From Nemertoderma westbladi (lineage: Eukaryota > Animalia > Xenacoelomorpha), in the NCBI GenBank assembly GCA_032718475.1, contig JAUCBJ010009099.1, forward strand, positions 1 through 64,000: a DNA stretch of 64,000 nt. Direction: 5' to 3'. A program made the position numbers and the translations under genes. A model generated the notes under the pieces. That model did no database searches. It was not told the origin of the DNA and saw only the letters and a list, made by a program, of their open reading frames with translations. Positions 1 to 64,000 of this stretch are shown one piece after another. Positions within the stretch are counted from its first letter, which is position 1. Every line of letters starts with the position of its first letter.

Positions 1-1204
1 TCTGTAGGCCTATATTCTGATCTGATATTACTGTAGGGCCTATTATAAAATGAGCTGATATCAGAGGATCGGCATCTGGGTGGGGTTGGGGTTGGGGGGT
101 AATTCAGTAATAAACTATTACTGTATTAGGCCTACCAAGTACCAACTGACCAATAGGCCTACCATAAATACAGAAATATAAACGTACCGTACCGTCTGAC
201 TGTTGTAGCAGAGAATTTCTGTGGTAATTTTCAAAAAACCCTCCCATGAGACAAGCCGTTCTTCTGTACAGGAATATCGATCCGTGAATAACCAATCAGC
301 TCACGGATCAAATTTCCTGTTATCATCAAGGCGTACTTGGTTTTCTTTTCAGACAGGAATTTTTGATCCATTCAGAAGGAGTTGCCCCCCACTTAATATT
401 ACTATACAAAGGCTGAAAGGAGCATGTTAGTAAAGTAGCAGGTTATAGAGGCGTGTTAAGGGAACCAATACAATAAAACGAAAGTTAACACATGTTACAA
501 TATTATACCATGTCCCGTAATATAGTGTCATTTTCAGATGACACGGACCCCCCCCCCCCCCCAGATTTTTCTATAAATCTTTATCATATTGCTTGAAATT
601 TGAAACACAACTAGTTCCACTCACCGTCGATGACCACATAAAGCCGGAATTTTCGATTTTGCCTTTGAATTTTTTATAAGCGTTTTAAAAAAGTGTCTTT
701 TACGAAATCGCACCCTCCGTATCGTGGAAATTCTTCACATTAGTCGTAATTTTTTCATATTATTAAAAAGCTTGCCTAGCAAGGATTCGGAATATGTAAC
801 AATATCTAAATTTCGCTGATAAACAGCTGAGATATAGGCGTTCAGAGATTGCAAGAAGTTATTGTTCGCTGAAGGCCATTTATTCTATTTACTAAATACA
901 CGATGTTCTGGAACATTTTGTTTAAGCATGAATAGTTACACAATATTATATTGGATAGGAATACCGCTGAAGATGCCAATCATGCATAAAATATGCATAT
1001 GCATAAAACAGGATAGGAATACCGCTGTTGCCAACCATCTTATAAAATAAATAACACATTCTAGACAACATACAGTATTTCATTTTGGCCCGTTTGCTGG
1101 GGGCTCTAAAATATAATGTTGGATGATCACCCTATTCACATTAGCCAATCATAGTCGAGTATTTTCTTATTCCAGCTACAATAATTGGAAAGCCTTATTC
1201 CCCC

Positions 1205-3975
1205 AGTGCTCAAATTGCCCCAGAAGATATCAAGGGTTACACATATAACACCAGTTCTAATAGAAATGGGTACTTACTTTTAGACCTAATGGAAGAATGT
1301 GAATTGATACCAACAAACACCACATTCGAAAAGAGTAAGGGGAAGCTATGGACCTTTCAATACCCTAATGGAACCAAAGCACAACTGGATTACATCCTTA
1401 TAAACAAAAAGTGGAGAAACAGCATGAACAGCAAAAACATGATCAACTGCGAGGCATACAGCTCGTTCAACCTAATTGGTTCGGACCACAGAATTGTGAC
1501 TGCAGAGATCAGACTCAGTTTGAGAGCCAGCAAACCCAGGACAAACAACCAAATCAACTATGACTGGGAGAAACGCAGAACTGACAATGCAGTAAAGGAT
1601 GCTTATACAGTAGAAGTTCAAAACCGCTTCGAAGCACTTCAGTCAATGGATGAAGACAAGTCCACCGATTCAATATACCAGAATATAATAACAGCCCACA
1701 AGGAATCAGCTAAGAGGCATATCCCCCAGAAACCCAAACGAAAACAGTATGTGCCATGGCAAAACTCTGAGGTTACTTGTAAGAGAGAAGATCTTAAGAT
1801 AGCCTACAAAGTAAAAACCGAACAACCATCAACCGAAAACATTAACAAGGTTGAGAAAGCTAAGGATGATCTTAAATTGGCCTACAACATCAGCCAGGAA
1901 AAGTACATACAGGATAAAATTGAAGCAATTACAACTGCTCACATACAGCAACAATCAAGACTTACCTGGCAAACTGTGAATGAGTTATCTGGTCGGAAAA
2001 GTTGTGCAAAGGGGCGCCTCAAAGCCGATAGTCCCGAAAAACGTGTGGGGAAGTGGAAAAATCACTTCAGCAACTTGCTTGGGCTGCCACCAAACATCGA
2101 GGTCAGCCCTACAAGGAAAATGACAAGACACTACCTATAGAGACAGGGGACTTCACACCTGCCGAACTCCAAAGAAGCATTAAAAGCATGTCCAATAATA
2201 AAGCGAGTGGATTAGATGAAATTCCAGCGGAGGTATGGAAAACAGGAGTGCTAAACAGACCATTATTGAATGTTTGCAACCGGATGTTAAAAGGGGAAAA
2301 GCCTCCACCAATTTGGACTAAAGGTCAACTAAAGCCTCTCCCCAAGAAAGGAGACCTCGGTATACCAACAAACTATCGTGGGATCTGTCTGCTTGTGGAA
2401 GCTACCCAAATATACAATAAAATGATTCTATATAGGATTAGGCCTCACATAGAGAAGCTACTGCGTAAGAGCCAAAACGGATTTCGACCAAGTAGATCAG
2501 CAATAGCTCAGATACTTGCACTTCGGAGACTGATTGAAGGAATTAAGTCAAAGAATCTCCCCGCAGTCATGACGTTTGTGGACTTCAAGAAGGCATTCGA
2601 CTCCATCCATAGAGGTAAAATGCTTGAAATCCTAAGAGCTTATGGAATACCAGAAGTAATAGTTGCTGGCATTGGATTGTACTTGACATTGTGTCAAGTA
2701 CAATGCACACATCTCCAACCAGACACTATATAACATTGGAGGTGTCTCATTGGTTCCCCCAAGCTTGACACTAGAACAAAATCGCCTCCGCTTTGCAGGA
2801 CATTGCTTTCGCCGTGAGGACCAGCCAGTGCATAATCTTGTACTTTGGCAGCCTCATGGAGTGAATAAGCATGGTGGACAGCCCATGACTTTCTTGAGAC
2901 GCATCTTAAAGGACACTGGCCTTAAAGATGCGGATGATCTAGCAAATGTCATGGGTGATAGGGAGTTGTGGCGGTGCAATTTTGTTGACAAGCCGGCACA
3001 GCATTCTTAAAAATGCAGCTGCAATGCAGCATGCCGATCCTAGTAGTAGTAGTATATTGTGACACAGAAGCACAGGTACTCTCACCAGATGGTGAAACTG
3101 AGTTTTTCTCAATCCTGGCTGGCGTACTGCAAGGTGACACATTAGCACCATTACTATTTGTAATTGTACTGGATTACGCAATGAGGACGGCCACAAAGGG
3201 TGAAGATCTGGGATTCACACTTCAAGAACGCAGAAGTAGTAGATATCCGGCAACTACAGTCACAGACACCGACTTTGCGAATGACATCGCCCTGCTCTCT
3301 AATACGCTAGCAGATGCACAGCTTCTACTAAATAAAGTGGAGAGGGCTGCTAAGAAGGTTGGATTGCAAATAAATGCTACCAAGACCGAATTCATGACTT
3401 TTAATGTTGATGGAAGCTTGACAACCATTGATAATAATCAACTAAGGAAGGTTGACGACTTCCAGTACCTCGGATCATGTATATAGAGTAGCAAAAAGGA
3501 CATAGAAGTTAGGAAAGCAAAGGCTTGGAACTCAGATCTCCCCAGGCACCTGAAGACTAAGTTCTTTCGAGCTACAGTGGAAAGTGTATTTTTATACGGG
3601 GGTGAGACCTGGACACTGACTAAATCACTTGAACAAAGAATTGATGGTTTCTACACAAGACTACTAAGGGCAGCCCTAAACATCAGCTGGAGACAACACA
3701 TGATAAATGCCGAGCTTTATGGTACAATACCACCTGTATCAACCACCCTCCGTGAACGCAGATTAAAATTCAGTGGGCACTGCCGGCGAAGTAAAGACGA
3801 GGTCATACCAGATCTACTTTTCTGGCAACCAACTCATGGAAAGCGTAGTCGCGCACGACCGGCCATATATAGATCAACTTGAAAGGGATACTGAACTTGG
3901 GAGAAATGAAATTGCGATAACTATGGAGAATCGGGAAGCCTGGAAGGATCTCATTTCCACTGTTCGGGGGGTTAT
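1205..3975 (+). mobile_element. Decayed non-LTR retrotransposon (RTE-like LINE): APE endonuclease C-terminus plus reverse transcriptase, frameshifted and interrupted by a nested insertion
   Basis: Endonuclease motifs QLDYILINKKW and SDHRIV. RT motifs KASGLDEIP, NYRGICLL, QNGFRPSR, FVDFKKAFDSI, GVLQGDTLAPLLF and DFQYLGS. The catalytic FADD reads DFAND. ORF is broken at about 2140, 2670, 3486 and 3880. Confidence 0.9.
2682..3054 (+). mobile_element. 5'-truncated 3' end of a second LINE family, nested inside the first LINE's RT
   Basis: Translation RLRFAGHCFRREDQPVHNLVLWQPHG parallels the host C-terminus RLKFSGHCRRSKDEVIPDLLFWQPTHG. It ends in a (TAG)n tail at 3041-3054, and the host RT resumes immediately (YCDTEAQVLSPDG). 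Confidence 0.8.
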
Positions 3976-3979
3976 TTTA

Positions 3980-4810
3980 TAATTTTTTAGATCTTGACTC
4001 AAAATTACAATTTTGTTGGTATAAGGGTTTTCGAGATCGCTTATTAAAAATATTTTCTGACAATGTAACCATCATTATTTTTGGCACTATTTTAGTCCCC
4101 TGGAAGAAAAGTAGGCCTACAGGTCCCCTGGACGAAAAGTAAAAGTACAGTAAAAAATGTCAAACTTAATTTTTTTGTGTTTGCTTTGATAATTCTGAGT
4201 TTTTGAGGTCGCTGATCACGATGAAACTAGTTATAAATATTTCTGGTAACACAAACCCAATTTTGGTGCCATTCTGATGTCCAAGAACGAAAGGTACAGT
4301 ACAAATAGTAAAAAATTACAAACTGTTTATTATTGCCTTTGATTAGGTAATTGAGAAGCTACCCTAAAGCTATGCGAGATTTCAAGGTCGCTGATCATGA
4401 TATAACTCGTTAAAAATCATTCGTGGTCACGCAACTAGCAATTTTGTTGCTTGTCTAGTGGGACGAAAAATACAAGTAACGCCAGGCCGTGAAGTGGAAC
4501 TGTGGATTAGAATCCATACAGTAGAGTACTACTGTAGTAGAGAACTTGAGAAAGTTCGAAACAAGTTCGATTTGATCTGGAATAAAAAGTTCGCGAGGTA
4601 TTTGCCCGTAACTTTCAAAAATATTTGAACTTCTTTTTCTCTAGTATGCCCATACAAAATTTGATTGAAAATTGTTAAAATCTTCAAAAGTTATTTACGA
4701 ATGAATTTTTCATAAGAGACGGACAGACAGACGGACATGCAATTTTGCCCTATTTACTAATTATAATTGTGCGCTAAAGGCTCGCCCTGACTGCGTAGCT
4801 CGCCCCACAC
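3980..4810. mobile_element. Probable non-autonomous Helentron/DINE-like repeat
   Basis: Repeated ttttgaggtcgctgatcacgat-like motifs (about 4030, 4201, 4381) and a gacggacagacagacggac microsatellite core. A similar architecture occurs at about 10440-10700. Family assignment is from recalled architecture only. Confidence 0.4.
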
Positions 4811-5828
4811 TCCTGTTGTTTATTGCCTCTTTTTGTGCCGCTACTGATTGTTTGATTGCTGATTGGACTAACTTATTAACTTACTTCTACTTGCATACCC
4901 CCTGATTGATGTGGATAAAAACTCAGTCCCTACAGTAGGCTACCACAGACCAAGACTACAGTACACATACATACTTGGCGTCTGTGTGTGTAGGGTGTAG
5001 GCTTGTACTCAATATCCGGTTAGACTAAGGCCACCTATGGCCTTGAGTTATAGACCAATACAGTAAGCCACAATAAGGCCACAATATGACCTGAAAGGGT
5101 ACACCATCTCCCTTAATATGAAAACCATTTATAGGGGTTTTTAGGTTTTTTTTTACTTAATTCTAGAATATTAATTAGGCATAATGAAGAAACAAGATGG
5201 AGAGTTTTAAACTGTTAAAAGCTCAACTAAATAATAATTACTATTCTAAAATAAAGACAAAAATAATCTTTAAAATTATAGCGATTTATGTCTAAAAATT
5301 TATACCTTAGTATTTTTAGTATATCTCTGACAAGTTTTGGTGAAATTTAAAACGGTTTTCAGATTCGGAATCTGCAGATGAAGGCGGTTTCAATGATATC
5401 TAGATTACAATCCAAGACAAAAAATAGAGCCGACTGGGGTGGCTAAATATTGCTAAAAATGTTTTTTTTTACCGGCTTGTTGTAGGTTGTAGCCTATCGA
5501 TATACTGTAGCTCAGAAATTGAAAATCCGGCTCTGCCAGCTGTAAGAAAAATTGTTTAACTTTCATAATACCCAATTTCGTATCATATGATTGAAATTTT
5601 TAAAATTTAGGTGGGTGGGGGGCGGTCCGACCCCCTAAAAATGGTTGTTGTATTAATTAAAGGATATTATGGTGTATTAAAGATTGTATTTCCCGCCGTT
5701 GGCCGAACACGGTTACCTTGGTAATGTAAATAAACAGGATAGGCAACTATCTAAGTTTGGCTACCAGTACCGGTACTACTCCTGGCACTCTTTCCCGTTT
5801 CTACATCACCGTCAGTGGCCAGCATACC

Positions 5829-6787
5829 GGTACGTACTAAAAGGTAGAACGATCTATAACGGGCTATAATTTTCTATAAACAAGCTATAACCACCTATAA
5901 CGAGCTATAATATGAAAATTTACAATAAAAAAACATATTTTAGCATGGATTTATTTTCCTAGTCAGTAATTTAATTAAGCAATTTGGTTTTTTTAGTCCA
6001 TACTGCTTTTCATCTTTTTGGTATCATGAAATCAGTCATTACTTCATTAGTCAGCATATATATTCATTAGTCAGGTACCACCCCCCCCCCCCCCCCCCCC
6101 CCCCCCAGTGCTGTAGTATTCTTTGGGATAGTAATAATTCATAGTCTAGTCCCCGTCCCATGGTTTATTCGCGCATCAACGTAAGGCTGATAACTGGTTT
6201 GCTTGTCGTTCTCCTCCGATCCGGGTTTCTCCCGACTCTTCACTGCTTCACCGCACTATAAGAACATCTCGAATATAACCAACAAATGTTGAAATTTTAC
6301 CGGTGGAGATGTGACGCCGTGGTTCCGGCTCCGGGATGCCGGGAAAATCTGCAATAAGATATTATATATTCTGTTATTGTTACTGTGAGAGTATTGGCCT
6401 GACACGGAACGACGGGAGCGGTAAGCAGTAGGCCTAAGTAGTAGTGTAGTACGTCGATATGCTGATATAGGCGTTGTGTTGTAGTCGATATAGAATAAGT
6501 GAGCAATATAGGCCAATAAAAAAACGAACCAGTACTAACTGCAGTAGGCCTATCAATTAGGCATAGGCCTACCCTAATTTTTAACCTGCGGTATTTTTCA
6601 CATCCGCCGTGCGAATCCAAAAGTTAAACACACCCTATGGGCGTTTTTTAATGTAAATTTTCATATTATAGCTCGTTATAGGTGGTTATAGCTTGTTTAT
6701 AGGAATTTATAGCCCGTTATAGATCATTATAGCCCGTTATAGATCGTTATAGCCCGTTATAAATCGTTCTACCTTTTAGTACGTACC
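5829..6787. mobile_element. Non-autonomous Mutator-like (MULE) element with long TIRs and 9-bp TSD
   Basis: TIR of more than 100 bp, GGTACGTACTAAAAGGTAGAACGATCTATAACGGGCTATAA... and ...CGTTCTACCTTTTAGTACGTACC. Exact 9-bp direct repeat CAGCATACC at 5820-5828 and 6788-6796. Confidence 0.88.
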
Positions 6788-7589
6788 CAGCATACCAGCA
6801 CCAACCAATTAATACTAATAACTGCTGACTGCTGGCTGCTGTGACGGCTGCACAACTCATTCAACAATTCATTAAAACGTTCGCTTCATCGTTGATCCGT
6901 CTGTGCGAATAGTTTACCGATTGCGTGTAAAATTCGTATATCGCATGTGAGATAAAGATTCACCGCGACACATTTGTCAAATTATTTATTCACTACATTC
7001 GTTCGTGGGGCTTGCGAGACGATTAACGAAATCAGAATTACTGACTAATACGAATGGACGATGATTCACGTGTAATTTTGTGTATGGTGCGACGGTGCGT
7101 ACACTAATAATAAATAACATATCATTTTTATATATACAGTTATTTAGTTTAGTAGCCTAAGGCCTACAGTACTCATGCACGTCACTTGTTTACTGATATA
7201 AATATTTAAAACAGTAGGAATGGTTATTTTTAGGTCCGCTTAGCGAGCACTCAGTAAGCACTAGTAAGCACTCAGTTTGTTGTTCTTCTCGTTTATTGGT
7301 GGGAATTCGAGATATCGGGTTAAATCCCACATTTAGATGTATAAGGCCAATGGTTTTTCACAGAAAATATTTCGGGTTTGTAAAATTGGTTTTAATTGAA
7401 ACTTGAAAGCCTGTTTAGGGTGGTAGTAAGATATTCAAGGAGGAGTAAGTTCCTGCGTTATTAGACGTGGACCTTTTAGGTGAGTCATCTAGCCAGAAAA
7501 GTGGGTCAACGCAACCCATAACAAATTCAATAAATACAAATAGATAAGGGTCTAGGTAATAGATACGGTAAAAATAATTTAATTAATTT

Positions 7590-7628
7590 AAGTGAGTACT
7601 TTCTGGCCTAGGCCTTTCTTCAGACTCT
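7590..7628 (-). ncRNA. Minimal hammerhead-ribozyme-like motif (Penelope-associated)
   Basis: Minus strand reads GAGU CUGAAGA AAGGCCUAGGCCA GAAA GUAC UC ACUU. It has the conserved CUGANGA, GAAA and UH core, a palindromic stem III AGUACU and stem I GAGU/ACUU. It lies about 370 nt downstream of a co-oriented GIY-YIG ORF. Confidence 0.6.
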
Positions 7629-7997
7629 ATATAAACTGATAAACACTAAACCGAACTGTAAAATTACACTGCACAACAGTAAATAACAAAGTTACCGGTA
7701 CCTCTAAAGTACTGTATGTATTAGGATAAGGCACATAGTGGGGCGAGCACAAAATAGGTGGTAAAATATAATTGCATATATTATTAGAAGGGTATAGCGA
7801 AAAATCATAAAAATATGGAGATACAAAAATTTCTATCTATTTACACTATTATAAATCGGTTGTTTACAAATTTCTAACTATTTACACTAAGGAATTACAA
7901 ATCGATGGGTTAATAGTACATATTAAAATTGTGTTTTATTTACTTATAATATTTACAACTATATTACACAAAGATCCAATAGACAATACTACTGTAT

Positions 7998-8320
7998 TTA
8001 TAACGATGGCAATATTTTATTTAATGGGGGCCTATAACTATTAATCAGGTAACTTTCGACACATAAGCGTTGGAGGTCGTCTCTACAGTCCTTAAATGCT
8101 ACAACTTTAAGGTTGTCTAATGTAAACCGATTAAAGTGTTCCAGTAAAAGTTGTTCTGGTTCCGGACAAGTGGAATTGGGATCGTCAGAGAACACAAAAT
8201 CACGAATCCTAGACCTATGTCCATTAAGTCTCAGATGTAGGCGCTGCAGGGTCTGTCCTAAATAGTACTGGTCCTTATGTATATTGCACCAAGCGAAATA
8301 TATTAATCTATCTAATCTTC
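7998..8320 (-). mobile_element. Penelope-like element remnant, GIY-YIG endonuclease domain
   Basis: Extending ORF 7998-8195 upstream gives LIYFAWCNIHKDQYYLGQTLQRLHLRLNGHRS...LLLEHF...VESYLINSYRPPLNK. This matches the GIY-YIG pattern IY..C...YxGxT...R...H...E...LN. Confidence 0.8.
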
Positions 8321-8344
8321 TGTAGATGTAATAGATTACAAAAC

Positions 8345-8850
8345 TGCCAGCTCAGTGCCACTAACTGTCCGCTCAGTGCCACCAACTGTCCGCTCAGAGC
8401 CACCAACTGTCCGCTCAGGGCCACCAACTGTCCGCTCAGGGCCACCAACTGTCCGCTCAGGGCCACCAACTGTCCGCTCAGAGCCACCAACTGTCCGCTC
8501 AGTGCCACCAACTGTCCGCTCAGGGCCACCAACTGTCCGCTCAGTGCCACCAACTGTCCGCTCAGTGCCACCAACTGTCCGCTCAGGGCCACCAACTGTC
8601 CGCTCAGTGCCACCAACTGTCCGCTCAGAGCCACCAACTGTCCGCTCAGAGCCACCAACTGTCCGCTCAGTGCCACCAACTGTCCGCTCAGGGCCACCAA
8701 CTGTCCGCTCATTGCCACCAACTGTCCGCTCAGGGCCACCAACTGTCCGCTCAGTGCCACCAACTGTCCGCTCAGAGCCACCAACTGCCAGCTCAGTGCC
8801 ACTAACAGAACTGTCCGCTCAGGGCCACCAACTGTCCGCTCAGAGCCACT
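8345..8850. repeat. 21-bp minisatellite CCACCAACTGTCCGCTCAG(T/A/G)G, about 23 copies
   Basis: Directly visible tandem unit; it abuts the GIY-YIG remnant. Confidence 0.95.
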
Positions 8851-9073
8851 ATAGATTGGTTATGGCATCAAAGTATCTGAGAGTTTTGTTCCTAGTTCTG
8901 GACCTTTTTTTGAGAAAATCGTTCTTGTAAATATTTACGATATTTTGTTGCACCTTTTAATTTACGACAAGCCGCTAAATCTGAACGAATATCGTTTTTA
9001 TTCATTAATCATTACAGTTTATGAATCTTATATAACAAAACTTTTTTGATTATTTAAATTATTTATTGCAATC

Positions 9074-9339
9074 ATGTCTTATGTTCGTCCATATAACCCG
9101 AATGTGAGGGTTGGGAATTGGTTTGAGGATTTAGCGTTAGAAGAAGATTTAATGAAAGATTTTTTGGCTAAAAGAGAAAATGGTGAGCTGCTTTATCAGA
9201 AGAAGCAGGCAGCCATGGCAGCGAAGGCTAAAGTAGTTGAGGGGATATCATTGGCAAAAACAAGTTTGTCGACTACTTCAGATGGTAATGTTCATTTCGG
9301 CGACTGTGTCATGGTTCTCAATGAGGGAGATACTGACAG
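9074..9339 (+). CDS. CFAP161: Cilia- and flagella-associated protein 161, exon 1
   Basis: YNPNVRVGNWFEDLALEEDLMKDFLAKRENGELL...DGNVHFGDCVMVLN matches the CFAP161 N-terminus. Donor AG|GTTGGT at 9340 is phase 2 and compatible with exon 2. Confidence 0.85.
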
Positions 9340-9464
9340 GTTGGTTCCTAAAGATGGAGACAAAAATTACTTTATGTACCTGAGCAAGAAAAGGGTTGGG
9401 TTGTGAGAGTTTGGACCTTACAGTATGCTATTAGTTAGAATCCTTTCCCTTGGTTATTACGTTT

Positions 9465-9606
9465 TATTTATATATTATATTATGTTATATTATATATTAT
9501 TTATATATTATATTATGTTATATTATATATTATTTATATATTATATTATGTTTATTATATTATATTATATATTATTTTATATTATATTATATTACTGTTT
9601 ATTATA
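9465..9606. repeat. AT-rich low-complexity (TATTA)n tract in CFAP161 intron 1
   Basis: Visible degenerate tattata repeats. Confidence 0.85.
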
Positions 9607-9892
9607 ATTTTTGTTGCGCCACAGCTGGCATTGGCGCCCGGCTCTATAATCCATACCGATAGCACCTCATAAAGGGGGGTAGACCTGGAAATACAACCCG
9701 AAATCTCGTACTGTACAGTATGCTGCAATACCATTGATCTGTAGCCATTGTGCTCAACCGTAATGTATGTGTATGTAATTTGCCGTCTTATCCACTCACC
9801 TACAATTTGCTAAATGAAATTAAAAAAATATAATAATAGGAAGCCACACATTCACCCCAAATAGTAATAATAATCTGTTTATTATCCGGCAG

Positions 9893-10142
9893 ACGCAAGT
9901 ATTTCGCTTCTGTGGATCCCCGAGATACGAATACGTTGTGTGTAAATCCATCACCCGTGGAAGGAAGCGATAGGGTAGAACTCCCGGTAGGAGCCATGGT
10001 CAACACAGACCCCAATTCTAGGAACGTATTCCAGATCCAATCGGTAGATGGTACTCCAGATGGCTCTCCTCTGACATTTGGGCAGAATTTCACTTTGGCT
10101 ATTCCGAATACTGACTTGCGTTTATTCTCAGACGTCGCTTCT
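9893..10142 (+). CDS. CFAP161: CFAP161 exon 2
   Basis: Acceptor ccggcag|A completes AGA. Translation ...RNVFQIQSVDG...LTFGQNFTL...LRLFSDVAS. Donor TCT|GTAAGT is phase 0. Confidence 0.85.
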
Positions 10143-10189
10143 GTAAGTCTTGTGTACAACTCGACATTCTATGTAATATATACCGTGCG

Positions 10190-10270
10190 GATCCCCTAAA
10201 GGGCATTTTGAAAAAATGTATCTAGACCGCTCTAGATACATTTTTTTCACAATGTCCCTTTAGGGGCTCC
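10190..10270. repeat. Near-perfect ~80-nt inverted repeat (hairpin) in CFAP161 intron 2
   Basis: CCCCTAAAGGGCATTTTGAAAAAATGTATCTAGA-ccgc-TCTAGATACATTTTTTTCACAATGTCCCTTTAGGGG. Confidence 0.85.
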
Positions 10271-11069
10271 GTAAATATAATAAATATAATAGTCAATATA
10301 TAGAAATAAGTAAATTAAATATACTCGAAAATGTTGTAGATTTAGTTTAATGGGGCTAGAACAAGGTGTACTAAATAACATTAATGACATTAAACATTAA
10401 ATAACATATTGAAAATTTTAGCTACGTGGTGAGCTTTCTTATTTTTTGATAGACAGACAGACATACAAACAGACATACATATAGTCCAGTTTCCGTCAAA
10501 CATGAAAACTGACTTCGGAAATGAACTCAGCGACCATGAAAACTCCTCTAATGAAATTTTTATCTAGGTGAGGTATTTCCTTATGTTTTTACCGACAGAC
10601 AGACAGACAAACATACATTCTAAATACCGTCAAAAATAGCAACTGGTATCGGAAATGGAAGCATCGACTACGAAAACCCCCATAGGAGTAATTTTAGTAA
10701 TGTTGCTTTGAAGTGTTTTGTTCACCCTCCAACTTTAATGACAATTTTCAGCCTCCAATAATTGGAGGCCAATTCTCGCTGCATGACCTGTTATTTAGTA
10801 CGCCTGGGCTTGCGGCAAAGTAAGCGTGCTTATCGTACCAGCTGATACTGCTCTTTCAATCGTTGTGTGTTGGTCCCCAAACGTTTGAAGGCTTAATAAC
10901 TCAGTAAATATTTGATGAAATTCAACCAAACGTACGCCGTCCTACACGCGATTACGTCTATTCCTACAATAAATCGGTACTGATTGAGCCCCTATATTTA
11001 CCGGTCTCTGAACAGATTTTCATTTGATTTTATTTAAATTGCTTTTTTTTATTTTTTACTAATATTAAC

Positions 11070-11109
11070 ACCACTGAAGACGCCTGTAAGGGTGAAATGC
11101 GCATATGTA
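11070..11109 (+). ncRNA. Minimal hammerhead-like motif with decayed stem I, on the sense strand of CFAP161 intron 2
   Basis: CUGAAGA C GCCU-GUAA-GGGU GAAA UGCGCA UA. It has the same palindromic stem III (AUGCGCAU) and similar flanks as the 48513 copy. Confidence 0.55.
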
Positions 11110-11434
11110 CGATAAACTAGTATTTGTTAATTGATCCTAGAGCCTCACCTACCCCCTTATAGTCTCCTAATACGGAGCCCCCCATAATCTTAATGAACAC
11201 GCCACGCTCGATGTCATTTAGAAACGTTAAATACCTAAATATAAACCAAACTTGTAACACATGTAGTCTATCGAAAGTTTGGATGCAATTTGCGTCTCCA
11301 ATCTGCCTGATAGAGAATGTCTACGCAACGGTTGAAATGGCGGTACCCAAGCTGACTTTCTTTGTCCTGTGATTCCTTAAGTTGAGCTGATAGAGTTACA
11401 ACTATTAATCTTATTAATCTTATATTAATTTCAG

Positions 11435-11511
11435 TTATTCACCAACCCGAATCCTGTTAGATCCCAAGACCTGAAGATGGCAAGCGATAATCGCTACCTA
11501 ACGCACTGGAT
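11435..11511 (+). CDS. CFAP161: CFAP161 exon 3
   Basis: Acceptor taatttcag|. Translation LFTNPNPVRSQDLKMASDNRYLTHW plus AT. Donor AT|GTAAGT is phase 2 and joins exon 4 in frame. Confidence 0.8.
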
Positions 11512-12256
11512 GTAAGTATGTAACGTATTGGGTGTAACAATACAACGCACTGGATGTAAGTATGTAACGTATTGGGTGTAACAATACAACACACTGGATA
11601 TAAGTACGTAACGTATTGGGTGTAACAATACAACACACTGGATGTAAGTATGTAACGTATTGGGTGTAACAATACAACGCACTGGATGTAAGTACGTAAC
11701 GTATTGGGTGTAACAATACAACGCACTGGATGTAAGTATGTAACGTATTGGGTGTAACAATACAACGCACTGGATGTAAGTATGTAACGTATTGGGTGTA
11801 ACAATACAACGCACTGGGTATAAGTATGTAACGTATTGGGTGTAACAATACAACGCACTGGATGTAAGTATGTAACGTATTGGGTGTAACAATACAACGC
11901 ACTGGATGTAAGTATGTAACGTATTGGGTGTAACAATACAACGCACTGGGTATAAGTATGTAACGTATTGGGTGTAACAATACAACGCACTGGATGTAAG
12001 TATGTAACTTATTGGGTGTAACAATACAACGCACTGGATGTAAGTATGTAACGTATTGGGTGTAACAATACAACGCACTGGATGTAAGTATGTAACGTAT
12101 TGGGTGTAACAATACAACGCACTGGGTATAAGTATGTAACGTATTGGGTGTAACAATACAACGCACTGGATGTAAGTATGTAACGTATTGGGTGTAACAA
12201 TACAACGCACTGGATGTAAGTATGTAACGTATTGGGTATAATAATACAATGCACTG
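11500..12256 (+). repeat. 44-bp tandem array (17 units) straddling the exon 3 splice donor of CFAP161
   Basis: Unit AACGCACTGGAT|GTAAGTATGTAACGTATTGGGTGTAACAATAC is 12 exonic plus 32 intronic nt. 11500 to 12248 is 748 nt, or 17 x 44. Confidence 0.95.
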
Positions 12257-13182
12257 TCACTGGTTGCAATATAAAGCAATGTATGGGAGAATCTTTTAGG
12301 CTCGTTAAGCCAAGGAGTGCCTGTTCACCACCACGGGTGATCTTCCACAGTAAACCCTTCTACTCCCCAAATATAAATGAATGAATATAATACTAGAGAC
12401 GGCGTCAAGACGCGTTAAGCAAGTCGGAAGTCATGAATCAAATGTAAATTCCATCAACAATGTTTACATGGTCAGAAGGGAAGTGTTATTTACCTATGGT
12501 CAAAGAGATATCCCACTCTGTAACTTGACAATTGCTCAAATCCATTCACCTGAATGGCACAGTAGAGTAAACTATTCAAACTATAATGTTAGCCTATGGA
12601 GAATCATATGTGGCTGATTAAACATACACTTTTATAAACATGCAGTCTCCACAGTATTAATGTTGGTATTAATGTAGCCAACACATTGTGTACCTAACAG
12701 TCATTCAGCAGTAAATTAGAAGAGTGAGTAACTTGTAGATTTTCCATAGGACGCATTGGGAAGAGTTATTCAGCTGAGGCGGTAATAGATTGCAAACTAA
12801 ACCAACCAGTTGGCAGCCTCATCGATTTATACTAAGCCTGTGTAGAACCACAAACTAAACCATCCAGTAATGTTTGCTTTGCCAGAGAGTGGTAGGGTCT
12901 AAACAAACAGTATGGGTGTACTAAGTACAATAATCTTGCCTTTCCTTATAGCCTACTAGTAAAACTTGGCAACCAACACGTTTTACTATGACTGTGTATA
13001 CAGTAATTCTGACATTATTAAGCCATATTTCATCATGAACACCAGCTGTTATTTTACCATTGCTTTTAATTTCGCGACAAAATAATGTCAAAAAACTAAA
13101 TATATCGAATACCACACATAGAATCGATCTGAAAATTTGTAACGCGATTATGAACCACCAAAGCAATGTACTTGCAAACTTT

Positions 13183-13358
13183 CAGTCAGTCAGTCAGTCA
13201 GTCAGTCAGTCAGTCAGTCAGTCAGTCAGTCAGTCAGTCAGTCAGTCAGTCAGTCAGTCAGTCAGTCAGTCAGTCAGTCAGTCAGTCAGTCAGTCAGTCA
13301 GTCAGTCAGTCAGTCAGTCAGTCAGTCAGTCAGTCAGTCAGTCAGTCAGTTAGTCAGT
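13183..13358. repeat. (CAGT)n microsatellite, about 44 copies
   Basis: Directly visible. Confidence 0.98.
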
Positions 13359-13391
13359 GTTATTCTTACAGTAATCAAGTCTAACGACTTG

Positions 13392-14100
13392 CTAATAATA
13401 CTGCTACTATCGGCATGCTATCTGCATCTGTTATCTGCATCTTCAAGGCCAGTGTCCTTTAAGATGCGTTGCGTCTCAAGAAGGTCATGGGTTGTCCACC
13501 ATCGGTATATTCTCGATGAGGCCGCCAAAGCACAAGATTGTGGACAGGCTGGTCATCACGGCGAAAGCAATGTCCTGCAAAGCGTTTCCGTTAAAGTTTC
13601 AAGATAGGGAAGACTAATGGAACACCTCCAGTGTTGTACAGAGTCTGATTGGAGATGTGTTCATTGTACTTGACACAATGAACCCGGCGCAGCATTCTTG
13701 TATAAGTGCAATCCAGAGATTTGGTATCCTCTGTAGTTAGAGCCCATCATGGACTCCCATATAAGAGTACTGGTACTACTGCTGCCCTAAATATATCGAA
13801 TCTTGAGATTCCGCTTTATTTTATGGGACTCCCAAATCCTGGACAGACTATTTAACGCTGCCCATCATGTCTTCCCCTTACGTATCCGAAGGTCTTGACT
13901 ATCGGATCCATGATCCTAAGTAGCAGAAGTCATCCACGTGCTCAATCAAGCCATCCCTGAAGCGATCAGCGAGCCCTTACGATCAGACATTTCTTTATGG
14001 CTGTCCAGGTTCACTATCACTGTCATAATTTTGGTCTACTTGGAGTTTGCAAAAAGACCAACACTAGAAGCAACCTGATCCAATGAGCAGAGGAGTCTTT
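13392..14100 (-). mobile_element. Antisense decayed LINE 3' fragment (same family as 2682-3054) in CFAP161 intron 3
   Basis: The reverse complement of 13440-13590 matches 2787-2935 (cgctttgcaggacattgctttcgccgtg...gacactggcctt). Confidence 0.8.
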
Positions 14101-14377
14101 GGGTTCCCTCTAGTGCGCAGTCTAGATCAGTAAGGTACTTTACTGGAGTTCCTCTACTGTACTTCTTGTGTGTATGTGCGCAGTCTAGATCAGTAAGGTA
14201 CTTTACTGGAGTTCCTCTACTACTGTACTTGATTTGTATATGAAATGATTAAATTGGCGTATGAAGTAATTGAAGTAATATGAAGTAATGAAGTAAATAT
14301 GAAGTAAATATGAAGTAATAGCATAATTTAATCGTATAATTTAATCCATTTACACGTAAGTTTTATTTCACCGGCAG

Positions 14378-14612
14378 ATGCGAATATTTTGACCCGTTAT
14401 TACGTCCGGAATACGAGGGGATGTCGGTAAAGGTGAATACAAAGTTAATAATCCGACACGCTAAAACTGGGAACGCCTTGAGTGTAAACGGGGACAAAGC
14501 CATGGAAGGGACCGACTGTTCCGAGTACCCAGCCACTGCGCTCACCCAGCTGGATAGCCATAAAGCCGAGAAACCAACCAATCACTGGGCCCTGGTCATG
14601 GAAACATCCTAG
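14378..14612 (+). CDS. CFAP161: CFAP161 exon 4 (terminal)
   Basis: Acceptor ccggcag|A. Translation CEYFDPLLRPEYEGMSVKVNTKLIIRHAKTG...LDSHKAEKPTNHWALV matches the CFAP161 motifs DP.LR.EYEG and LDSH..EKP.NHW. Stop TAG at 14610-14612. Confidence 0.88.
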
Positions 14613-15619
14613 ATGTACGGTAACTAACCAGTCATAATGCCGTCACAAACTCTGCCGAAGACTTTACAATGCCGCATGTTATACCTAAATACTGTACATG
14701 TATTTTTATTGGCCTAATTAGTATTGTCAATATTATATATTACGTTAAATTAATATATTATTTTGTGAACATAGTATGTATCGTTAGTTAAACCGTATTG
14801 GCACCGTTTGCGCCAATATCCCCCCCCCCCCCCCCCCGGTCCTTGGACACCGCACGACTCACACCCCTACGTAAAGAGAAGCGTTAAAGCGTAAAGTTGC
14901 GTTTTACAACAAAGCGCGTAACTTGAGATATATTATATCTCTTTAATAGTTGAAATTAGTAAAAACGAGACAAATATCAGATTTAGTTTGTAAGATAATA
15001 ATAATAATAATAATATGGTATCATAGGGCTATGAATGCACATACAAGTACAAGTGACATATCTTGTTGAATGCTCTTCTGAAGAAAACTTTAACCATAAA
15101 TGCAACCAATACACCAAGGTGGAACCCTGACACCAATAATAAATTATAACCTTTAACGAGATTTGCAAGATGAAAAATTAGGTGTGAAAATTTTTTTGCA
15201 AGTTAACCGAATTATCAAAAAATAACCGAACTATAAAAATACCTCGAATTATTATTCGAAGGAAAATACGCGTTAGTGTAAGATCACTGGCTTCGTTTTT
15301 TAGTAAATAATATTATTATGACGGATTTCAATGTAAACCATTATTATGTGTAACCATATATTCAATCCAACTATCTACCTATTACGTATCTAAGTAAGAG
15401 CTAAAGAGTCTAACAATAATACGGAGTAATCAAGTAAAAGTCCCCCCAAACTCCCAGCCCCAATTATAGCTGGTGATCTCCTTCGATTTAGTCTTAGAAA
15501 CGTCTTTAAAATTTCTACAAATCAAACAACATAACATTTTACAACTACGTTTATAAGACCGGCCTGCAGCAACATACATAACAATAAAAATATGGTATTT
15601 ACTATGGATAGGAAGCCTA

Positions 15620-15740
15620 ACAGAATGTGTTGTCTTGGAAACACAGCCGGGAATTTTGAAGGACCTTCCATGAATTTTCGATATCCAAGGACCAGCTTGT
15701 CTGCATATACCGTGTAGCGTAGTTGATTTGAAGTTTGTAA
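15620..15740 (-). pseudogene. Possible degenerate P2X7-C-terminal/KolX-like transposon gene fragment
   Basis: With one frameshift it reads SNQLRYTVY / RQAGPWISKIHGRSFKIPGCVS, resembling the RYxAYRQ...W...G....IPxCV motif. The similarity is weak and recalled. Confidence 0.3.
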
Positions 15741-15861
15741 ACTATCCAAATTTATTTCCGCTAATATATAATATTATATTTTGGATGGTGCCTGCACCGA
15801 ATAGACCACCGTATAGTCATGGGCTACAAATAAAGTATTATCATAACATTTAAAGGCAGTC

Positions 15862-18800
15862 AGGAGGGGTAAAAAAAACACATACAACTAGAAAGAAGGT
15901 GTAAACAACACATACAACTAGAAATAAGGTGTAAAAAACACATACAACTAGAAAGAAGGTGTAAAAAACACATACAACTATAAAGAAGGTGTAAAAAAAC
16001 ACATACAACTAGAAAGAAGGTNNNNNNNNNNNNNNNNNNNNNNNNNNNNNNNNNNNNNNNNNNNNNNNNNNNNNNNNNNNNNNNNNNNNNNNNNNNNNNN
16101 NNNNNNNNNNNNNNNNNNNNNTAAAAAACACATACAACTAGAAAGAAGGTGTAAAAAACACATACAACTAGAAAGAAGGTGTAAAAAACACATACAACTA
16201 GAAAGAAGGTGTAAAAAACACATACAACTAGAAAGAAGGTGTAAAAAACACATACAACTAGAAAGAAGGTGTAAAAAACACATACAACTAGAAAGAAGGT
16301 GTAAAAAACACATACAACTAGAAAGAAGGTGTAAAAAACACATACAACTAGAAAGAAGGTGTAAAAAACACATACAACTAGAAAGAAGGTGTAAAAAACA
16401 CATACAACTAGAAAGAAGGTGTAAAAAACACATACAACTAGAAAGAAGGTGTAAAAAACACATACAACTAGAAAGAAGGTGTAAAAAACACATACAACTA
16501 GAAAGAAGGTGTAAAAAACACATACAACTAGAAAGAAGGTGTAAAAAACACATACAACTAGAAAGAAGGTGTAAAAAACACATACAACTAGAAAGAAGGT
16601 GTAAAAAACACATACAACTAGAAAGAAGGTGTAAAAAACACATACAACTAGAAAGAAGGTGTAAAAAACACATACAACTAGAAAGAAGGTGTAAAAAACA
16701 CATACAACTAGAAAGAAGGTGTAAAAAACACATACAACTAGAAAGAAGGTGTAAAAAACACATACAACTAGAAAGAAGGTGTAAAAAACACATACAACTA
16801 GAAAGAAGGTGTAAAAAACACATACAACTAGAAAGAAGGTGTAAAAAACACATACAACTAGAAAGAAGGTGTAAAAAACACATACAACTAGAAAGAAGGT
16901 GTAAAAAACACATACAACTAGAAAGAAGGTGTAAAAAACACATACAACTAGAAAGAAGGTGTAAAAAACACATACAACTAGAAAGAAGGTGTAAAAAACA
17001 CATACAACTAGAAAGAAGGTGTAAAAAACACATACAACTAGAAAGAAGGTGTAAAAAACACATACAACTAGAAAGAAGGTGTAAAAAACACATACAACTA
17101 GAAAGAAGGTGTAAAAAACACATACAACTAGAAAGAAGGTGTAAAAAACACATACAACTAGAAAGAAGGTGTAAAAAACACATACAACTAGAAAGAAGGT
17201 GTAAAAAACACATACAACTAGAAAGAAGGTGTAAAAAACACATACAACTAGAAAGAAGGTGTAAAAAACACATACAACTAGAAAGAAGGTGTAAAAAACA
17301 CATACAACTAGAAAGAAGGTGTAAAAAACACATACAACTAGAAAGAAGGTGTAAAAAACACATACAACTAGAAAGAAGGTGTAAAAAACACATACAACTA
17401 GAAAGAAGGTGTAAAAAACACATACAACTAGAAAGAAGGTGTAAAAAACACATACAACTAGAAAGAAGGTGTAAAAAACACATACAACTAGAAAGAAGGT
17501 GTAAAAAACACATACAACTAGAAAGAAGGTGTAAAAAACACATACAACTAGAAAGAAGGTGTAAAAAACACATACAACTAGAAAGAAGGTGTAAAAAACA
17601 CATACAACTAGAAAGAAGGTGTAAAAAACACATACAACTAGAAAGAAGGTGTAAAAAACACATACAACTAGAAAGAAGGTGTAAAAAACACATACAACTA
17701 GAAAGAAGGTGTAAAAAACACATACAACTAGAAAGAAGGTGTAAAAAACACATACAACTAGAAAGAAGGTGTAAAAAACACATACAACTAGAAAGAAGGT
17801 GTAAAAAACACATACAACTAGAAAGAAGGTGTAAAAAACACATACAACTAGAAAGAAGGTGTAAAAAACACATACAACTAGAAAGAAGGTGTAAAAAACA
17901 CATACAACTAGAAAGAAGGTGTAAAAAACACATACAACTAGAAAGAAGGTGTAAAAAACACATACAACTAGAAAGAAGGTGTAAAAAACACATACAACTA
18001 GAAAGAAGGTGTAAAAAACACATACAACTAGAAAGAAGGTGTAAAAAACACATACAACTAGAAAGAAGGTGTAAAAAACACATACAACTAGAAAGAAGGT
18101 GTAAAAAACACATACAACTAGAAAGAAGGTGTAAAAAACACATACAACTAGAAAGAAGGTGTAAAAAACACATACAACTAGAAAGAAGGTGTAAAAACAC
18201 ATACAACTAGAAAGAAGGTGTAAAAAACACATACAACTAGAAAGAAGGTGTAAAAAACACATACAACTAGAAAGAAGGTGTAAAAAACACATACAACTAG
18301 AAAGAAGGTGTAAAAAACACATACAACTAGAAAGAAGGTGTAAAAAACACATACAACTAGAAAGAAGGTGTAAAAAACACATACAACTAGAAAGAAGGTG
18401 TAAAAAACACATACAACTAGAAAGAAGGTGTAAAAAACACATACAACTAGAAAGAAGGTGTAAAAAACACATACAACTAGAAAGAAGGTGTAAAAAACAC
18501 ATACAACTAGAAAGAAGGTGTAAAAAACACATACAACTAGAAAGAAGGTGTAAAAAACACATACAACTAGAAAGAAGGTGTAAAAAACACATACAACTAG
18601 AAAGAAGGTGTAAAAAACACATACAACTAGAAAGAAGGTGTAAAAAACACATACAACTAGAAAGAAGGTGTAAAAACACATACAACTAGAAAGAAGGTGT
18701 AAAAAACACATACAACTAGAAAGAAGGTGTAAAAAACACATACAACTAGAAAGAAGGTGTAAAAAACACATACAACTAGAAAGAAGGTGTAAAAAACACA

Positions 18801-21800
18801 TACAACTAGAAAGAAGGTGTAAAAAACACATACAACTAGAAAGAAGGTGTAAAAAACACATACAACTAGAAAGAAGGTGTAAAAAACACATACAACTAGA
18901 AAGAAGGTGTAAAAACACATACAACTAGAAAGAAGGTGTAAAAAACACATACAACTAGAAAGAAGGTGTAAAAAACACATACAACTAGAAAGAAGGTGTA
19001 AAAAACACATACAACTAGAAAGAAGGTGTAAAAAACACATACAACTAGAAAGAAGGTGTAAAAAACACATACAACTAGAAAGAAGGTGTAAAAAACACAT
19101 ACAACTAGAAAGAAGGTGTAAAAAACACATACAACTAGAAAGAAGGTGTAAAAAACACATACAACTAGAAAGAAGGTGTAAAAAACACATACAACTAGAA
19201 AGAAGGTGTAAAAAACACATACAACTAGAAAGAAGGTGTAAAAAACACATACAACTAGAAAGAAGGTGTAAAAAACACATACAACTAGAAAGAAGGTGTA
19301 AAAAACACATACAACTAGAAAGAAGGTGTAAAAAACACATACAACTAGAAAGAAGGTGTAAAAACACATACAACTAGAAAGAAGGTGTAAAAACACATAC
19401 AACTAGAAAGAAGGTGTAAAAACACATACAACTAGAAAGAAGGTGTAAAAACACATACAACTAGAAAGAAGGTGTAAAAACACATACAACTAGAAAGAAG
19501 GTGTAAAAAACACATACAACTAGAAAGAAGGTGTAAAAACACATACAACTAGAAAGAAGGTGTAAAAACACATACAACTAGAAAGAAGGTGTAAAAACAC
19601 ATACAACTAGAAAGAAGGTGTAAAAAACACATACAACTAGAAAGAAGGTGTAAAAAACACATACAACTAGAAAGAAGGTGTAAAAAACACATACAACTAG
19701 AAAGAAGGTGTAAAAAACACATACAACTAGAAAGAAGGTGTAAAAAACACATACAACTAGAAAGAAGGTGTAAAAAACACATACAACTAGAAAGAAGGTG
19801 TAAAAAACACATACAACTAGAAAGAAGGTGTAAAAAACACATACAACTAGAAAGAAGGTGTAAAAAACACATACAACTAGAAAGAAGGTGTAAAAAACAC
19901 ATACAACTAGAAAGAAGGTGTAAAAAACACATACAACTAGAAAGAAGGTGTAAAAAACACATACAACTAGAAAGAAGGTGTAAAAAACACATACAACTAG
20001 AAAGAAGGTGTAAAAAACACATACAACTAGAAAGAAGGTGTAAAAAACACATACAACTAGAAAGAAGGTGTAAAAACACATACAACTAGAAAGAAGGTGT
20101 AAAAAACACATACAACTAGAAAGAAGGTGTAAAAAACACATACAACTAGAAAGAAGGTGTAAAAAACACATACAACTAGAAAGAAGGTGTAAAAACACAT
20201 ACAACTAGAAAGAAGGTGTAAAAACACATACAACTAGAAAGAAGGTGTAAAAACACATACAACTAGAAAGAAGGTGTAAAAACACATACAACTAGAAAGA
20301 AGGTGTAAAAAACACATACAACTAGAAAGAAGGTGTAAAAAACACATACAACTAGAAAGAAGGTGTAAAAAACACATACAACTAGAAAGAAGGTGTAAAA
20401 ACACATACAACTAGAAAGAAGGTGTAAAAAACACATACAACTAGAAAGAAGGTGTAAAAAACACATACAACTAGAAAGAAGGTGTAAAAAACACATACAA
20501 CTAGAAAGAAGGTGTAAAAAACACATACAACTAGAAAGAAGGTGTAAAAACACATACAACTAGAAAGAAGGTGTAAAAAACACATACAACTAGAAAGAAG
20601 GTGTAAAAAACACATACAACTAGAAAGAAGGTGTAAAAACACATACAACTAGAAAGAAGGTGTAAAAAACACATACAACTAGAAAGAAGGTGTAAAAAAC
20701 ACATACAACTAGAAAGAAGGTGTAAAAAACACATACAACTAGAAAGAAGGTGTAAAAAACACATACAACTAGAAAGAAGGTGTAAAAACACATACAACTA
20801 GAAAGAAGGTGTAAAAAACACATACAACTAGAAAGAAGGTGTAAAAAACACATACAACTAGAAAGAAGGTGTAAAAACACATACAACTAGAAAGAAGGTG
20901 TAAAAAACACATACAACTAGAAAGAAGGTGTAAAAAACACATACAACTAGAAAGAAGGTGTAAAAAACACATACAACTAGAAAGAAGGTGTAAAAACACA
21001 TACAACTAGAAAGAAGGTGTAAAAAACACATACAACTAGAAAGAAGGTGTAAAAACACATACAACTAGAAAGAAGGTGTAAAAAACACATACAACTAGAA
21101 AGAAGGTGTAAAAACACATACAACTAGAAAGAAGGTGTAAAAAACACATACAACTAGAAAGAAGGTGTAAAAACACATACAACTAGAAAGAAGGTGTAAA
21201 AAACACATACAACTAGAAAGAAGGTGTAAAAAACACATACAACTAGAAAGAAGGTGTAAAAAACACATACAACTAGAAAGAAGGTGTAAAAAACACATAC
21301 AACTAGAAAGAAGGTGTAAAAAACACATACAACTAGAAAGAAGGTGTAAAAAACACATACAACTAGAAAGAAGGTGTAAAAAACACATACAACTAGAAAG
21401 AAGGTGTAAAAAACACATACAACTAGAAAGAAGGTGTAAAAAACACATACAACTAGAAAGAAGGTGTAAAAACACATACAACTAGAAAGAAGGTGTAAAA
21501 ACACATACAACTAGAAAGAAGGTGTAAAAAACACATACAACTAGAAAGAAGGTGTAAAAACACATACAACTAGAAAGAAGGTGTAAAAACACATACAACT
21601 AGAAAGAAGGTGTAAAAAACACATACAACTAGAAAGAAGGTGTAAAAAACACATACAACTAGAAAGAAGGTGTAAAAAACACATACAACTAGAAAGAAGG
21701 TGTAAAAAACACATACAACTAGAAAGAAGGTGTAAAAACACATACAACTAGAAAGAAGGTGTAAAAAACACATACAACTAGAAAGAAGGTGTAAAAACAC

Positions 21801-24629
21801 ATACAACTAGAAAGAAGGTGTAAAAAACACATACAACTAGAAAGAAGGTGTAAAAAACACATACAACTAGAAAGAAGGTGTAAAAACACATACAACTAGA
21901 AAGAAGGTGTAAAAAACACATACAACTAGAAAGAAGGTGTAAAAAACACATACAACTAGAAAGAAGGTGTAAAAAACACATACAACTAGAAAGAAGGTGT
22001 AAAAAACACATACAACTAGAAAGAAGGTGTAAAAAACACATACAACTAGAAAGAAGGTGTAAAAAACACATACAACTAGAAAGAAGGTGTAAAAACACAT
22101 ACAACTAGAAAGAAGGTGTAAAAAACACATACAACTAGAAAGAAGGTGTAAAAAACACATACAACTAGAAAGAAGGTGTAAAAACACATACAACTAGAAA
22201 GAAGGTGTAAAAACACATACAACTAGAAAGAAGGTGTAAAAACACATACAACTAGAAAGAAGGTGTAAAAAACACATACAACTAGAAAGAAGGTGTAAAA
22301 AACACATACAACTAGAAAGAAGGTGTAAAAACACATACAACTAGAAAGAAGGTGTAAAAACACATACAACTAGAAAGAAGGTGTAAAAAACACATACAAC
22401 TAGAAAGAAGGTGTAAAAAACACATACAACTAGAAAGAAGGTGTAAAAAACACATACAACTAGAAAGAAGGTGTAAAAACACATACAACTAGAAAGAAGG
22501 TGTAAAAAACACATACAACTAGAAAGAAGGTGTAAAAAACACATACAACTAGAAAGAAGGTGTAAAAACACATACAACTAGAAAGAAGGTGTAAAAAACA
22601 CATACAACTAGAAAGAAGGTGTAAAAAACACATACAACTAGAAAGAAGGTGTAAAAACACATACAACTAGAAAGAAGGTGTAAAAACACATACAACTAGA
22701 AAGAAGGTGTAAAAACACATACAACTAGAAAGAAGGTGTAAAAAACACATACAACTAGAAAGAAGGTGTAAAAACACATACAACTAGAAAGAAGGTGTAA
22801 AAACACATACAACTAGAAAGAAGGTGTAAAAAACACATACAACTAGAAAGAAGGTGTAAAAACACATACAACTAGAAAGAAGGTGTAAAAAACACATACA
22901 ACTAGAAAGAAGGTGTAAAAACACATACAACTAGAAAGAAGGTGTAAAAAACACATACAACTAGAAAGAAGGTGTAAAAACACATACAACTAGAAAGAAG
23001 GTGTAAAAAACACATACAACTAGAAAGAAGGTGTAAAAACACATACAACTAGAAAGAAGGTGTAAAAAACACATACAACTAGAAAGAAGGTGTAAAAACA
23101 CATACAACTAGAAAGAAGGTGTAAAAAACACATACAACTAGAAAGAAGGTGTAAAAAACACATACAACTAGAAAGAAGGTGTAAAAAACACATACAACTA
23201 GAAAGAAGGTGTAAAAACACATACAACTAGAAAGAAGGTGTAAAAACACATACAACTAGAAAGAAGGTGTAAAAACACATACAACTAGAAAGAAGGTGTA
23301 AAAAACACATACAACTAGAAAGAAGGTGTAAAAACACATACAACTAGAAAGAAGGTGTAAAAAACACATACAACTAGAAAGAAGGTGTAAAAACACATAC
23401 AACTAGAAAGAAGGTGTAAAAAACACATACAACTAGAAAGAAGGTGTAAAAACACATACAACTAGAAAGAAGGTGTAAAAAACACATACAACTAGAAAGA
23501 AGGTGTAAAAAACACATACAACTAGAAAGAAGGTGTAAAAACACATACAACTAGAAAGAAGGTGTAAAAAACACATACAACTAGAAAGAAGGTGTAAAAA
23601 CACATACAACTAGAAAGAAGGTGTAAAAAACACATACAACTAGAAAGAAGGTGTAAAAACACATACAACTAGAAAGAAGGTGTAAAAAACACATACAACT
23701 AGAAAGAAGGTGTAAAAACACATACAACTAGAAAGAAGGTGTAAAAAACACATACAACTAGAAAGAAGGTGTAAAAACACATACAACTAGAAAGAAGGTG
23801 TAAAAAACACATACAACTAGAAAGAAGGTGTAAAAACACATACAACTAGAAAGAAGGTGTAAAAAACACATACAACTAGAAAGAAGGTGTAAAAACACAT
23901 ACAACTAGAAAGAAGGTGTAAAAAACACATACAACTAGAAAGAAGGTGTAAAAAACACATACAACTAGAAAGAAGGTGTAAAAACACATACAACTAGAAA
24001 GAAGGTGTAAAAAACACATACAACTAGAAAGAAGGTGTAAAAAACACATACAACTAGAAAGAAGGTGTAAAAAACACATACAACTAGAAAGAAGGTGTAA
24101 AAACACATACAACTAGAAAGAAGGTGTAAAAAACACATACAACTAGAAAGAAGGTGTAAAAAACACATACAACTAGAAAGAAGGTGTAAAAAACACATAC
24201 AACTAGAAAGAAGGTGTAAAAAACACATACAACTAGAAAGAAGGTGTAAAAACACATACAACTAGAAAGAAGGTGTAAAAAACACATACAACTAGAAAGA
24301 AGGTGTAAAAACACATACAACTAGAAAGAAGGTGTAAAAAACACATACAACTAGAAAGAAGGTGTAAAAACACATACAACTAGAAAGAAGGTGTAAAAAA
24401 ACACATACAACTAGAAAGAAGGGGTGAAAAACACATACAACTAGAAAGAAGGTATAAAAAACACATACAACTAGAAAGAAGGTGTAAAAAAACATACAAC
24501 TAGAAATAAGGTGTAAAAAAACACATACAACTAGAAAGAAGGTGTAAAAAAACATACAACTAGAAATAAGGTGTAAAAAAACACATACAACTAGAAAGAA
24601 GGTGTAAAAAACACATACAACTAGAAAGA
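15862..24629. repeat. 30/29-bp satellite GAAAGAAGGTGTA(5-6)CACATACAACTA, about 290 copies, containing a 100-N gap
   Basis: Almost invariant tandem unit. Variation is only A5 versus A6, except at the degenerate edges. True length is unknown because of the gap. Confidence 0.98.
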
Positions 24630-27600
24630 GGGTTGCCTCCAGTGGAGAGGCACCTTCGGGTTGCCTCTGGTAGAGAGGCATCTTCGGGTTGCCTCCGGTA
24701 GAGAGGAACCTTCAGGTTACCTCCGGTAGAGATGAGCCTTCGGGTTGCCTCCAATAGAGAGGAGTCTTCGGGTTGCCTCTGGTAGAGTGGAGTCTTCGGG
24801 TTGCGTCCGGTAGAGAAGAGTCTTCGGGTTGCCTCCGGGAGAGAGGCATCTTCAGGTTGCCTCCAGTAGAGAGGCACCTTTGGGTTGCCTCTGGTAGAGA
24901 GGAGCCTTCGGGTTGCCTCTGGTAGAGCGGAGCCTTCGGGTTGCCTCTGGTAGAGAGGAGCCTTAGGGTTGCCTCTGGTAGAGTGGAGCCTTCGGGTTGC
25001 CTCTGGTAGAGAAGGGTCTTCGGGTTGCCTCTGGTAGAGAGGCACCTTCGGGTTGCCTCCGGTAGAGGGGAGCCTTCGGGTTGCCTCCAGTAGAGAGGAG
25101 CCTTCGGGTTACCTCTGGTAGAGAGGTGCCTTCGGGTTGCCTTCGCTGCGGTAGAGAGGAGCCTTCAGGTTGCCTCCAGTAGAGATGCACCTTCGGGTTG
25201 CCTTCGCTCCAGTAGAGAGGAGCCTTCGGGCTGCCTCCGCTGCGGTAGAGAGGAGCCTTCGGGCTGCCTCCGCTGCGGTACAGAGGAGCCTTCGGATGCC
25301 TCCAGTAGAGATGCACCTTCGGGTTGCATCCAGTAGATTGGGGCCTTCGGGTTGCCTCCGCTCCGGTAGAGAGGAGCCTTCGGGTTACCTCTTGTAGAGA
25401 AGTGCCTTCGGGTTGCCTTCGCTCCAGTAGAGATGAGCCTTCGGGTTGCCTCCACTCCGGTAGAGAGGAGCCTTCATGTTGCCTCTGGTAGAGAGGAGCC
25501 TTCATGTTGCCTCTGGTAGAGAGGAGCCTTCGGGTTGCCTCCGCTTTGGTAGAGAGGAGCCTTCGGGTTACCTCTGGTAGAGAGGTGCCTTCGGGTTGCC
25601 TTCGCTCTGGTAGAGAGGAGCCTTAGGGTTGCCTCCACTCCAGTAGAGAGGAGCCTTCGGGTTGCCTCCACTCCAGTAGAGATGCACCTTCGGGTTACCT
25701 CCGGTAGATAGGCACCTTTGGGTTGCCTCCAGTAGAGTGGAGCCTTCGGGTTGCCTCCGCTCCGGAAGAGAGGAGCCTTTGGGTTGCCTCCACTCTGGTA
25801 GTGAGGAGCCTTCGGGTTGCCTCCAGTAGAGATGCACCTTCGGGTGGCCTCCAGTAGAGTGGAGCCTTCGGGTTGCCTCCACTCCGGTAGAGAGGAGCCT
25901 TTGGGTTGCCTCCGCTCCAGTAGAGAAGAGCCTTCGGGTTGCCTCTGCTCCGGTAGAGAGGAGCCATCGGTTTGCCTCCAGTAGGGTGGAGCCTTTGGGT
26001 TGCCTCTGCTCCGGTAGAGAGGAGCCTTTGGGTTGCCTCCAGTAGAGATGCACCTTCGGGTTGCCTCCGGTAGAGAGGAGCCTTTGGGTTGCCTCCGGTA
26101 GAGAGGAGACTTCGGGTTGCCTCCACTCCCGTAGAGAGGAGCCTTTGGGTTGCCTCTGCGCCAGTAGAGAGGAGCCTTCGGGTTGCCTCCAGTAGAGAGG
26201 AGCCTTCGGGTTGCCTCCAGTAGAGATGCACCTTCGGGTTGCCTCCAGTAGAGATGCACCTTCGGGTTGCCTCCAGTAGAGTGGAGCCTTCGGTTTGCCT
26301 CCGCTCCAGTAGAGATGAGCCTAAGGGTTGCCGCCGATACGATAGAGAGGAGCCTTTGGGTTGCCACCAGTAGAGAGGAGCCTTCGGGTTACCTCTGGTA
26401 GAGAGGAACCTTCGGGTTGCCTCCGGTAGGGAGGAGCCTTCGGGTTACCTCTGGTAGAGTGGAGCCTTCGGGTTGGCTCCAGTAGAGGGGAGCCTTCGGG
26501 TTGCCTCCGCTCCGGTAGAGAGGAGCCTTCGCGTTGCCTCCACTCCGGTAGAGATGTGTCTTCGGGTTGCCTCTGCTCCGGTAGAGAGGAGCCTTCAGGT
26601 TGCCTCCACTCCGGTAGAGAGGAGCCTTTGGGTTGCCTCCAGCAGAGATGCACCTTCGGGTTGCCTCCAGTAGAGTGGAGTCTTCGGGTTGCCTCCGCTC
26701 CGGTAGAAAGGAGCCTTTGGGTTGCCTCCGCTCCAGTATAGAGGAGCCTTCGGGTTGCCTCCGCTCTGGTAGAGAGTAACCTTCGGGTCGCCTCTGCTCT
26801 GGTAGAGAGGAGCTTTGGGTTGCCTCCACTCCGGTAGAGAGGCACCTTCGGATTGCCTTCGCTCCAGTTGAGAGGATCCTTCGGGTTGCCTCCACTCCGG
26901 TAGAGAGGAGCCTTCGGGTTGCCTCTGGTAGAGAGGCACCTTTGGGTTACCTCCGGTAGAGAGGCCCTTCGGGTTGCCTCGCTCCGGTAGAGAGGAGCCT
27001 TCGGGTTGCCTCCACTCCAGTAGAGAGGAGTCTTCAGGTTGCCTCCGCTCCGGTAGAGGAGCCTTCGGGTTACCTCTGCTCCGGTAGAGAGGAGCCTTCG
27101 GGTTACCTCTGCTCCGGTAGAGAGGATCCTCTGGGTTGCCTCAGCTCCGGTAGAGAGGAGCCTTCGGGTTGCCTCCAGTAGAGAGGAGCCTTCGGGTTTC
27201 ATCCGCTCCGGTAGAGAGGAGCCTTCGGGTTGCCTCTAGTAAAGAGGCACCTTCGGGTTACCTCCAGTAGAGAGACACCTTCAGGTTGCCTCCAGTAGTG
27301 AGGAGCCTTCGGGTTTCCTCCGCTCCGGTAGAGAGGAGCCTTCGGGTTGCCTCTGGTAGAGGCACCTTCGAGTTACCTCCGGTAGAGGCACCTTTGGGTT
27401 GCCTCTGCTCCGGTAGAGATGCATCTTCGGGTTACCTCTGGTAGAGAGGCACTTTCGGGTTACCTCCGGTAGAGAGACACCTTCGGGTTGCCTCTGCTCC
27501 GGTAGAGAGGAGCCTTTGGGTTTCATCCGCTCCGGTAGAGAGGAGCCTTCGGGTTGCCTCTAGTAAAGAGGCACCTTCGGGTTACCTCCAGTAGAGAGAC

Positions 27601-28590
27601 ACCTTCAGGTTGCCTCCGCTCCGGTAGAGAGGAGCCTTCAGGTTGCCTCCAGTAGAGAGGAGCCTTCGGGTTTCATCCGCTCCGGTAGAGAGGAGCCTTC
27701 GGGTTGCCTCTAGTAAAGAGGCACCTTCGGGTTACCTCCAGTAGAGAGACACCTTCAGGTTGCCTCCGCTCCGGTAGAGAGGAGCCTTCAGGTTGCCTCC
27801 AGTAGTGAGGAGCCTTCGGGTTTCCTCCGCTCCGGTAGAGAGGAGCCTTCGGGTTGCCTCTGGAAGAGGCACCTTCGGGTTACCTCCGGTAGAGGCACCT
27901 TTGGGTTGCCTCTGCTCCGGTAGAGATGCATCTTCGGGTTACCTCTGGTAGAGAGGCACCTTCGGGTTACCTCCAGTAGAGACATCTTCGGGTTGCCTCC
28001 GCTCCGGTAGAGATGCACCTTCGGGTTACCTCTCGTAGAGAGGCACCTTCGGGTTACCTCCAGTAGAGACATCTTCGGGTTGCCTCCGCTCCGGTAGAGA
28101 TGCACCTTCGGGTTACCTCTCGTAGAGAGGCACCTTCGGGTTAGCTCCGGTAGAGAGACCCTTTGGGTTGCCTCTGCTCCGGTAGAGAGGAGCCTTCGGG
28201 TTGCCTCCGCTCCAGTAGAGAGGCACCTTCGGGTTACCTCCAGTAGAGAGACACCTTCGGATTGCCTCTGCTCTGGTAGAGAGGAGCCTTCGGGTTTCCT
28301 CCGCTCCAATAGAGATGAGCCTTCAGGTTGCCTCTGGTAGAGAGGCACCTTCGGGTTACCTCCGGTAGAGAGACACTTTCGGGTTGCCTCTGCTCCAGTA
28401 GAGAGGAGCCTTCGGGTTGCCTCCGGTAGAGAGGCACCTTCGGGTTGCCTCCACTCCGGTAGAGAGGAGCCTTCGGGTTGCCTCTGCTCCAGTATAGAGG
28501 AGCCTTCAAGTTGCCTCCGCTCTGGTAGGGAGGAGCCTTCAGGTTGTCTCCGGTATAGAAGAACCTTTGGGGTTGTCTCTGTTACAGAGG
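24630..28590. repeat. GC-rich 28/33-bp minisatellite (GGTAGAGAGGAGCCTTCGGGTTGCCTCC[GCTCC]), roughly 125-135 units
   Basis: Tandem units with an optional 5-nt insert and many point variants; it directly abuts the 30-bp satellite. Confidence 0.95.
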
Positions 28591-28612
28591 TTGCCTTGGC
28601 TTAGGAGGTTTG

Positions 28613-29452
28613 TTAAGGGGGGTGGGGGGATAGCCCCATGGTTTTTTCTTATTTTGTACATGTCTCCGATGTGGTTGAAAAATGCATAGAAAACGATATA
28701 CCATTGAAAAGAGAATCATCAAAAGTACATAAAAAATTTTTTAGCGCCCCCTAGCGGCCTCCGTGATATTTTAAAAATTTCACTAAAAAAACTACTCCTC
28801 TGTTATTCGATACCACATTTTTTCGAACCAGCATGTTCATTTTCATCATATTTTTCACGCAGTTTTTGTATTTTCGTTCTCTATTTCTGATAATTGGCAA
28901 TTTTGTAAAAAAAAAAATCAAAATATTTAAAAAACAGAAAATGTTTTTTTTGTAATTTTCCATTCAAAAAATGGGGACATGTTATTAAATTAGGAAAAGT
29001 GCGTGAAATTTATTGAAGCTTATGAAATTACAAATTATGAAATTAGTATTTTTCGCGCGAAAAATGTCATTCAGAGATAATCGCCTTCAAAGTTAAAACC
29101 TTCCCGAGCTAAACTACCTACCTTTTTATGGGGTCTGATTGGTTAATAATGTCTGACAGAAAGGAAGCACACCACCGTGCTAAAATTTTATTTATGGGGG
29201 TTTTCGGGGACGCTGATTTCATTTCCGATGTCAGTTTTAATACTTTGATGGAATCTAGTCTGTCCGTCTATCGGTTGTCTGTCTCTGTCTTACATTTTGA
29301 CAGACAGATTGGCAGACAGAAATTCCACGATAACTCGAGATCTCTCTAAGCCGTTTTCAGATTTGAAATCCCCAATAAATTTTGCTCTAGATGCAATAAC
29401 AAAAACATTTCTGTAATTTTTAGCGAGGGTGGGCTACCCCCCTCCCCCTCAA
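28613..29452. mobile_element. Non-autonomous DNA transposon with TTAA-flanked left end (Kolobok/piggyBac-like)
   Basis: Left end TTAA|GGGGGGTGGGGGGATAGCCC and right end GGGCTACCCCCCTCCCCCTC form an imperfect TIR. Internal 29066-29370 is similar to 45788-46056. Confidence 0.55.
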
Positions 29453-29852
29453 TTAGTTAGCCCGAGATAATGTAGGAGGTACGTAATGACGTCGGACAGA
29501 CCAGTCACACCTAAATAACATGAGTTGTTCGATATCGGTGGATGAAGACATTTTCACAATATTTTCAAAACCAGTGAAGTGAATGAGTGAATCCTATTGC
29601 ACATTCGTATAATTCCTTCAACAAACCAACTTCTAATTATCAGAAATTGATTTCAAAATCTCTATCCTTTAGGCGTTACAACTGTATGAGATTGTAGAAA
29701 ATTGGAGAGTCTGGGTCCCTAATGATCGATGTAAAATGATGAAACTAAAATGTTTAAAAACTGATTCATGAAAAATATATCGACAACACAATTAGTCAGT
29801 ATTTAACGTTTTAATGAGAAATATCTCAACACAAGTAACACTTAGTCAGTAA

Positions 29853-30392
29853 TTAACGTTTTATAGTAAACAGTTCTCCGGCCGCCGGTAGAGGAGCTAG
29901 AGCACCGGAAGTGACGTCAGGTAAACGACTGAGATCCGGTAGACTCTGCAGATGATCCCTGAGTTCTCGTCGGACTTTAGTGACCTGATCCAGATTGGAC
30001 TGGTAGCGCTGGAGAGTTTCGTTGTCTGCCGCTACGCGTCGCTCTTGTTCCTTAATGAATGCGGATATGAGACGGTAGGTGGCGCGGCGCTCCTCCATCT
30101 CGCTTTGCAACCGCGCGTTGTAGTCGCCTAGCAACCCATGGGCGCGGTCCACCTTGTCAGACAGATCGGACAGCTCCTCAGCCTGGGTCGGTGAGGTAAG
30201 TCTGTCCACCGAGCTGATATCCTGTATCTCGGCCGGCAGCTGGGCGATCCGTTCACGAACCTCCGCGTCCCCGCTAGGGGCGCTCTCTAACTCCTGCAGA
30301 CGCCGAACCAACTCATCGGTTCCTGGAGGGTCCGGTAGAGGCTCTACTAGGTCCTCGTTACGCCGCCGTTTAGCCACAGGACTCGCCGCAAT
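29853..30392 (-). CDS. RPRD1B: Regulation of nuclear pre-mRNA domain-containing protein 1 (RPRD1A/B family), exon 2 with CREPT coiled coil
   Basis: Branch point and acceptor ctctaactgttacag|ATT. Motifs LESAPSGDAEVRERIAQLP, YNARLQSEMEERR and HLQSLPDLSRLPDVT...LAPLP.AGELF. A versus B paralog is not resolvable. Confidence 0.85.
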   Translation of the reverse strand: MAASPVAKRRRNEDLVEPLPDPPGTDELVRRLQELESAPSGDAEVRERIAQLPAEIQDISSVDRLTSPTQAEELSDLSDKVDRAHGLLGDYNARLQSEMEERRATYRLISAFIKEQERRVAADNETLQRYQSNLDQVTKVRRELRDHLQSLPDLSRLPDVTSGALAPLPAAGELFTIKR

Positions 30393-30830
30393 CTGTAACA
30401 GTTAGAGTGACAGATGCAGATGGGTCCATTACATTACACACAAGGCTCCTATGTAATATCTTGTAAAAAAGTCAAAATAAAATAAAATACAAAGTTAATG
30501 AAATTAATTTATTGTGGTGATTTAAAAGAATTGGGTATAATATTATCCCAAATATTTATTTGGGAATAATATAGAAAATAGATAGATTAGGTCTATATTA
30601 TTGAAATCTATCTACATTGTAAGAGGGGCTAAAACTCCGAAGACTTTATAAAATTAAAAACGCTTTTATATTTCAACAGACTCTAAAAACAGACTCAGAC
30701 AATTCCAAATCACTTTACAACCAAAGTTGACTTGTAGGTTCATTTGCCTTTAGAGTTATGAGGCAGGCTATTAATACATAATACATATTGGTAGTTGGTT
30801 TGGTACCGGTAGTCTACAGGCCTAACTCAC

Positions 30831-31292
30831 CTCGGCACTCCGTGACGTCTCTGCGACCCGTTGTGGCGGGGACAACGGCGATATCTCCCGCCCCCTTCTG
30901 CCCCCCAGGCAGCCCCCCAACTCGACTAGGAACCCCGACTCGTAAACCCCCCGATCCCTCCATATCTCCAGTAGTCTACTCAACGCCCCCAACGTCTTCG
31001 TATCCGCACCCCCACTAACATCCTCGAACGCCTCTAGCAACACGTCCCGGAACTCCTTACTGAACTCCTCCCCCTTCTTCTTACTATTCTGTATGACGTC
31101 ATTAGACAGATACATGAGGGTGAGCTTCCGCGGCGGTTTGCAGAGTTTCAGCTCTTTGAGCCATACTTCGACGATAGTTTTGGCTCGTTTCCTGTGGTGA
31201 ATCAGCCACAAAGCGAGAGTTTGTATGCTCTGCTGGGACTGAGTGAGTTCTGATATCTTCCTAGACAAAGCCGTCTCCGAGAAACTAGACAT
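30831..31292 (-). CDS. RPRD1B: RPRD1-family exon 1 (CTD-interacting domain)
   Basis: MSSFSETALSRKISELTQSQQSIQTLALWLIHHRK...KLTLMYLSNDVIQNSKKKG. Donor GAG|GTGAGT is phase 0. Spliced product is 333 aa. Confidence 0.88.
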
Positions 31293-31469
31293 TACGAGGA
31301 AAGAGTTAATCACTATTGCAGGTTAATTTGCAGATTTGCGAAAAGCAAACTTTTCTTAGTTTCATTAATGTAACGTAGGTAAGCACTAATGCTTTGATAA
31401 AAAAAAGTAGGTACGGTTAAAAATAGTTGGCTGTCCGATTAGGCCTACCCGCAGTGCCGCAGTTGTGTT

Positions 31470-31802
31470 TTATCGCTTTTTAAACCCGTATTTTTTCCTC
31501 TCGTAGAACAGATCGGTTTTCGCGCTGCCAAGGTTTATTATTTTCGGACAGCCGTCCCTATCCTTCTCCTGCGTGGAGCACTCCTTGCAGTAGTAGGCGT
31601 CGGATATCCCGGGCCCGCCGCAGATTATACAACGGCCCTGGTAGGAGCCGTAGTTACACTCGTCGCAGATTCGCACAAGAGACGAGGGTCGCACATACGA
31701 GTCGCATATAACGCATTTACCGTCGCATTTCTCGCAGAGTCGTCCGATTGCAACTCCCGGTTGTTTGCGACAGAATATCAAATCAGGATGATGTTTGGCC
31801 AT
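31470..31802 (-). CDS. PHF5A: PHD finger-like domain protein 5A (SF3b subunit), 110 aa, intronless CDS
   Basis: [39 protein letters not shown]...[30 protein letters not shown] is the near-invariant PHF5A/Rds3 sequence. Confidence 0.97.
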
Positions 31803-32489
31803 CAAACATATAATTAAACATTTGTAGAGTTCAGTTCTGTAGTTCAAGTTCAGTCCTGCAGTCACAAGTCAGTCGGCCTACCCCAGTACGGTACCCTAAC
31901 CCTACCCTACCCTATGTACAATTAAATGCGGAAATGTTGGGTTAGTCACACCACATTACTGTAATGTTAGATAAAAAACCGCAGTACCGACAGACCCGGA
32001 GACAGAGAGAAGCTGCAGGGAGCGGACTACAGGAACGGACAAAACTCTGATACAGATGTTGCCCCTGTCAGCCTGCAAGACTCTGTGATGTGTGAATTGA
32101 CCTCGAAACTCAGTACACGTAGGTTCAGCATGTAATACCTACAGACTTATGGTGTTCCTGTTGATGATGTTGTACTGAGCAGCTGAGGCGTTGTACCGCA
32201 GCCAGATGAAAATTAAATCGAATGTTATTATCAGATTATTGCAACAACGTATCCAAGATGATGGACCATGACACAATGATGGCAAAAGTAAAACATACAA
32301 ACAATTGTTGATACCACTTTCAAACCGCTGCCTTTTGTTGTGTAGTTAGATAGAAGATCGTATCGTCTACCCACAATTTCTAAGAGCCCCTGAAATAGAT
32401 GACTGTATGATGAGCGTGGCTCAACTATGGCAATAGCCATACTGTCTCGAATGTACTATTTGATTGGAATCTAATAGATGCTGTAAGTA

Positions 32490-32662
32490 AGAAATTTCGC
32501 ACTGCTGTGTCCCTAGGCAAGACACTTTAGACATTAGTGCCTACACCAACCCAGCGGTATAATGGGAACCTGGCTTTGCTGGAGTAATGATAATAAAAGC
32601 GCTTTGAGTATGCTGAGCGTAGAAAAGCGCTATATAAATAACCAATATTATTATATTATTAT
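32490..32662 (+). mobile_element. SINE fragment with conserved central domain and L2-type 3' tail
   Basis: Central gtgtccctaggcaagacactt...caacccagcggtataatgggaacc, followed by aaagcgctttgag...gaaaagcgctatataaat and an (ATT)n tail. Confidence 0.65.
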
Positions 32663-32919
32663 ATACGGTTATACATGTAGAAACTGACGCAGATAAATTT
32701 GCATCAGTAGTTAAGTTATACAAGGTTTATTTGTAGAAGCTTCTGTATAATACTGTTCATCATAGGCTACTAATATATAGTATAAAATACTAAGATTTGC
32801 AACATACAGTACTAAATTAATGCGGGATATTGTTCGTCTTTATTCTGTTAATTTTGTGCTATTCTCCCTTCGCGTTCAAGAGCAAGACGTTCGAACATAT
32901 GTGATAAACAAGATATCAG

Positions 32920-34415
32920 GGGTGGTATGCACCAAGCGATCTAATTAGCCTGAACTATGTAACCTGTTCTAATTAGAACCAGCTCAGTCTAATCATTATG
33001 CACCAACTTTAGACTAGCCTAATTTCTAGTCGAATTAGAATATAAATATTAGACAGCTAATAGGTGTCTAATATTATAGTTTCTGCTCAGCCGCTGATAT
33101 GTTTCCAATAGTTACTAGCCAAACAATCAACAGATTTAGTATTCTGTATTTAATTAGGTTGAGTAACGAGTGGACATTATACTGTATTGTACATGTACAA
33201 TATACACATACTGCAAGTAGAGTAAGCGGTAAGCCATACATAAAACTTAGCAAAAGAACTTTGAAAGAGTTTGATATTAGTGCAATACATTATTATGGGT
33301 GAGCCGAGCATGTCAAATAATATTTTTATGTTTGTGAAAATGCTGAGAACATCTTTCAACTCGCAATTAACATTCGATTTCACGTAAAAACTATTTACCA
33401 TAACGGTCATGGGAACAGCTCGCTACCCCCACTATATCGAATATCGGGCATAATCATTTAATGGCTGCTGTTAGGAACAAAGATAATTTGATACCTTAAT
33501 CACTCAAAATCTCAAAGTTTATTGAGCTTATAGTGCTCAAAATATAAAAATTATAAAGTAACAGGCTGTTTATTACGGTGGCCCACAAACGGACACAGTT
33601 AATAAAGAAATAACCTCAATTCGCGGCAGTTTAGTTTTGCCGTGAAATGTCGCAGCACGTTTAGTTTATGCCGTGAAATTATATTTCTGACTGGTTCATA
33701 CATTTTGGAACAAAAATCGATAGAGGAAAACTCTAAGGAAACTTCTACCTCTAACCTTTAATAATTAAAATTCACAACTGAAATCGAATGCCCATAAAAA
33801 TCTGCTTAAGCTTAAAAAAATTAATTCTGAAAACATAAACCAGGAATATGATATTGTTTAATTCAAAATTTCATCAATTTATGAAAGATATAGGGACATA
33901 AATAGAGCCAGAATTTTAGCATGTTTTCAAAACTGTCTGCCACACATAGTATCAACATTCTGTTAATATTTTAGTCATTTTTCGAAGGTATTTATCCAAC
34001 TAAAAACACGAATAGCAAAAATCCCCATTCAAATATCGTAATTATCCGCAAAAAATGTGACGAATTTCTGATTATGCCCATATGGAAGGAAGCCACAATG
34101 TAAGAAACCAGCACCACACAATAACATCAGAGTTAGTTACTGTAGTATTAATTAAGGTAACACCCAAATAGTGCTAGACAGAGAGCCAATGATAAATCGT
34201 TAAAGAAATACTGATCTGTGATTGGATTTTGATACAATTGGAGCTAATCATTGTATTGGTTCTTCCAGTCTAATCGAATTAGACTGAACTAGGAATAGAA
34301 TAGACTGGAAAATGTTGGTGCATATAGAAATTAGACTGATCTAACTCTAGACTGAGTCTACACTAATTAGTGAACTAATTAGACTCATTATATTCTAAAT
34401 TGGTGCATATCACCC
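32920..34415. mobile_element. Non-autonomous PIF/Harbinger-like element
   Basis: TIR GGGTGGTATGCACCAA and TTGGTGCATATCACCC, with a 3-bp TSD CAG on both sides inside a palindromic target gatat-CAG-atatc. Confidence 0.8.
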
Positions 34416-35002
34416 CAGATATCACCTGTTCTAGAATTGCTACCGGTATGCGAAATACCAGTGCTAGTTTACAGTCCTCCAATCGTTAATACTGTCTTTA
34501 TTGTTACAAAATTAAATCAATTACTTTATTCAGTTATTTTACTTAGATTATTAAGCTATTCTACTATTTTTAAATATATGTCATCCTCATCATCACTTCA
34601 TACATAGCAAATATAAACCAAACATAATTTTAAGAATAAGTTGTTCAATATATTTGTTTTGAAGTTTTTACGTTACTAGAACAATTGTTACATAGTAGGA
34701 ACTCTGATCCACCTATTCTAAAGTAGTCAAGATAGAAGTTCTACATTCTATTTATAAATATTAACTAATGTAATAAACATAATTGATGGCGAATTGTCTA
34801 TGGAAGCAGAGCACCACCATACATATTGTTTATTTAATTTTGTAATAAAGGTAAATTAAATAGCCTTTTCGTGAAAGATATTTCATTAAGACTTAACAAC
34901 ACTTAGTGTTGTTTGTATGTTATTGTGAAATAAGTCGAATTTTAATGAATAAATATTATCATATAATATAACGACCTGGCCTTTTCATTCACTTGCAGTC
35001 AT

Positions 35003-35101
35003 GGGCCGAAATGTCCGGACCGAATAGTCCGGGCCGAATCGTCCGGGCCGAAACGTCCGGGCCGAAACGTCCTGGACCGAAACGACCTAGGCCGAAACGT
35101 C
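35003..35101. repeat. 14-bp tandem repeat GGGCCGAAACGTCC, about 7 copies (probable transposon subterminal repeat)
   Basis: Visible tandem unit. Confidence 0.75.
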
Positions 35102-35814
35102 TGTATATCATACGAATAGTAGGCCTCTCTCTGCTCTGTCATCAAAATTCCTAGTAATTTTAAAAGTTGAGTTGCTTGAAGACAATAAGGACTTTATAAA
35201 CAATATATTACAACCTGCAAGCACTCAACAGCCAAGAATCTATAAACTATAAAGAACTATAAAGATCTTGAGCTATCTTTAATTATTTAGGAGGAATACC
35301 AAGGAATTATGTTTCAACGCTCAGATGCTTTCAGCCATGCAAATGCGAGATGGGTGGCAAAATTACACTATTATTATCTCCTCATTAGGCATACTCTTTT
35401 TGCTCACCAAAGTCACCAATTTAACTGCTGGGAATTCAGGATAATGATATCTCTGAATTCAACATGGACTCTAAGAACGTATATTGTTTCTTGGTTTCAA
35501 GCGAGGTCACGTTTCAATGTCCCGGCAAACGATTAGAAAATTTAATTAAGTCTGATGCTCCAATTGACAGGTTAGTTTGGTCTTAATATTATAATTCTAT
35601 AGAGGTAATCATTCTAATTAGTTCTACTGTAATTTGGCGTAATTTATTTTTAGGGATTGTATAAAGTTTGCGCAGCTGTCCTTGCCCGGCACCAGTGGTA
35701 CGATCTGCCTAACTATTGTTATTACCATTGTTTGATAATAAGACAAACACTTAGAAGGAAGATGTGGAAAGAGCTATTAGGCCCACATCACAACAAAAGG
35801 AAGAGATCAATTTA

Positions 35815-35972
35815 GGAAGACCATAATTGTTGTAATGCACCTGCAATGGGAGGTTCGATTCCTGTATGGTTCTTTGTGATAATGATGGTTGTCCCGCTGG
35901 ATGGTATTCACTTTCATTGTGTAAAGCTAATGAAAAAATCCTGAAGGAAAGTGGTGATGCGCTAAATGCCCT
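35815..35972 (+). pseudogene. Frameshifted ING-type PHD finger remnant, probably transposon-borne
   Basis: MVLCDNDGCPAGWY / HFHCVKL / GKW*CAKC across frameshifts. Confidence 0.55.
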
Positions 35973-36808
35973 GGAACAAGATCAAAGAAAAGCAAAGCCT
36001 AAGGTGAATGAATATCAGAAGGATCTTTTAGATGATGAAATAATTAGATGCGAGTCCTGTGGTGTTATAATTTTCGGTTCATGATCCCAAGTAGCAGAAG
36101 TCATCCACATGTTCAATCAAGTCATTCCTGGAGCTTATGCTTATACATTTCCTGAGGGCCGTCAAAGTTAACTGTCATTATGATCACTGACAATATAATA
36201 GTAATATAAATCCCGTTATTGTTTAGAAGCTACTCCAAGTGGGCCTTCCAATCATTGAGGCTATCAGCTGGCGATTCAACCTTAACTTGGGTTGCTTTCC
36301 TACCAGTCAGCAGGTTTATCAATTGCCCGTGTAAGATTACTGAGTGCTGCATGACGGTTTTTGACCAGTTGTTTCTTTTAATAAGAATGCTGTGATTATA
36401 ATCAGTGGGGGGTATAGATAGGTGTTGGGTTATATTTATTCCGATAATTAAGTGTCATATTTAGTAAGAAGGCCAAATAATTAATTATAAAGATTCAATA
36501 TATTATTTCGAATCATTTAATGTTTTGTAAAAATTACTTTCAAGGGAAGGATCACAAATATCTATTACACTTCGAGTTAATGGCGCATAATGACCACAAA
36601 CATCATCAACAAACTATGTGTTAAATAAAATCCATTTAATTTTATTTAAAACATTACGGGAAAGGAGCAGGTTGTGTGGTGTTTTTTTTTAACCAAAACA
36701 ATAAATAAAATTAATTTGGAGAACACTTTTTTCAATGTCCGCCACTATCAGCACACTTGTATAGCAGGTTAGCCCAGGTTATTTGGTTGCAGAAAGGTAG
36801 AAGAAGGG

Positions 36809-37356
36809 TATAGCATTTGATTACGCTCAAAAACCAATATTTTACTCTTCAATATCAGTATGGTATTCTTCAATATAAATATTGCGAGTAATATCAATAA
36901 TATTACATCATCGTGCAATATTATTAACGGTACATGTAATTCTATATATTCTATTGAGTATTTAATAATTAACATAAGTTCAATCAATATTGTGCAAATA
37001 TTGATTCAATATACAAACATATTGAATTAATATGTTGACATGTTGGCAACATATTGAGTTAATATTGGCACAAATTAATCAATATGTTCACAACATATTA
37101 ATTAAATATCTTTTGTTCAGAATGTCAACATGTTGATTCAATATTTGCGAATATTCATTAAATATGTTTGTATATTGAATCAATATTTTTACACAATATT
37201 AATTGAATTTCTGTTATTGAATATACAATATTGAATTAACGTGTAAATATCGCATGATGATGTAATATTATTGATATTTCTCGCAATATTGATATTGAAG
37301 AATATTCTGATATTGAAGAGTGAAATATTGAATTTTGAGAGTAATCAAATGCCATA
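36809..37356. mobile_element. Foldback/MITE-like ~550-bp imperfect palindrome
   Basis: gtatagcatttgattacgctcaaaaaccaatattttactcttcaatatcag... is the reverse complement of ...ctgatattgaagagtgaaatattgaattttgagagtaatcaaatgccatac. The symmetry continues towards the centre at about 37080. Confidence 0.8.
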
Positions 37357-38281
37357 CAGGTACAGGTTATTTGGCAATACGATGACGATCGCCGTTACTT
37401 TACAAGCACATCTGTTTCGTGCCGTGCCTCTCTGTTTTTTTTGCTATGCAATAAAATGACACTAAACCGTAATAGGAAAGGAAACTGATACATCGTTATT
37501 GTTAGGTTACTGGTGTTGTGTTATGCTATGGAGAGTGTAGAGAGGCGCTGCACCAGAGCGATTGTTGTGTTATTAATTTAGGTCAGTGAATGCTATATAG
37601 AAATGATTATATTTAATAAATATATTTGTAGACAGATTTTTTTGGGGGGGGGGGGGGGGGATGTACCAGAATAATATTTCATGTAAATCATGAAATATTC
37701 AACGATCGATACTAAGCCTGTTCTGGAATTGTCTCCATGGCGACATATTTATAAAATAACATACCTTTGAAAATTCCAATTTTATTTCGAGATACAAAAA
37801 GTTCGTGGAGAACTTCCAACACCTTCTGTATAGAAACCGGTAAATAATCAGTTAAATAATCAAAATATAAACCAATTTAAACAAGAAAAATAAAAAGCCG
37901 ACGAAATACCACCAACAGCAACCGGTCTGATCAACTGTAATAATTACTTAGACACCACCAATCCGACAGTACTGGGACAATAATGGCCGACCAAACCATT
38001 AGGTACGACAACATTAAAGTTGAACGTAACTGAACTTGTGAACTCAACAAATAAAACTGTTAGAATTTAATAAGTTGTAACTTAAAGTTACTGGGCAACA
38101 ACAATAACAACAGTTTTAACATTTTTATCAATCGTCACAATTCCAATGGCCGTAACACTGACGATGTAATAGTAGGTTAGGAAGTTAACCACGGATTCAG
38201 TCACAACTCCATAACAGTACTGCATACACGGTTGAACTACTATCACCACCGGAATAGCTAATGAGTCACTCTGGTTAAATC

Positions 38282-38287
38282 TTTATT
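38282..38287 (-). promoter_or_regulatory. Candidate polyadenylation signal AATAAA of RPN1
   Basis: TTTATT on the + strand, about 85 nt downstream of the RPN1 stop. Confidence 0.45.
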
Positions 38288-38371
38288 ATGAACTAATACC
38301 GATTGCCCCCATGTCTTGTATTTATAAACTAAAAGTCGATTCAGTTAGCACTAATGGGTTGCCGTAGCGAC

Positions 38372-39067
38372 CTATAGTTGACCGGTAAGATGGTCGATCT
38401 TTCCCCGGAGTTCTTCCCGTTTATTGCGATTGGCCTTCTCGTTGTCGAGGTACTGCGGACGCGTCATCCTCCCATTGGTCACCTTCTCGGCCAACCCAAT
38501 GGCCTGCATTACGACGTCCCGATACTCCATCTCCCGTCGTTGGATCTCGGCGACCGCATCCACGTCGGCCAGCCGCTTCGCCGTCTCCGCCAGTGTCGCA
38601 TTCATCGCCTTCAACTCGACGTCGAGTTTCTTCCGGGCGTTCGCGAACGCGTTGGAATCCTTCGAGGATTTAAACTTGGTGACGACGGCGTCGTACTGCG
38701 AGTAGATCCCGACGCGTTTACGATGGAGTTCTAGGAACTGATGGACGAGAGCTACGGCGCGCAGTCGGCTCTCGGACTCGGCGTCCTGGTGGATGGAGAA
38801 GTCGAGACGCACGTAGATGATAACGAGGAGGAAGAAGACGTAGAGAGCCGTGACCACGATGATGGGCTCGTGGAGAAGGAGGATGTGGTTGAAGGTGTAC
38901 GATATTTCGAGGTCCTGGATGTGGTTCTCCACGAGGTTGGTGTGTCGAAGCACCACAACGGGACGTCCCACCGTGTCCAGGTAGGTCTTTACTACCTCGT
39001 CAGGACGCCGTTCAACAGGGTAAGGGGTCGTTACCTCGATGTCTCCAACACGTTCTGGGAGAATGAC
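38372..39067 (-). CDS. RPN1: Ribophorin I (OST subunit 1), exon 2
   Basis: Acceptor ctgcccag|GTC. Translation VILPERVGDIEVTTPYPVERRPDEVVKTYLDTVGRPVVV, then TM helix EPIIVVTALYVFFLLVIIYVRLDFSI. Length is 696 nt, in frame. Confidence 0.92.
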   Translation of the reverse strand, partial: VILPERVGDIEVTTPYPVERRPDEVVKTYLDTVGRPVVVLRHTNLVENHIQDLEISYTFNHILLLHEPIIVVTALYVFFLLVIIYVRLDFSIHQDAESESRLRAVALVHQFLELHRKRVGIYSQYDAVVTKFKSSKDSNAFANARKKLDVELKAMNATLAETAKRLADVDAVAEIQRREMEYRDVVMQAIGLAEKVTNGRMTRPQYLDNEKANRNKREELRGKIDHLTGQL

Positions 39068-39136
39068 CTGGGCAGGTAATTAATAATAGTACATTAGTAT
39101 AGGGCCTAATTCTAATCTTTATAAATATATCGATAC

Positions 39137-41221
39137 ACTTACCTTGTTTACCTCCAACCGATCCACTAACCTTGACCTCCAACCGATCCACTTACCTTGA
39201 CCTCCAACCGATCCACTATACTTGACCTCCAACCGATCCACTTACCTTGACCTCCACCAACCGATCCACTTACCTTGACCTCCACCAACCGATCCACTTA
39301 CCTTGACCTCCAACCGATCTACTTACCTTGACCTCCACCAACCGATCCACTTACCTTGACCTCCACCACCGATCCACTTACCTTGACCTCCAACCGATCC
39401 ACTTACCTTGACCTCCAACCGATCCACTTACCTTGACCTCCAACCGATCCACTTCCCTTGACCTCCAACCGATACACTTACCTTGACCTCCACCAACCGA
39501 TCCACTTACCTTGACCTCCACCAACCGATACACTTACCTTGACCTCCACCAACCGATCCACTTACCTTGACCTCCAACCGATCCACTTACCTTGACCTCC
39601 AAGTGTCCAACTGATCCACTTACCTTGACCTCCACCAACCGATCCACTTACCTTGACCTCCACCAACCGATCCACTTACCTTGACCTCCACCAACCGATC
39701 CACTTACCTTGACCTCCAACCGACCCACTTACCTTGACCTCCACCAACCGATCCACTTACCTTGACCTCCACCAACCGATTCACTTAAGTTGACCTCCAG
39801 CCGATCCACTTACCTTGACCTCCAACCGATCCACTTACCTTGACCTCCAACCGATCCACTTACCTTGACCTCCAACCGATCCACTTACCTTGACCTCCAC
39901 CAACCGATCCACTTACCTTGACCTCCACCAACCGATCCACTTACCTTGACCTCCACCAACCGATCCACTTACCTTGACCTCCAACCGATCCACTAACCTT
40001 GACCTCCAACCGATCCACTTCCCTTGACCTCAACCGATCCACTTACCTTGACCTCCACCAACCGATCCACTTACCTTGACCTCCACCAACCGATCCACTT
40101 ACCTTGACCTCCACCAACCGATCCACTTACCTTGACCTCCAACCGATCCACTTACCTTGACCTCCACCAACCGATCCACTTACCTTGACCTCCACCAACC
40201 GATCCACTAACCTTGACCTCCAACCGATCCACTTACCTTGACCTCCAACCGATCCACTTACCTTGACCTCCACCAACCGATCCACTTACCTTGACCTCCA
40301 CCAACCGATCCACTTACCTTGACCTCCACCAACCGATCCACTTACCTTGACCTCCAACCGATCCACTAACCTTGACCTCCAACCGATCCACTTCCCTTGA
40401 CCTTCAACCGATCCACTTACCTTGACCTCCACCAACCGATACACTTACCTTGACCTCCACCAACCGATACACTTACCTTGACCTCCACCAACCGATCCAC
40501 TTACCTTGACCTCCAACCGATCCACTTACCTTGACCTCCACCAACCGATCCATTTACCTTGACCTCCACCAACCGATTCACTTAAGTTGACCTCCAGCCG
40601 ATCCACTTACCTTGACCTCCAACCGATCCACTTACCTTGACCTCCAACCGATCCACTTACCTTGACCTCCAAGTGTCCAACTGATCCACTTACCTTGACC
40701 TCCACCAACCGATCCACTTACCTTGACCTCCAGCCGATCCACTTACCTTGACCTCCAACCGATCCACTTACCTTGACCTCCAACCGATCCACTTACCTTA
40801 ACCTCCACCAACCGATCCACTTACCTTGACCTCCACCAACCGATCCACTTACCTTGACCTCCACCAACCGATCCACTTACCTTGACCTCCAACCGATCCA
40901 CTTACCTTGACCTCCACCAACCGATTCACTTACCTTGACCTCCAGCCGATCCACTTACCATGACCTCCAACCGATCCACTTACCTTGACCTCCAACCGAT
41001 CCACTTACCTTGACCTCCAAGTGTCCAACTGATCCACTTACCTTGACCTCCAACCGATCCACTTACCCTGACCTCCACCAACCGATCCACTTACCCTGAC
41101 CTCCACCAACCGATCCACTTACCTTGACCTCCTCCAACCGATCCACTTACCTTGACCTCAAACCGATCCACTTACCTTGACCTCCAACTGATCCACTTAC
41201 CTTGACCTCCAAACGATCCAC
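39137..41221 (-). repeat. 25/28-bp tandem array (about 75-80 units) straddling the RPN1 splice donor and filling about 97% of the intron
   Basis: Unit GTGGATCGGTT[GGT]GGAGGTCAAG|GTAA is the last 21 exonic nt plus GTAA. Junctions between units regenerate AAG|GTAAGT. Confidence 0.96.
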
Positions 41222-42286
41222 CACGTAATCGTCGAACACATGATCCACCAGCCGGATCCGAAGACGATATTCGTTGTCCCGGGTAAAGAGGTACTGGTAG
41301 GTGGGCAGGTTGTAGCCGACGGTAAAGTGGGTCTTCCAACCCCCGAACAACGGAAACCGCGGACGAATTGTTACGTCCACGGAGTCGCTCTGCTCCCACA
41401 GATTCGACGTGGAGATGTTACCGATTTCGTCCCGGTAGTAAACGTCTTTCGCCAACGCCGGGAGAATCATCTTAAACTCCTTGAAAGCGGACAAGGTCTC
41501 CTGGGAACGTTGGTAGTCATAACGACTGAAGGTTCCTTTGAGAGTCGCTCCACTGTGCAGGAAGTTAAAGGTCTCCTCGACGGCGATGTTACCCCAGTGA
41601 GAGACTTCGATGACGCGTTGCATATCAGTGATAGTGATGAAGGCTTTGTTGTTCTCGTAGTGGATGGTGAGAGGCTGATGGGAGAAGGGTTCTACATCTA
41701 CGTAGGGACCGTATGTGATGAGGTTCTCTGATTGGGAAGTGGGATCCAGACGGGAGAATGTTTCAGTCTTCGTGGGGACTGGTAGATTGGCCGTGGTTGT
41801 TACTGACTTGGTTTTGTACGGAGAGTAGAAGTAGTAGTTGCCGGTGTATAGGACTAGTTGGCGTTCCGATTGACGGATGCTGGTAGGATAAGGGCGCAGG
41901 TTGTGGCTGTAAACCAAGGTCGCTTCTATCTTTGTCGAGTCGCCGGAGATTAGCGGCTTCTCCAAGGTCACCTCGACTCCGCTCTTATCTGCCTCGAGAG
42001 TTACTCGTTTGACTGGAAGTTCCACGGTTTCATCGCCGTTGTCGGTTGCGGTCGCCCCGAAGAAAGCGAGATTCTCGTCCAGATTTGGATCTAAGCCCAA
42101 TACGTAGGAGTCAGTTGGTTTAGAGCCGAGGTTCTCTATGGTGATGGTCGATGTTATCTTAACTAACTGAGAGGAGAGATCAATGGCCCGTTCCACTTTC
42201 CTGTTGATGAGATTTTCATTATTGGGCAAACCGAAAACTAACGTGGAAGTTAGTCCAGCGCACAACAACAATTGCAGCATCATCAT
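41201..42286 (-). CDS. RPN1: Ribophorin I, exon 1
   Basis: Signal peptide, then motifs IEVSHWGNIAVEE, FSRYDYQR, YYRDEIGNISTS and RPRFPLFGGWKT. It ends VDRLEVK|GTAAGT in phase 0. Spliced product is 593 aa. Confidence 0.94.
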
Positions 42287-42415
42287 GTTTGATAATAAAA
42301 AAGAGACAGATAAGAGATAACACCACTAAAAATGTAACGTAGGCCTACTAATTGCTAGCTAACGTAAAACTTAATCCTGTAGCTGTGTAGTGTGTATGTG
42401 TAGTGTACCGGCTGA

Positions 42416-43937
42416 CCGGTGTAACAGAGAATCCCCATCCATTCCCGGTTAAAATTACATACCGGCAGGCGGCAGACCAGTCAGTCAGTACCGGTACCTG
42501 TATTCAGGTAGTGTATTCTCACTCCCGGCATCCGGAGTGTATTTTCCCTAGTCTATTTTAAGCTTAACCCCTTCCAGCTCAAGTGAAAAATTTCCCCTGC
42601 ATTTATCAATTTTTACTCTGTGCAAATCCATCCCCGGTTACTACTACTAGCCTACTAATACTAGAAATCCATCCCTGTTTAAAGTTCCCTCGTGTATTCT
42701 CACTCCCGGTGTATTTTTTGCATCTTTCACAGTACCGGCTAACCGGTCCGGTACCTACTTTACTATATACAAATCTCTGACAGCTCGTGTGTTTGTCTGT
42801 GTACTAGACTGCTAGTGCTAGAGCAGTAGAGGTATCTGTGGTCGTCTGTTCGCTTAACTCTGTAACTGTAGGCTTATATCTGTAGGCTTCCTCTGTATAT
42901 ATCTGTATAGTAACGGATACCATCACAAACTATGCTCCAAAGCTAACTGCTGGCGTCCCCAAGATGATTGCCATTGTCGGCTCTGTAATTCTCCAGCAAG
43001 AATTGAACAGGCTCAGGTCTGCTCTGCGCTTCCACAAAACACACCTGCTTTCAAACTCGCAGTCCATCTTAACAGCCTTGATCTATGTGTTTAATCTATG
43101 TTTTCTTTAAGTATGTTTTATTTATTTATTTATAATTTTACTGTGCTAATTTTAACAATCCGATGCGGATTAAATTACAGCTCATCATCATATCTGTATA
43201 TCGCATTTAAATTAAATTGAAATTTAAAATATCATGGGCTGTGTCTGTGATCGTGTGATAGGGGTAAGAATACACTGAGGGTGGTTAAATTTCACTAAAA
43301 AATCACTCAGGACCCAGAGTACAGGAGTACGGTAGTTCAGTAGTTACACCCCCGGCTGCCCTGCTGCCCGGTAAAACAGTAAATATACCCAAGTAAATTC
43401 AGTCAGGAACACTGGTCACAATATTTCCAATTTACAGCCAGAATGTGTCCGCGGAAAACGCTCTCGGAGTGAAATTTCTCCATAGAAAACAATGCTAAAT
43501 TTCATTTGAAAACCGGCAGTGAAATTTTAACATTGGCATTCTAAAAATTATGCCATTAGAATCGCCATAAAATTCTGTATAAATTAATTTGAGAATTAGA
43601 ATCTCATCGGTGGGATAACTATCATAATATTAAAAATAAAAATGTGCCCAGCTTCTGCTTTGAGTACTAGCAACTAGCTGACTAGTGGAGTTACAGAGTT
43701 ACAGCCAAAATATGTCCGGAAATATAATCGCAGCCTGTGAAGGACAAATAGTGGATGCACGGACACTTTCTGGCTGTGAATATGTGGACAATTTTTGGCT
43801 GAGCTTCAGTCAGAAAGTAACCAGTGTTCCTAACTGAAATTCTAACCCGGCTGCGGCTGCCCGGGGGTGAAAATACACTAGGGAATTTTTACCCGGGGGT
43901 CAACGTTTGGGGGAGTGGAAATTATCTGCTACACCGG
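42416..43937. mobile_element. Probable decayed DNA transposon upstream of RPN1
   Basis: Imperfect TIR CCGGTGTAACAGAGAAT and ATTATCTGCTACACCGG. Internal inverted pair ttcagtcaggaacactggtcac (about 43398) and gtaaccagtgttcctaactgaa (about 43817). Confidence 0.5.
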
Positions 43938-44759
43938 TAGGCTGGTAGCAGCAGGCAGGCAGGGTAATGCTACAGTTATCCCAGCAGCCAGTATGCTAGG
44001 CTAGTCCTGTCTGCCTGTAGTCTCTAGTACTAGCAGTCTAGTACGGTCAGGCGGGACTGCAGTAACAGCTTAGCAAACTACAGTCCTGCAGTCTGACAGT
44101 AACAGTACAGCAGTCAGGCAGTAGTACGGTACCGGTACATCTGTTTGTCACTGTCATTGTAGTACCGTATAGTACCAGAGTACAGCAGTACCGGCCCGGC
44201 AGTAATATTTTGTAATACACTAATATTGAATAGGCCTATGTCTGTATGTACGGTACCTGGCTGCCTGGGTACGTTTTAGTACGTTTATCTACTACATACT
44301 GGCATAACTGCAGTACCTACTGATCTATCGGTCTGCCGGCAGCGGGTAAAACTACACGCGGCGCCGCGGCAGCCGGTAACACTTTACATGTACACTGTCT
44401 GACTGTAGGGGTAGGCTACTGCTGTACCTGTGACTGTATCCAGGTATCATGAACAGTCTGGGGTCTGGCAACTGGGGTACTGGCAGACTCTAGACTGCCA
44501 GACTGGAAATGCAGAGAATTCAATGTAATCAATCATATGCAATATTTACTTTCAATTTACAATCTTTCAATTTACGGCAGTCATGCAGTTGTATGTCTTT
44601 TCCCGGTATACTGTATGTATAGGGATAAATACAGAAATATAAATATTTTTTACTGTAACGCAAAAACCCAATTGGGGTGTCGTTTCAGGTTTCTCATAGG
44701 CCTTTAGGGTTAATGTTAAATTAATATCTTGTAATAAATTAATACATTTGCCTCTACCA

Positions 44760-45125
44760 CGCAATCTTCAAATATTAGCATGCTCCAATGCAGCGTGCAT
44801 TAAGAATGATATGCCGGCTATCGACCAAATTGCGCCGCCACAACTCAATAACCCCCATGAATTTCGCGAGATTATCCGCATCTTCAAAGTCAGTGTCCTT
44901 TATGAGGCGTCGCAAGAAAGTCATGGACTGTCTCCACCAAGCTTATTTTCTCAACGGGGCTGCCAAAGCACAATATTGTACACAGGCTGGTCCTCACGGC
45001 GAAAGCAATGTCCTGCAAAGCGGAGGCGATTTTGTTTTCAAGTGTCAAGCTTTGGGAAAACAATGAGACACCTCCAATGTTATATAGTGTCTAGTTGGAG
45101 ATGTGCGCATTTTACCTGACACAGT
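44760..45125 (-). mobile_element. Third copy of the short LINE 3' fragment
   Basis: cacggcgaaagcaatgtcctgcaaagcggaggcgattttg is the reverse complement of 2778-2817. Confidence 0.8.
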
Positions 45126-45272
45126 ATAGGACTTACAATAAATAGCACATACTGTACACTGTTGTCAGCTGTGGTTTCGGCGTAGGGATTACACAGTACA
45201 CCCGTCAAATAAAATTATATTTGCGTAACATGGTTTTTAACACAACCTACAGAATATACTGTACATAATATT

Positions 45273-46196
45273 CTTAAGCCGTAGTTTACTCCACCCCCCC
45301 CCCCCCCCCCCCTAACACTTTTTTTTAATGTCTTCAATTTCTACTGAAATTAAAATATTTTGATTTTATACAGTACAGTATGGGCTGTTAAAATATGGCT
45401 AAACATTTGTTCATTCGAAAAATTTTCCAATTTCCAGTCGCCCTCTAGCAGCATGAAACATGATTAGCGGTTAAAATGCTAACTAGTCATTCGAACTGAG
45501 GTAAAATTGGCTGAAACAAATTTTTTCGAATTACTGAGGTGAGCTCCACAAAAGTTATCGGTTAATATTTTTAGTTTTGCGTTTTTATGAAAATTTATTA
45601 ATATTTATGAAAATGAAACAAAATTTTCACAAATTTTTGGTTGTAATCTGAAAAATTGTCTGTAAAAACGGAAATATAAAAATCCCAGCCGATAACTTAA
45701 ATTAAAGAACTGCCGAAACCCTTTTGAATGAGCCAAACATATACAAATTTGGTTGATAATTGGCAGAAGAGTAGTCATTTGAAAGATGTCATTCCGAGAT
45801 AATTGCCTTCAAAATTCCCGCCACAACTGGCTGTCTGTTGACTGGTTGGTTAATCATTTGTGACACGAAAGAAGCACATCACCGAGCTGAAATTTTTATT
45901 ACGGGGGTTTTCTGGGTCGCTGATTTCTTTTACGATGTCAGTTTTAAGGTTTGGTGGAATCTAGTCTGTCTTTCTTACAATTTGAAGGACAGGCCGTCAT
46001 GGAAAAACATCGATAATTAAAAGAGGTCTCGCTAAGCGGTTTTCAGATTTGAAATCCTGGCTCATTAAATTCTACTAAAAATGAAATAATAAAACAAAAT
46101 ATTTGAAATTCTTAAATGCCCCCATTTAAAAATGGGGCACTTATAAAAAAAAATTTCAGGGGGGGGGGGGGGGGGGGTGTGTTACTCCGGCCTTAA
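45273..46196. mobile_element. Non-autonomous TTAA-flanked DNA transposon related to 28613-29452
   Basis: TTAA at both ends, imperfect TIRs with poly-C and poly-G subterminal tracts, and a shared internal block gtcattccgagataattgccttcaaa...gcggttttcagatttgaaatcc. Confidence 0.6.
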
Positions 46197-46751
46197 TGCA
46201 CGCTGCATAGAGGTGGCAAAAATATTTTTGTCAAGCCAGAATCTCAATGTGCAGCTTCATTGCAGCAGTCCGATTATAGCATAGTACTTTCAGTTTCAGA
46301 TTTGTCCGTTTACATTTGATGATCTGGGACACCAACAATAACTTTATTGGGTATGTCGCTTATGTCTAATTGTAGGGGCAATACTACTAGTCAGCTGCAA
46401 ATGTTGATCAATCCCACCCTGAATGTAAAGCCACAAGTGCTAGTGGCCATTTACCTCTCGGAATTGGAACTTTGCAAGTTTGTTTCACCAATACCATAAC
46501 ATACAGCCTACTATCACAGCCTAGTATATTAGTAGGCTGTGTATGAGTATATTACTAGTCCCTCGAATGGGTTGTTCTTCAACATTTTAGTTTCGTAAGG
46601 TATTCATTCAGTAGACCATAGTTTCCAAATGGATAGTGAAAGCTTATCTCAAAGTAGGAGAGCCTTTATCTAGGATATCAGGACAATTAGTCGCTGCTGG
46701 GTCAATACTAGGTTGTGAGGGACATAAAGATATTACAATACAATGATGGTA

Positions 46752-47794
46752 TGTAAAGGTTCTGACAAACTGTTTTATTATCTTCTCTCTAGTGGTATAT
46801 AAATGAAACTGTAAGTGAGATTAGTAGATATATTTACATGCGCCATCCTGCGGTTGATATTAGTATTTGTATTAGTCTAACAATACCCCCTCGCAATGAA
46901 TGATACTTGCACTAACGTAACGCTAAGTTTGTATAACACACTCATGCAAATATATCTCGCGTAATTATTTAATAATATATATATCTAAATATGTATAGTG
47001 TATTGTTTTCCACTTCTTAAAGTTTTTGTAACCGTATTAGTTCGTGGTGGATGATCTGTGTTCTGCGATACGGGTTGTATTATTTCTTCCCTTTCGATGT
47101 TTCCAGCAGACATTTCTAAAGAACCATTCGAAAATTTAGAAAAATCACTTACAAAATATTTCAGAAAAGGTAAATCAAAAGAAGTCGAAAGAAAACGATT
47201 CATACAAGCGACTCAGACATCGGGAGAAAACATCACGGATTTCGCCAAACGTCTAAGAAATATTTCAAGAAATTGCGAATTTCAAGAAGCATTAGATGAC
47301 CGTTTACGAGAACAACTAATTGCTGGGGTACGAGACGAACATGTTGCAGCAGAACTAATACACGCGAAAGACATTTCATTTTCAGAAGCTTTGATTACAG
47401 CAAAAAATTATGAAGAGGCATATAAAGTGGCACATCAGGTAGGAAACCAGAATTTGACACGTTTCGCGTCACTACACAAAGTTCAGGATTTCCGAAAGAT
47501 AAATATCGCCATACAAAGGAAGATCTCCTTCATATAAACCTTACAAATCTACAGAAAATTACAATCAATATTCTATAACATGTTATCGGTGTGGGAAACA
47601 AGGACACAAATCAAACCATTGTCGACTAAATCCTACTCGCAGCGCCAATGTTGGATGGAAAGGTGTAAAGGTTCTGACAAACTGTTTTATTATCTTCTCT
47701 CGAGTGGTATATAAATGAAACTGTAAGTGAGATTAGTAGATATATTTACATGCGCCATCCTGCGGTTGATATTAGTATTTGTATTAGTCTAACA
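46752..47794 (+). mobile_element. Gag-only LTR retroelement remnant (Gypsy-type gag) bounded by 131-bp direct repeats
   Basis: Near-identical repeats TGTAAAGG...GTCTAACA at 46752-46882 and 47664-47794. Gag-like ORF 47058-47537, then a CCHC knuckle CYRCGKQGHKSNHC at 47581 in another frame. Purine-rich GGATGGAAAGG precedes the second repeat. Confidence 0.8.
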
Positions 47795-47824
47795 TACACT
47801 ATATATACTATGTGTATACTATAC

Positions 47825-48091
47825 TCATGTACTATGTACATAGGTTAAACTGAGCAACATCTGCACAAACGCCTCAACAAACACAGATCCTCCATCAAAG
47901 ATGCCCGTAAAGGTCTCGACACGACAGATCCAGAGACACTCTTACTACAACACTTTGTCACCTGCCCCCTAGAGGACCTAACTATTACTTGCATTAAACA
48001 GTTCCGATCCCATTACCGCCGTATTAACACCGAGTTTGTACTTATTAACCTACACAAAACTCCCCTTAACAAAGTCACCCCTGCGATGTAG
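47825..48091 (+). mobile_element. Second Penelope-like GIY-YIG remnant
   Basis: MYIG*TEQHLHKRLNKHRSSIKD...DPETLLLQHF...INTEFVLINLHKTPLNK is homologous to the 7998-8320 remnant. Confidence 0.75.
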
Positions 48092-48512
48092 CTATATCAT
48101 TATGCCAACCTACACCCCCCCCCCCCCCCCCCTCCCACCTCTAAAGTGTAAATACCCCCCACAAATAGGGCCCAATTTGACCTACCGGTACTAAGATAAT
48201 TTCTTCCAGTCCCTGACTTCCAATCACCAGCTATTGTTTGTTAAACAAAAAGCTACATCCGTCAAGTTTTGCCTGATACCAACTTTCTCATTTCCTTCGT
48301 TTTGTACATATATAATTAATAACTATTATTGTTTATATGTATTAACATCCATAGATTGTATAAATTATTTATCCTGCTTAAATTACTTAATTATAAATCA
48401 ATATTTTAATACTATGTACTTTAACTATAATTACGCGTTCTGCCCATAGTTGTTTTATTTGTAAATTTACTTTGAATTTTATTTAATTTGGTTTTTTTAA
48501 TGTTTAATATAT

Positions 48513-48553
48513 TCCGCTGAAGACACCCGAAACGGGCGAAATGCGCATACGGA
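48513..48553 (+). ncRNA. Minimal type I hammerhead-ribozyme-like motif (Penelope-associated)
   Basis: UCCG CUGAAGA CA CCCG-AAA-CGGG C GAAA UGCGCA UA CGGA. Stem I is UCCG/CGGA, stem III is the palindrome AUGCGCAU, and the cleavage triplet is AUA. It lies about 420 nt downstream of the GIY-YIG ORF. Confidence 0.7.
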
Positions 48554-48722
48554 CATAAACTCTTTTATTTATATACGTGGCAAGACCCTCACCCCAGTTC
48601 TTCCCTCCAGCCCCCTGGAGGCTCAACATATAATTTGTGTAAGATGGCACATTACAGTGTGCTGATCTGAGTGGTCTGTTATACAACGAACATAGCAAGT
48701 AAAAATAATACACGAGGATCAG

Positions 48723-50031
48723 GGGCGGTATTCATAAATGTGACTAACTAGGAACTTAGTCCTAGTCACATCAAGTTAGTAAGTGCTTGTACTAATTCGG
48801 TATTCAGAGAAGTTGGTGGTACTTATCACTAACGTAATTAGTACTTGTTGTTGCTAAACTCGTATTCATAGAATTTAGTCTTACTTAAGTTAGTATTAGC
48901 TGTAACTTAAATTTCTAGTCACATGAAGATGTGACTAAGTTGGTAAGAACGCTTACTTATTCTATATTGGCCTTCCTACATACAGTATGGTTATTATGTT
49001 ACTGACGACTCCGGCCACATGATACTCTCTCTTGTTTTTCTAGCATTCTCTGTTAATTGCAATTGTGTTATTGCAGAGAAACTGTCAAATGTAACGACAT
49101 AAAGCTTCTTGTTTTTTAAACTAATATCCGACTTAAATTTCCAAATTTCAGCTCACATTCTTGAATGGTGAGATTGCTCCCGAACGGTCCGCGTCCGTTG
49201 AAAAATGTGTTTCGCTAAAGAATTCTACCATTCGCGAACTTTCGCAAGATAAAAAAGCGGTAGCGTTCCCACTACATTATTTTCCTCTCTATTACCGAAT
49301 GTAAATAATGGTATTCGATAATGGTAGCCAATTGATTTATCGCCTTACTAAAAATATTAATTTTTCACTAAAATTTTAACAGGAAATCACTAAAATATTC
49401 AGTTTCCACTAAAATCTATTAATTAACATTAAATCTATTAATTATAAATTATTGCTAAAATGTGGGAAAGGGCAGCTTGCAGTGCTACGTTATTCGAACC
49501 TAAATAATGAAGGGATTTTATTACAAAAGGCCGTAACAGATTTATTTTTGATGAAAATATATTTTAGTGATAATCAAATTGAGTGGAGGAAATATATATT
49601 TGATAACGAAAAAAATTTACTGGAAAACAGGAATTGTTTCAGTGACCAATAAAATTAATGGGTTTAATGTAGGCAACCAATACTAGTAAAACAGTATACC
49701 ACTAAATATAGATAGTAACAATGTGTTGGCAAGCTGTATTAAATATAGAGACATGCCGGGCATAGCTACCGTCCTTAAGTTAAAACTGAAAGCTTTTCGA
49801 TAAACATAAGTTAAAGTACCGGCACTGCTACTAATGGGCTAGAACTAAGTTTAGTAACAGTTTATGAATACTGATATTTTTTAAGGGCTAGTTGAAACTA
49901 AATTAAGTCAATGCTCTTACTAAAATCAGTTGTTTTTAGTAACAGATAGCTCTTACTAAACATGGTTGCAGCTCTTACTAAAAGCTGTCACTAAGTAGCT
50001 GTAACTAACACTAACTCTATGAATACCGCCC
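48723..50031. mobile_element. Non-autonomous PIF/Harbinger-like element
   Basis: TIR GGGCGGTATTCATA and TATGAATACCGCCC, TSD CAG on both sides, and internal subterminal copies of gtattcata. Confidence 0.8.
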
Positions 50032-51496
50032 CAGAACACTGAAGAGCACTTCAAATTTGTAACAGTACGAAACGGCCACAGAATAAACACTGAAAATTAA
50101 ACTTTTAGTTTCAGTTCCATTTCAAAGTACTCGCCTAGCAGTAAACTCTTAGATGTGATATATGAATGAACATAATAATACACCAATCAACTTGTTGTTA
50201 ATTAATACTATCGTCGTTAAGTAATGTTACAATATCGGAATAAAGTAATAAATTTTGTTTTCGAAAACCCTTTTTCAATTACACCAGAAAATGTTCTTCC
50301 AATTGGATTTAAGTTTAAAGCAATCCGAGCAGTATTTAAATTTAAAATATTGTTTGCCGTTATTTTCTTTGAATAAAAACTGTTGGTTGTTCCAGGTGAA
50401 CATCGAAACGCATTCAATATTCTTTATATTTCTTCCCAAAACCATCGGCATTGTTAATCAATCAGCGACAAAACGAGAAACCAAATAAATACAGTAATAT
50501 CTATAACATAAAACTTACAAATAAACACAAACATGTAAATAAGACGATAATTGCGCTTTACTATTTTGATAGAGTGATAAATATTATTAACTCGCAATTA
50601 TTTAGCCCCAGTAATATTTTGCTAAATTTGGAAACGATTACGAATTACAATTTCAGTTATCGTTTCGACAAAGTGGGTAAATATTTCAGTTGCAATTCAG
50701 GAAAACTTCATATTCTAGAGCCCATATACTGTGTGAATGGTTTCCAGATTCCGAGCTCCAATTATTTGAAATGAAAGAAGTTTCCTGTATTAACTATAAT
50801 TTAAACCCGTTGACCATTTAGGAGACGCGAAATATAATAATTCTGAAATATAATTCTGTAACACCAATGCCAATCACAAAATAATTGAGGCTCAAAAATA
50901 AATGTAAACGAAAAATTACACTCAGTGAAGAAGACAATTTGAATTAATTCGCAGTTATAAAATTGTTCGACAAGCTATAAAGATTTCCCGAAAATTAGAA
51001 TAGAACAACTCAATTAATTGATTATTAACATAACAGTAGATTTCAGTCTTAGTTACTTATAATGTAGTTTTTCAGTTAGTCCTTGTCAAAGGAACCTAGT
51101 CTCTGGAACAAAAAACATTTTCAGTTGAATTTCACTCTTAGTCTAGAACGTGTACACTGTTCACGTAAATATTTTACGTGAGTGATATTATGTGTGTTAT
51201 TATTATCGTGTGTGTGATATTATGATTGACTGCAATAATACCATCGTACTTACAATATTCAACATTTCTAATTGACATAATATTAATAAGAATTTAAACA
51301 CTCATCAACACTTAAGCGCAAAATAAAGCAAATTTAGATCTTAAAACATATTTCTCGCTTTGCATTAGATTAATTGAATACAGTCAGCCGCAATATTCTT
51401 CAAATTTAAATAAATAAACTGTTGTTTCTTGTATTTAATATTTAAACAATTTAAAAATAAAATTCTTCGCTGTTACTCTTCCCACTTATGCAGCTT

Positions 51497-54400
51497 TTAT
51501 ACGAAACCGAAATTCTTCGCTTTTATGGCCAATTGTATTTTAGCTCGTAAAGTAGATTTAGTGGCGTAAAGAGGGATGTACAAACGGGAAATACAAGTGT
51601 TCGCTGTGGGCAGATGGTGCTCGTCTGCTGGGCGGATAGTGACTGTAGGGAGTGGCTGGAAACCCTCCTCACTGGCCGGAAGGCCGGGACTTCCGGTCCA
51701 GAAGTAGACCAACTCCTGCCGCTCAGACGGACTCATTCGCTCCAAAACCGACCAGAACCACTTCTTAAACTTCGCTAATCTCTCAGCCGTCTCTCCGCTT
51801 TCATCATTGAACGAGGTGTAGCCTTGTAGAGTCTTTATCTCGATGTAGAGACAGCCGTTGAGAAGCAACCGGAGGTCTTCCGCGGTCAACCCATCCAGCC
51901 CGTTACGCGGTATCACATCAAACACCCCGAGCTTCAGCTGAACCAACGGTTTCGCTACCGATGTCACCATCCGGTACTCTGCGTAACGTTTCGCGTAGTC
52001 GAATACATTGTCGGGAGTCACGGCGGGTATATTCCGACAACCGGATAGATTAACCATCCGACCACCCTCCTCCTTACTAAGTTCCACGCTGAAGGTAAGA
52101 TCGACTGTAGCGAGGACCTCGGCGGCGTTCTCACTGTTCATATCGTTGAGAAGTTGTCGCAAACTTTCGTAGGTAATCGGATCGAAGAAGGCAAGATCGT
52201 GCCACGCAATTCGTCTTCCGAGGATGTACTTGAGGACGTGACGACAGAGCGGCAAGGGGAACAGCTCGTTCTGCAGCAAACACAAGCCGATCAGTCGACC
52301 CACGTTCCGGTAGAGATTTAGTCGCTCGGGCGAGTTACCTCCGGCACGGATAGAGTAGAAACCTTTCTTACCGGGCTCGAAGAACAACGCCGGCTCCGGG
52401 ATATCTTCAGCCTTACCCGCCCCCTTGCTACTCAATCTATTACTCATAATCAACTTCATCGCTTCCGCAACTTTCGCTTTAAGATGAGCTTCGCTCGTGA
52501 GGAAAATCATGAGCTGGGGCTGCGTCTGATCCAATAACATCCCGGTTATCTTTGCGGCGAACGCGGGTTGCAATGCGAACACTTTGGGGTAGAGTTTGTC
52601 TCCGAGGGACTGGCGAGGGGTGGACTGCGGTTCCGATTCGCCGCCTTGTTGCTGCGGCAATGGGCGGAACGGCTTCGACTCATAAGATAACAATAATCGG
52701 GACTTCCCTTTGGCGCCGTCGGATCCGATTTTGAACCGGGGGTGTAGAGAAGCGGCGGTCGCCTTGGAGACGCTGTGGAACTCGTCCAGTGAAGGCAACG
52801 GCTCTGGACTGAGGAAAGCCTCAGCGATGGCCGTAAAGAAACTCCGAGCCACCCCTGTTCCCTCCCCCGGCTCATTCTTGAACATGACCTTAACTCTGTG
52901 GACGGCCATCGGTTGGGCAACCTGCGACGACCGCCGTGTGAACTGCGCGTTAAGTTGTTTTAACGTCTGTACGATGAGGTGCTTACGCTCACGGTCCACT
53001 TCCAGGGTTAGATCTCGGTTCTGGTTGTTCCGCAGACGTTCCATCTCCCGCCGGAACTTAACTTCTTTCACATCGAAGCCGCCCAACTCTGGCAGCACGG
53101 AACTAGGCTCGGCCCCAACGTCGTCCAGGAAGACACGGCTGAACAACTCGATCGTGTGGTACCAACGGCCCAATAAAATATTCCTGCTGGATGGGAGAGG
53201 GAAGATCTCTCGGCTCGGTCGACTATTGGACCCTGAGTCAAACTGTGGTACAGCATTGGCGGGACCCTGAGCACCATACTCTGGCCGTTTATTTGACCCC
53301 ATAACACCGTACTTTGGCCGTTTATCTGTGCCCATAGCGCCGTACTCTGGCCGTTTATCTGACCCCATAGCGCCGTACTCTGGCCTTTTATTTGACCCCA
53401 TAGCGCCGTACTCTGGCCTTTTATCTGACACCATAGCACCGTACTCTGGTCGTTTATCTGACCCCATAGCGCCGTACTCTGGCCTTTTATCTGACACCAT
53501 AGCTCCGTACTCTGGCCGTTTATCTGACCCCATAACACCGTACTCTGGCCGTTTATCTGACCCCACAGCGCCGTACTCTGGCCTTTTATCTGACACCATA
53601 GCGCCGTACTCTGGCCGCTTATCTGACCCCATAACACCGTACTCTGGCCGTTTATCTGACACCATAGCGCCGTACTCTGGCCGTTTATCTGACCCCATAA
53701 CACCGTACTCTGGCCGTTTATCTGACACCATAGCGCCGTACTCTGGCCTTATATCTGACCCCATAGCGCCGTACTCTGGCCGTTTATCTGATCCCATAGC
53801 GCCGTACTCTGGCCTTTTATCTGACCCCATAGCGCCGTACTCTGGCCGTTTATCTGATCCCATAGCGCCGCTGTACTCTGACCATTTGCCTGATACCATA
53901 GCGACGTAATCATGTGGTTTATCAGAATAAACAGCACCGTACTCAGGTGCTTTATCAGAATTAGAAGCTACCATACCATAGTCAGGATCAACAATGGAAC
54001 GCGGGAGACCAGCTGCTTGGCCGGACTCGGCAGTGAGGTTCTCGTAAAGACTCGGTTCTTTCGGTTGCCTGGCTTCTGCTGACCCACTGTATTCAGGGAA
54101 TGCAGCAACATACGGGAGCCCTTGGATTCCGGATACAGAACCAGTGGATCTATATGCATCAGAACCTTTAGGATCGGAGTAGTTGCAGTTCATCTCAGTA
54201 TCAGTGCAAAGCGACTTCAGTTCGTGCAAATTCGCCCTTATTGTTGCGCTCAGAGTGGAAGTCATATCGAGAGACTCTGCGATGAGGGAGGGCAAACTCT
54301 GTGATTCGGAATGGCCTTCAGACATAGACGGATCCGGGTGCCATATAACCGATTGTGTGGGCTGGCTCATGGCCGGTTCCGTTGACGGTAGGGGTATATG

Positions 54401-57400
54401 GGAATAAGAAGTTCCTGGCTCATTACCAATACTTCCAGTGAAAACAGCCCTGCCATGGATACCTGGAAACGGTTGCCCTGTGTCCTGGCAAGGGAAACCT
54501 GGAATCTGTTGACTGGTATCCTGGCCATGGAAATCGGGAATCTGTTGACTGCTTTCTGGCATTCTATGGTTTTTGCTCATTGTATCATGAAAGGAAGGGG
54601 CATCTCGTGCTGGAAGACCAGAGAATGGATTAGCGGGTTTCACTACAAGATCTAGAGCACCACTATCTTCTACACTTTGGGATTGCACCAACTCAGCTCC
54701 AGCAATCGTAGAATCCAGAGTATAAGTACTATTCAGCAAACTTTCGACACTTTCGCCAAGGCCTCCTTCTTCAACGACAGTGTGAACCGCCTTGAATAAA
54801 GTACTTTGATCATTTAACCCTATATCAGAGGGGAAATTAGGGGCTGGTCTTCGGGACAAGATTCCCATGTGGCAAGGAGGGGCAGAATCAGCATGGGAAA
54901 ACAATGCACAGTGGTTTACATCGAGATCCGGTTTACACATAACAGTTTTACCAAAACATTCATCCCGCCGCGCCGAAGGTGTCAGTATGTGGGGCGCATT
55001 GGCCAATGGCAATGCCTCAGACATAGGAGTCTCTATCGGGTCGGATGGATTGCTTCCCAAAAACGTTGTTGACTCTGACCGTTGAAAAAATACATTTTTC
55101 CGGCCAACCGTTCCCAAGCCGGTGTCGTCACTAAAAAATACAGGGATCTCACAACCTTCGGAGTCTTCAGATTCAAAAGATGGACTGAATGCAGTGGTGG
55201 GGCTGTCTATCGAATATTGTTGAGATATGTCCTCCTCATCATTGTTCATCAGCGTAGAAAATATCTTCACTGAATAAATTAGGGAATCTGCTACATAAGC
55301 TACATGCTTCAGAGAAGCGACATCTACAACAGGAACTGTGTCGCCATGGTCTGCTGTGTGGCTCCGCAATAAAGAAAGGGTGTAATTGAGAAAATCACGA
55401 CGCGCTAAACTTGTATCTTGAGGCATAGAAAGCCGTGTCTTCTTACGAGTATCAGAGAAGGTTGATCGCCACAATGTGCATAGATCGTCTCGACGTGATT
55501 TCGTTCTCGTGGACGTGGTATACAATGGGTTTCGCGGGTGGGCCGGATGGCTGCTATCAGATGCAGCAGCGAGAGCCGAGCCAAACCGCAACTGACCTTC
55601 AGTTGCGTCCATTACTTGTAGCAACCAATCCCATACGGGTCTCAACAAATTCTGAGCATACAAGTAAAGATTGGTCGCATCGGAGACACTGATAACCGGG
55701 AGATGGCAAATAGTCGAAGGGGCGGAATATGGATAACTGAATGCATCCAATATGAGATCACAGAGCTGCCGAATTAATATTCCATATAGTCGACCAAGTG
55801 AACTGTTGGTAGTATCAATGGATACAGTGTTAGCATCAGCATGATTAACATTAGCTGATGAAGCTGTTGTTCCTCCTCTTAGTGATGAATGGTGGTCAAT
55901 GTAAATGAGGTTACTTCCAGATGATGTCGAAGCCATTGTGGTACTAGGACGACTTCCACCCAGAGCCCACTGCATTTGCGAGGGCCGACTGGTTGCAGTA
56001 GACATCTCTGCCCCTCCAATAAACCTAGACTGGGGGTTTGATTCATTCTCGGACTCTTCACTCTCCTCTTCATCATCCTGACCACTGTCACCATCGTCCA
56101 CATCGCTACCATCCCCATCAGTCCGAGTTGGTGGTTGTATCCGCCTAGCTGTAGGATTCTCAATAGCATCGCCGTGGTTACTGTCTGAATCAGACTCTGA
56201 CTCAACAAACATATCTAATTCCATGTCAGAATCGAGAGCCACTTCAGATTCCTGACGCATTCTCTCTCTGGGCGCTGTGGATTGGTCGTTTGTATCAGCA
56301 GTGCGCTGTGCGGTTGATGTTTCATTTGACTGCGACCGAGATATATTTCCGCTGCCCGATGACCTACCGAGTTGATACCCATGTCGTGAAGATGTCCCCA
56401 CATTTCCAGCTGACGACACATCCGCTAATGTTGATCCTGTGTGTAAGGGGAGTGGATCAACCTGGAATATTTCATCACTCCCACTGATGGCATCTGTGCA
56501 GGACTGATACAAACTAAAAGTCATAGAGGGTCGGGAAATTCCGAAACGTACTGGAACTATTATTGCAGCTGAAGCCTGTGCCAACTCCTCTATAGCAATG
56601 CCTAGCAACATTTGAAAGGCTCGCTTCGCCCGTATAATTGGTTGTGTCGTTAGGATAAGTTTATGTTTGCTTGGAGTAATTTCGATGTTGAGAATAATAA
56701 ATACCCGTATAACAGACCTGATAAATCGTCTGGCAACTGATTCGATTTCTTTGTTGTTATTTCCCATCTGCTGAATTATTGTGGTCAGTAGAGCATCCAA
56801 GACCTCAACATTGCATTTGACCAGCAAGCAATGAGTGAATGAATCAAGTTTAACAGCTACTGATTGAGAAGATAAAACATCATCACTGATAGGCTCTGAT
56901 GGACTTCCAAGTTCAAACATGCTTTTAACCGCTGGCCAACAATGCATTACTTGTGCCAAAGCAGATCTAGCAAACTTTGGTGGCTCCGGTTGTATTTCAT
57001 TAGCATCTGCATCAGTTCCTTTCCTTCTCTTACTGTACTGCTTTTGTTCGTGCATCTGCCGGGCGACAGTTTGAACTAAAAACAGGGGTAAAGTTTCACC
57101 GCGACTATTGGGCAGTTGCACAAGATCCGTATGTTCCAACAACCACATCAATAACTCATGTCTTGCAGCCTGATTTCCGGCCGCAAGGCTTTTACAATTG
57201 CACTTCCATTTGCAACGCTCCCAACAGTCACAGTAGGCTGTAGGAGAGGTGCTCTTCAGTTTGCAGTCATGGCCTTTGTGGCAGACACGAGCGCATTCAG
57301 TGCAACAACACAACTGATCCTGCAGACCACACGTTTTGCATTCAAAAATATCCTGATTGATGTGCTCCTCGCCAGTCCAGGTGAAACTACACGTATCATT

Positions 57401-60400
57401 AGCACAAATAAGATAAAGGGGTGAATCATCAGGGTTGCTCCCAGGCGGATATATCATTTTCATCATCAGCTGTTTGTCGCTGTCAAAATGATGTTTTATT
57501 TTATTAATAAGTAGTGACGCAGCTGTGTAAGCTCGCAAATTAATAGACAACATAAATGGAGTGTTGCCCTGGTAATCTTTAGAACAAAGCAATTCAGTTA
57601 AGTGTGGGCTTACAACTTCACTATCACAAATCATTTTCAATACATCTGATGGTTTGCCTTCATCAGCAAGTGGAATGAATCCTGTGGCCGACTTAGGAAT
57701 ATCATCGACAGGAGGTGGAATAGCCCCGGGTTGCTGGAGATGCCAGTTGTGAGCCAAATGGGAACTCAGTTCTGGAATATCTTCATAATCAGCTGGCGGG
57801 CTCCCGCTGTGTAAAGGTGACGACAAAGCTGCGCGAGTAGCTTGCCTCATCATCTCTCTAAGGTTAATCCGATGATACGATGGGGGTGCCATTGCTTCAT
57901 TACTTGGGTGAGTAGGAGCAGAGGTCTTTGGTGTTACATTTCGAACTGGTGCACATTTACTGATTGCCAGATGAAGAATATTGAAATTGCCATCTGCTTT
58001 CTCCCAAATACCCGATGTATGTTGTTGATCTAAAGACATAAGCTGAAGAAACGATCGAACAGCCTCACTGTTTGATAGGGAAATAGCTGTCGACAAAGGT
58101 TGAGAGCGGTAAAACAAGATAGCTATAGCACTAGACCTGCCATCGGGTTGAGGATGAATTCCCATGGTTACAGTTTCAACAGGTGGTAGATTGAATGTAA
58201 CTGGCTCAGCAATCCCACCAACAAAATTATGCTGCAAAGGGTATAGACATCTATTACCATCCAACATGATAGTTGTATCAAGACCACAACTGTATAAGGA
58301 CAAACAAGGAGGTTGGTTGCCATCAAAAGTCAGAGGTAAATGACTATAATCTCCAGGCTTACCTGATGTCATTTCATACACAGTAATCTGAAGTTTTCCA
58401 TTTACATAATAGATAGCTTTCAGGCCTCCCACATATGCCACATAAGACACCAACCTTGCATTGTCTGGGACAGTTAATCTCTTTGGATTGCGTTGAATAT
58501 AATCTGGTGAACGTAATGTTACAGTTGACTTAGCTAGCTGAAGCTCGTCTTTTCTGAGAAGTCGACAACTTTCAAGTGCTGGTATTGCAGACTCTTTAGA
58601 TTCATTGGACTGGGTTTCAGTATTGAATTGAACAGCAGCGTATATGCCATCAATTTTAATCACCTTCCCAACTGGTGTAGACTTTGTGTCCTCTACAAAA
58701 ATAACATCCTTCAGATCCCAATAATATGTTGCAGTAGTGTCATTGCCATCATCTCCAGAGTACTTACGTTTGGATGTGATGTTAGTTGACATTGTCGAGT
58801 CATGTTGGTCTTTTTCAAATGCTGAAGAAGTCGGATATATTGGCCGAAACAAACTTTTCTCATTTGTACTCCATGCCGACTCCAACAGTCGACCCGCCTG
58901 GGGAACGCCACCAAACAAGGTAAAACCGATACATCCATGACAGTACAGAGGTAAACTTCGCAAACAGACTTGGCTGCCAGTGACAATCTGAGCAGCCGCA
59001 CCACCAGCAAACCCTCCACCCACACCAATACGATTAGTACGAGTTCGCACCTTCTCTATGAGCTTCTTAGACTGTGCTGTTGGAACAACCCCCCACCAAT
59101 AGATACCACCAGATTCCGTCGTCACACACGAATAAAGGTAACATACAGATAAACTCACAATATGCTCCCCTGCAAGTTCAGGGTATGTAACAGCCGGATG
59201 TCCAAGTTTTGAAGTTATATGATTGATACTTTCGTCATAAAATGTAGCCAATTTACCAGATTCTAATAACAATGTCGCTCTTATTATAGACGACTTCAAA
59301 TCCGTGATTTTCTCGTTTTCCAAGTTGAGATCTTGGATCCGAGGATGTGTTAAAACATCACCATCGGTAGAATATGGGAGCATATTGGACCACTTCCACT
59401 GCCACAGAGTTCCGCTGTTGGAAACAGCTAATAACTCAGAATGGAGTGCAGCTATTTGTACAAACCTCACATCCTTTACAGGCATATATTCAAAATTAGC
59501 AAGTGATATGTCCTGGTTGTTTGTGGGAGTGTATGTCCTGTAGTTGGATGATCCTTGTGAAGGGCCATCTTGTAGAAGTGAGCCACCCATCCAATTACGA
59601 TCTCTTGATTCTGGATAGGCATCACGAGTCGCCCGGACTGCTCTCGTCCTACACGAAGCAGTAAAGAAATCTTCGGGAAAAAGTGGGTCATCATGAACGA
59701 CCATACCATGATGGTCTGAGTTTATAGAGGCGTCCAACAGCGACATAAGGTCCTCCCCAGTCGGCATATACTCTGAGTTATCTTCTTCTTCATTTCCATC
59801 ATCATCTTCGCAACTCAGAAGATTATTCACCGCTATGTTCACATCAAGATTTGTTCGTTGCAACTCTCGTATTATCACATTCCTGGATTTTCCCTGGAGA
59901 ACTGCTTGAGCTTGAGTTACAAGTTCTTCTGGTACAACTGATGCAGGTATCACCATGCGGTTCCCCATAACAATACCGATTGCGCTATTACTCAATGAAG
60001 AACGGGCTCGCCCACTCATACCCATTCGCGCCTGACGAATGCGTTTTGCATTTCTTGCAGTTCCGATCAAACTAGGTGATGATGAAGATGACGCTGTTTT
60101 AGAAGTTGATGATGCCAAAGATGATGACCATTTTGTACGTTTGTTTTGATCAGATTTTTCAGCATCACCAGATGATTGATTAGCAGTCACTGAATAAGCA
60201 ACCCGACAAACACGACCATCTGCTGAAAGGAAAACCAAATGGCTAGGTCCAACCACACACTGTTGAACTGATTGTTCCAAGCCAGGGGGGAGTATGTTTT
60301 GAGAAGCAGAACTCCTTCCAGCTTGCGAAGCCGCAAACAGTTTTTCAACCAACTGCTCCTCTGAAGATGGTTGGGGTAGAAGAAGAAAATCTGTAGAAAT

Positions 60401-60433
60401 TTTAGCATCAGATCTTCCAATATTATCTGCCAT
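51497..60433 (-). CDS. UBR5: HECT E3 ubiquitin ligase UBR5/EDD/hyperplastic discs, 2978 aa, single open reading frame
   Basis: N-terminal QCVVGPSH...DGRVCRV. UBA: VPEELVTQAQAVLQGKSRNVIIRELQRTNLDVN. UBR box: CSFTWTGEEHINQDIFECKTCGL. MLLE: LGDKLYPKV...KITGMLL. HECT with catalytic LPTANTCISRLYIPLY, ending KNFGFV. Confidence 0.96.
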   Translation of the reverse strand: MADNIGRSDAKISTDFLLLPQPSSEEQLVEKLFAASQAGRSSASQNILPPGLEQSVQQCVVGPSHLVFLSADGRVCRVAYSVTANQSSGDAEKSDQNKRTKWSSSLASSTSKTASSSSSPSLIGTARNAKRIRQARMGMSGRARSSLSNSAIGIVMGNRMVIPASVVPEELVTQAQAVLQGKSRNVIIRELQRTNLDVNIAVNNLLSCEDDDGNEEEDNSEYMPTGEDLMSLLDASINSDHHGMVVHDDPLFPEDFFTASCRTRAVRATRDAYPESRDRNWMGGSLLQDGPSQGSSNYRTYTPTNNQDISLANFEYMPVKDVRFVQIAALHSELLAVSNSGTLWQWKWSNMLPYSTDGDVLTHPRIQDLNLENEKITDLKSSIIRATLLLESGKLATFYDESINHITSKLGHPAVTYPELAGEHIVSLSVCYLYSCVTTESGGIYWWGVVPTAQSKKLIEKVRTRTNRIGVGGGFAGGAAAQIVTGSQVCLRSLPLYCHGCIGFTLFGGVPQAGRLLESAWSTNEKSLFRPIYPTSSAFEKDQHDSTMSTNITSKRKYSGDDGNDTTATYYWDLKDVIFVEDTKSTPVGKVIKIDGIYAAVQFNTETQSNESKESAIPALESCRLLRKDELQLAKSTVTLRSPDYIQRNPKRLTVPDNARLVSYVAYVGGLKAIYYVNGKLQITVYEMTSGKPGDYSHLPLTFDGNQPPCLSLYSCGLDTTIMLDGNRCLYPLQHNFVGGIAEPVTFNLPPVETVTMGIHPQPDGRSSAIAILFYRSQPLSTAISLSNSEAVRSFLQLMSLDQQHTSGIWEKADGNFNILHLAISKCAPVRNVTPKTSAPTHPSNEAMAPPSYHRINLREMMRQATRAALSSPLHSGSPPADYEDIPELSSHLAHNWHLQQPGAIPPPVDDIPKSATGFIPLADEGKPSDVLKMICDSEVVSPHLTELLCSKDYQGNTPFMLSINLRAYTAASLLINKIKHHFDSDKQLMMKMIYPPGSNPDDSPLYLICANDTCSFTWTGEEHINQDIFECKTCGLQDQLCCCTECARVCHKGHDCKLKSTSPTAYCDCWERCKWKCNCKSLAAGNQAARHELLMWLLEHTDLVQLPNSRGETLPLFLVQTVARQMHEQKQYSKRRKGTDADANEIQPEPPKFARSALAQVMHCWPAVKSMFELGSPSEPISDDVLSSQSVAVKLDSFTHCLLVKCNVEVLDALLTTIIQQMGNNNKEIESVARRFIRSVIRVFIILNIEITPSKHKLILTTQPIIRAKRAFQMLLGIAIEELAQASAAIIVPVRFGISRPSMTFSLYQSCTDAISGSDEIFQVDPLPLHTGSTLADVSSAGNVGTSSRHGYQLGRSSGSGNISRSQSNETSTAQRTADTNDQSTAPRERMRQESEVALDSDMELDMFVESESDSDSNHGDAIENPTARRIQPPTRTDGDGSDVDDGDSGQDDEEESEESENESNPQSRFIGGAEMSTATSRPSQMQWALGGSRPSTTMASTSSGSNLIYIDHHSSLRGGTTASSANVNHADANTVSIDTTNSSLGRLYGILIRQLCDLILDAFSYPYSAPSTICHLPVISVSDATNLYLYAQNLLRPVWDWLLQVMDATEGQLRFGSALAAASDSSHPAHPRNPLYTTSTRTKSRRDDLCTLWRSTFSDTRKKTRLSMPQDTSLARRDFLNYTLSLLRSHTADHGDTVPVVDVASLKHVAYVADSLIYSVKIFSTLMNNDEEDISQQYSIDSPTTAFSPSFESEDSEGCEIPVFFSDDTGLGTVGRKNVFFQRSESTTFLGSNPSDPIETPMSEALPLANAPHILTPSARRDECFGKTVMCKPDLDVNHCALFSHADSAPPCHMGILSRRPAPNFPSDIGLNDQSTLFKAVHTVVEEGGLGESVESLLNSTYTLDSTIAGAELVQSQSVEDSGALDLVVKPANPFSGLPARDAPSFHDTMSKNHRMPESSQQIPDFHGQDTSQQIPGFPCQDTGQPFPGIHGRAVFTGSIGNEPGTSYSHIPLPSTEPAMSQPTQSVIWHPDPSMSEGHSESQSLPSLIAESLDMTSTLSATIRANLHELKSLCTDTEMNCNYSDPKGSDAYRSTGSVSGIQGLPYVAAFPEYSGSAEARQPKEPSLYENLTAESGQAAGLPRSIVDPDYGMVASNSDKAPEYGAVYSDKPHDYVAMVSGKWSEYSGAMGSDKRPEYGAMGSDKRPEYGAMGSDKRPEYGAMGSDIRPEYGAMVSDKRPEYGVMGSDKRPEYGAMVSDKRPEYGVMGSDKRPEYGAMVSDKRPEYGAVGSDKRPEYGVMGSDKRPEYGAMVSDKRPEYGAMGSDKRPEYGAMVSDKRPEYGAMGSNKRPEYGAMGSDKRPEYGAMGTDKRPKYGVMGSNKRPEYGAQGPANAVPQFDSGSNSRPSREIFPLPSSRNILLGRWYHTIELFSRVFLDDVGAEPSSVLPELGGFDVKEVKFRREMERLRNNQNRDLTLEVDRERKHLIVQTLKQLNAQFTRRSSQVAQPMAVHRVKVMFKNEPGEGTGVARSFFTAIAEAFLSPEPLPSLDEFHSVSKATAASLHPRFKIGSDGAKGKSRLLLSYESKPFRPLPQQQGGESEPQSTPRQSLGDKLYPKVFALQPAFAAKITGMLLDQTQPQLMIFLTSEAHLKAKVAEAMKLIMSNRLSSKGAGKAEDIPEPALFFEPGKKGFYSIRAGGNSPERLNLYRNVGRLIGLCLLQNELFPLPLCRHVLKYILGRRIAWHDLAFFDPITYESLRQLLNDMNSENAAEVLATVDLTFSVELSKEEGGRMVNLSGCRNIPAVTPDNVFDYAKRYAEYRMVTSVAKPLVQLKLGVFDVIPRNGLDGLTAEDLRLLLNGCLYIEIKTLQGYTSFNDESGETAERLAKFKKWFWSVLERMSPSERQELVYFWTGSPGLPASEEGFQPLPTVTIRPADEHHLPTANTCISRLYIPLYATKSTLRAKIQLAIKAKNFGFV
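53265..53870 (-). repeat. Coding 33-bp repeat (SDKRPEYGAMG x18, plus degenerate copies upstream) inside UBR5
   Basis: In-frame in the 2978-aa ORF, with no frameshifting unit. Confidence 0.93.
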
Positions 60434-61140
60434 TATACCGTATATAATTTATTTACCACCTTTATTCATATCATGTACCGGTATCACATCACAAGTCTGC
60501 AACTAAAAGACAGAAAGACAGACAGACATACATCAGTAGGGCCTGGTAGAATGTGAATAGGCCTATCTGAATAAAATATGTGTATAACACTTTTCTTTAC
60601 AGCATTAGGCTGTTTGCTGTTCAGCTGTTAGCAGGTTAGGGCTTGGCAGCTTGGGCTTTTCCAATCTGCAAACTGAAACCTGCGAGGTGAACGTTCCAGA
60701 GATATGAGGTTTCTCACTCAATTAGGTCTACGACAGTCTGACAGTACGATCTTCTCCTACTGTCCTATCAAAATTTAAATATCAATATAAAAATTTTAAA
60801 ATATTTAAAAGCTGAAAAGGGCAGCAGGGCCGACTGGCAGAAAGGAAACCGCACTACAAAACATTACGTTTGGGTTCGGCTCGTCCAAGCTCTAAGTCTA
60901 AACACCCAAATCACAACCAAATTACACTAGGCCTACAGCTATATCAGTGTCAGTATATAGCAGTATGGCATGGCAGGGGCAGCATGACATGGCACCCGAC
61001 CCACGCACTTGCAGACATGGTTCAGGTTCCAGGCTGCCAGGGTTCATACAGCTGTACAGTCATACTGGCTACCGCTGGCCGCTGCCAATGTCTGATTCCT
61101 GACTGTATCGTAGTCTGGTAGTGTCAGGTCAGTCAGATGA

Positions 61141-61916
61141 GGTACGTACTAAAAGGTAGAACGATCTATAAACCTGATAATGGGCTATAACAGTATAACG
61201 ATCTATAACGGGCTATAACTTCCTATAACAAGCTATAACCACCTATAACGAGCTATAATCTGAAAATTTACAATAAAAAACATATTTTAGTATGGATTTA
61301 TTTTCCTAGCAGCCTAGTCAGTCAGTCAGTGATTTAATTAGGGCCTACGCAATTCTGCAATTTGGTTTTTTATTTTTAGTCCATAATGCTTTTCATCATT
61401 GTCAGATTGTGGTATTACGAAATCAGTCATTACTGCATTAGTCAGCATGCCACTCCCTGACTCCACTACTGCACTATCTGACCATCAGACAATGCAGCAG
61501 GGAGAGGTATCCCTTCCCTCTGTCGATCCTTCATCCTGCTATCCGCTGCCAGCTACTGGTCGATATAAAATACAGGAATATACGGCTGTACGGTAGTGAG
61601 CAATAGGCCTATAGGCCAATAAAAAAACCTTACCAGTCTGTGGTCAGCCTGTATCAATTAGGCATAGGCAGATCAGCAGATAGGCCACCCTAATTTTTAA
61701 CCTGCGGTATTTTTCAGACCACTGTCAGACCGTGTTAATCCAAAAGTTAAACACAGGCAGCAAGGGGCGTTTTTTTAATGTAAATTTTCATATTATTATA
61801 ACCTACTGACCTAGCTCGTTATAGGTGGTTATAGCTTGTTTATAAAAAGTTATAGCCCGTTATAGATCGTTAAGCCCCTATTGCCTATAGCCCGTTATAC
61901 TTATAGATCGTTCTAC
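61141..61916. mobile_element. Second copy of the MULE-like element, riddled with small insertions
   Basis: Same TIR GGTACGTACTAAAAGGTAGAACGATCTATAA and internal sequence as 5829-6787. The right end is eroded. Confidence 0.85.
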
Positions 61917-62140
61917 GTGGTATACCACATACTGACATACCGTCAGATGAACTGACTGCCGCCTGGCCGCTACGTCAGTGTCAGACTGTGCAGTGCAGGC
62001 AGGCAGGTCCAGTCAGCCAGTCATGGCCTTCCTACGACAAGAAAACTACTGTCAGAATGTCTGTGTGTCTGTACGGTACTCGTACTGCTGTACAGCTGTC
62101 AGGCTGTACAGTAGAGGAGTAGCCTACAATATAGTGTACC

Positions 62141-62455
62141 GGTACGTACTAAAAGGTAGAACGATCTATAACGGGCTATAACGATCTATAACTTCCTATA
62201 ACAAGCTATAACCACCTATGCTATATACCAGTATACACATACAGACATATAACGAGCTATAATCTGAAAACTTACAATAAAAAAACATATTTTAGAATGG
62301 ATTTATTTTCTTAGTTAGTAATTTAATTACGAAATTTGGTTTTTTAGTCGATAATGCTTTTCATCTTTGTTGTATCACGAAATCAGTCATTACTGAATCA
62401 GTCAGCTGCCACTACCTGACCACGGCATTATCTGACTATCAGACAGTGCAGCAGT
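62141..62455. mobile_element. Third, partial copy (left arm) of the MULE-like element
   Basis: Same TIR and adjacent internal sequence. Confidence 0.82.
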
Positions 62456-62588
62456 CTGGCAGTATAACAGTATATTATTATTATAGTACTGTAGTACAGT
62501 AGTAGCTCATGAGTAGTAGTAGTCCACGACTAACTCATGAGTCACTCTGTTGTGGGGCGAGCCACGAAGTAAGTGAGCCAAGGCGTAG

Positions 62589-63037
62589 CATTAATCAACC
62601 TGTGGGGCGGGTAAGCGAGCTTAGCATACAGCTACCACTATCTCAATTGGTGTGTCGTGTCCAATATTTAAACACTAATAACTCCGCCAATCCTCGATGA
62701 AATCTTTCCAAACTTGGTACACATATTTTTTGGCAGTACCATTAATCAACCTGTGGGGCGGGTAAGCGAGCTTAGCATACAGCTACCACTATCTCAATTG
62801 GTGTGTCGTGTCCAATATTTAAACACTAATAACTCCGCCAATCCTCGATGAAATCTTTCCAAACTTGGTACACATATTTTTTGGCAGTACCATTAATCAA
62901 CCTGTGGGGCGGGTAAGCGAGCTTAGCATACAGCTACCACTATCTCAATTGGTGTGTCGTGTCCAATATTTAAACACTAATAACTCCGCCAATCCTCGAT
63001 GAAATCTTTCCAAACTTGGTACACATATTTTTTGGCA
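62589..63037. repeat. 151-bp unit triplicated, inside a probable Helentron/DINE-like repeat
   Basis: Units start at about 62589, 62740 and 62891 and are apparently identical. They contain aatctttccaaacttggtacac. Confidence 0.9.
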
Positions 63038-64000
63038 AACGTTTAGACTTTTTCCAATTAAGTAGAATTTACGTGTGGCCTGCGAGATGCTAAGAAAAAA
63101 GCAGTTAATTCGTTAATTAATTAATTGCGGTAAAAACAGCATTTTCTAGCCTGTCTTTTAACGGAAATTAATTATTTTATAGTATAACATTTAAATAATT
63201 ATACTTAAAAATTATACAGCTGTAATCCCTAAACAACATTACATTATAGTTTTTAATTAGTTCAAGTGATTTTCTTGTGTCTTTAATTGGTCTAAAGTAA
63301 TTAAAACGGCATAAAAAACATTAAATACTGCTCCTTTATTGGTCAACAAGCTAGTCAGTGCTGATCCATAGATAGTGTTCGCGCTTTTAGACCTTTAACA
63401 GTTTAATCTGCTAATTTATATGTCTTATAATGTCTGACAGCCCGTACAAAATATGAACACAGCCGAAGCCAGTCTAGCGCGGCGTATGACCCACCGGATG
63501 TGGGAGTCTGGATTCTATGGCAGAGAGAGGGCTAGGCTACTTTGTATTATTGATTGATCTCTACTATATAATCTCCAAAAACTATATTTATTTTTAGGGA
63601 AACACCAACAGTTCCTTTAGGTGCTGCGCTTTAAATACCACGCAGAGTTATGACTTATACTAATTACAACGGATGGTCATGAGATAACGCAAATGTTTAC
63701 ATTCTTTAGGAATGTATAATTAATCGTTCACACTCACGTAACTGACAACAATGCTGAAATACGCTAATTTGCCGACTGTCACCAATTTTACTCGCATATA
63801 AGGATAAATTTAGCTCACGTACGTTAGGGGTTATGAAATAGCATTAATTCATACAAACCACTGTAATTTGAGCCAAGTGATTGTTACTAATATTCCCCTC
63901 TGCTTACCTCAATAATCAAGAAAGCCAAGGGAATTATCGGTTATTCATAGTATTCTCCAAATATAAGCATAGATTAAATGAGTTATGTACAAACCACAAT

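What the first reader, a model, noticed from the sequence alone, without database searches (positions are those of the whole stretch)
9074..42286. Candidate genome-wide process: tandem amplification anchored on exon|intron donor junctions
Seen: 2 of the 5 modelled coding introns in this window begin with an array that includes the exon end and donor. Both start in the last 12-21 exonic nt, expand into the intron, have unit lengths that are not multiples of 3 (25, 28, 44) and leave the protein unchanged. Inference: this seems too frequent for random minisatellite placement, although the sample is tiny. It suggests either a mutational hotspot at 5' splice sites (for example R-loop or U1-associated breaks with microhomology-mediated re-replication) or selective retention of donor arrays. 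Either would be a distinct route of intron expansion and possibly intron gain.
Basis: inference. Interest (0 to 1): 0.82.

Follow-up and report, generated by a model that had tools for sequence, protein, structure and literature searches.

The report
Splice-donor "mirage" minisatellites in two genes
In two neighbouring animal genes, the end of an exon and its splice signal are copied head to tail 17 and 78 times into the next intron, and the assembled transcript-like contigs use only the first signal; this is a known, likely harmless kind of repeat that may be unusually common at splice donors in this genome.

Summary
CFAP161 intron 3 opens with 17 copies of a 44-nt unit, and RPN1's only coding intron with 78 copies of a 25/28-nt unit. 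They start 12 and 21 nt inside the exon. That is 2 of 5 coding donors and 0 of 5 acceptors. Spliced contigs join the first donor to the next exon in both genes, and unspliced (DNA-like) runs of two other samples hold both arrays.

The structure is known: lancelet 'mirages', the human F7 VNTR, chicken 'exon stuttering'. This scan has noted it in many other genomes.

Selective retention fails its test: GT in downstream copies is more variable than other positions, and none of 83 intact copies would give a full-length protein. Nothing points to intron gain.

Genome-wide enrichment could not be tested, because no genome is held. The in-window chance is 1e-4 to 7e-3, post hoc. Unchecked notes on three other genes of this genome list 10 more donor arrays, so enrichment is likely (about 70%). 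The cause is likely repeat seeding at GC/G-rich exon ends, filtered by selection. A splicing-coupled lesion is possible (about 25%) and untested.

The parts
9074..14612 (+). CFAP161 gene, 4 coding exons (9074-9339, 9893-10142, 11435-11511, 14378-14612)
   Evidence: Open spliced frame of 275 aa; Pfam CFAP161 on exon 4 (E 1.7e-12) and weakly on exon 2; joint 10142>11435 and exon 3>exon 4 in contig of run X1
11500..12256 (+). 44-nt minisatellite, 17.2 copies; unit = last 12 nt of exon 3 + first 32 nt of intron 3; 12 of 16 downstream copies keep GT
   Evidence: present in runs X2, X3, X4
11512..11513 (+). Authentic (first) donor GT of CFAP161 intron 3
   Evidence: X1 contig leaves the stretch after 11511 and continues with the first 30 nt of exon 4
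38372..42286 (-). RPN1 (ribophorin I) gene, 2 coding exons (42286-41201, 39067-38372)
   Evidence: Open spliced frame of 593 aa; Pfam Ribophorin_I positions 2-349 on exon 1 and 351-436 on exon 2
39131..41221 (-). 25/28-nt minisatellite, 78 donor-containing units, starting 21 nt inside exon 1; fills 2070 of 2133 intron nt; 70 of 76 internal copies keep GT
   Evidence: present in runs X2 and X4
41199..41200 (-). Authentic (first) donor GT of the RPN1 intron
   Evidence: X1 and X5 contigs end at 41199 (2 letters shared with exon 2) and continue with exon 2 sequence
39068..39130 (-). Unique remainder of the RPN1 intron with the acceptor
   Evidence: sequence; no exon-end copy near it
29853..31292 (-). 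RPRD1-like gene, one intron (30393-30830) without an array; control
53270..53908 (-). In-frame 33-nt x19 array inside the UBR5 coding frame; control showing that array birth here is not confined to donors

Best explanation
Two tandem arrays each repeat an exon end plus its splice donor into the next intron, and spliced contigs use only the first donor; they likely arose by a local copying slip between short near-identical repeats on either side of the junction, likely grew by unequal exchange, and likely persist because they are harmless. Shown: the anatomy, first-donor use in contigs, presence in other samples, decay of the spare GT copies, and a premature stop after every spare copy. Inferred: seeding by 7/8 and 8/9 boundary repeats 25 and 44 nt apart, then expansion by block duplication. 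Also inferred: this repeat-prone genome has more such arrays at donors than uniform placement gives. The likely reason is that GC-rich, sense-strand G-rich exon ends seed repeats more readily than AT-rich introns, and selection removes the seeds that disturb coding sequence while sparing those that spill into the intron behind a working donor. The spare donors are passengers.
For: First-donor splicing in X1 and X5 (RPN1) and X1 (CFAP161), with no cover by those contigs over later copies. Units occur nowhere else in the window. GT is not conserved in spare copies. 0 of 71 RPN1 and 0 of 12 CFAP161 intact spare donors give a full-length frame. Boundary near-repeats at both arrays. The window is repeat-prone: 6 large arrays cover 26% of it, and the only wholly coding one has a 33-nt in-frame unit. 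CDS is 49% GC against 38% in non-repeat intron; both donor arrays have positive sense-strand G skew (0.69, 0.27) and no CC runs. Literature: upstream-most donor wins at F7 (PMC1557585, passages and Discussion); mirages do not disturb splicing (PMC3087553, passages); exon stuttering is tied to GC-rich regions (PMC12954441, part of Results and the Discussion).
Against: Boundary near-repeats are common: 255 of 600 random unique sites are spanned by a 7/8 repeat and 150 of 600 by an 8/9 repeat at 20-50 nt, so they fit the mechanism but explain no site preference. An 11-point GC difference may be too small for a large enrichment. The G-richest or GC-richest donors are not always hit: CFAP161 intron 1 (skew 0.56) and RPRD1 (70% GC exon end) have no array, and the CFAP161 intron 3 donor has skew only 0.11 over +-20 nt. 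Survival alone cannot raise donor arrays above the neutral intronic rate. Contigs drop rare splice forms, and decay of stop-containing mRNA would hide them.
Confidence: 0.55

Rival explanations
1. A transcription- or splicing-coupled mutational hotspot sits at 5' splice sites. R-loops, polymerase pausing or U1 and spliceosome traffic at exon ends in the germ line would cause breaks or fork stalls that are repaired by short tandem duplication.
For: 2 of 5 coding donors and 0 of 5 acceptors carry arrays. Unchecked notes list 10 more donor arrays in PRPF8, MPDZ and TFCP2 of this genome. Under a null of 0.37-2% per donor, 4 of 10 donors would be expected in at most 0.28 of an assumed 5,000 windows. 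All 3 genic arrays are G-rich on the sense strand.
Against: No direct test was possible. The UBR5, 21-nt, 28-nt and 30-nt arrays arose away from known donors. Scan notes on other genomes report no bias or an acceptor bias (e1-7908560, e1-9888266; unchecked). The same-genome notes are selected for this pattern.
Confidence: 0.25
2. Chance: arrays fall uniformly in a repeat-rich genome, those at donors survive, and this window was picked because it held two.
For: At a null of 0.37-2% per donor, 2 of 5 is expected in 0.8-23 of an assumed 5,000 windows. With acceptors and small arrays counted, P is 0.016-0.024. The 95% interval for 2 of 5 is 5-85%.
Against: Three further genes of this genome are noted with 3, 4 of 10 and 3 donor arrays (not checked by me). 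The 4-of-10 case is improbable under that null; the 3-array cases are so only at its low end.
Confidence: 0.14
3. The arrays are kept by selection for their many donors: U1 loading against early polyadenylation, an isoform dial, or tuning of expression.
For: 70 of 76 and 12 of 16 spare copies still carry GT; both arrays are present in other samples.
Against: GT is more variable than the rest of the unit (odds ratios 2.9 and 9.5 by copy; by distinct alleles 4 of 22 against about 1.7 expected, not significant). No spare donor gives a full frame. No contig of X1 or X5 uses one.
Confidence: 0.05
4. The arrays are assembly artefacts.
For: None positive; the exact copy numbers could not be checked, since only the first two or three units were laid.
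Against: Array contigs in unspliced runs of samples S2 and S3 at several times unique depth, for example 554 against 44-57 in X3. Units carry heritable-looking variant blocks.
Confidence: 0.01

Closest known systems
Lancelet 'mirage' minisatellites (Adh3, troponin C, globins BflGb6 and BflGb9, PGBD5). Seen: passages of PMC3087553 and PMC3902484; the original Adh3 paper was not held.
   Same: Tandem repeats whose unit spans an exon-intron boundary; normal splicing apparently kept; several loci in one genome; units of 10-72 nt at Adh3; mechanism called unclear; proposed as a route to intron gain.
   Different: Lancelet cases cover both boundaries and have few copies in the globins (3-6 in BflGb6). 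Here both arrays are at donors, with 17 and 78 copies. No genome-wide rate is given in the passages read.
Human donor-spanning VNTRs: F7 intron 7 (37 nt), CBS intron 13, 6-16, lamin B2, PDGF. Seen: PMC1557585 passages of Abstract and Introduction, whole Discussion.
   Same: First unit spans the exon-intron junction; downstream pseudo-donors; the most upstream site is the one used (F7, lamin B2, PDGF).
   Different: Isolated loci with 5-25 copies; CBS and 6-16 leak to the next copies, which was not seen in the contigs here.
Chicken 'exon stuttering' on dot chromosomes (Hron et al. 2026). Seen: PMC12954441 abstract, passages and second part of Results section 7, whole Discussion; supplements not read.
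   Same: A genome-scale process of local expansion that copies an exon edge with its splice site into the intron and leaves the exon intact; 236 introns; linked to GC-rich sequence; mechanism speculative.
   Different: Confined mostly to dot chromosomes (190 of 5,572 introns, 3.4%), imperfect repeats, median 4 copies. The main text names 'donor' and 'acceptor' once each and gives no split; the supplements might. Here the arrays are near-perfect and lie in a 38%-GC intron background.
Intron gain by tandem genomic duplication (Rogers model). Seen: passage in PMC3087553; PMC4974935 in a search listing only.
   Same: Duplication of a segment holding AG/GT; the RPN1 unit does hold AG before GT.
   Different: Both introns end at an acceptor in unique sequence with no exon-end copy near it; the arrays enlarge existing introns and create none.

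Membership tests
Mirage / exon-stuttering / F7-type junction minisatellite | Repeat unit spans an exon-intron boundary of the host gene | tested here: met
   12 and 21 exonic nt plus GT in the first unit
Mirage / exon-stuttering / F7-type junction minisatellite | Head-to-tail copies of local origin in the adjacent intron | tested here: met
   17 and 78 copies; no unit match outside its own array within the window; other parts of the genome not searched
Mirage / exon-stuttering / F7-type junction minisatellite | Normal splicing at the authentic site is kept | tested here: met
   Spliced contigs in X1 and X5; contigs only, rare forms not visible
Mirage / exon-stuttering / F7-type junction minisatellite | Copy number varies among individuals | tested here: inconclusive
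   RPN1 array-to-unique depth about 6 in X2 and about 37 in X4, but summed contig depth is not a copy number
Chicken exon stuttering | Concentration on particular GC-rich chromosomes | not testable with these tools
   No genome held
Intron gain by tandem genomic duplication | Both ends of the intron come from duplicated exon sequence | tested here: not met
   Acceptors lie in unique sequence; 0 of 6 acceptor probes beat shuffles. Whether the intron positions are ancestral was not tested.
   7/152 vs 25/1520 and 4/32 vs 10/672
   only the in-window estimate and unchecked notes

The most novel reading that the evidence does not exclude
In this intron-poor animal genome a splicing- or transcription-coupled lesion at 5' splice sites seeds tandem duplications so often that a tenth or more of all donors carry their own minisatellite, well above the 3.4% of chicken dot-chromosome introns and with a strong donor-over-acceptor bias. 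This would make donor amplification a main route of intron growth here and give the first tractable system for how mirages are born.
Probability: 0.22. Interest if true: 0.72.

Novelty: new member of a known kind. Interest (0 to 1): 0.4.

Why it matters
The two arrays are further examples of a described oddity. They show that 70 or more strong spare donors can be ignored, and that one event can enlarge an intron about 30-fold. The open point is the rate. The passages I read call the origin of mirages unclear or speculative and give no donor-versus-acceptor count. If this genome has a high, donor-biased rate, it offers hundreds of independent events with which to separate sequence composition from a splicing-coupled cause. 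It also matters for annotation, since such arrays could mislead gene models.

Tried and rejected
Genome-wide test: not possible, no genome held. The scan's place look-ups returned nothing for this genome or for look-alikes; same-genome notes came up only through word searches. Two word searches for an earlier genome-wide count found none. The acceptor word search showed 8 of 132 findings, none from this genome; that is too small a view to show asymmetry.

The run search listed no RNA holder. X1 and X5 are treated as transcript-like only because their contigs skip introns. X1 may be tied to the source of the window, so it is not independent. Only the first two or three units of each array were laid, so full array lengths in other samples are unknown.

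Non-3n unit length and the 12-21 nt offset were rejected as evidence. Boundary microhomology was rejected as an explanation of site choice. Degenerate junction copies at the other 4 donors and 6 acceptors: none.

Lineage was not determined. The best named RPN1 hits are echinoderms, molluscs and hemichordates at about 49-55% identity. A recalled guess of Xenacoelomorpha was looked up and not settled.

Literature: 8 searches turned up no genome-wide donor-versus-acceptor enrichment test; most subscription papers are not held. PMC2812944 (Results read) and PMC10078293 (passages) concern human repeats at or near junctions and showed no such test in what I read. Two papers sought by recalled DOI were not held. 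No supplements were read; those of PMC12954441 may hold a donor/acceptor split.
Full report
Setting. The window is from an animal genome with few introns. It holds CFAP161 (3 coding introns), an RPRD1-like gene (1), PHF5A (0), RPN1 (1) and UBR5 as a single open frame of about 2,978 codons. It is rich in tandem repeats: six arrays with units of 20 nt or more and at least 10 copies cover 26% of it. No whole genome is held. The lineage was not determined; the best named RPN1 hits are at about 49-55% identity.

Observation. The 44-nt array at 11500-12256 has 17.2 copies and begins 12 nt before the donor of CFAP161 intron 3. The 25/28-nt array at 41221-39131 has 78 donor-containing units and begins 21 nt before the donor of the only RPN1 coding intron. 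It fills 2070 of 2133 nt; collapsed to one unit the intron is about 67 nt. A junction probe found copies at these 2 of 6 donors and at 0 of 6 acceptors, the sixth intron being a putative UBR5 UTR intron without RNA check. Neither unit occurs elsewhere in the window.

Splicing. Contigs of runs X1 and X5, from two studies, stop at the first RPN1 donor and continue into exon 2. A contig of X1 skips CFAP161 intron 2 at GT..AG, stops at 11511 and continues into exon 4. Neither run covered later copies. These runs are not on record as RNA; I infer transcript origin from the skipped introns. Contigs drop rare forms. Use of any spare donor would end in a premature stop: 0 of 71 intact copies in RPN1 and 0 of 12 in CFAP161 give a full frame.

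Reality of the arrays. Unspliced runs of samples S2 (X2, X3) and S3 (X4) hold array contigs at several times unique depth. For the RPN1 array the ratio was about 6 in X2 and about 37 in X4. This is a weak hint of length variation, since summed contig depth is not a copy number.

Chance. Placing seed units uniformly on the collapsed window gives P(at least 2 donor arrays) of 1.4e-4 to 6.6e-3, and up to 2.4e-2 when acceptors and all 33 arrays with units of 10 nt or more are counted. The test is post hoc. At 0.37-2% per donor, 2 of 5 would turn up in 0.8-23 of an assumed 5,000 windows. This window alone therefore does not show a process. Three notes of this scan on other pieces of the same genome describe 3 donor arrays in PRPF8, 4 of 10 in MPDZ and 3 in TFCP2. 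They are unreviewed, selected for the pattern, and I could not check them. If right, 4 of 10 is expected in at most 0.28 of 5,000 windows under the same null. They raised my odds of real enrichment from about 20-25% to about 70%. Notes on other genomes report donor bias, no bias or acceptor bias, so a donor-only rule is not general.

Selection on spare donors. In RPN1, GT positions differ from consensus in 7 of 152 cells against 25 of 1520 at the other 20 core positions of 76 internal units; the first and last units were left out. In CFAP161 the figures are 4 of 32 against 10 of 672 over 16 units. Copies are not independent; by distinct alleles GT holds 4 of 22 against about 1.7 expected, which is not significant. 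GT is thus not conserved, and the trend runs towards loss. Retention for donor content is not supported.

Mechanism. Each array is bounded by a short imperfect direct repeat, one copy in the exon and one in the intron: 7 of 8 nt at 25 nt spacing in RPN1, 8 of 9 nt at 44 nt in CFAP161. This fits birth by slippage or microhomology repair (inference; the model is recalled, and one search gave only listings). Such repeats span 255 of 600 and 150 of 600 random sites, so they do not explain site choice. Recurrent variant blocks in the RPN1 array point to expansion by multi-unit duplication (inference). Tolerance follows from use of the most upstream donor, as shown for human F7 (PMC1557585). For the excess at donors I favour composition plus filtering. 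Coding sequence is 49% GC against 38% in introns, all three genic arrays are G-rich on the sense strand, and the one array wholly inside coding sequence has an in-frame 33-nt unit. Against this, the GC gap is modest and two G-rich or GC-rich donors have no array. An R-loop or spliceosome-linked lesion remains a live, untested rival.

Comparison. The structure meets the three tested defining features of lancelet mirages (PMC3087553, PMC3902484), human F7-type VNTRs and chicken exon stuttering (PMC12954441). The chicken work is already genome-scale, with 3.4% of dot-chromosome introns affected, and lancelet mirages were already suggested to be general in that lineage and a route to intron gain. 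The intron-gain model is not met here: both acceptors lie in unique sequence. Eight paper searches showed no genome-wide donor-versus-acceptor test; supplements and most subscription papers were not seen.

Verdict. Observation confirmed; interpretation partly supported. These are new members of a known kind. The untested part of value is a possibly high, donor-biased rate in this genome. Interest 0.4; the bold reading has probability 0.22 and would deserve 0.72.

Noticed in passing
window 51500-60436 (-): UBR5 (HECT, EDD, MLLE domains; weak zf-UBR) is one open frame of about 2,978 codons with no coding intron; vertebrate UBR5 has dozens of exons (recalled). With RPN1 at one intron this points to heavy intron loss.
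   Followed up: partly
window 53270-53908 (-): In-frame 33-nt array, 19 copies, adds an 11-residue repeat to UBR5 upstream of the MLLE and HECT domains; not checked in RNA.
   Followed up: partly
window 60497-61633 (-): Putative 5' UTR intron of UBR5 with GT..AG ends and no array; no RNA check.
   Followed up: partly
window 15873-28590: Two abutting satellites: a 30-nt unit with about 290 copies (with a 100-N gap at 16022-16121) runs directly into a 28-nt GC-rich unit with about 131 copies.
   Followed up: no
window 8001-8849: GIY-YIG remnant on the minus strand (Pfam E 9e-4, below cut-off) next to a 21-nt x24 array; possibly a Penelope-like element (label recalled).
   Followed up: partly
window 11072-11110 and 48515-48555: Short CTGAAGA...GAAA hairpin motifs that resemble minimal hammerhead ribozymes of Penelope-like elements (resemblance recalled, not tested).
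   Followed up: no
window 1145-3879 (+): Broken non-LTR retrotransposon with a reverse transcriptase fragment (Pfam RVT_1 at 2032-2730).
   Followed up: no
window 11808-11851, 11940-11983, 12116-12159: Three CFAP161 units share a two-base variant that removes the donor GT and creates another GT two bases upstream.
   Followed up: partly
window 62585-63037: 151-nt x3 array holding a donor-like GGTAAG on the plus strand; no exon was found for it.
   Followed up: no

What the first reader, a model, noticed from the sequence alone, without database searches (positions are those of the whole stretch)
39068..41221. RPN1 intron is almost entirely a tandem array of its own 5' splice site (about 75-80 x AAG|GTAAGT)
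Seen: the 2133-nt intron (41200 to 39068) is a 25/28-bp array plus a unique 75-nt tail (39142 to 39068) that is itself a complete GTAAGT...CAG intron. The unit is the last 21 nt of exon 1 plus GTAA, so nearly every unit rebuilds a consensus donor with its exonic context. Microhomology GTGGATCG (exon -21) versus GTGTATCG (residual intron +5) marks the likely seed duplication. Donors 2 and 3 (41175, 41150) add 25 or 50 nt and frameshift, and later donors include the in-frame TAA at 41149-41147, so only the most upstream donor gives ribophorin I. Established: GTAAGT is the U1 snRNA-complementary donor, and RPN1 is a core OST subunit. Inference: the cell must either commit to the first donor co-transcriptionally, re-splice or ratchet through AG|GT units, or lose transcripts to NMD. 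The array could act as a U1-loading platform or a length-tunable expression rheostat.
Basis: partly seen in the sequence, partly recalled or inferred. Interest (0 to 1): 0.88.

Follow-up and report, generated by a model that had tools for sequence, protein, structure and literature searches.

The report
Splice-donor minisatellite fills RPN1 intron
The end of the first exon of an animal's ribophorin I gene, together with its splice signal, is repeated 78 times and fills almost the whole intron, yet the spliced sequences assembled from two public runs use only the first signal, so this is likely a large but near-harmless example of a repeat type already known from human and lancelet genes.

Summary
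Real, but a known kind. RPN1's only coding intron (41200-39068, minus strand, 2133 nt) is 96.5% a 25/28-bp minisatellite. Of its 78 units, 67 carry GTAAGT and 64 carry AAG|GTAAGT. A unique 75-nt tail holds the branch-like motif and the acceptor. DNA-like runs from two studies hold the array edges and high-depth unit contigs, which argues against an assembly artefact. Two RNA-like runs from two studies join exon 2 only to the first donor; contigs cannot exclude rare use of others. The units lack any branch motif or pyrimidine tract, so ratcheting is unlikely. Mutations show no bias for or against the donor. The same arrangement is published for human F7, CBS, 6-16, LMNB2, PDGF and ABCA7 and for amphioxus 'mirages', and this scan found it before on other DNA. 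Best reading: a microhomology-seeded, near-neutral minisatellite, tolerated because the most upstream donor wins. Mildly notable: 63 extra consensus donors and a complete 75-nt proximal intron are passed over, read depth hints at length differences between samples, and a second donor array sits in a neighbouring CFAP161 intron.

The parts
41201..42286 (-). RPN1 (ribophorin I) coding exon 1, 362 codons, ends ...DRLEVK, phase 0
   Evidence: Pfam PF04597 E 2.4e-109, profile 2-350; tblastn of 9 of 9 homologues tested ends at 41198 (8) or 41177 (1); covered by X1 contigs
41197..41221 (-). Seed unit: last 21 nt of exon 1 plus GTAA; holds the authentic donor at 41201|41200
   Evidence: Sequence; loose ends of X1 and X5 carry the exon-specific variant letters
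39139..41221 (-). Minisatellite of 78 units (25/28/33 bp); commonest 25-bp unit GTGGATCGGTTGGAGGTCAAGGTAA; 67 GTAAGT, 64 AAG|GTAAGT; the first 6 units and the last are all variants
   Evidence: edges and unit contigs in X2, X3, X4
41147..41149 (-). In-frame TAA met by any transcript that uses donor 4 or later, or retains the intron
39068..39142 (-). Unique 75-nt tail: last pseudo-donor GTAAGT (39142), branch-like TACTAAT (39099-39093), acceptor CAG; likely the pre-expansion intron
   Evidence: present in X2 and X4 DNA contigs, no cover in X1 or X5
38372..39067 (-). RPN1 coding exon 2 (231 codons plus stop), with the hydrophobic membrane-anchor stretch and the C-terminal tail
   Evidence: Pfam PF04597 profile 351-436; ORF; tblastn; X1 and X5 contigs
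11500..12256 (+). Second donor minisatellite in the same window: 44 bp x 17; unit = last 12 nt of a predicted CFAP161 exon (11435-11511) plus the first 32 nt of the intron; 13 GTAAGT
   Evidence: flanking exons match CFAP161; the 25-aa exon itself had no match and is inferred from splice signals, phase and length; not tested with RNA

Best explanation
This is a minisatellite that copies the RPN1 exon 1 end and its splice donor 78 times, likely seeded by slippage between two 8-nt look-alike words on either side of the donor and likely near-neutral, because the spliced sequences seen use the first donor. Shown: the array, its unit, the microhomology, its presence in DNA-like runs, the donor-1 junction in RNA-like runs, and that every other donor would truncate the protein. 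Inferred: an ordinary 75-nt intron duplicated positions -21 to +4, and the copies then grew by ordinary minisatellite turnover (variant edge units, homogeneous middle) in a repeat-prone genome. Inferred from mammalian work: U1 snRNP commits to the first donor as it emerges, stays tethered to RNA polymerase II, and is delivered to the single branch point and acceptor 2.1 kb later, so the downstream copies loop out with the intron.
For: The junction 41201|39067 is the only loose end at the acceptor in X1 (depth about 5000) and X5, and the only one at the donor in X1; neither run covers the intron. X3 and X4 contigs run from exon 1 into the first units (to 41130 and 41122); X2 and X4 contigs run from exon 2 through the tail into the distinctive last unit. 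No mutational bias at the donor. Seven large arrays cover 27% of the window, among them an in-frame one in UBR5 and a second donor array. Precedent: F7 IVS7 uses only the most upstream of 5-9 identical donors, and the paper lists 6-16, CBS, LMNB2 and PDGF (PMC1557585). Amphioxus mirages do not disturb splicing (PMC3087553). The 5' splice site is tethered to Pol II through U1 (PMC8316553, abstract and passages).
Against: The data are assembled contigs, which drop rare variants, and the runs are RNA only by my inference (the index guesses 'DNA?'). Low-level use of donor 2 or 3, as reported for ABCA7, CBS and 6-16, is therefore not excluded. In F7 minigenes perfect-consensus pseudo-sites took 70-90% of splicing from a weak first site; here all donors are consensus, though the first is as strong as the rest. 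PMC8316553 reports that cryptic intronic 5' sites also associate with U1 and Pol II and that several can be attached at once, so tethering alone does not explain exclusivity. The mutation test has only 19 events. No expression or fitness data test neutrality.
Confidence: 0.8

Rival explanations
1. Leaky donor choice makes the array a length-dependent dimmer of RPN1: some transcripts use downstream donors, are truncated or degraded, and longer alleles lose more.
For: All 66 other GTAAGT donors give truncated products. Human ABCA7, also a 25-bp unit starting at the donor (12-427 units), shows retention of one unit and length-dependent exon 19 skipping (PMC5954066, passages). Unit-contig depth differs between X4, X3 and X2, a weak hint of length alleles.
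Against: No alternative junction in X1 or X5, although X1 kept side contigs of depth 8-370 beside main depths of 3200-5400. Products of donors 2-4 should escape junction-dependent NMD (rule recalled). In ABCA7 the one-unit retention was not affected by VNTR length.
Confidence: 0.1
2. The intron is removed stepwise: each unit's AAG|GT acts as a zero-length exon (ratchet point), or a mis-spliced product is re-spliced from donor 1 to the regenerated AG in front of exon 2.
For: Nearly every unit has AG directly before GTAAGT, and any such path ends in the same mature junction, so the contigs cannot tell the paths apart.
Against: No YTRAY motif in the array, longest pyrimidine run 3, C only 8%, and the AG in front of the donors is AAG. 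The real acceptors of RPN1 and RPRD1 have TACTAAT or CTCTAAC upstream of CAG. The intron is only 2.1 kb.
Confidence: 0.04
3. The array was kept or amplified for a function such as U1 loading (telescripting, transcription boost) or G-quadruplex-based control.
For: 86% of donor slots are intact (67 of 78). ViennaRNA predicts two-tier G-quadruplexes in the 28-bp units (-42 vs -12 kcal/mol on 112 nt).
Against: Intact donors are what recent homogenisation gives, and mutations are not depleted at the donor. The intron holds no AATAAA or ATTAAA to protect. G4Hunter mean 0.77, maximum 1.16, under the usual 1.2 cut-off (cut-off recalled). Depth suggests much shorter arrays in other samples.
Confidence: 0.04
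4. Assembly artefact: the real intron is the 75-nt tail.
For: No read or contig was seen to bridge the whole array, and the window has a 100-N gap inside another array.
Against: Three DNA-like runs from two studies hold the array edges and stop there. X4 unit-contig depth is 12-18x and 20-29x single copy, against 17x and 23x expected from the window.
Confidence: 0.02

Closest known systems
Human F7 IVS7 37-bp VNTR and the class listed with it: 6-16 (25 pseudo-sites), CBS IVS13 (15-20 units), LMNB2 (10-15 x 100 bp), PDGF intron 4 (16-18 x 81 bp). PMC1557585; seen: abstract, Introduction, one Results section, Discussion
   Same: The first unit spans the exon-intron boundary, the donor is reiterated downstream, and the most upstream donor is used.
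   Different: 78 units against 5-25. All donors are full consensus (F7's score 74 of 100). The array is 96.5% of the intron and ends in a complete 75-nt intron. It is the gene's first and only coding intron, so no upstream acceptor in the coding region defines the exon.
Human ABCA7 intron 18 VNTR (PMC5954066; seen: passages)
   Same: 25-bp unit that begins at the exon's donor; large copy numbers (12-427).
   Different: The ABCA7 unit starts at the GT and carries no exon end as described. It shows one-unit retention and length-linked exon skipping. ABCA7 arrays can be far longer, so 78 units is no record.
Amphioxus 'mirages' in Adh3 and globin genes (PMC3087553; seen: abstract passage and section 16; the original Adh3 paper not seen)
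   Same: Invertebrate tandem repeats spanning exon-intron boundaries, several per genome, length-unstable, edge units left out of homogenisation, normal splicing.
   Different: The globin cases have 150-160-bp units in a few copies (3-6 in BflGb6) and include acceptor-side repeats. Somatic instability was shown for Adh3 and is not testable here.
Recursive splice sites (ratchet points); features recalled
   Same: AG|GT juxtaposition in each unit.
   Different: No branch motif, no pyrimidine tract, AAG rather than YAG, short intron.

Membership tests
Exon-intron-boundary (splice-donor) minisatellite, F7/mirage class | First unit spans the exon-intron boundary | tested here: met
   Unit = exon -21..-1 plus intron +1..+4; boundary fixed by Pfam, homologues and spliced contigs
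Exon-intron-boundary (splice-donor) minisatellite, F7/mirage class | Donor sequence reiterated head to tail in the intron | tested here: met
   67 GTAAGT in 78 units
Exon-intron-boundary (splice-donor) minisatellite, F7/mirage class | Most upstream donor used exclusively or predominantly | tested here: met
   Only the donor-1 junction in X1 and X5 contigs; contig level only, rare use not excluded
Exon-intron-boundary (splice-donor) minisatellite, F7/mirage class | Variable copy number between alleles | tested here: inconclusive
   Unit-contig depth over single copy: X4 12-18 and 20-29, X3 3-6 and 4-8, X2 at most about 2 among the rows shown; the tool warns that depth is no copy number, and 38 rows were not shown
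Exon-intron-boundary (splice-donor) minisatellite, F7/mirage class | Homogenised interior with divergent edge units | tested here: met
   Units 0-5 and 77 are all variants; 44 of 78 units are one of two exact types
Amphioxus mirage (strict sense) | Somatic length instability | not testable with these tools
   Needs single-animal long reads or small-pool PCR
Ribophorin I (RPN1, OST subunit 1) | PF04597 across a protein of about 600 aa, collinear with animal RPN1 | tested here: met
   (47-55% identity to the 120 listed hits; best named hits are echinoderm, mollusc and chordate RPN1)
Recursive splice site (ratchet point) | Functional 3' splice site (branch point, pyrimidine tract, YAG) abutting the 5' site | tested here: not met
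   No YTRAY in the array, longest Y run 3, AAG
Recursive splice site (ratchet point) | Intra-intron junction or lariat reads | not testable with these tools
Intron gained by tandem duplication of AG|GT exon sequence | Intron, including its acceptor, derived from duplicated exon sequence | tested here: not met
   The acceptor and branch motif lie in a unique AT-rich 75-nt tail unrelated to the unit

The most novel reading that the evidence does not exclude
In this intron-poor animal, minisatellites are seeded preferentially at splice donors: 2 of the 5 introns identified in 64 kb carry an array of their own donor, each with an 8-9-nt microhomology at the ends. The RPN1 array is a length-polymorphic natural titration (perhaps under 10 to about 80 consensus donors) in which a cap-proximal first donor beats a complete 75-nt proximal intron, with array length tuning RPN1 output.
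Probability: 0.1. Interest if true: 0.55.

Novelty: new member of a known kind. Interest (0 to 1): 0.22.

Why it matters
As found, it is one more case of a published repeat class, at the large end. Its value is as a test case for a question still argued over: whether the spliceosome takes the first donor transcribed or the donor nearest the acceptor. Here 63 further AAG|GTAAGT donors of the same sequence, and a complete short intron beside the acceptor, are passed over in a housekeeping gene of an animal far from mammals, which suggests the upstream-donor rule seen at human F7 is general. If length alleles exist, they would give a natural dose series.

Tried and rejected
No whole genome is held for this window, so donor arrays could not be counted genome-wide. 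No RNA holder was listed by the run index; that blank is not used as evidence. The two flanks were laid separately and the array interior not at all, so the joint table was empty and the junction rests on loose-end letters. Higher-order block structure in the array as proof of real turnover: not significant, 41 of 300 shuffles reached it. RNA structure hiding the pseudo-donors: predicted unpaired probability 0.17 for donor 1 against a median of 0.19 inside the array. The last donor is lower (0.03), but that region folds no better than shuffles (180 of 200). G-quadruplex: inconclusive. The substitution test left out 6 of 78 units (the five of 24, 27 or 33 bp and the last, indel-bearing unit). 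The predicted 25-aa CFAP161 exon found no Pfam or PDB match alone. The 151-bp array at 62585-63037 lies near a GTAAGT, but no gene was found there. A search for a published RPN1 intron repeat listed 4 papers, none on it by title or abstract start. A search for a source on steric interference between closely spaced U1 sites gave nothing that I read, so that idea is not used. No look-alike of this gene among the scan's earlier findings. The host lineage is unresolved: the best RPN1 hits are only 47-55% identical. Conservation of the intron position in other animals was not tested. No supplementary files were consulted.

Full report
Observation. On the minus strand, coding exon 1 runs 42286-41201, the intron 41200-39068 (2133 nt) and coding exon 2 39067-38372. 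Splicing at these points gives a 593-aa frame. Pfam Ribophorin_I positions 2-350 lie on exon 1 and 351-436 on exon 2. Nine of nine homologues tested (of 120 listed) align in two pieces that meet at this junction. The gene is an animal RPN1 without a close relative in the database (47-55% identity).

The array. It has 78 units counting the exonic one: 37 of 25 bp, 36 of 28, 3 of 33, and one each of 24 and 27. It makes up 96.5% of the intron. GTAAGT occurs 67 times and AAG|GTAAGT 64 times; 11 donor slots have a damaged core. The unit is exon -21..-1 plus GTAA, bounded by GTGGATCG in the exon and GTGTATCG in the tail. The 75-nt tail has GTAAGT, a branch-like TACTAAT about 26 nt from the end, and CAG.

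Is it real? Five runs hold the exon 1 query. X2, X3 (study P2) and X4 (study P3) behave as DNA. X3 and X4 contigs run from exon 1 into the first units (to 41130 and 41122). X2 and X4 contigs run from exon 2 through the tail into the distinctive last unit and end in the array. X2, X3 and X4 differ from the window at several exonic positions, so they include other haplotypes. In X4 the two main unit contigs have depth 244 and 405 against 14-20 for single copy, ratios of 12-18 and 20-29; the window predicts 17 and 23. X3 gives 3-6 and 4-8, and X2 at most about 2 among the rows shown. The tool warns that contig depth is no copy number and 38 rows were hidden, so this is only a hint of shorter alleles. 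No read bridged the array.

Which donor is used? X1 (study P1) and X5 (study P2) are labelled 'DNA?' by guess. I infer they are RNA, because they have depth in the hundreds to thousands on the exons, none on the intron, and contigs that join the exons. At the acceptor each has one loose end, whose letters match only 41203-41232, the true exon end with its own variant letters. At the donor X1 has one loose end, with exon 2 letters, and its depth in the bin 41163-41205 is fully explained by 7 overlapping bases. X1 kept side contigs of depth 8, 12, 19, 194 and 370 beside main depths of 3200-5400, so a common alternative junction would probably have shown. Contigs still drop rare variants, so this is not proof of absence.

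Consequences of other donors. Donors 2 and 3 give 388- and 390-aa frameshifted products with the stop in exon 2; the remaining 64 stop at codon 380. All end before the hydrophobic stretch of exon 2 (membrane anchor by recalled RPN1 topology). For donors 2-4 the stop lies after the junction or 24 nt before it. By the recalled 50-55-nt rule, junction-dependent NMD would not hide them, provided no further intron follows in the 3' UTR (none seen down to 38300). Junction-independent decay remains possible.

Mechanism. Ratcheting needs a 3' splice site in each unit. The array has no YTRAY, its longest pyrimidine run is 3 and its C content 8%, while the RPN1 and RPRD1 acceptors have branch-like motifs before CAG. 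Predicted structure does not single out donor 1. Mutations do not avoid or target the donor: 8 of 19 distinct substitutions fall in the 9 donor positions of 25, p=0.64, with 6 units left out. The simplest reading is positional: the most upstream donor wins. That was shown by mutagenesis for human F7, where a 37-bp VNTR spans the exon 7 donor (PMC1557585; abstract, Introduction, one Results section and Discussion read). A physical basis is offered by U1-mediated tethering of the 5' site to Pol II (PMC8316553; abstract and passages). Applying either to this animal is inference. Two results cut against complete comfort: perfect pseudo-sites did compete in F7 minigenes, and cryptic intronic donors also associate with U1 and Pol II.

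Context. The window is repeat-prone and intron-poor. Seven large arrays cover 27% of it, and UBR5 is one 2983-aa frame with an in-frame 33-bp array. A second array, 44 bp x 17 at 11500-12256, copies the last 12 nt of a predicted CFAP161 exon and the first 32 nt of the intron, again with a microhomology at its ends and a stop that poisons every later donor. The flanking exons match CFAP161 chains and leave a gap of about 30 residues that the 25-aa exon fits; the exon alone had no match and was not checked with RNA. So 2 of the 5 introns I identified carry donor arrays. A rough post hoc chance for the second one is 0.026: suggestive, from one case.

Comparison with what is known. The class is published: F7, 6-16, CBS, LMNB2 and PDGF, ABCA7 with a 25-bp unit and 12-427 copies (PMC5954066, passages), and amphioxus mirages (PMC3087553, section 16). 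PMC10078293 (passages) added nothing specific. Eight earlier notes of this scan describe the same arrangement in other genomes, up to about 63 units; they are unchecked AI notes and did not set my reading, which was recorded before I saw them. Membership features that I could test are met, apart from copy-number variation, which is inconclusive. Membership of recursive splice sites and of introns gained by tandem duplication fails on a defining feature. One search for a published RPN1 intron repeat listed nothing on it.

Verdict. Observation confirmed with a small correction; interpretation partly supported. New member of a known kind, interest 0.22. What is slightly unusual is its extremity: equal-strength consensus donors, an array filling the gene's only coding intron, and a complete 75-nt intron ignored next to the acceptor.

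Noticed in passing
window 11500-12256 (+), CFAP161-like gene 9074-14612: Second splice-donor minisatellite, 44 bp x 17 with 13 GTAAGT, at the donor of a predicted 77-nt exon; only the first donor keeps the frame into the last exon.
   Followed up: partly
window 41175, run X4 record 25: The contig linked to exon 1 lacks one letter at donor 2, which would remove the -1 G and weaken that pseudo-donor in that haplotype.
   Followed up: no
window 51497-60448 (-), array 53270-53908: UBR5/EDD-like HECT ligase as a single 2983-aa frame with an in-frame 33-bp x 19 minisatellite (11-aa repeat); PHF5 (31470-31868) is also uninterrupted and RPRD1 has one 438-nt intron, so the genes are intron-poor.
   Followed up: partly
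window 15873-28590: Two abutting large arrays: 30 bp x 286 (98% matches, with a 100-N gap) and a degenerate 28/61-bp array of about 4 kb; not examined for genes or splice signals.
   Followed up: no
window 42313-42383, run X1: Depth falls from about 3800 to about 300 just upstream of the start codon, and one contig has a 13-letter loose end at 42313; transcript start, indel allele or added leader not distinguished.
   Followed up: no
window 1145-3882 (+), 7998-8351 (-), 47055-47715 (+): Broken retroelement pieces: a reverse transcriptase split over several frames (RVT_1), a weak GIY-YIG match, and weak gag and zinc-knuckle matches.
   Followed up: no
window 38513-38547, run X5 record 13: A low-depth 753-nt contig shares only 35 letters with exon 2 and then runs on unlike; probably chimeric.
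   Followed up: no
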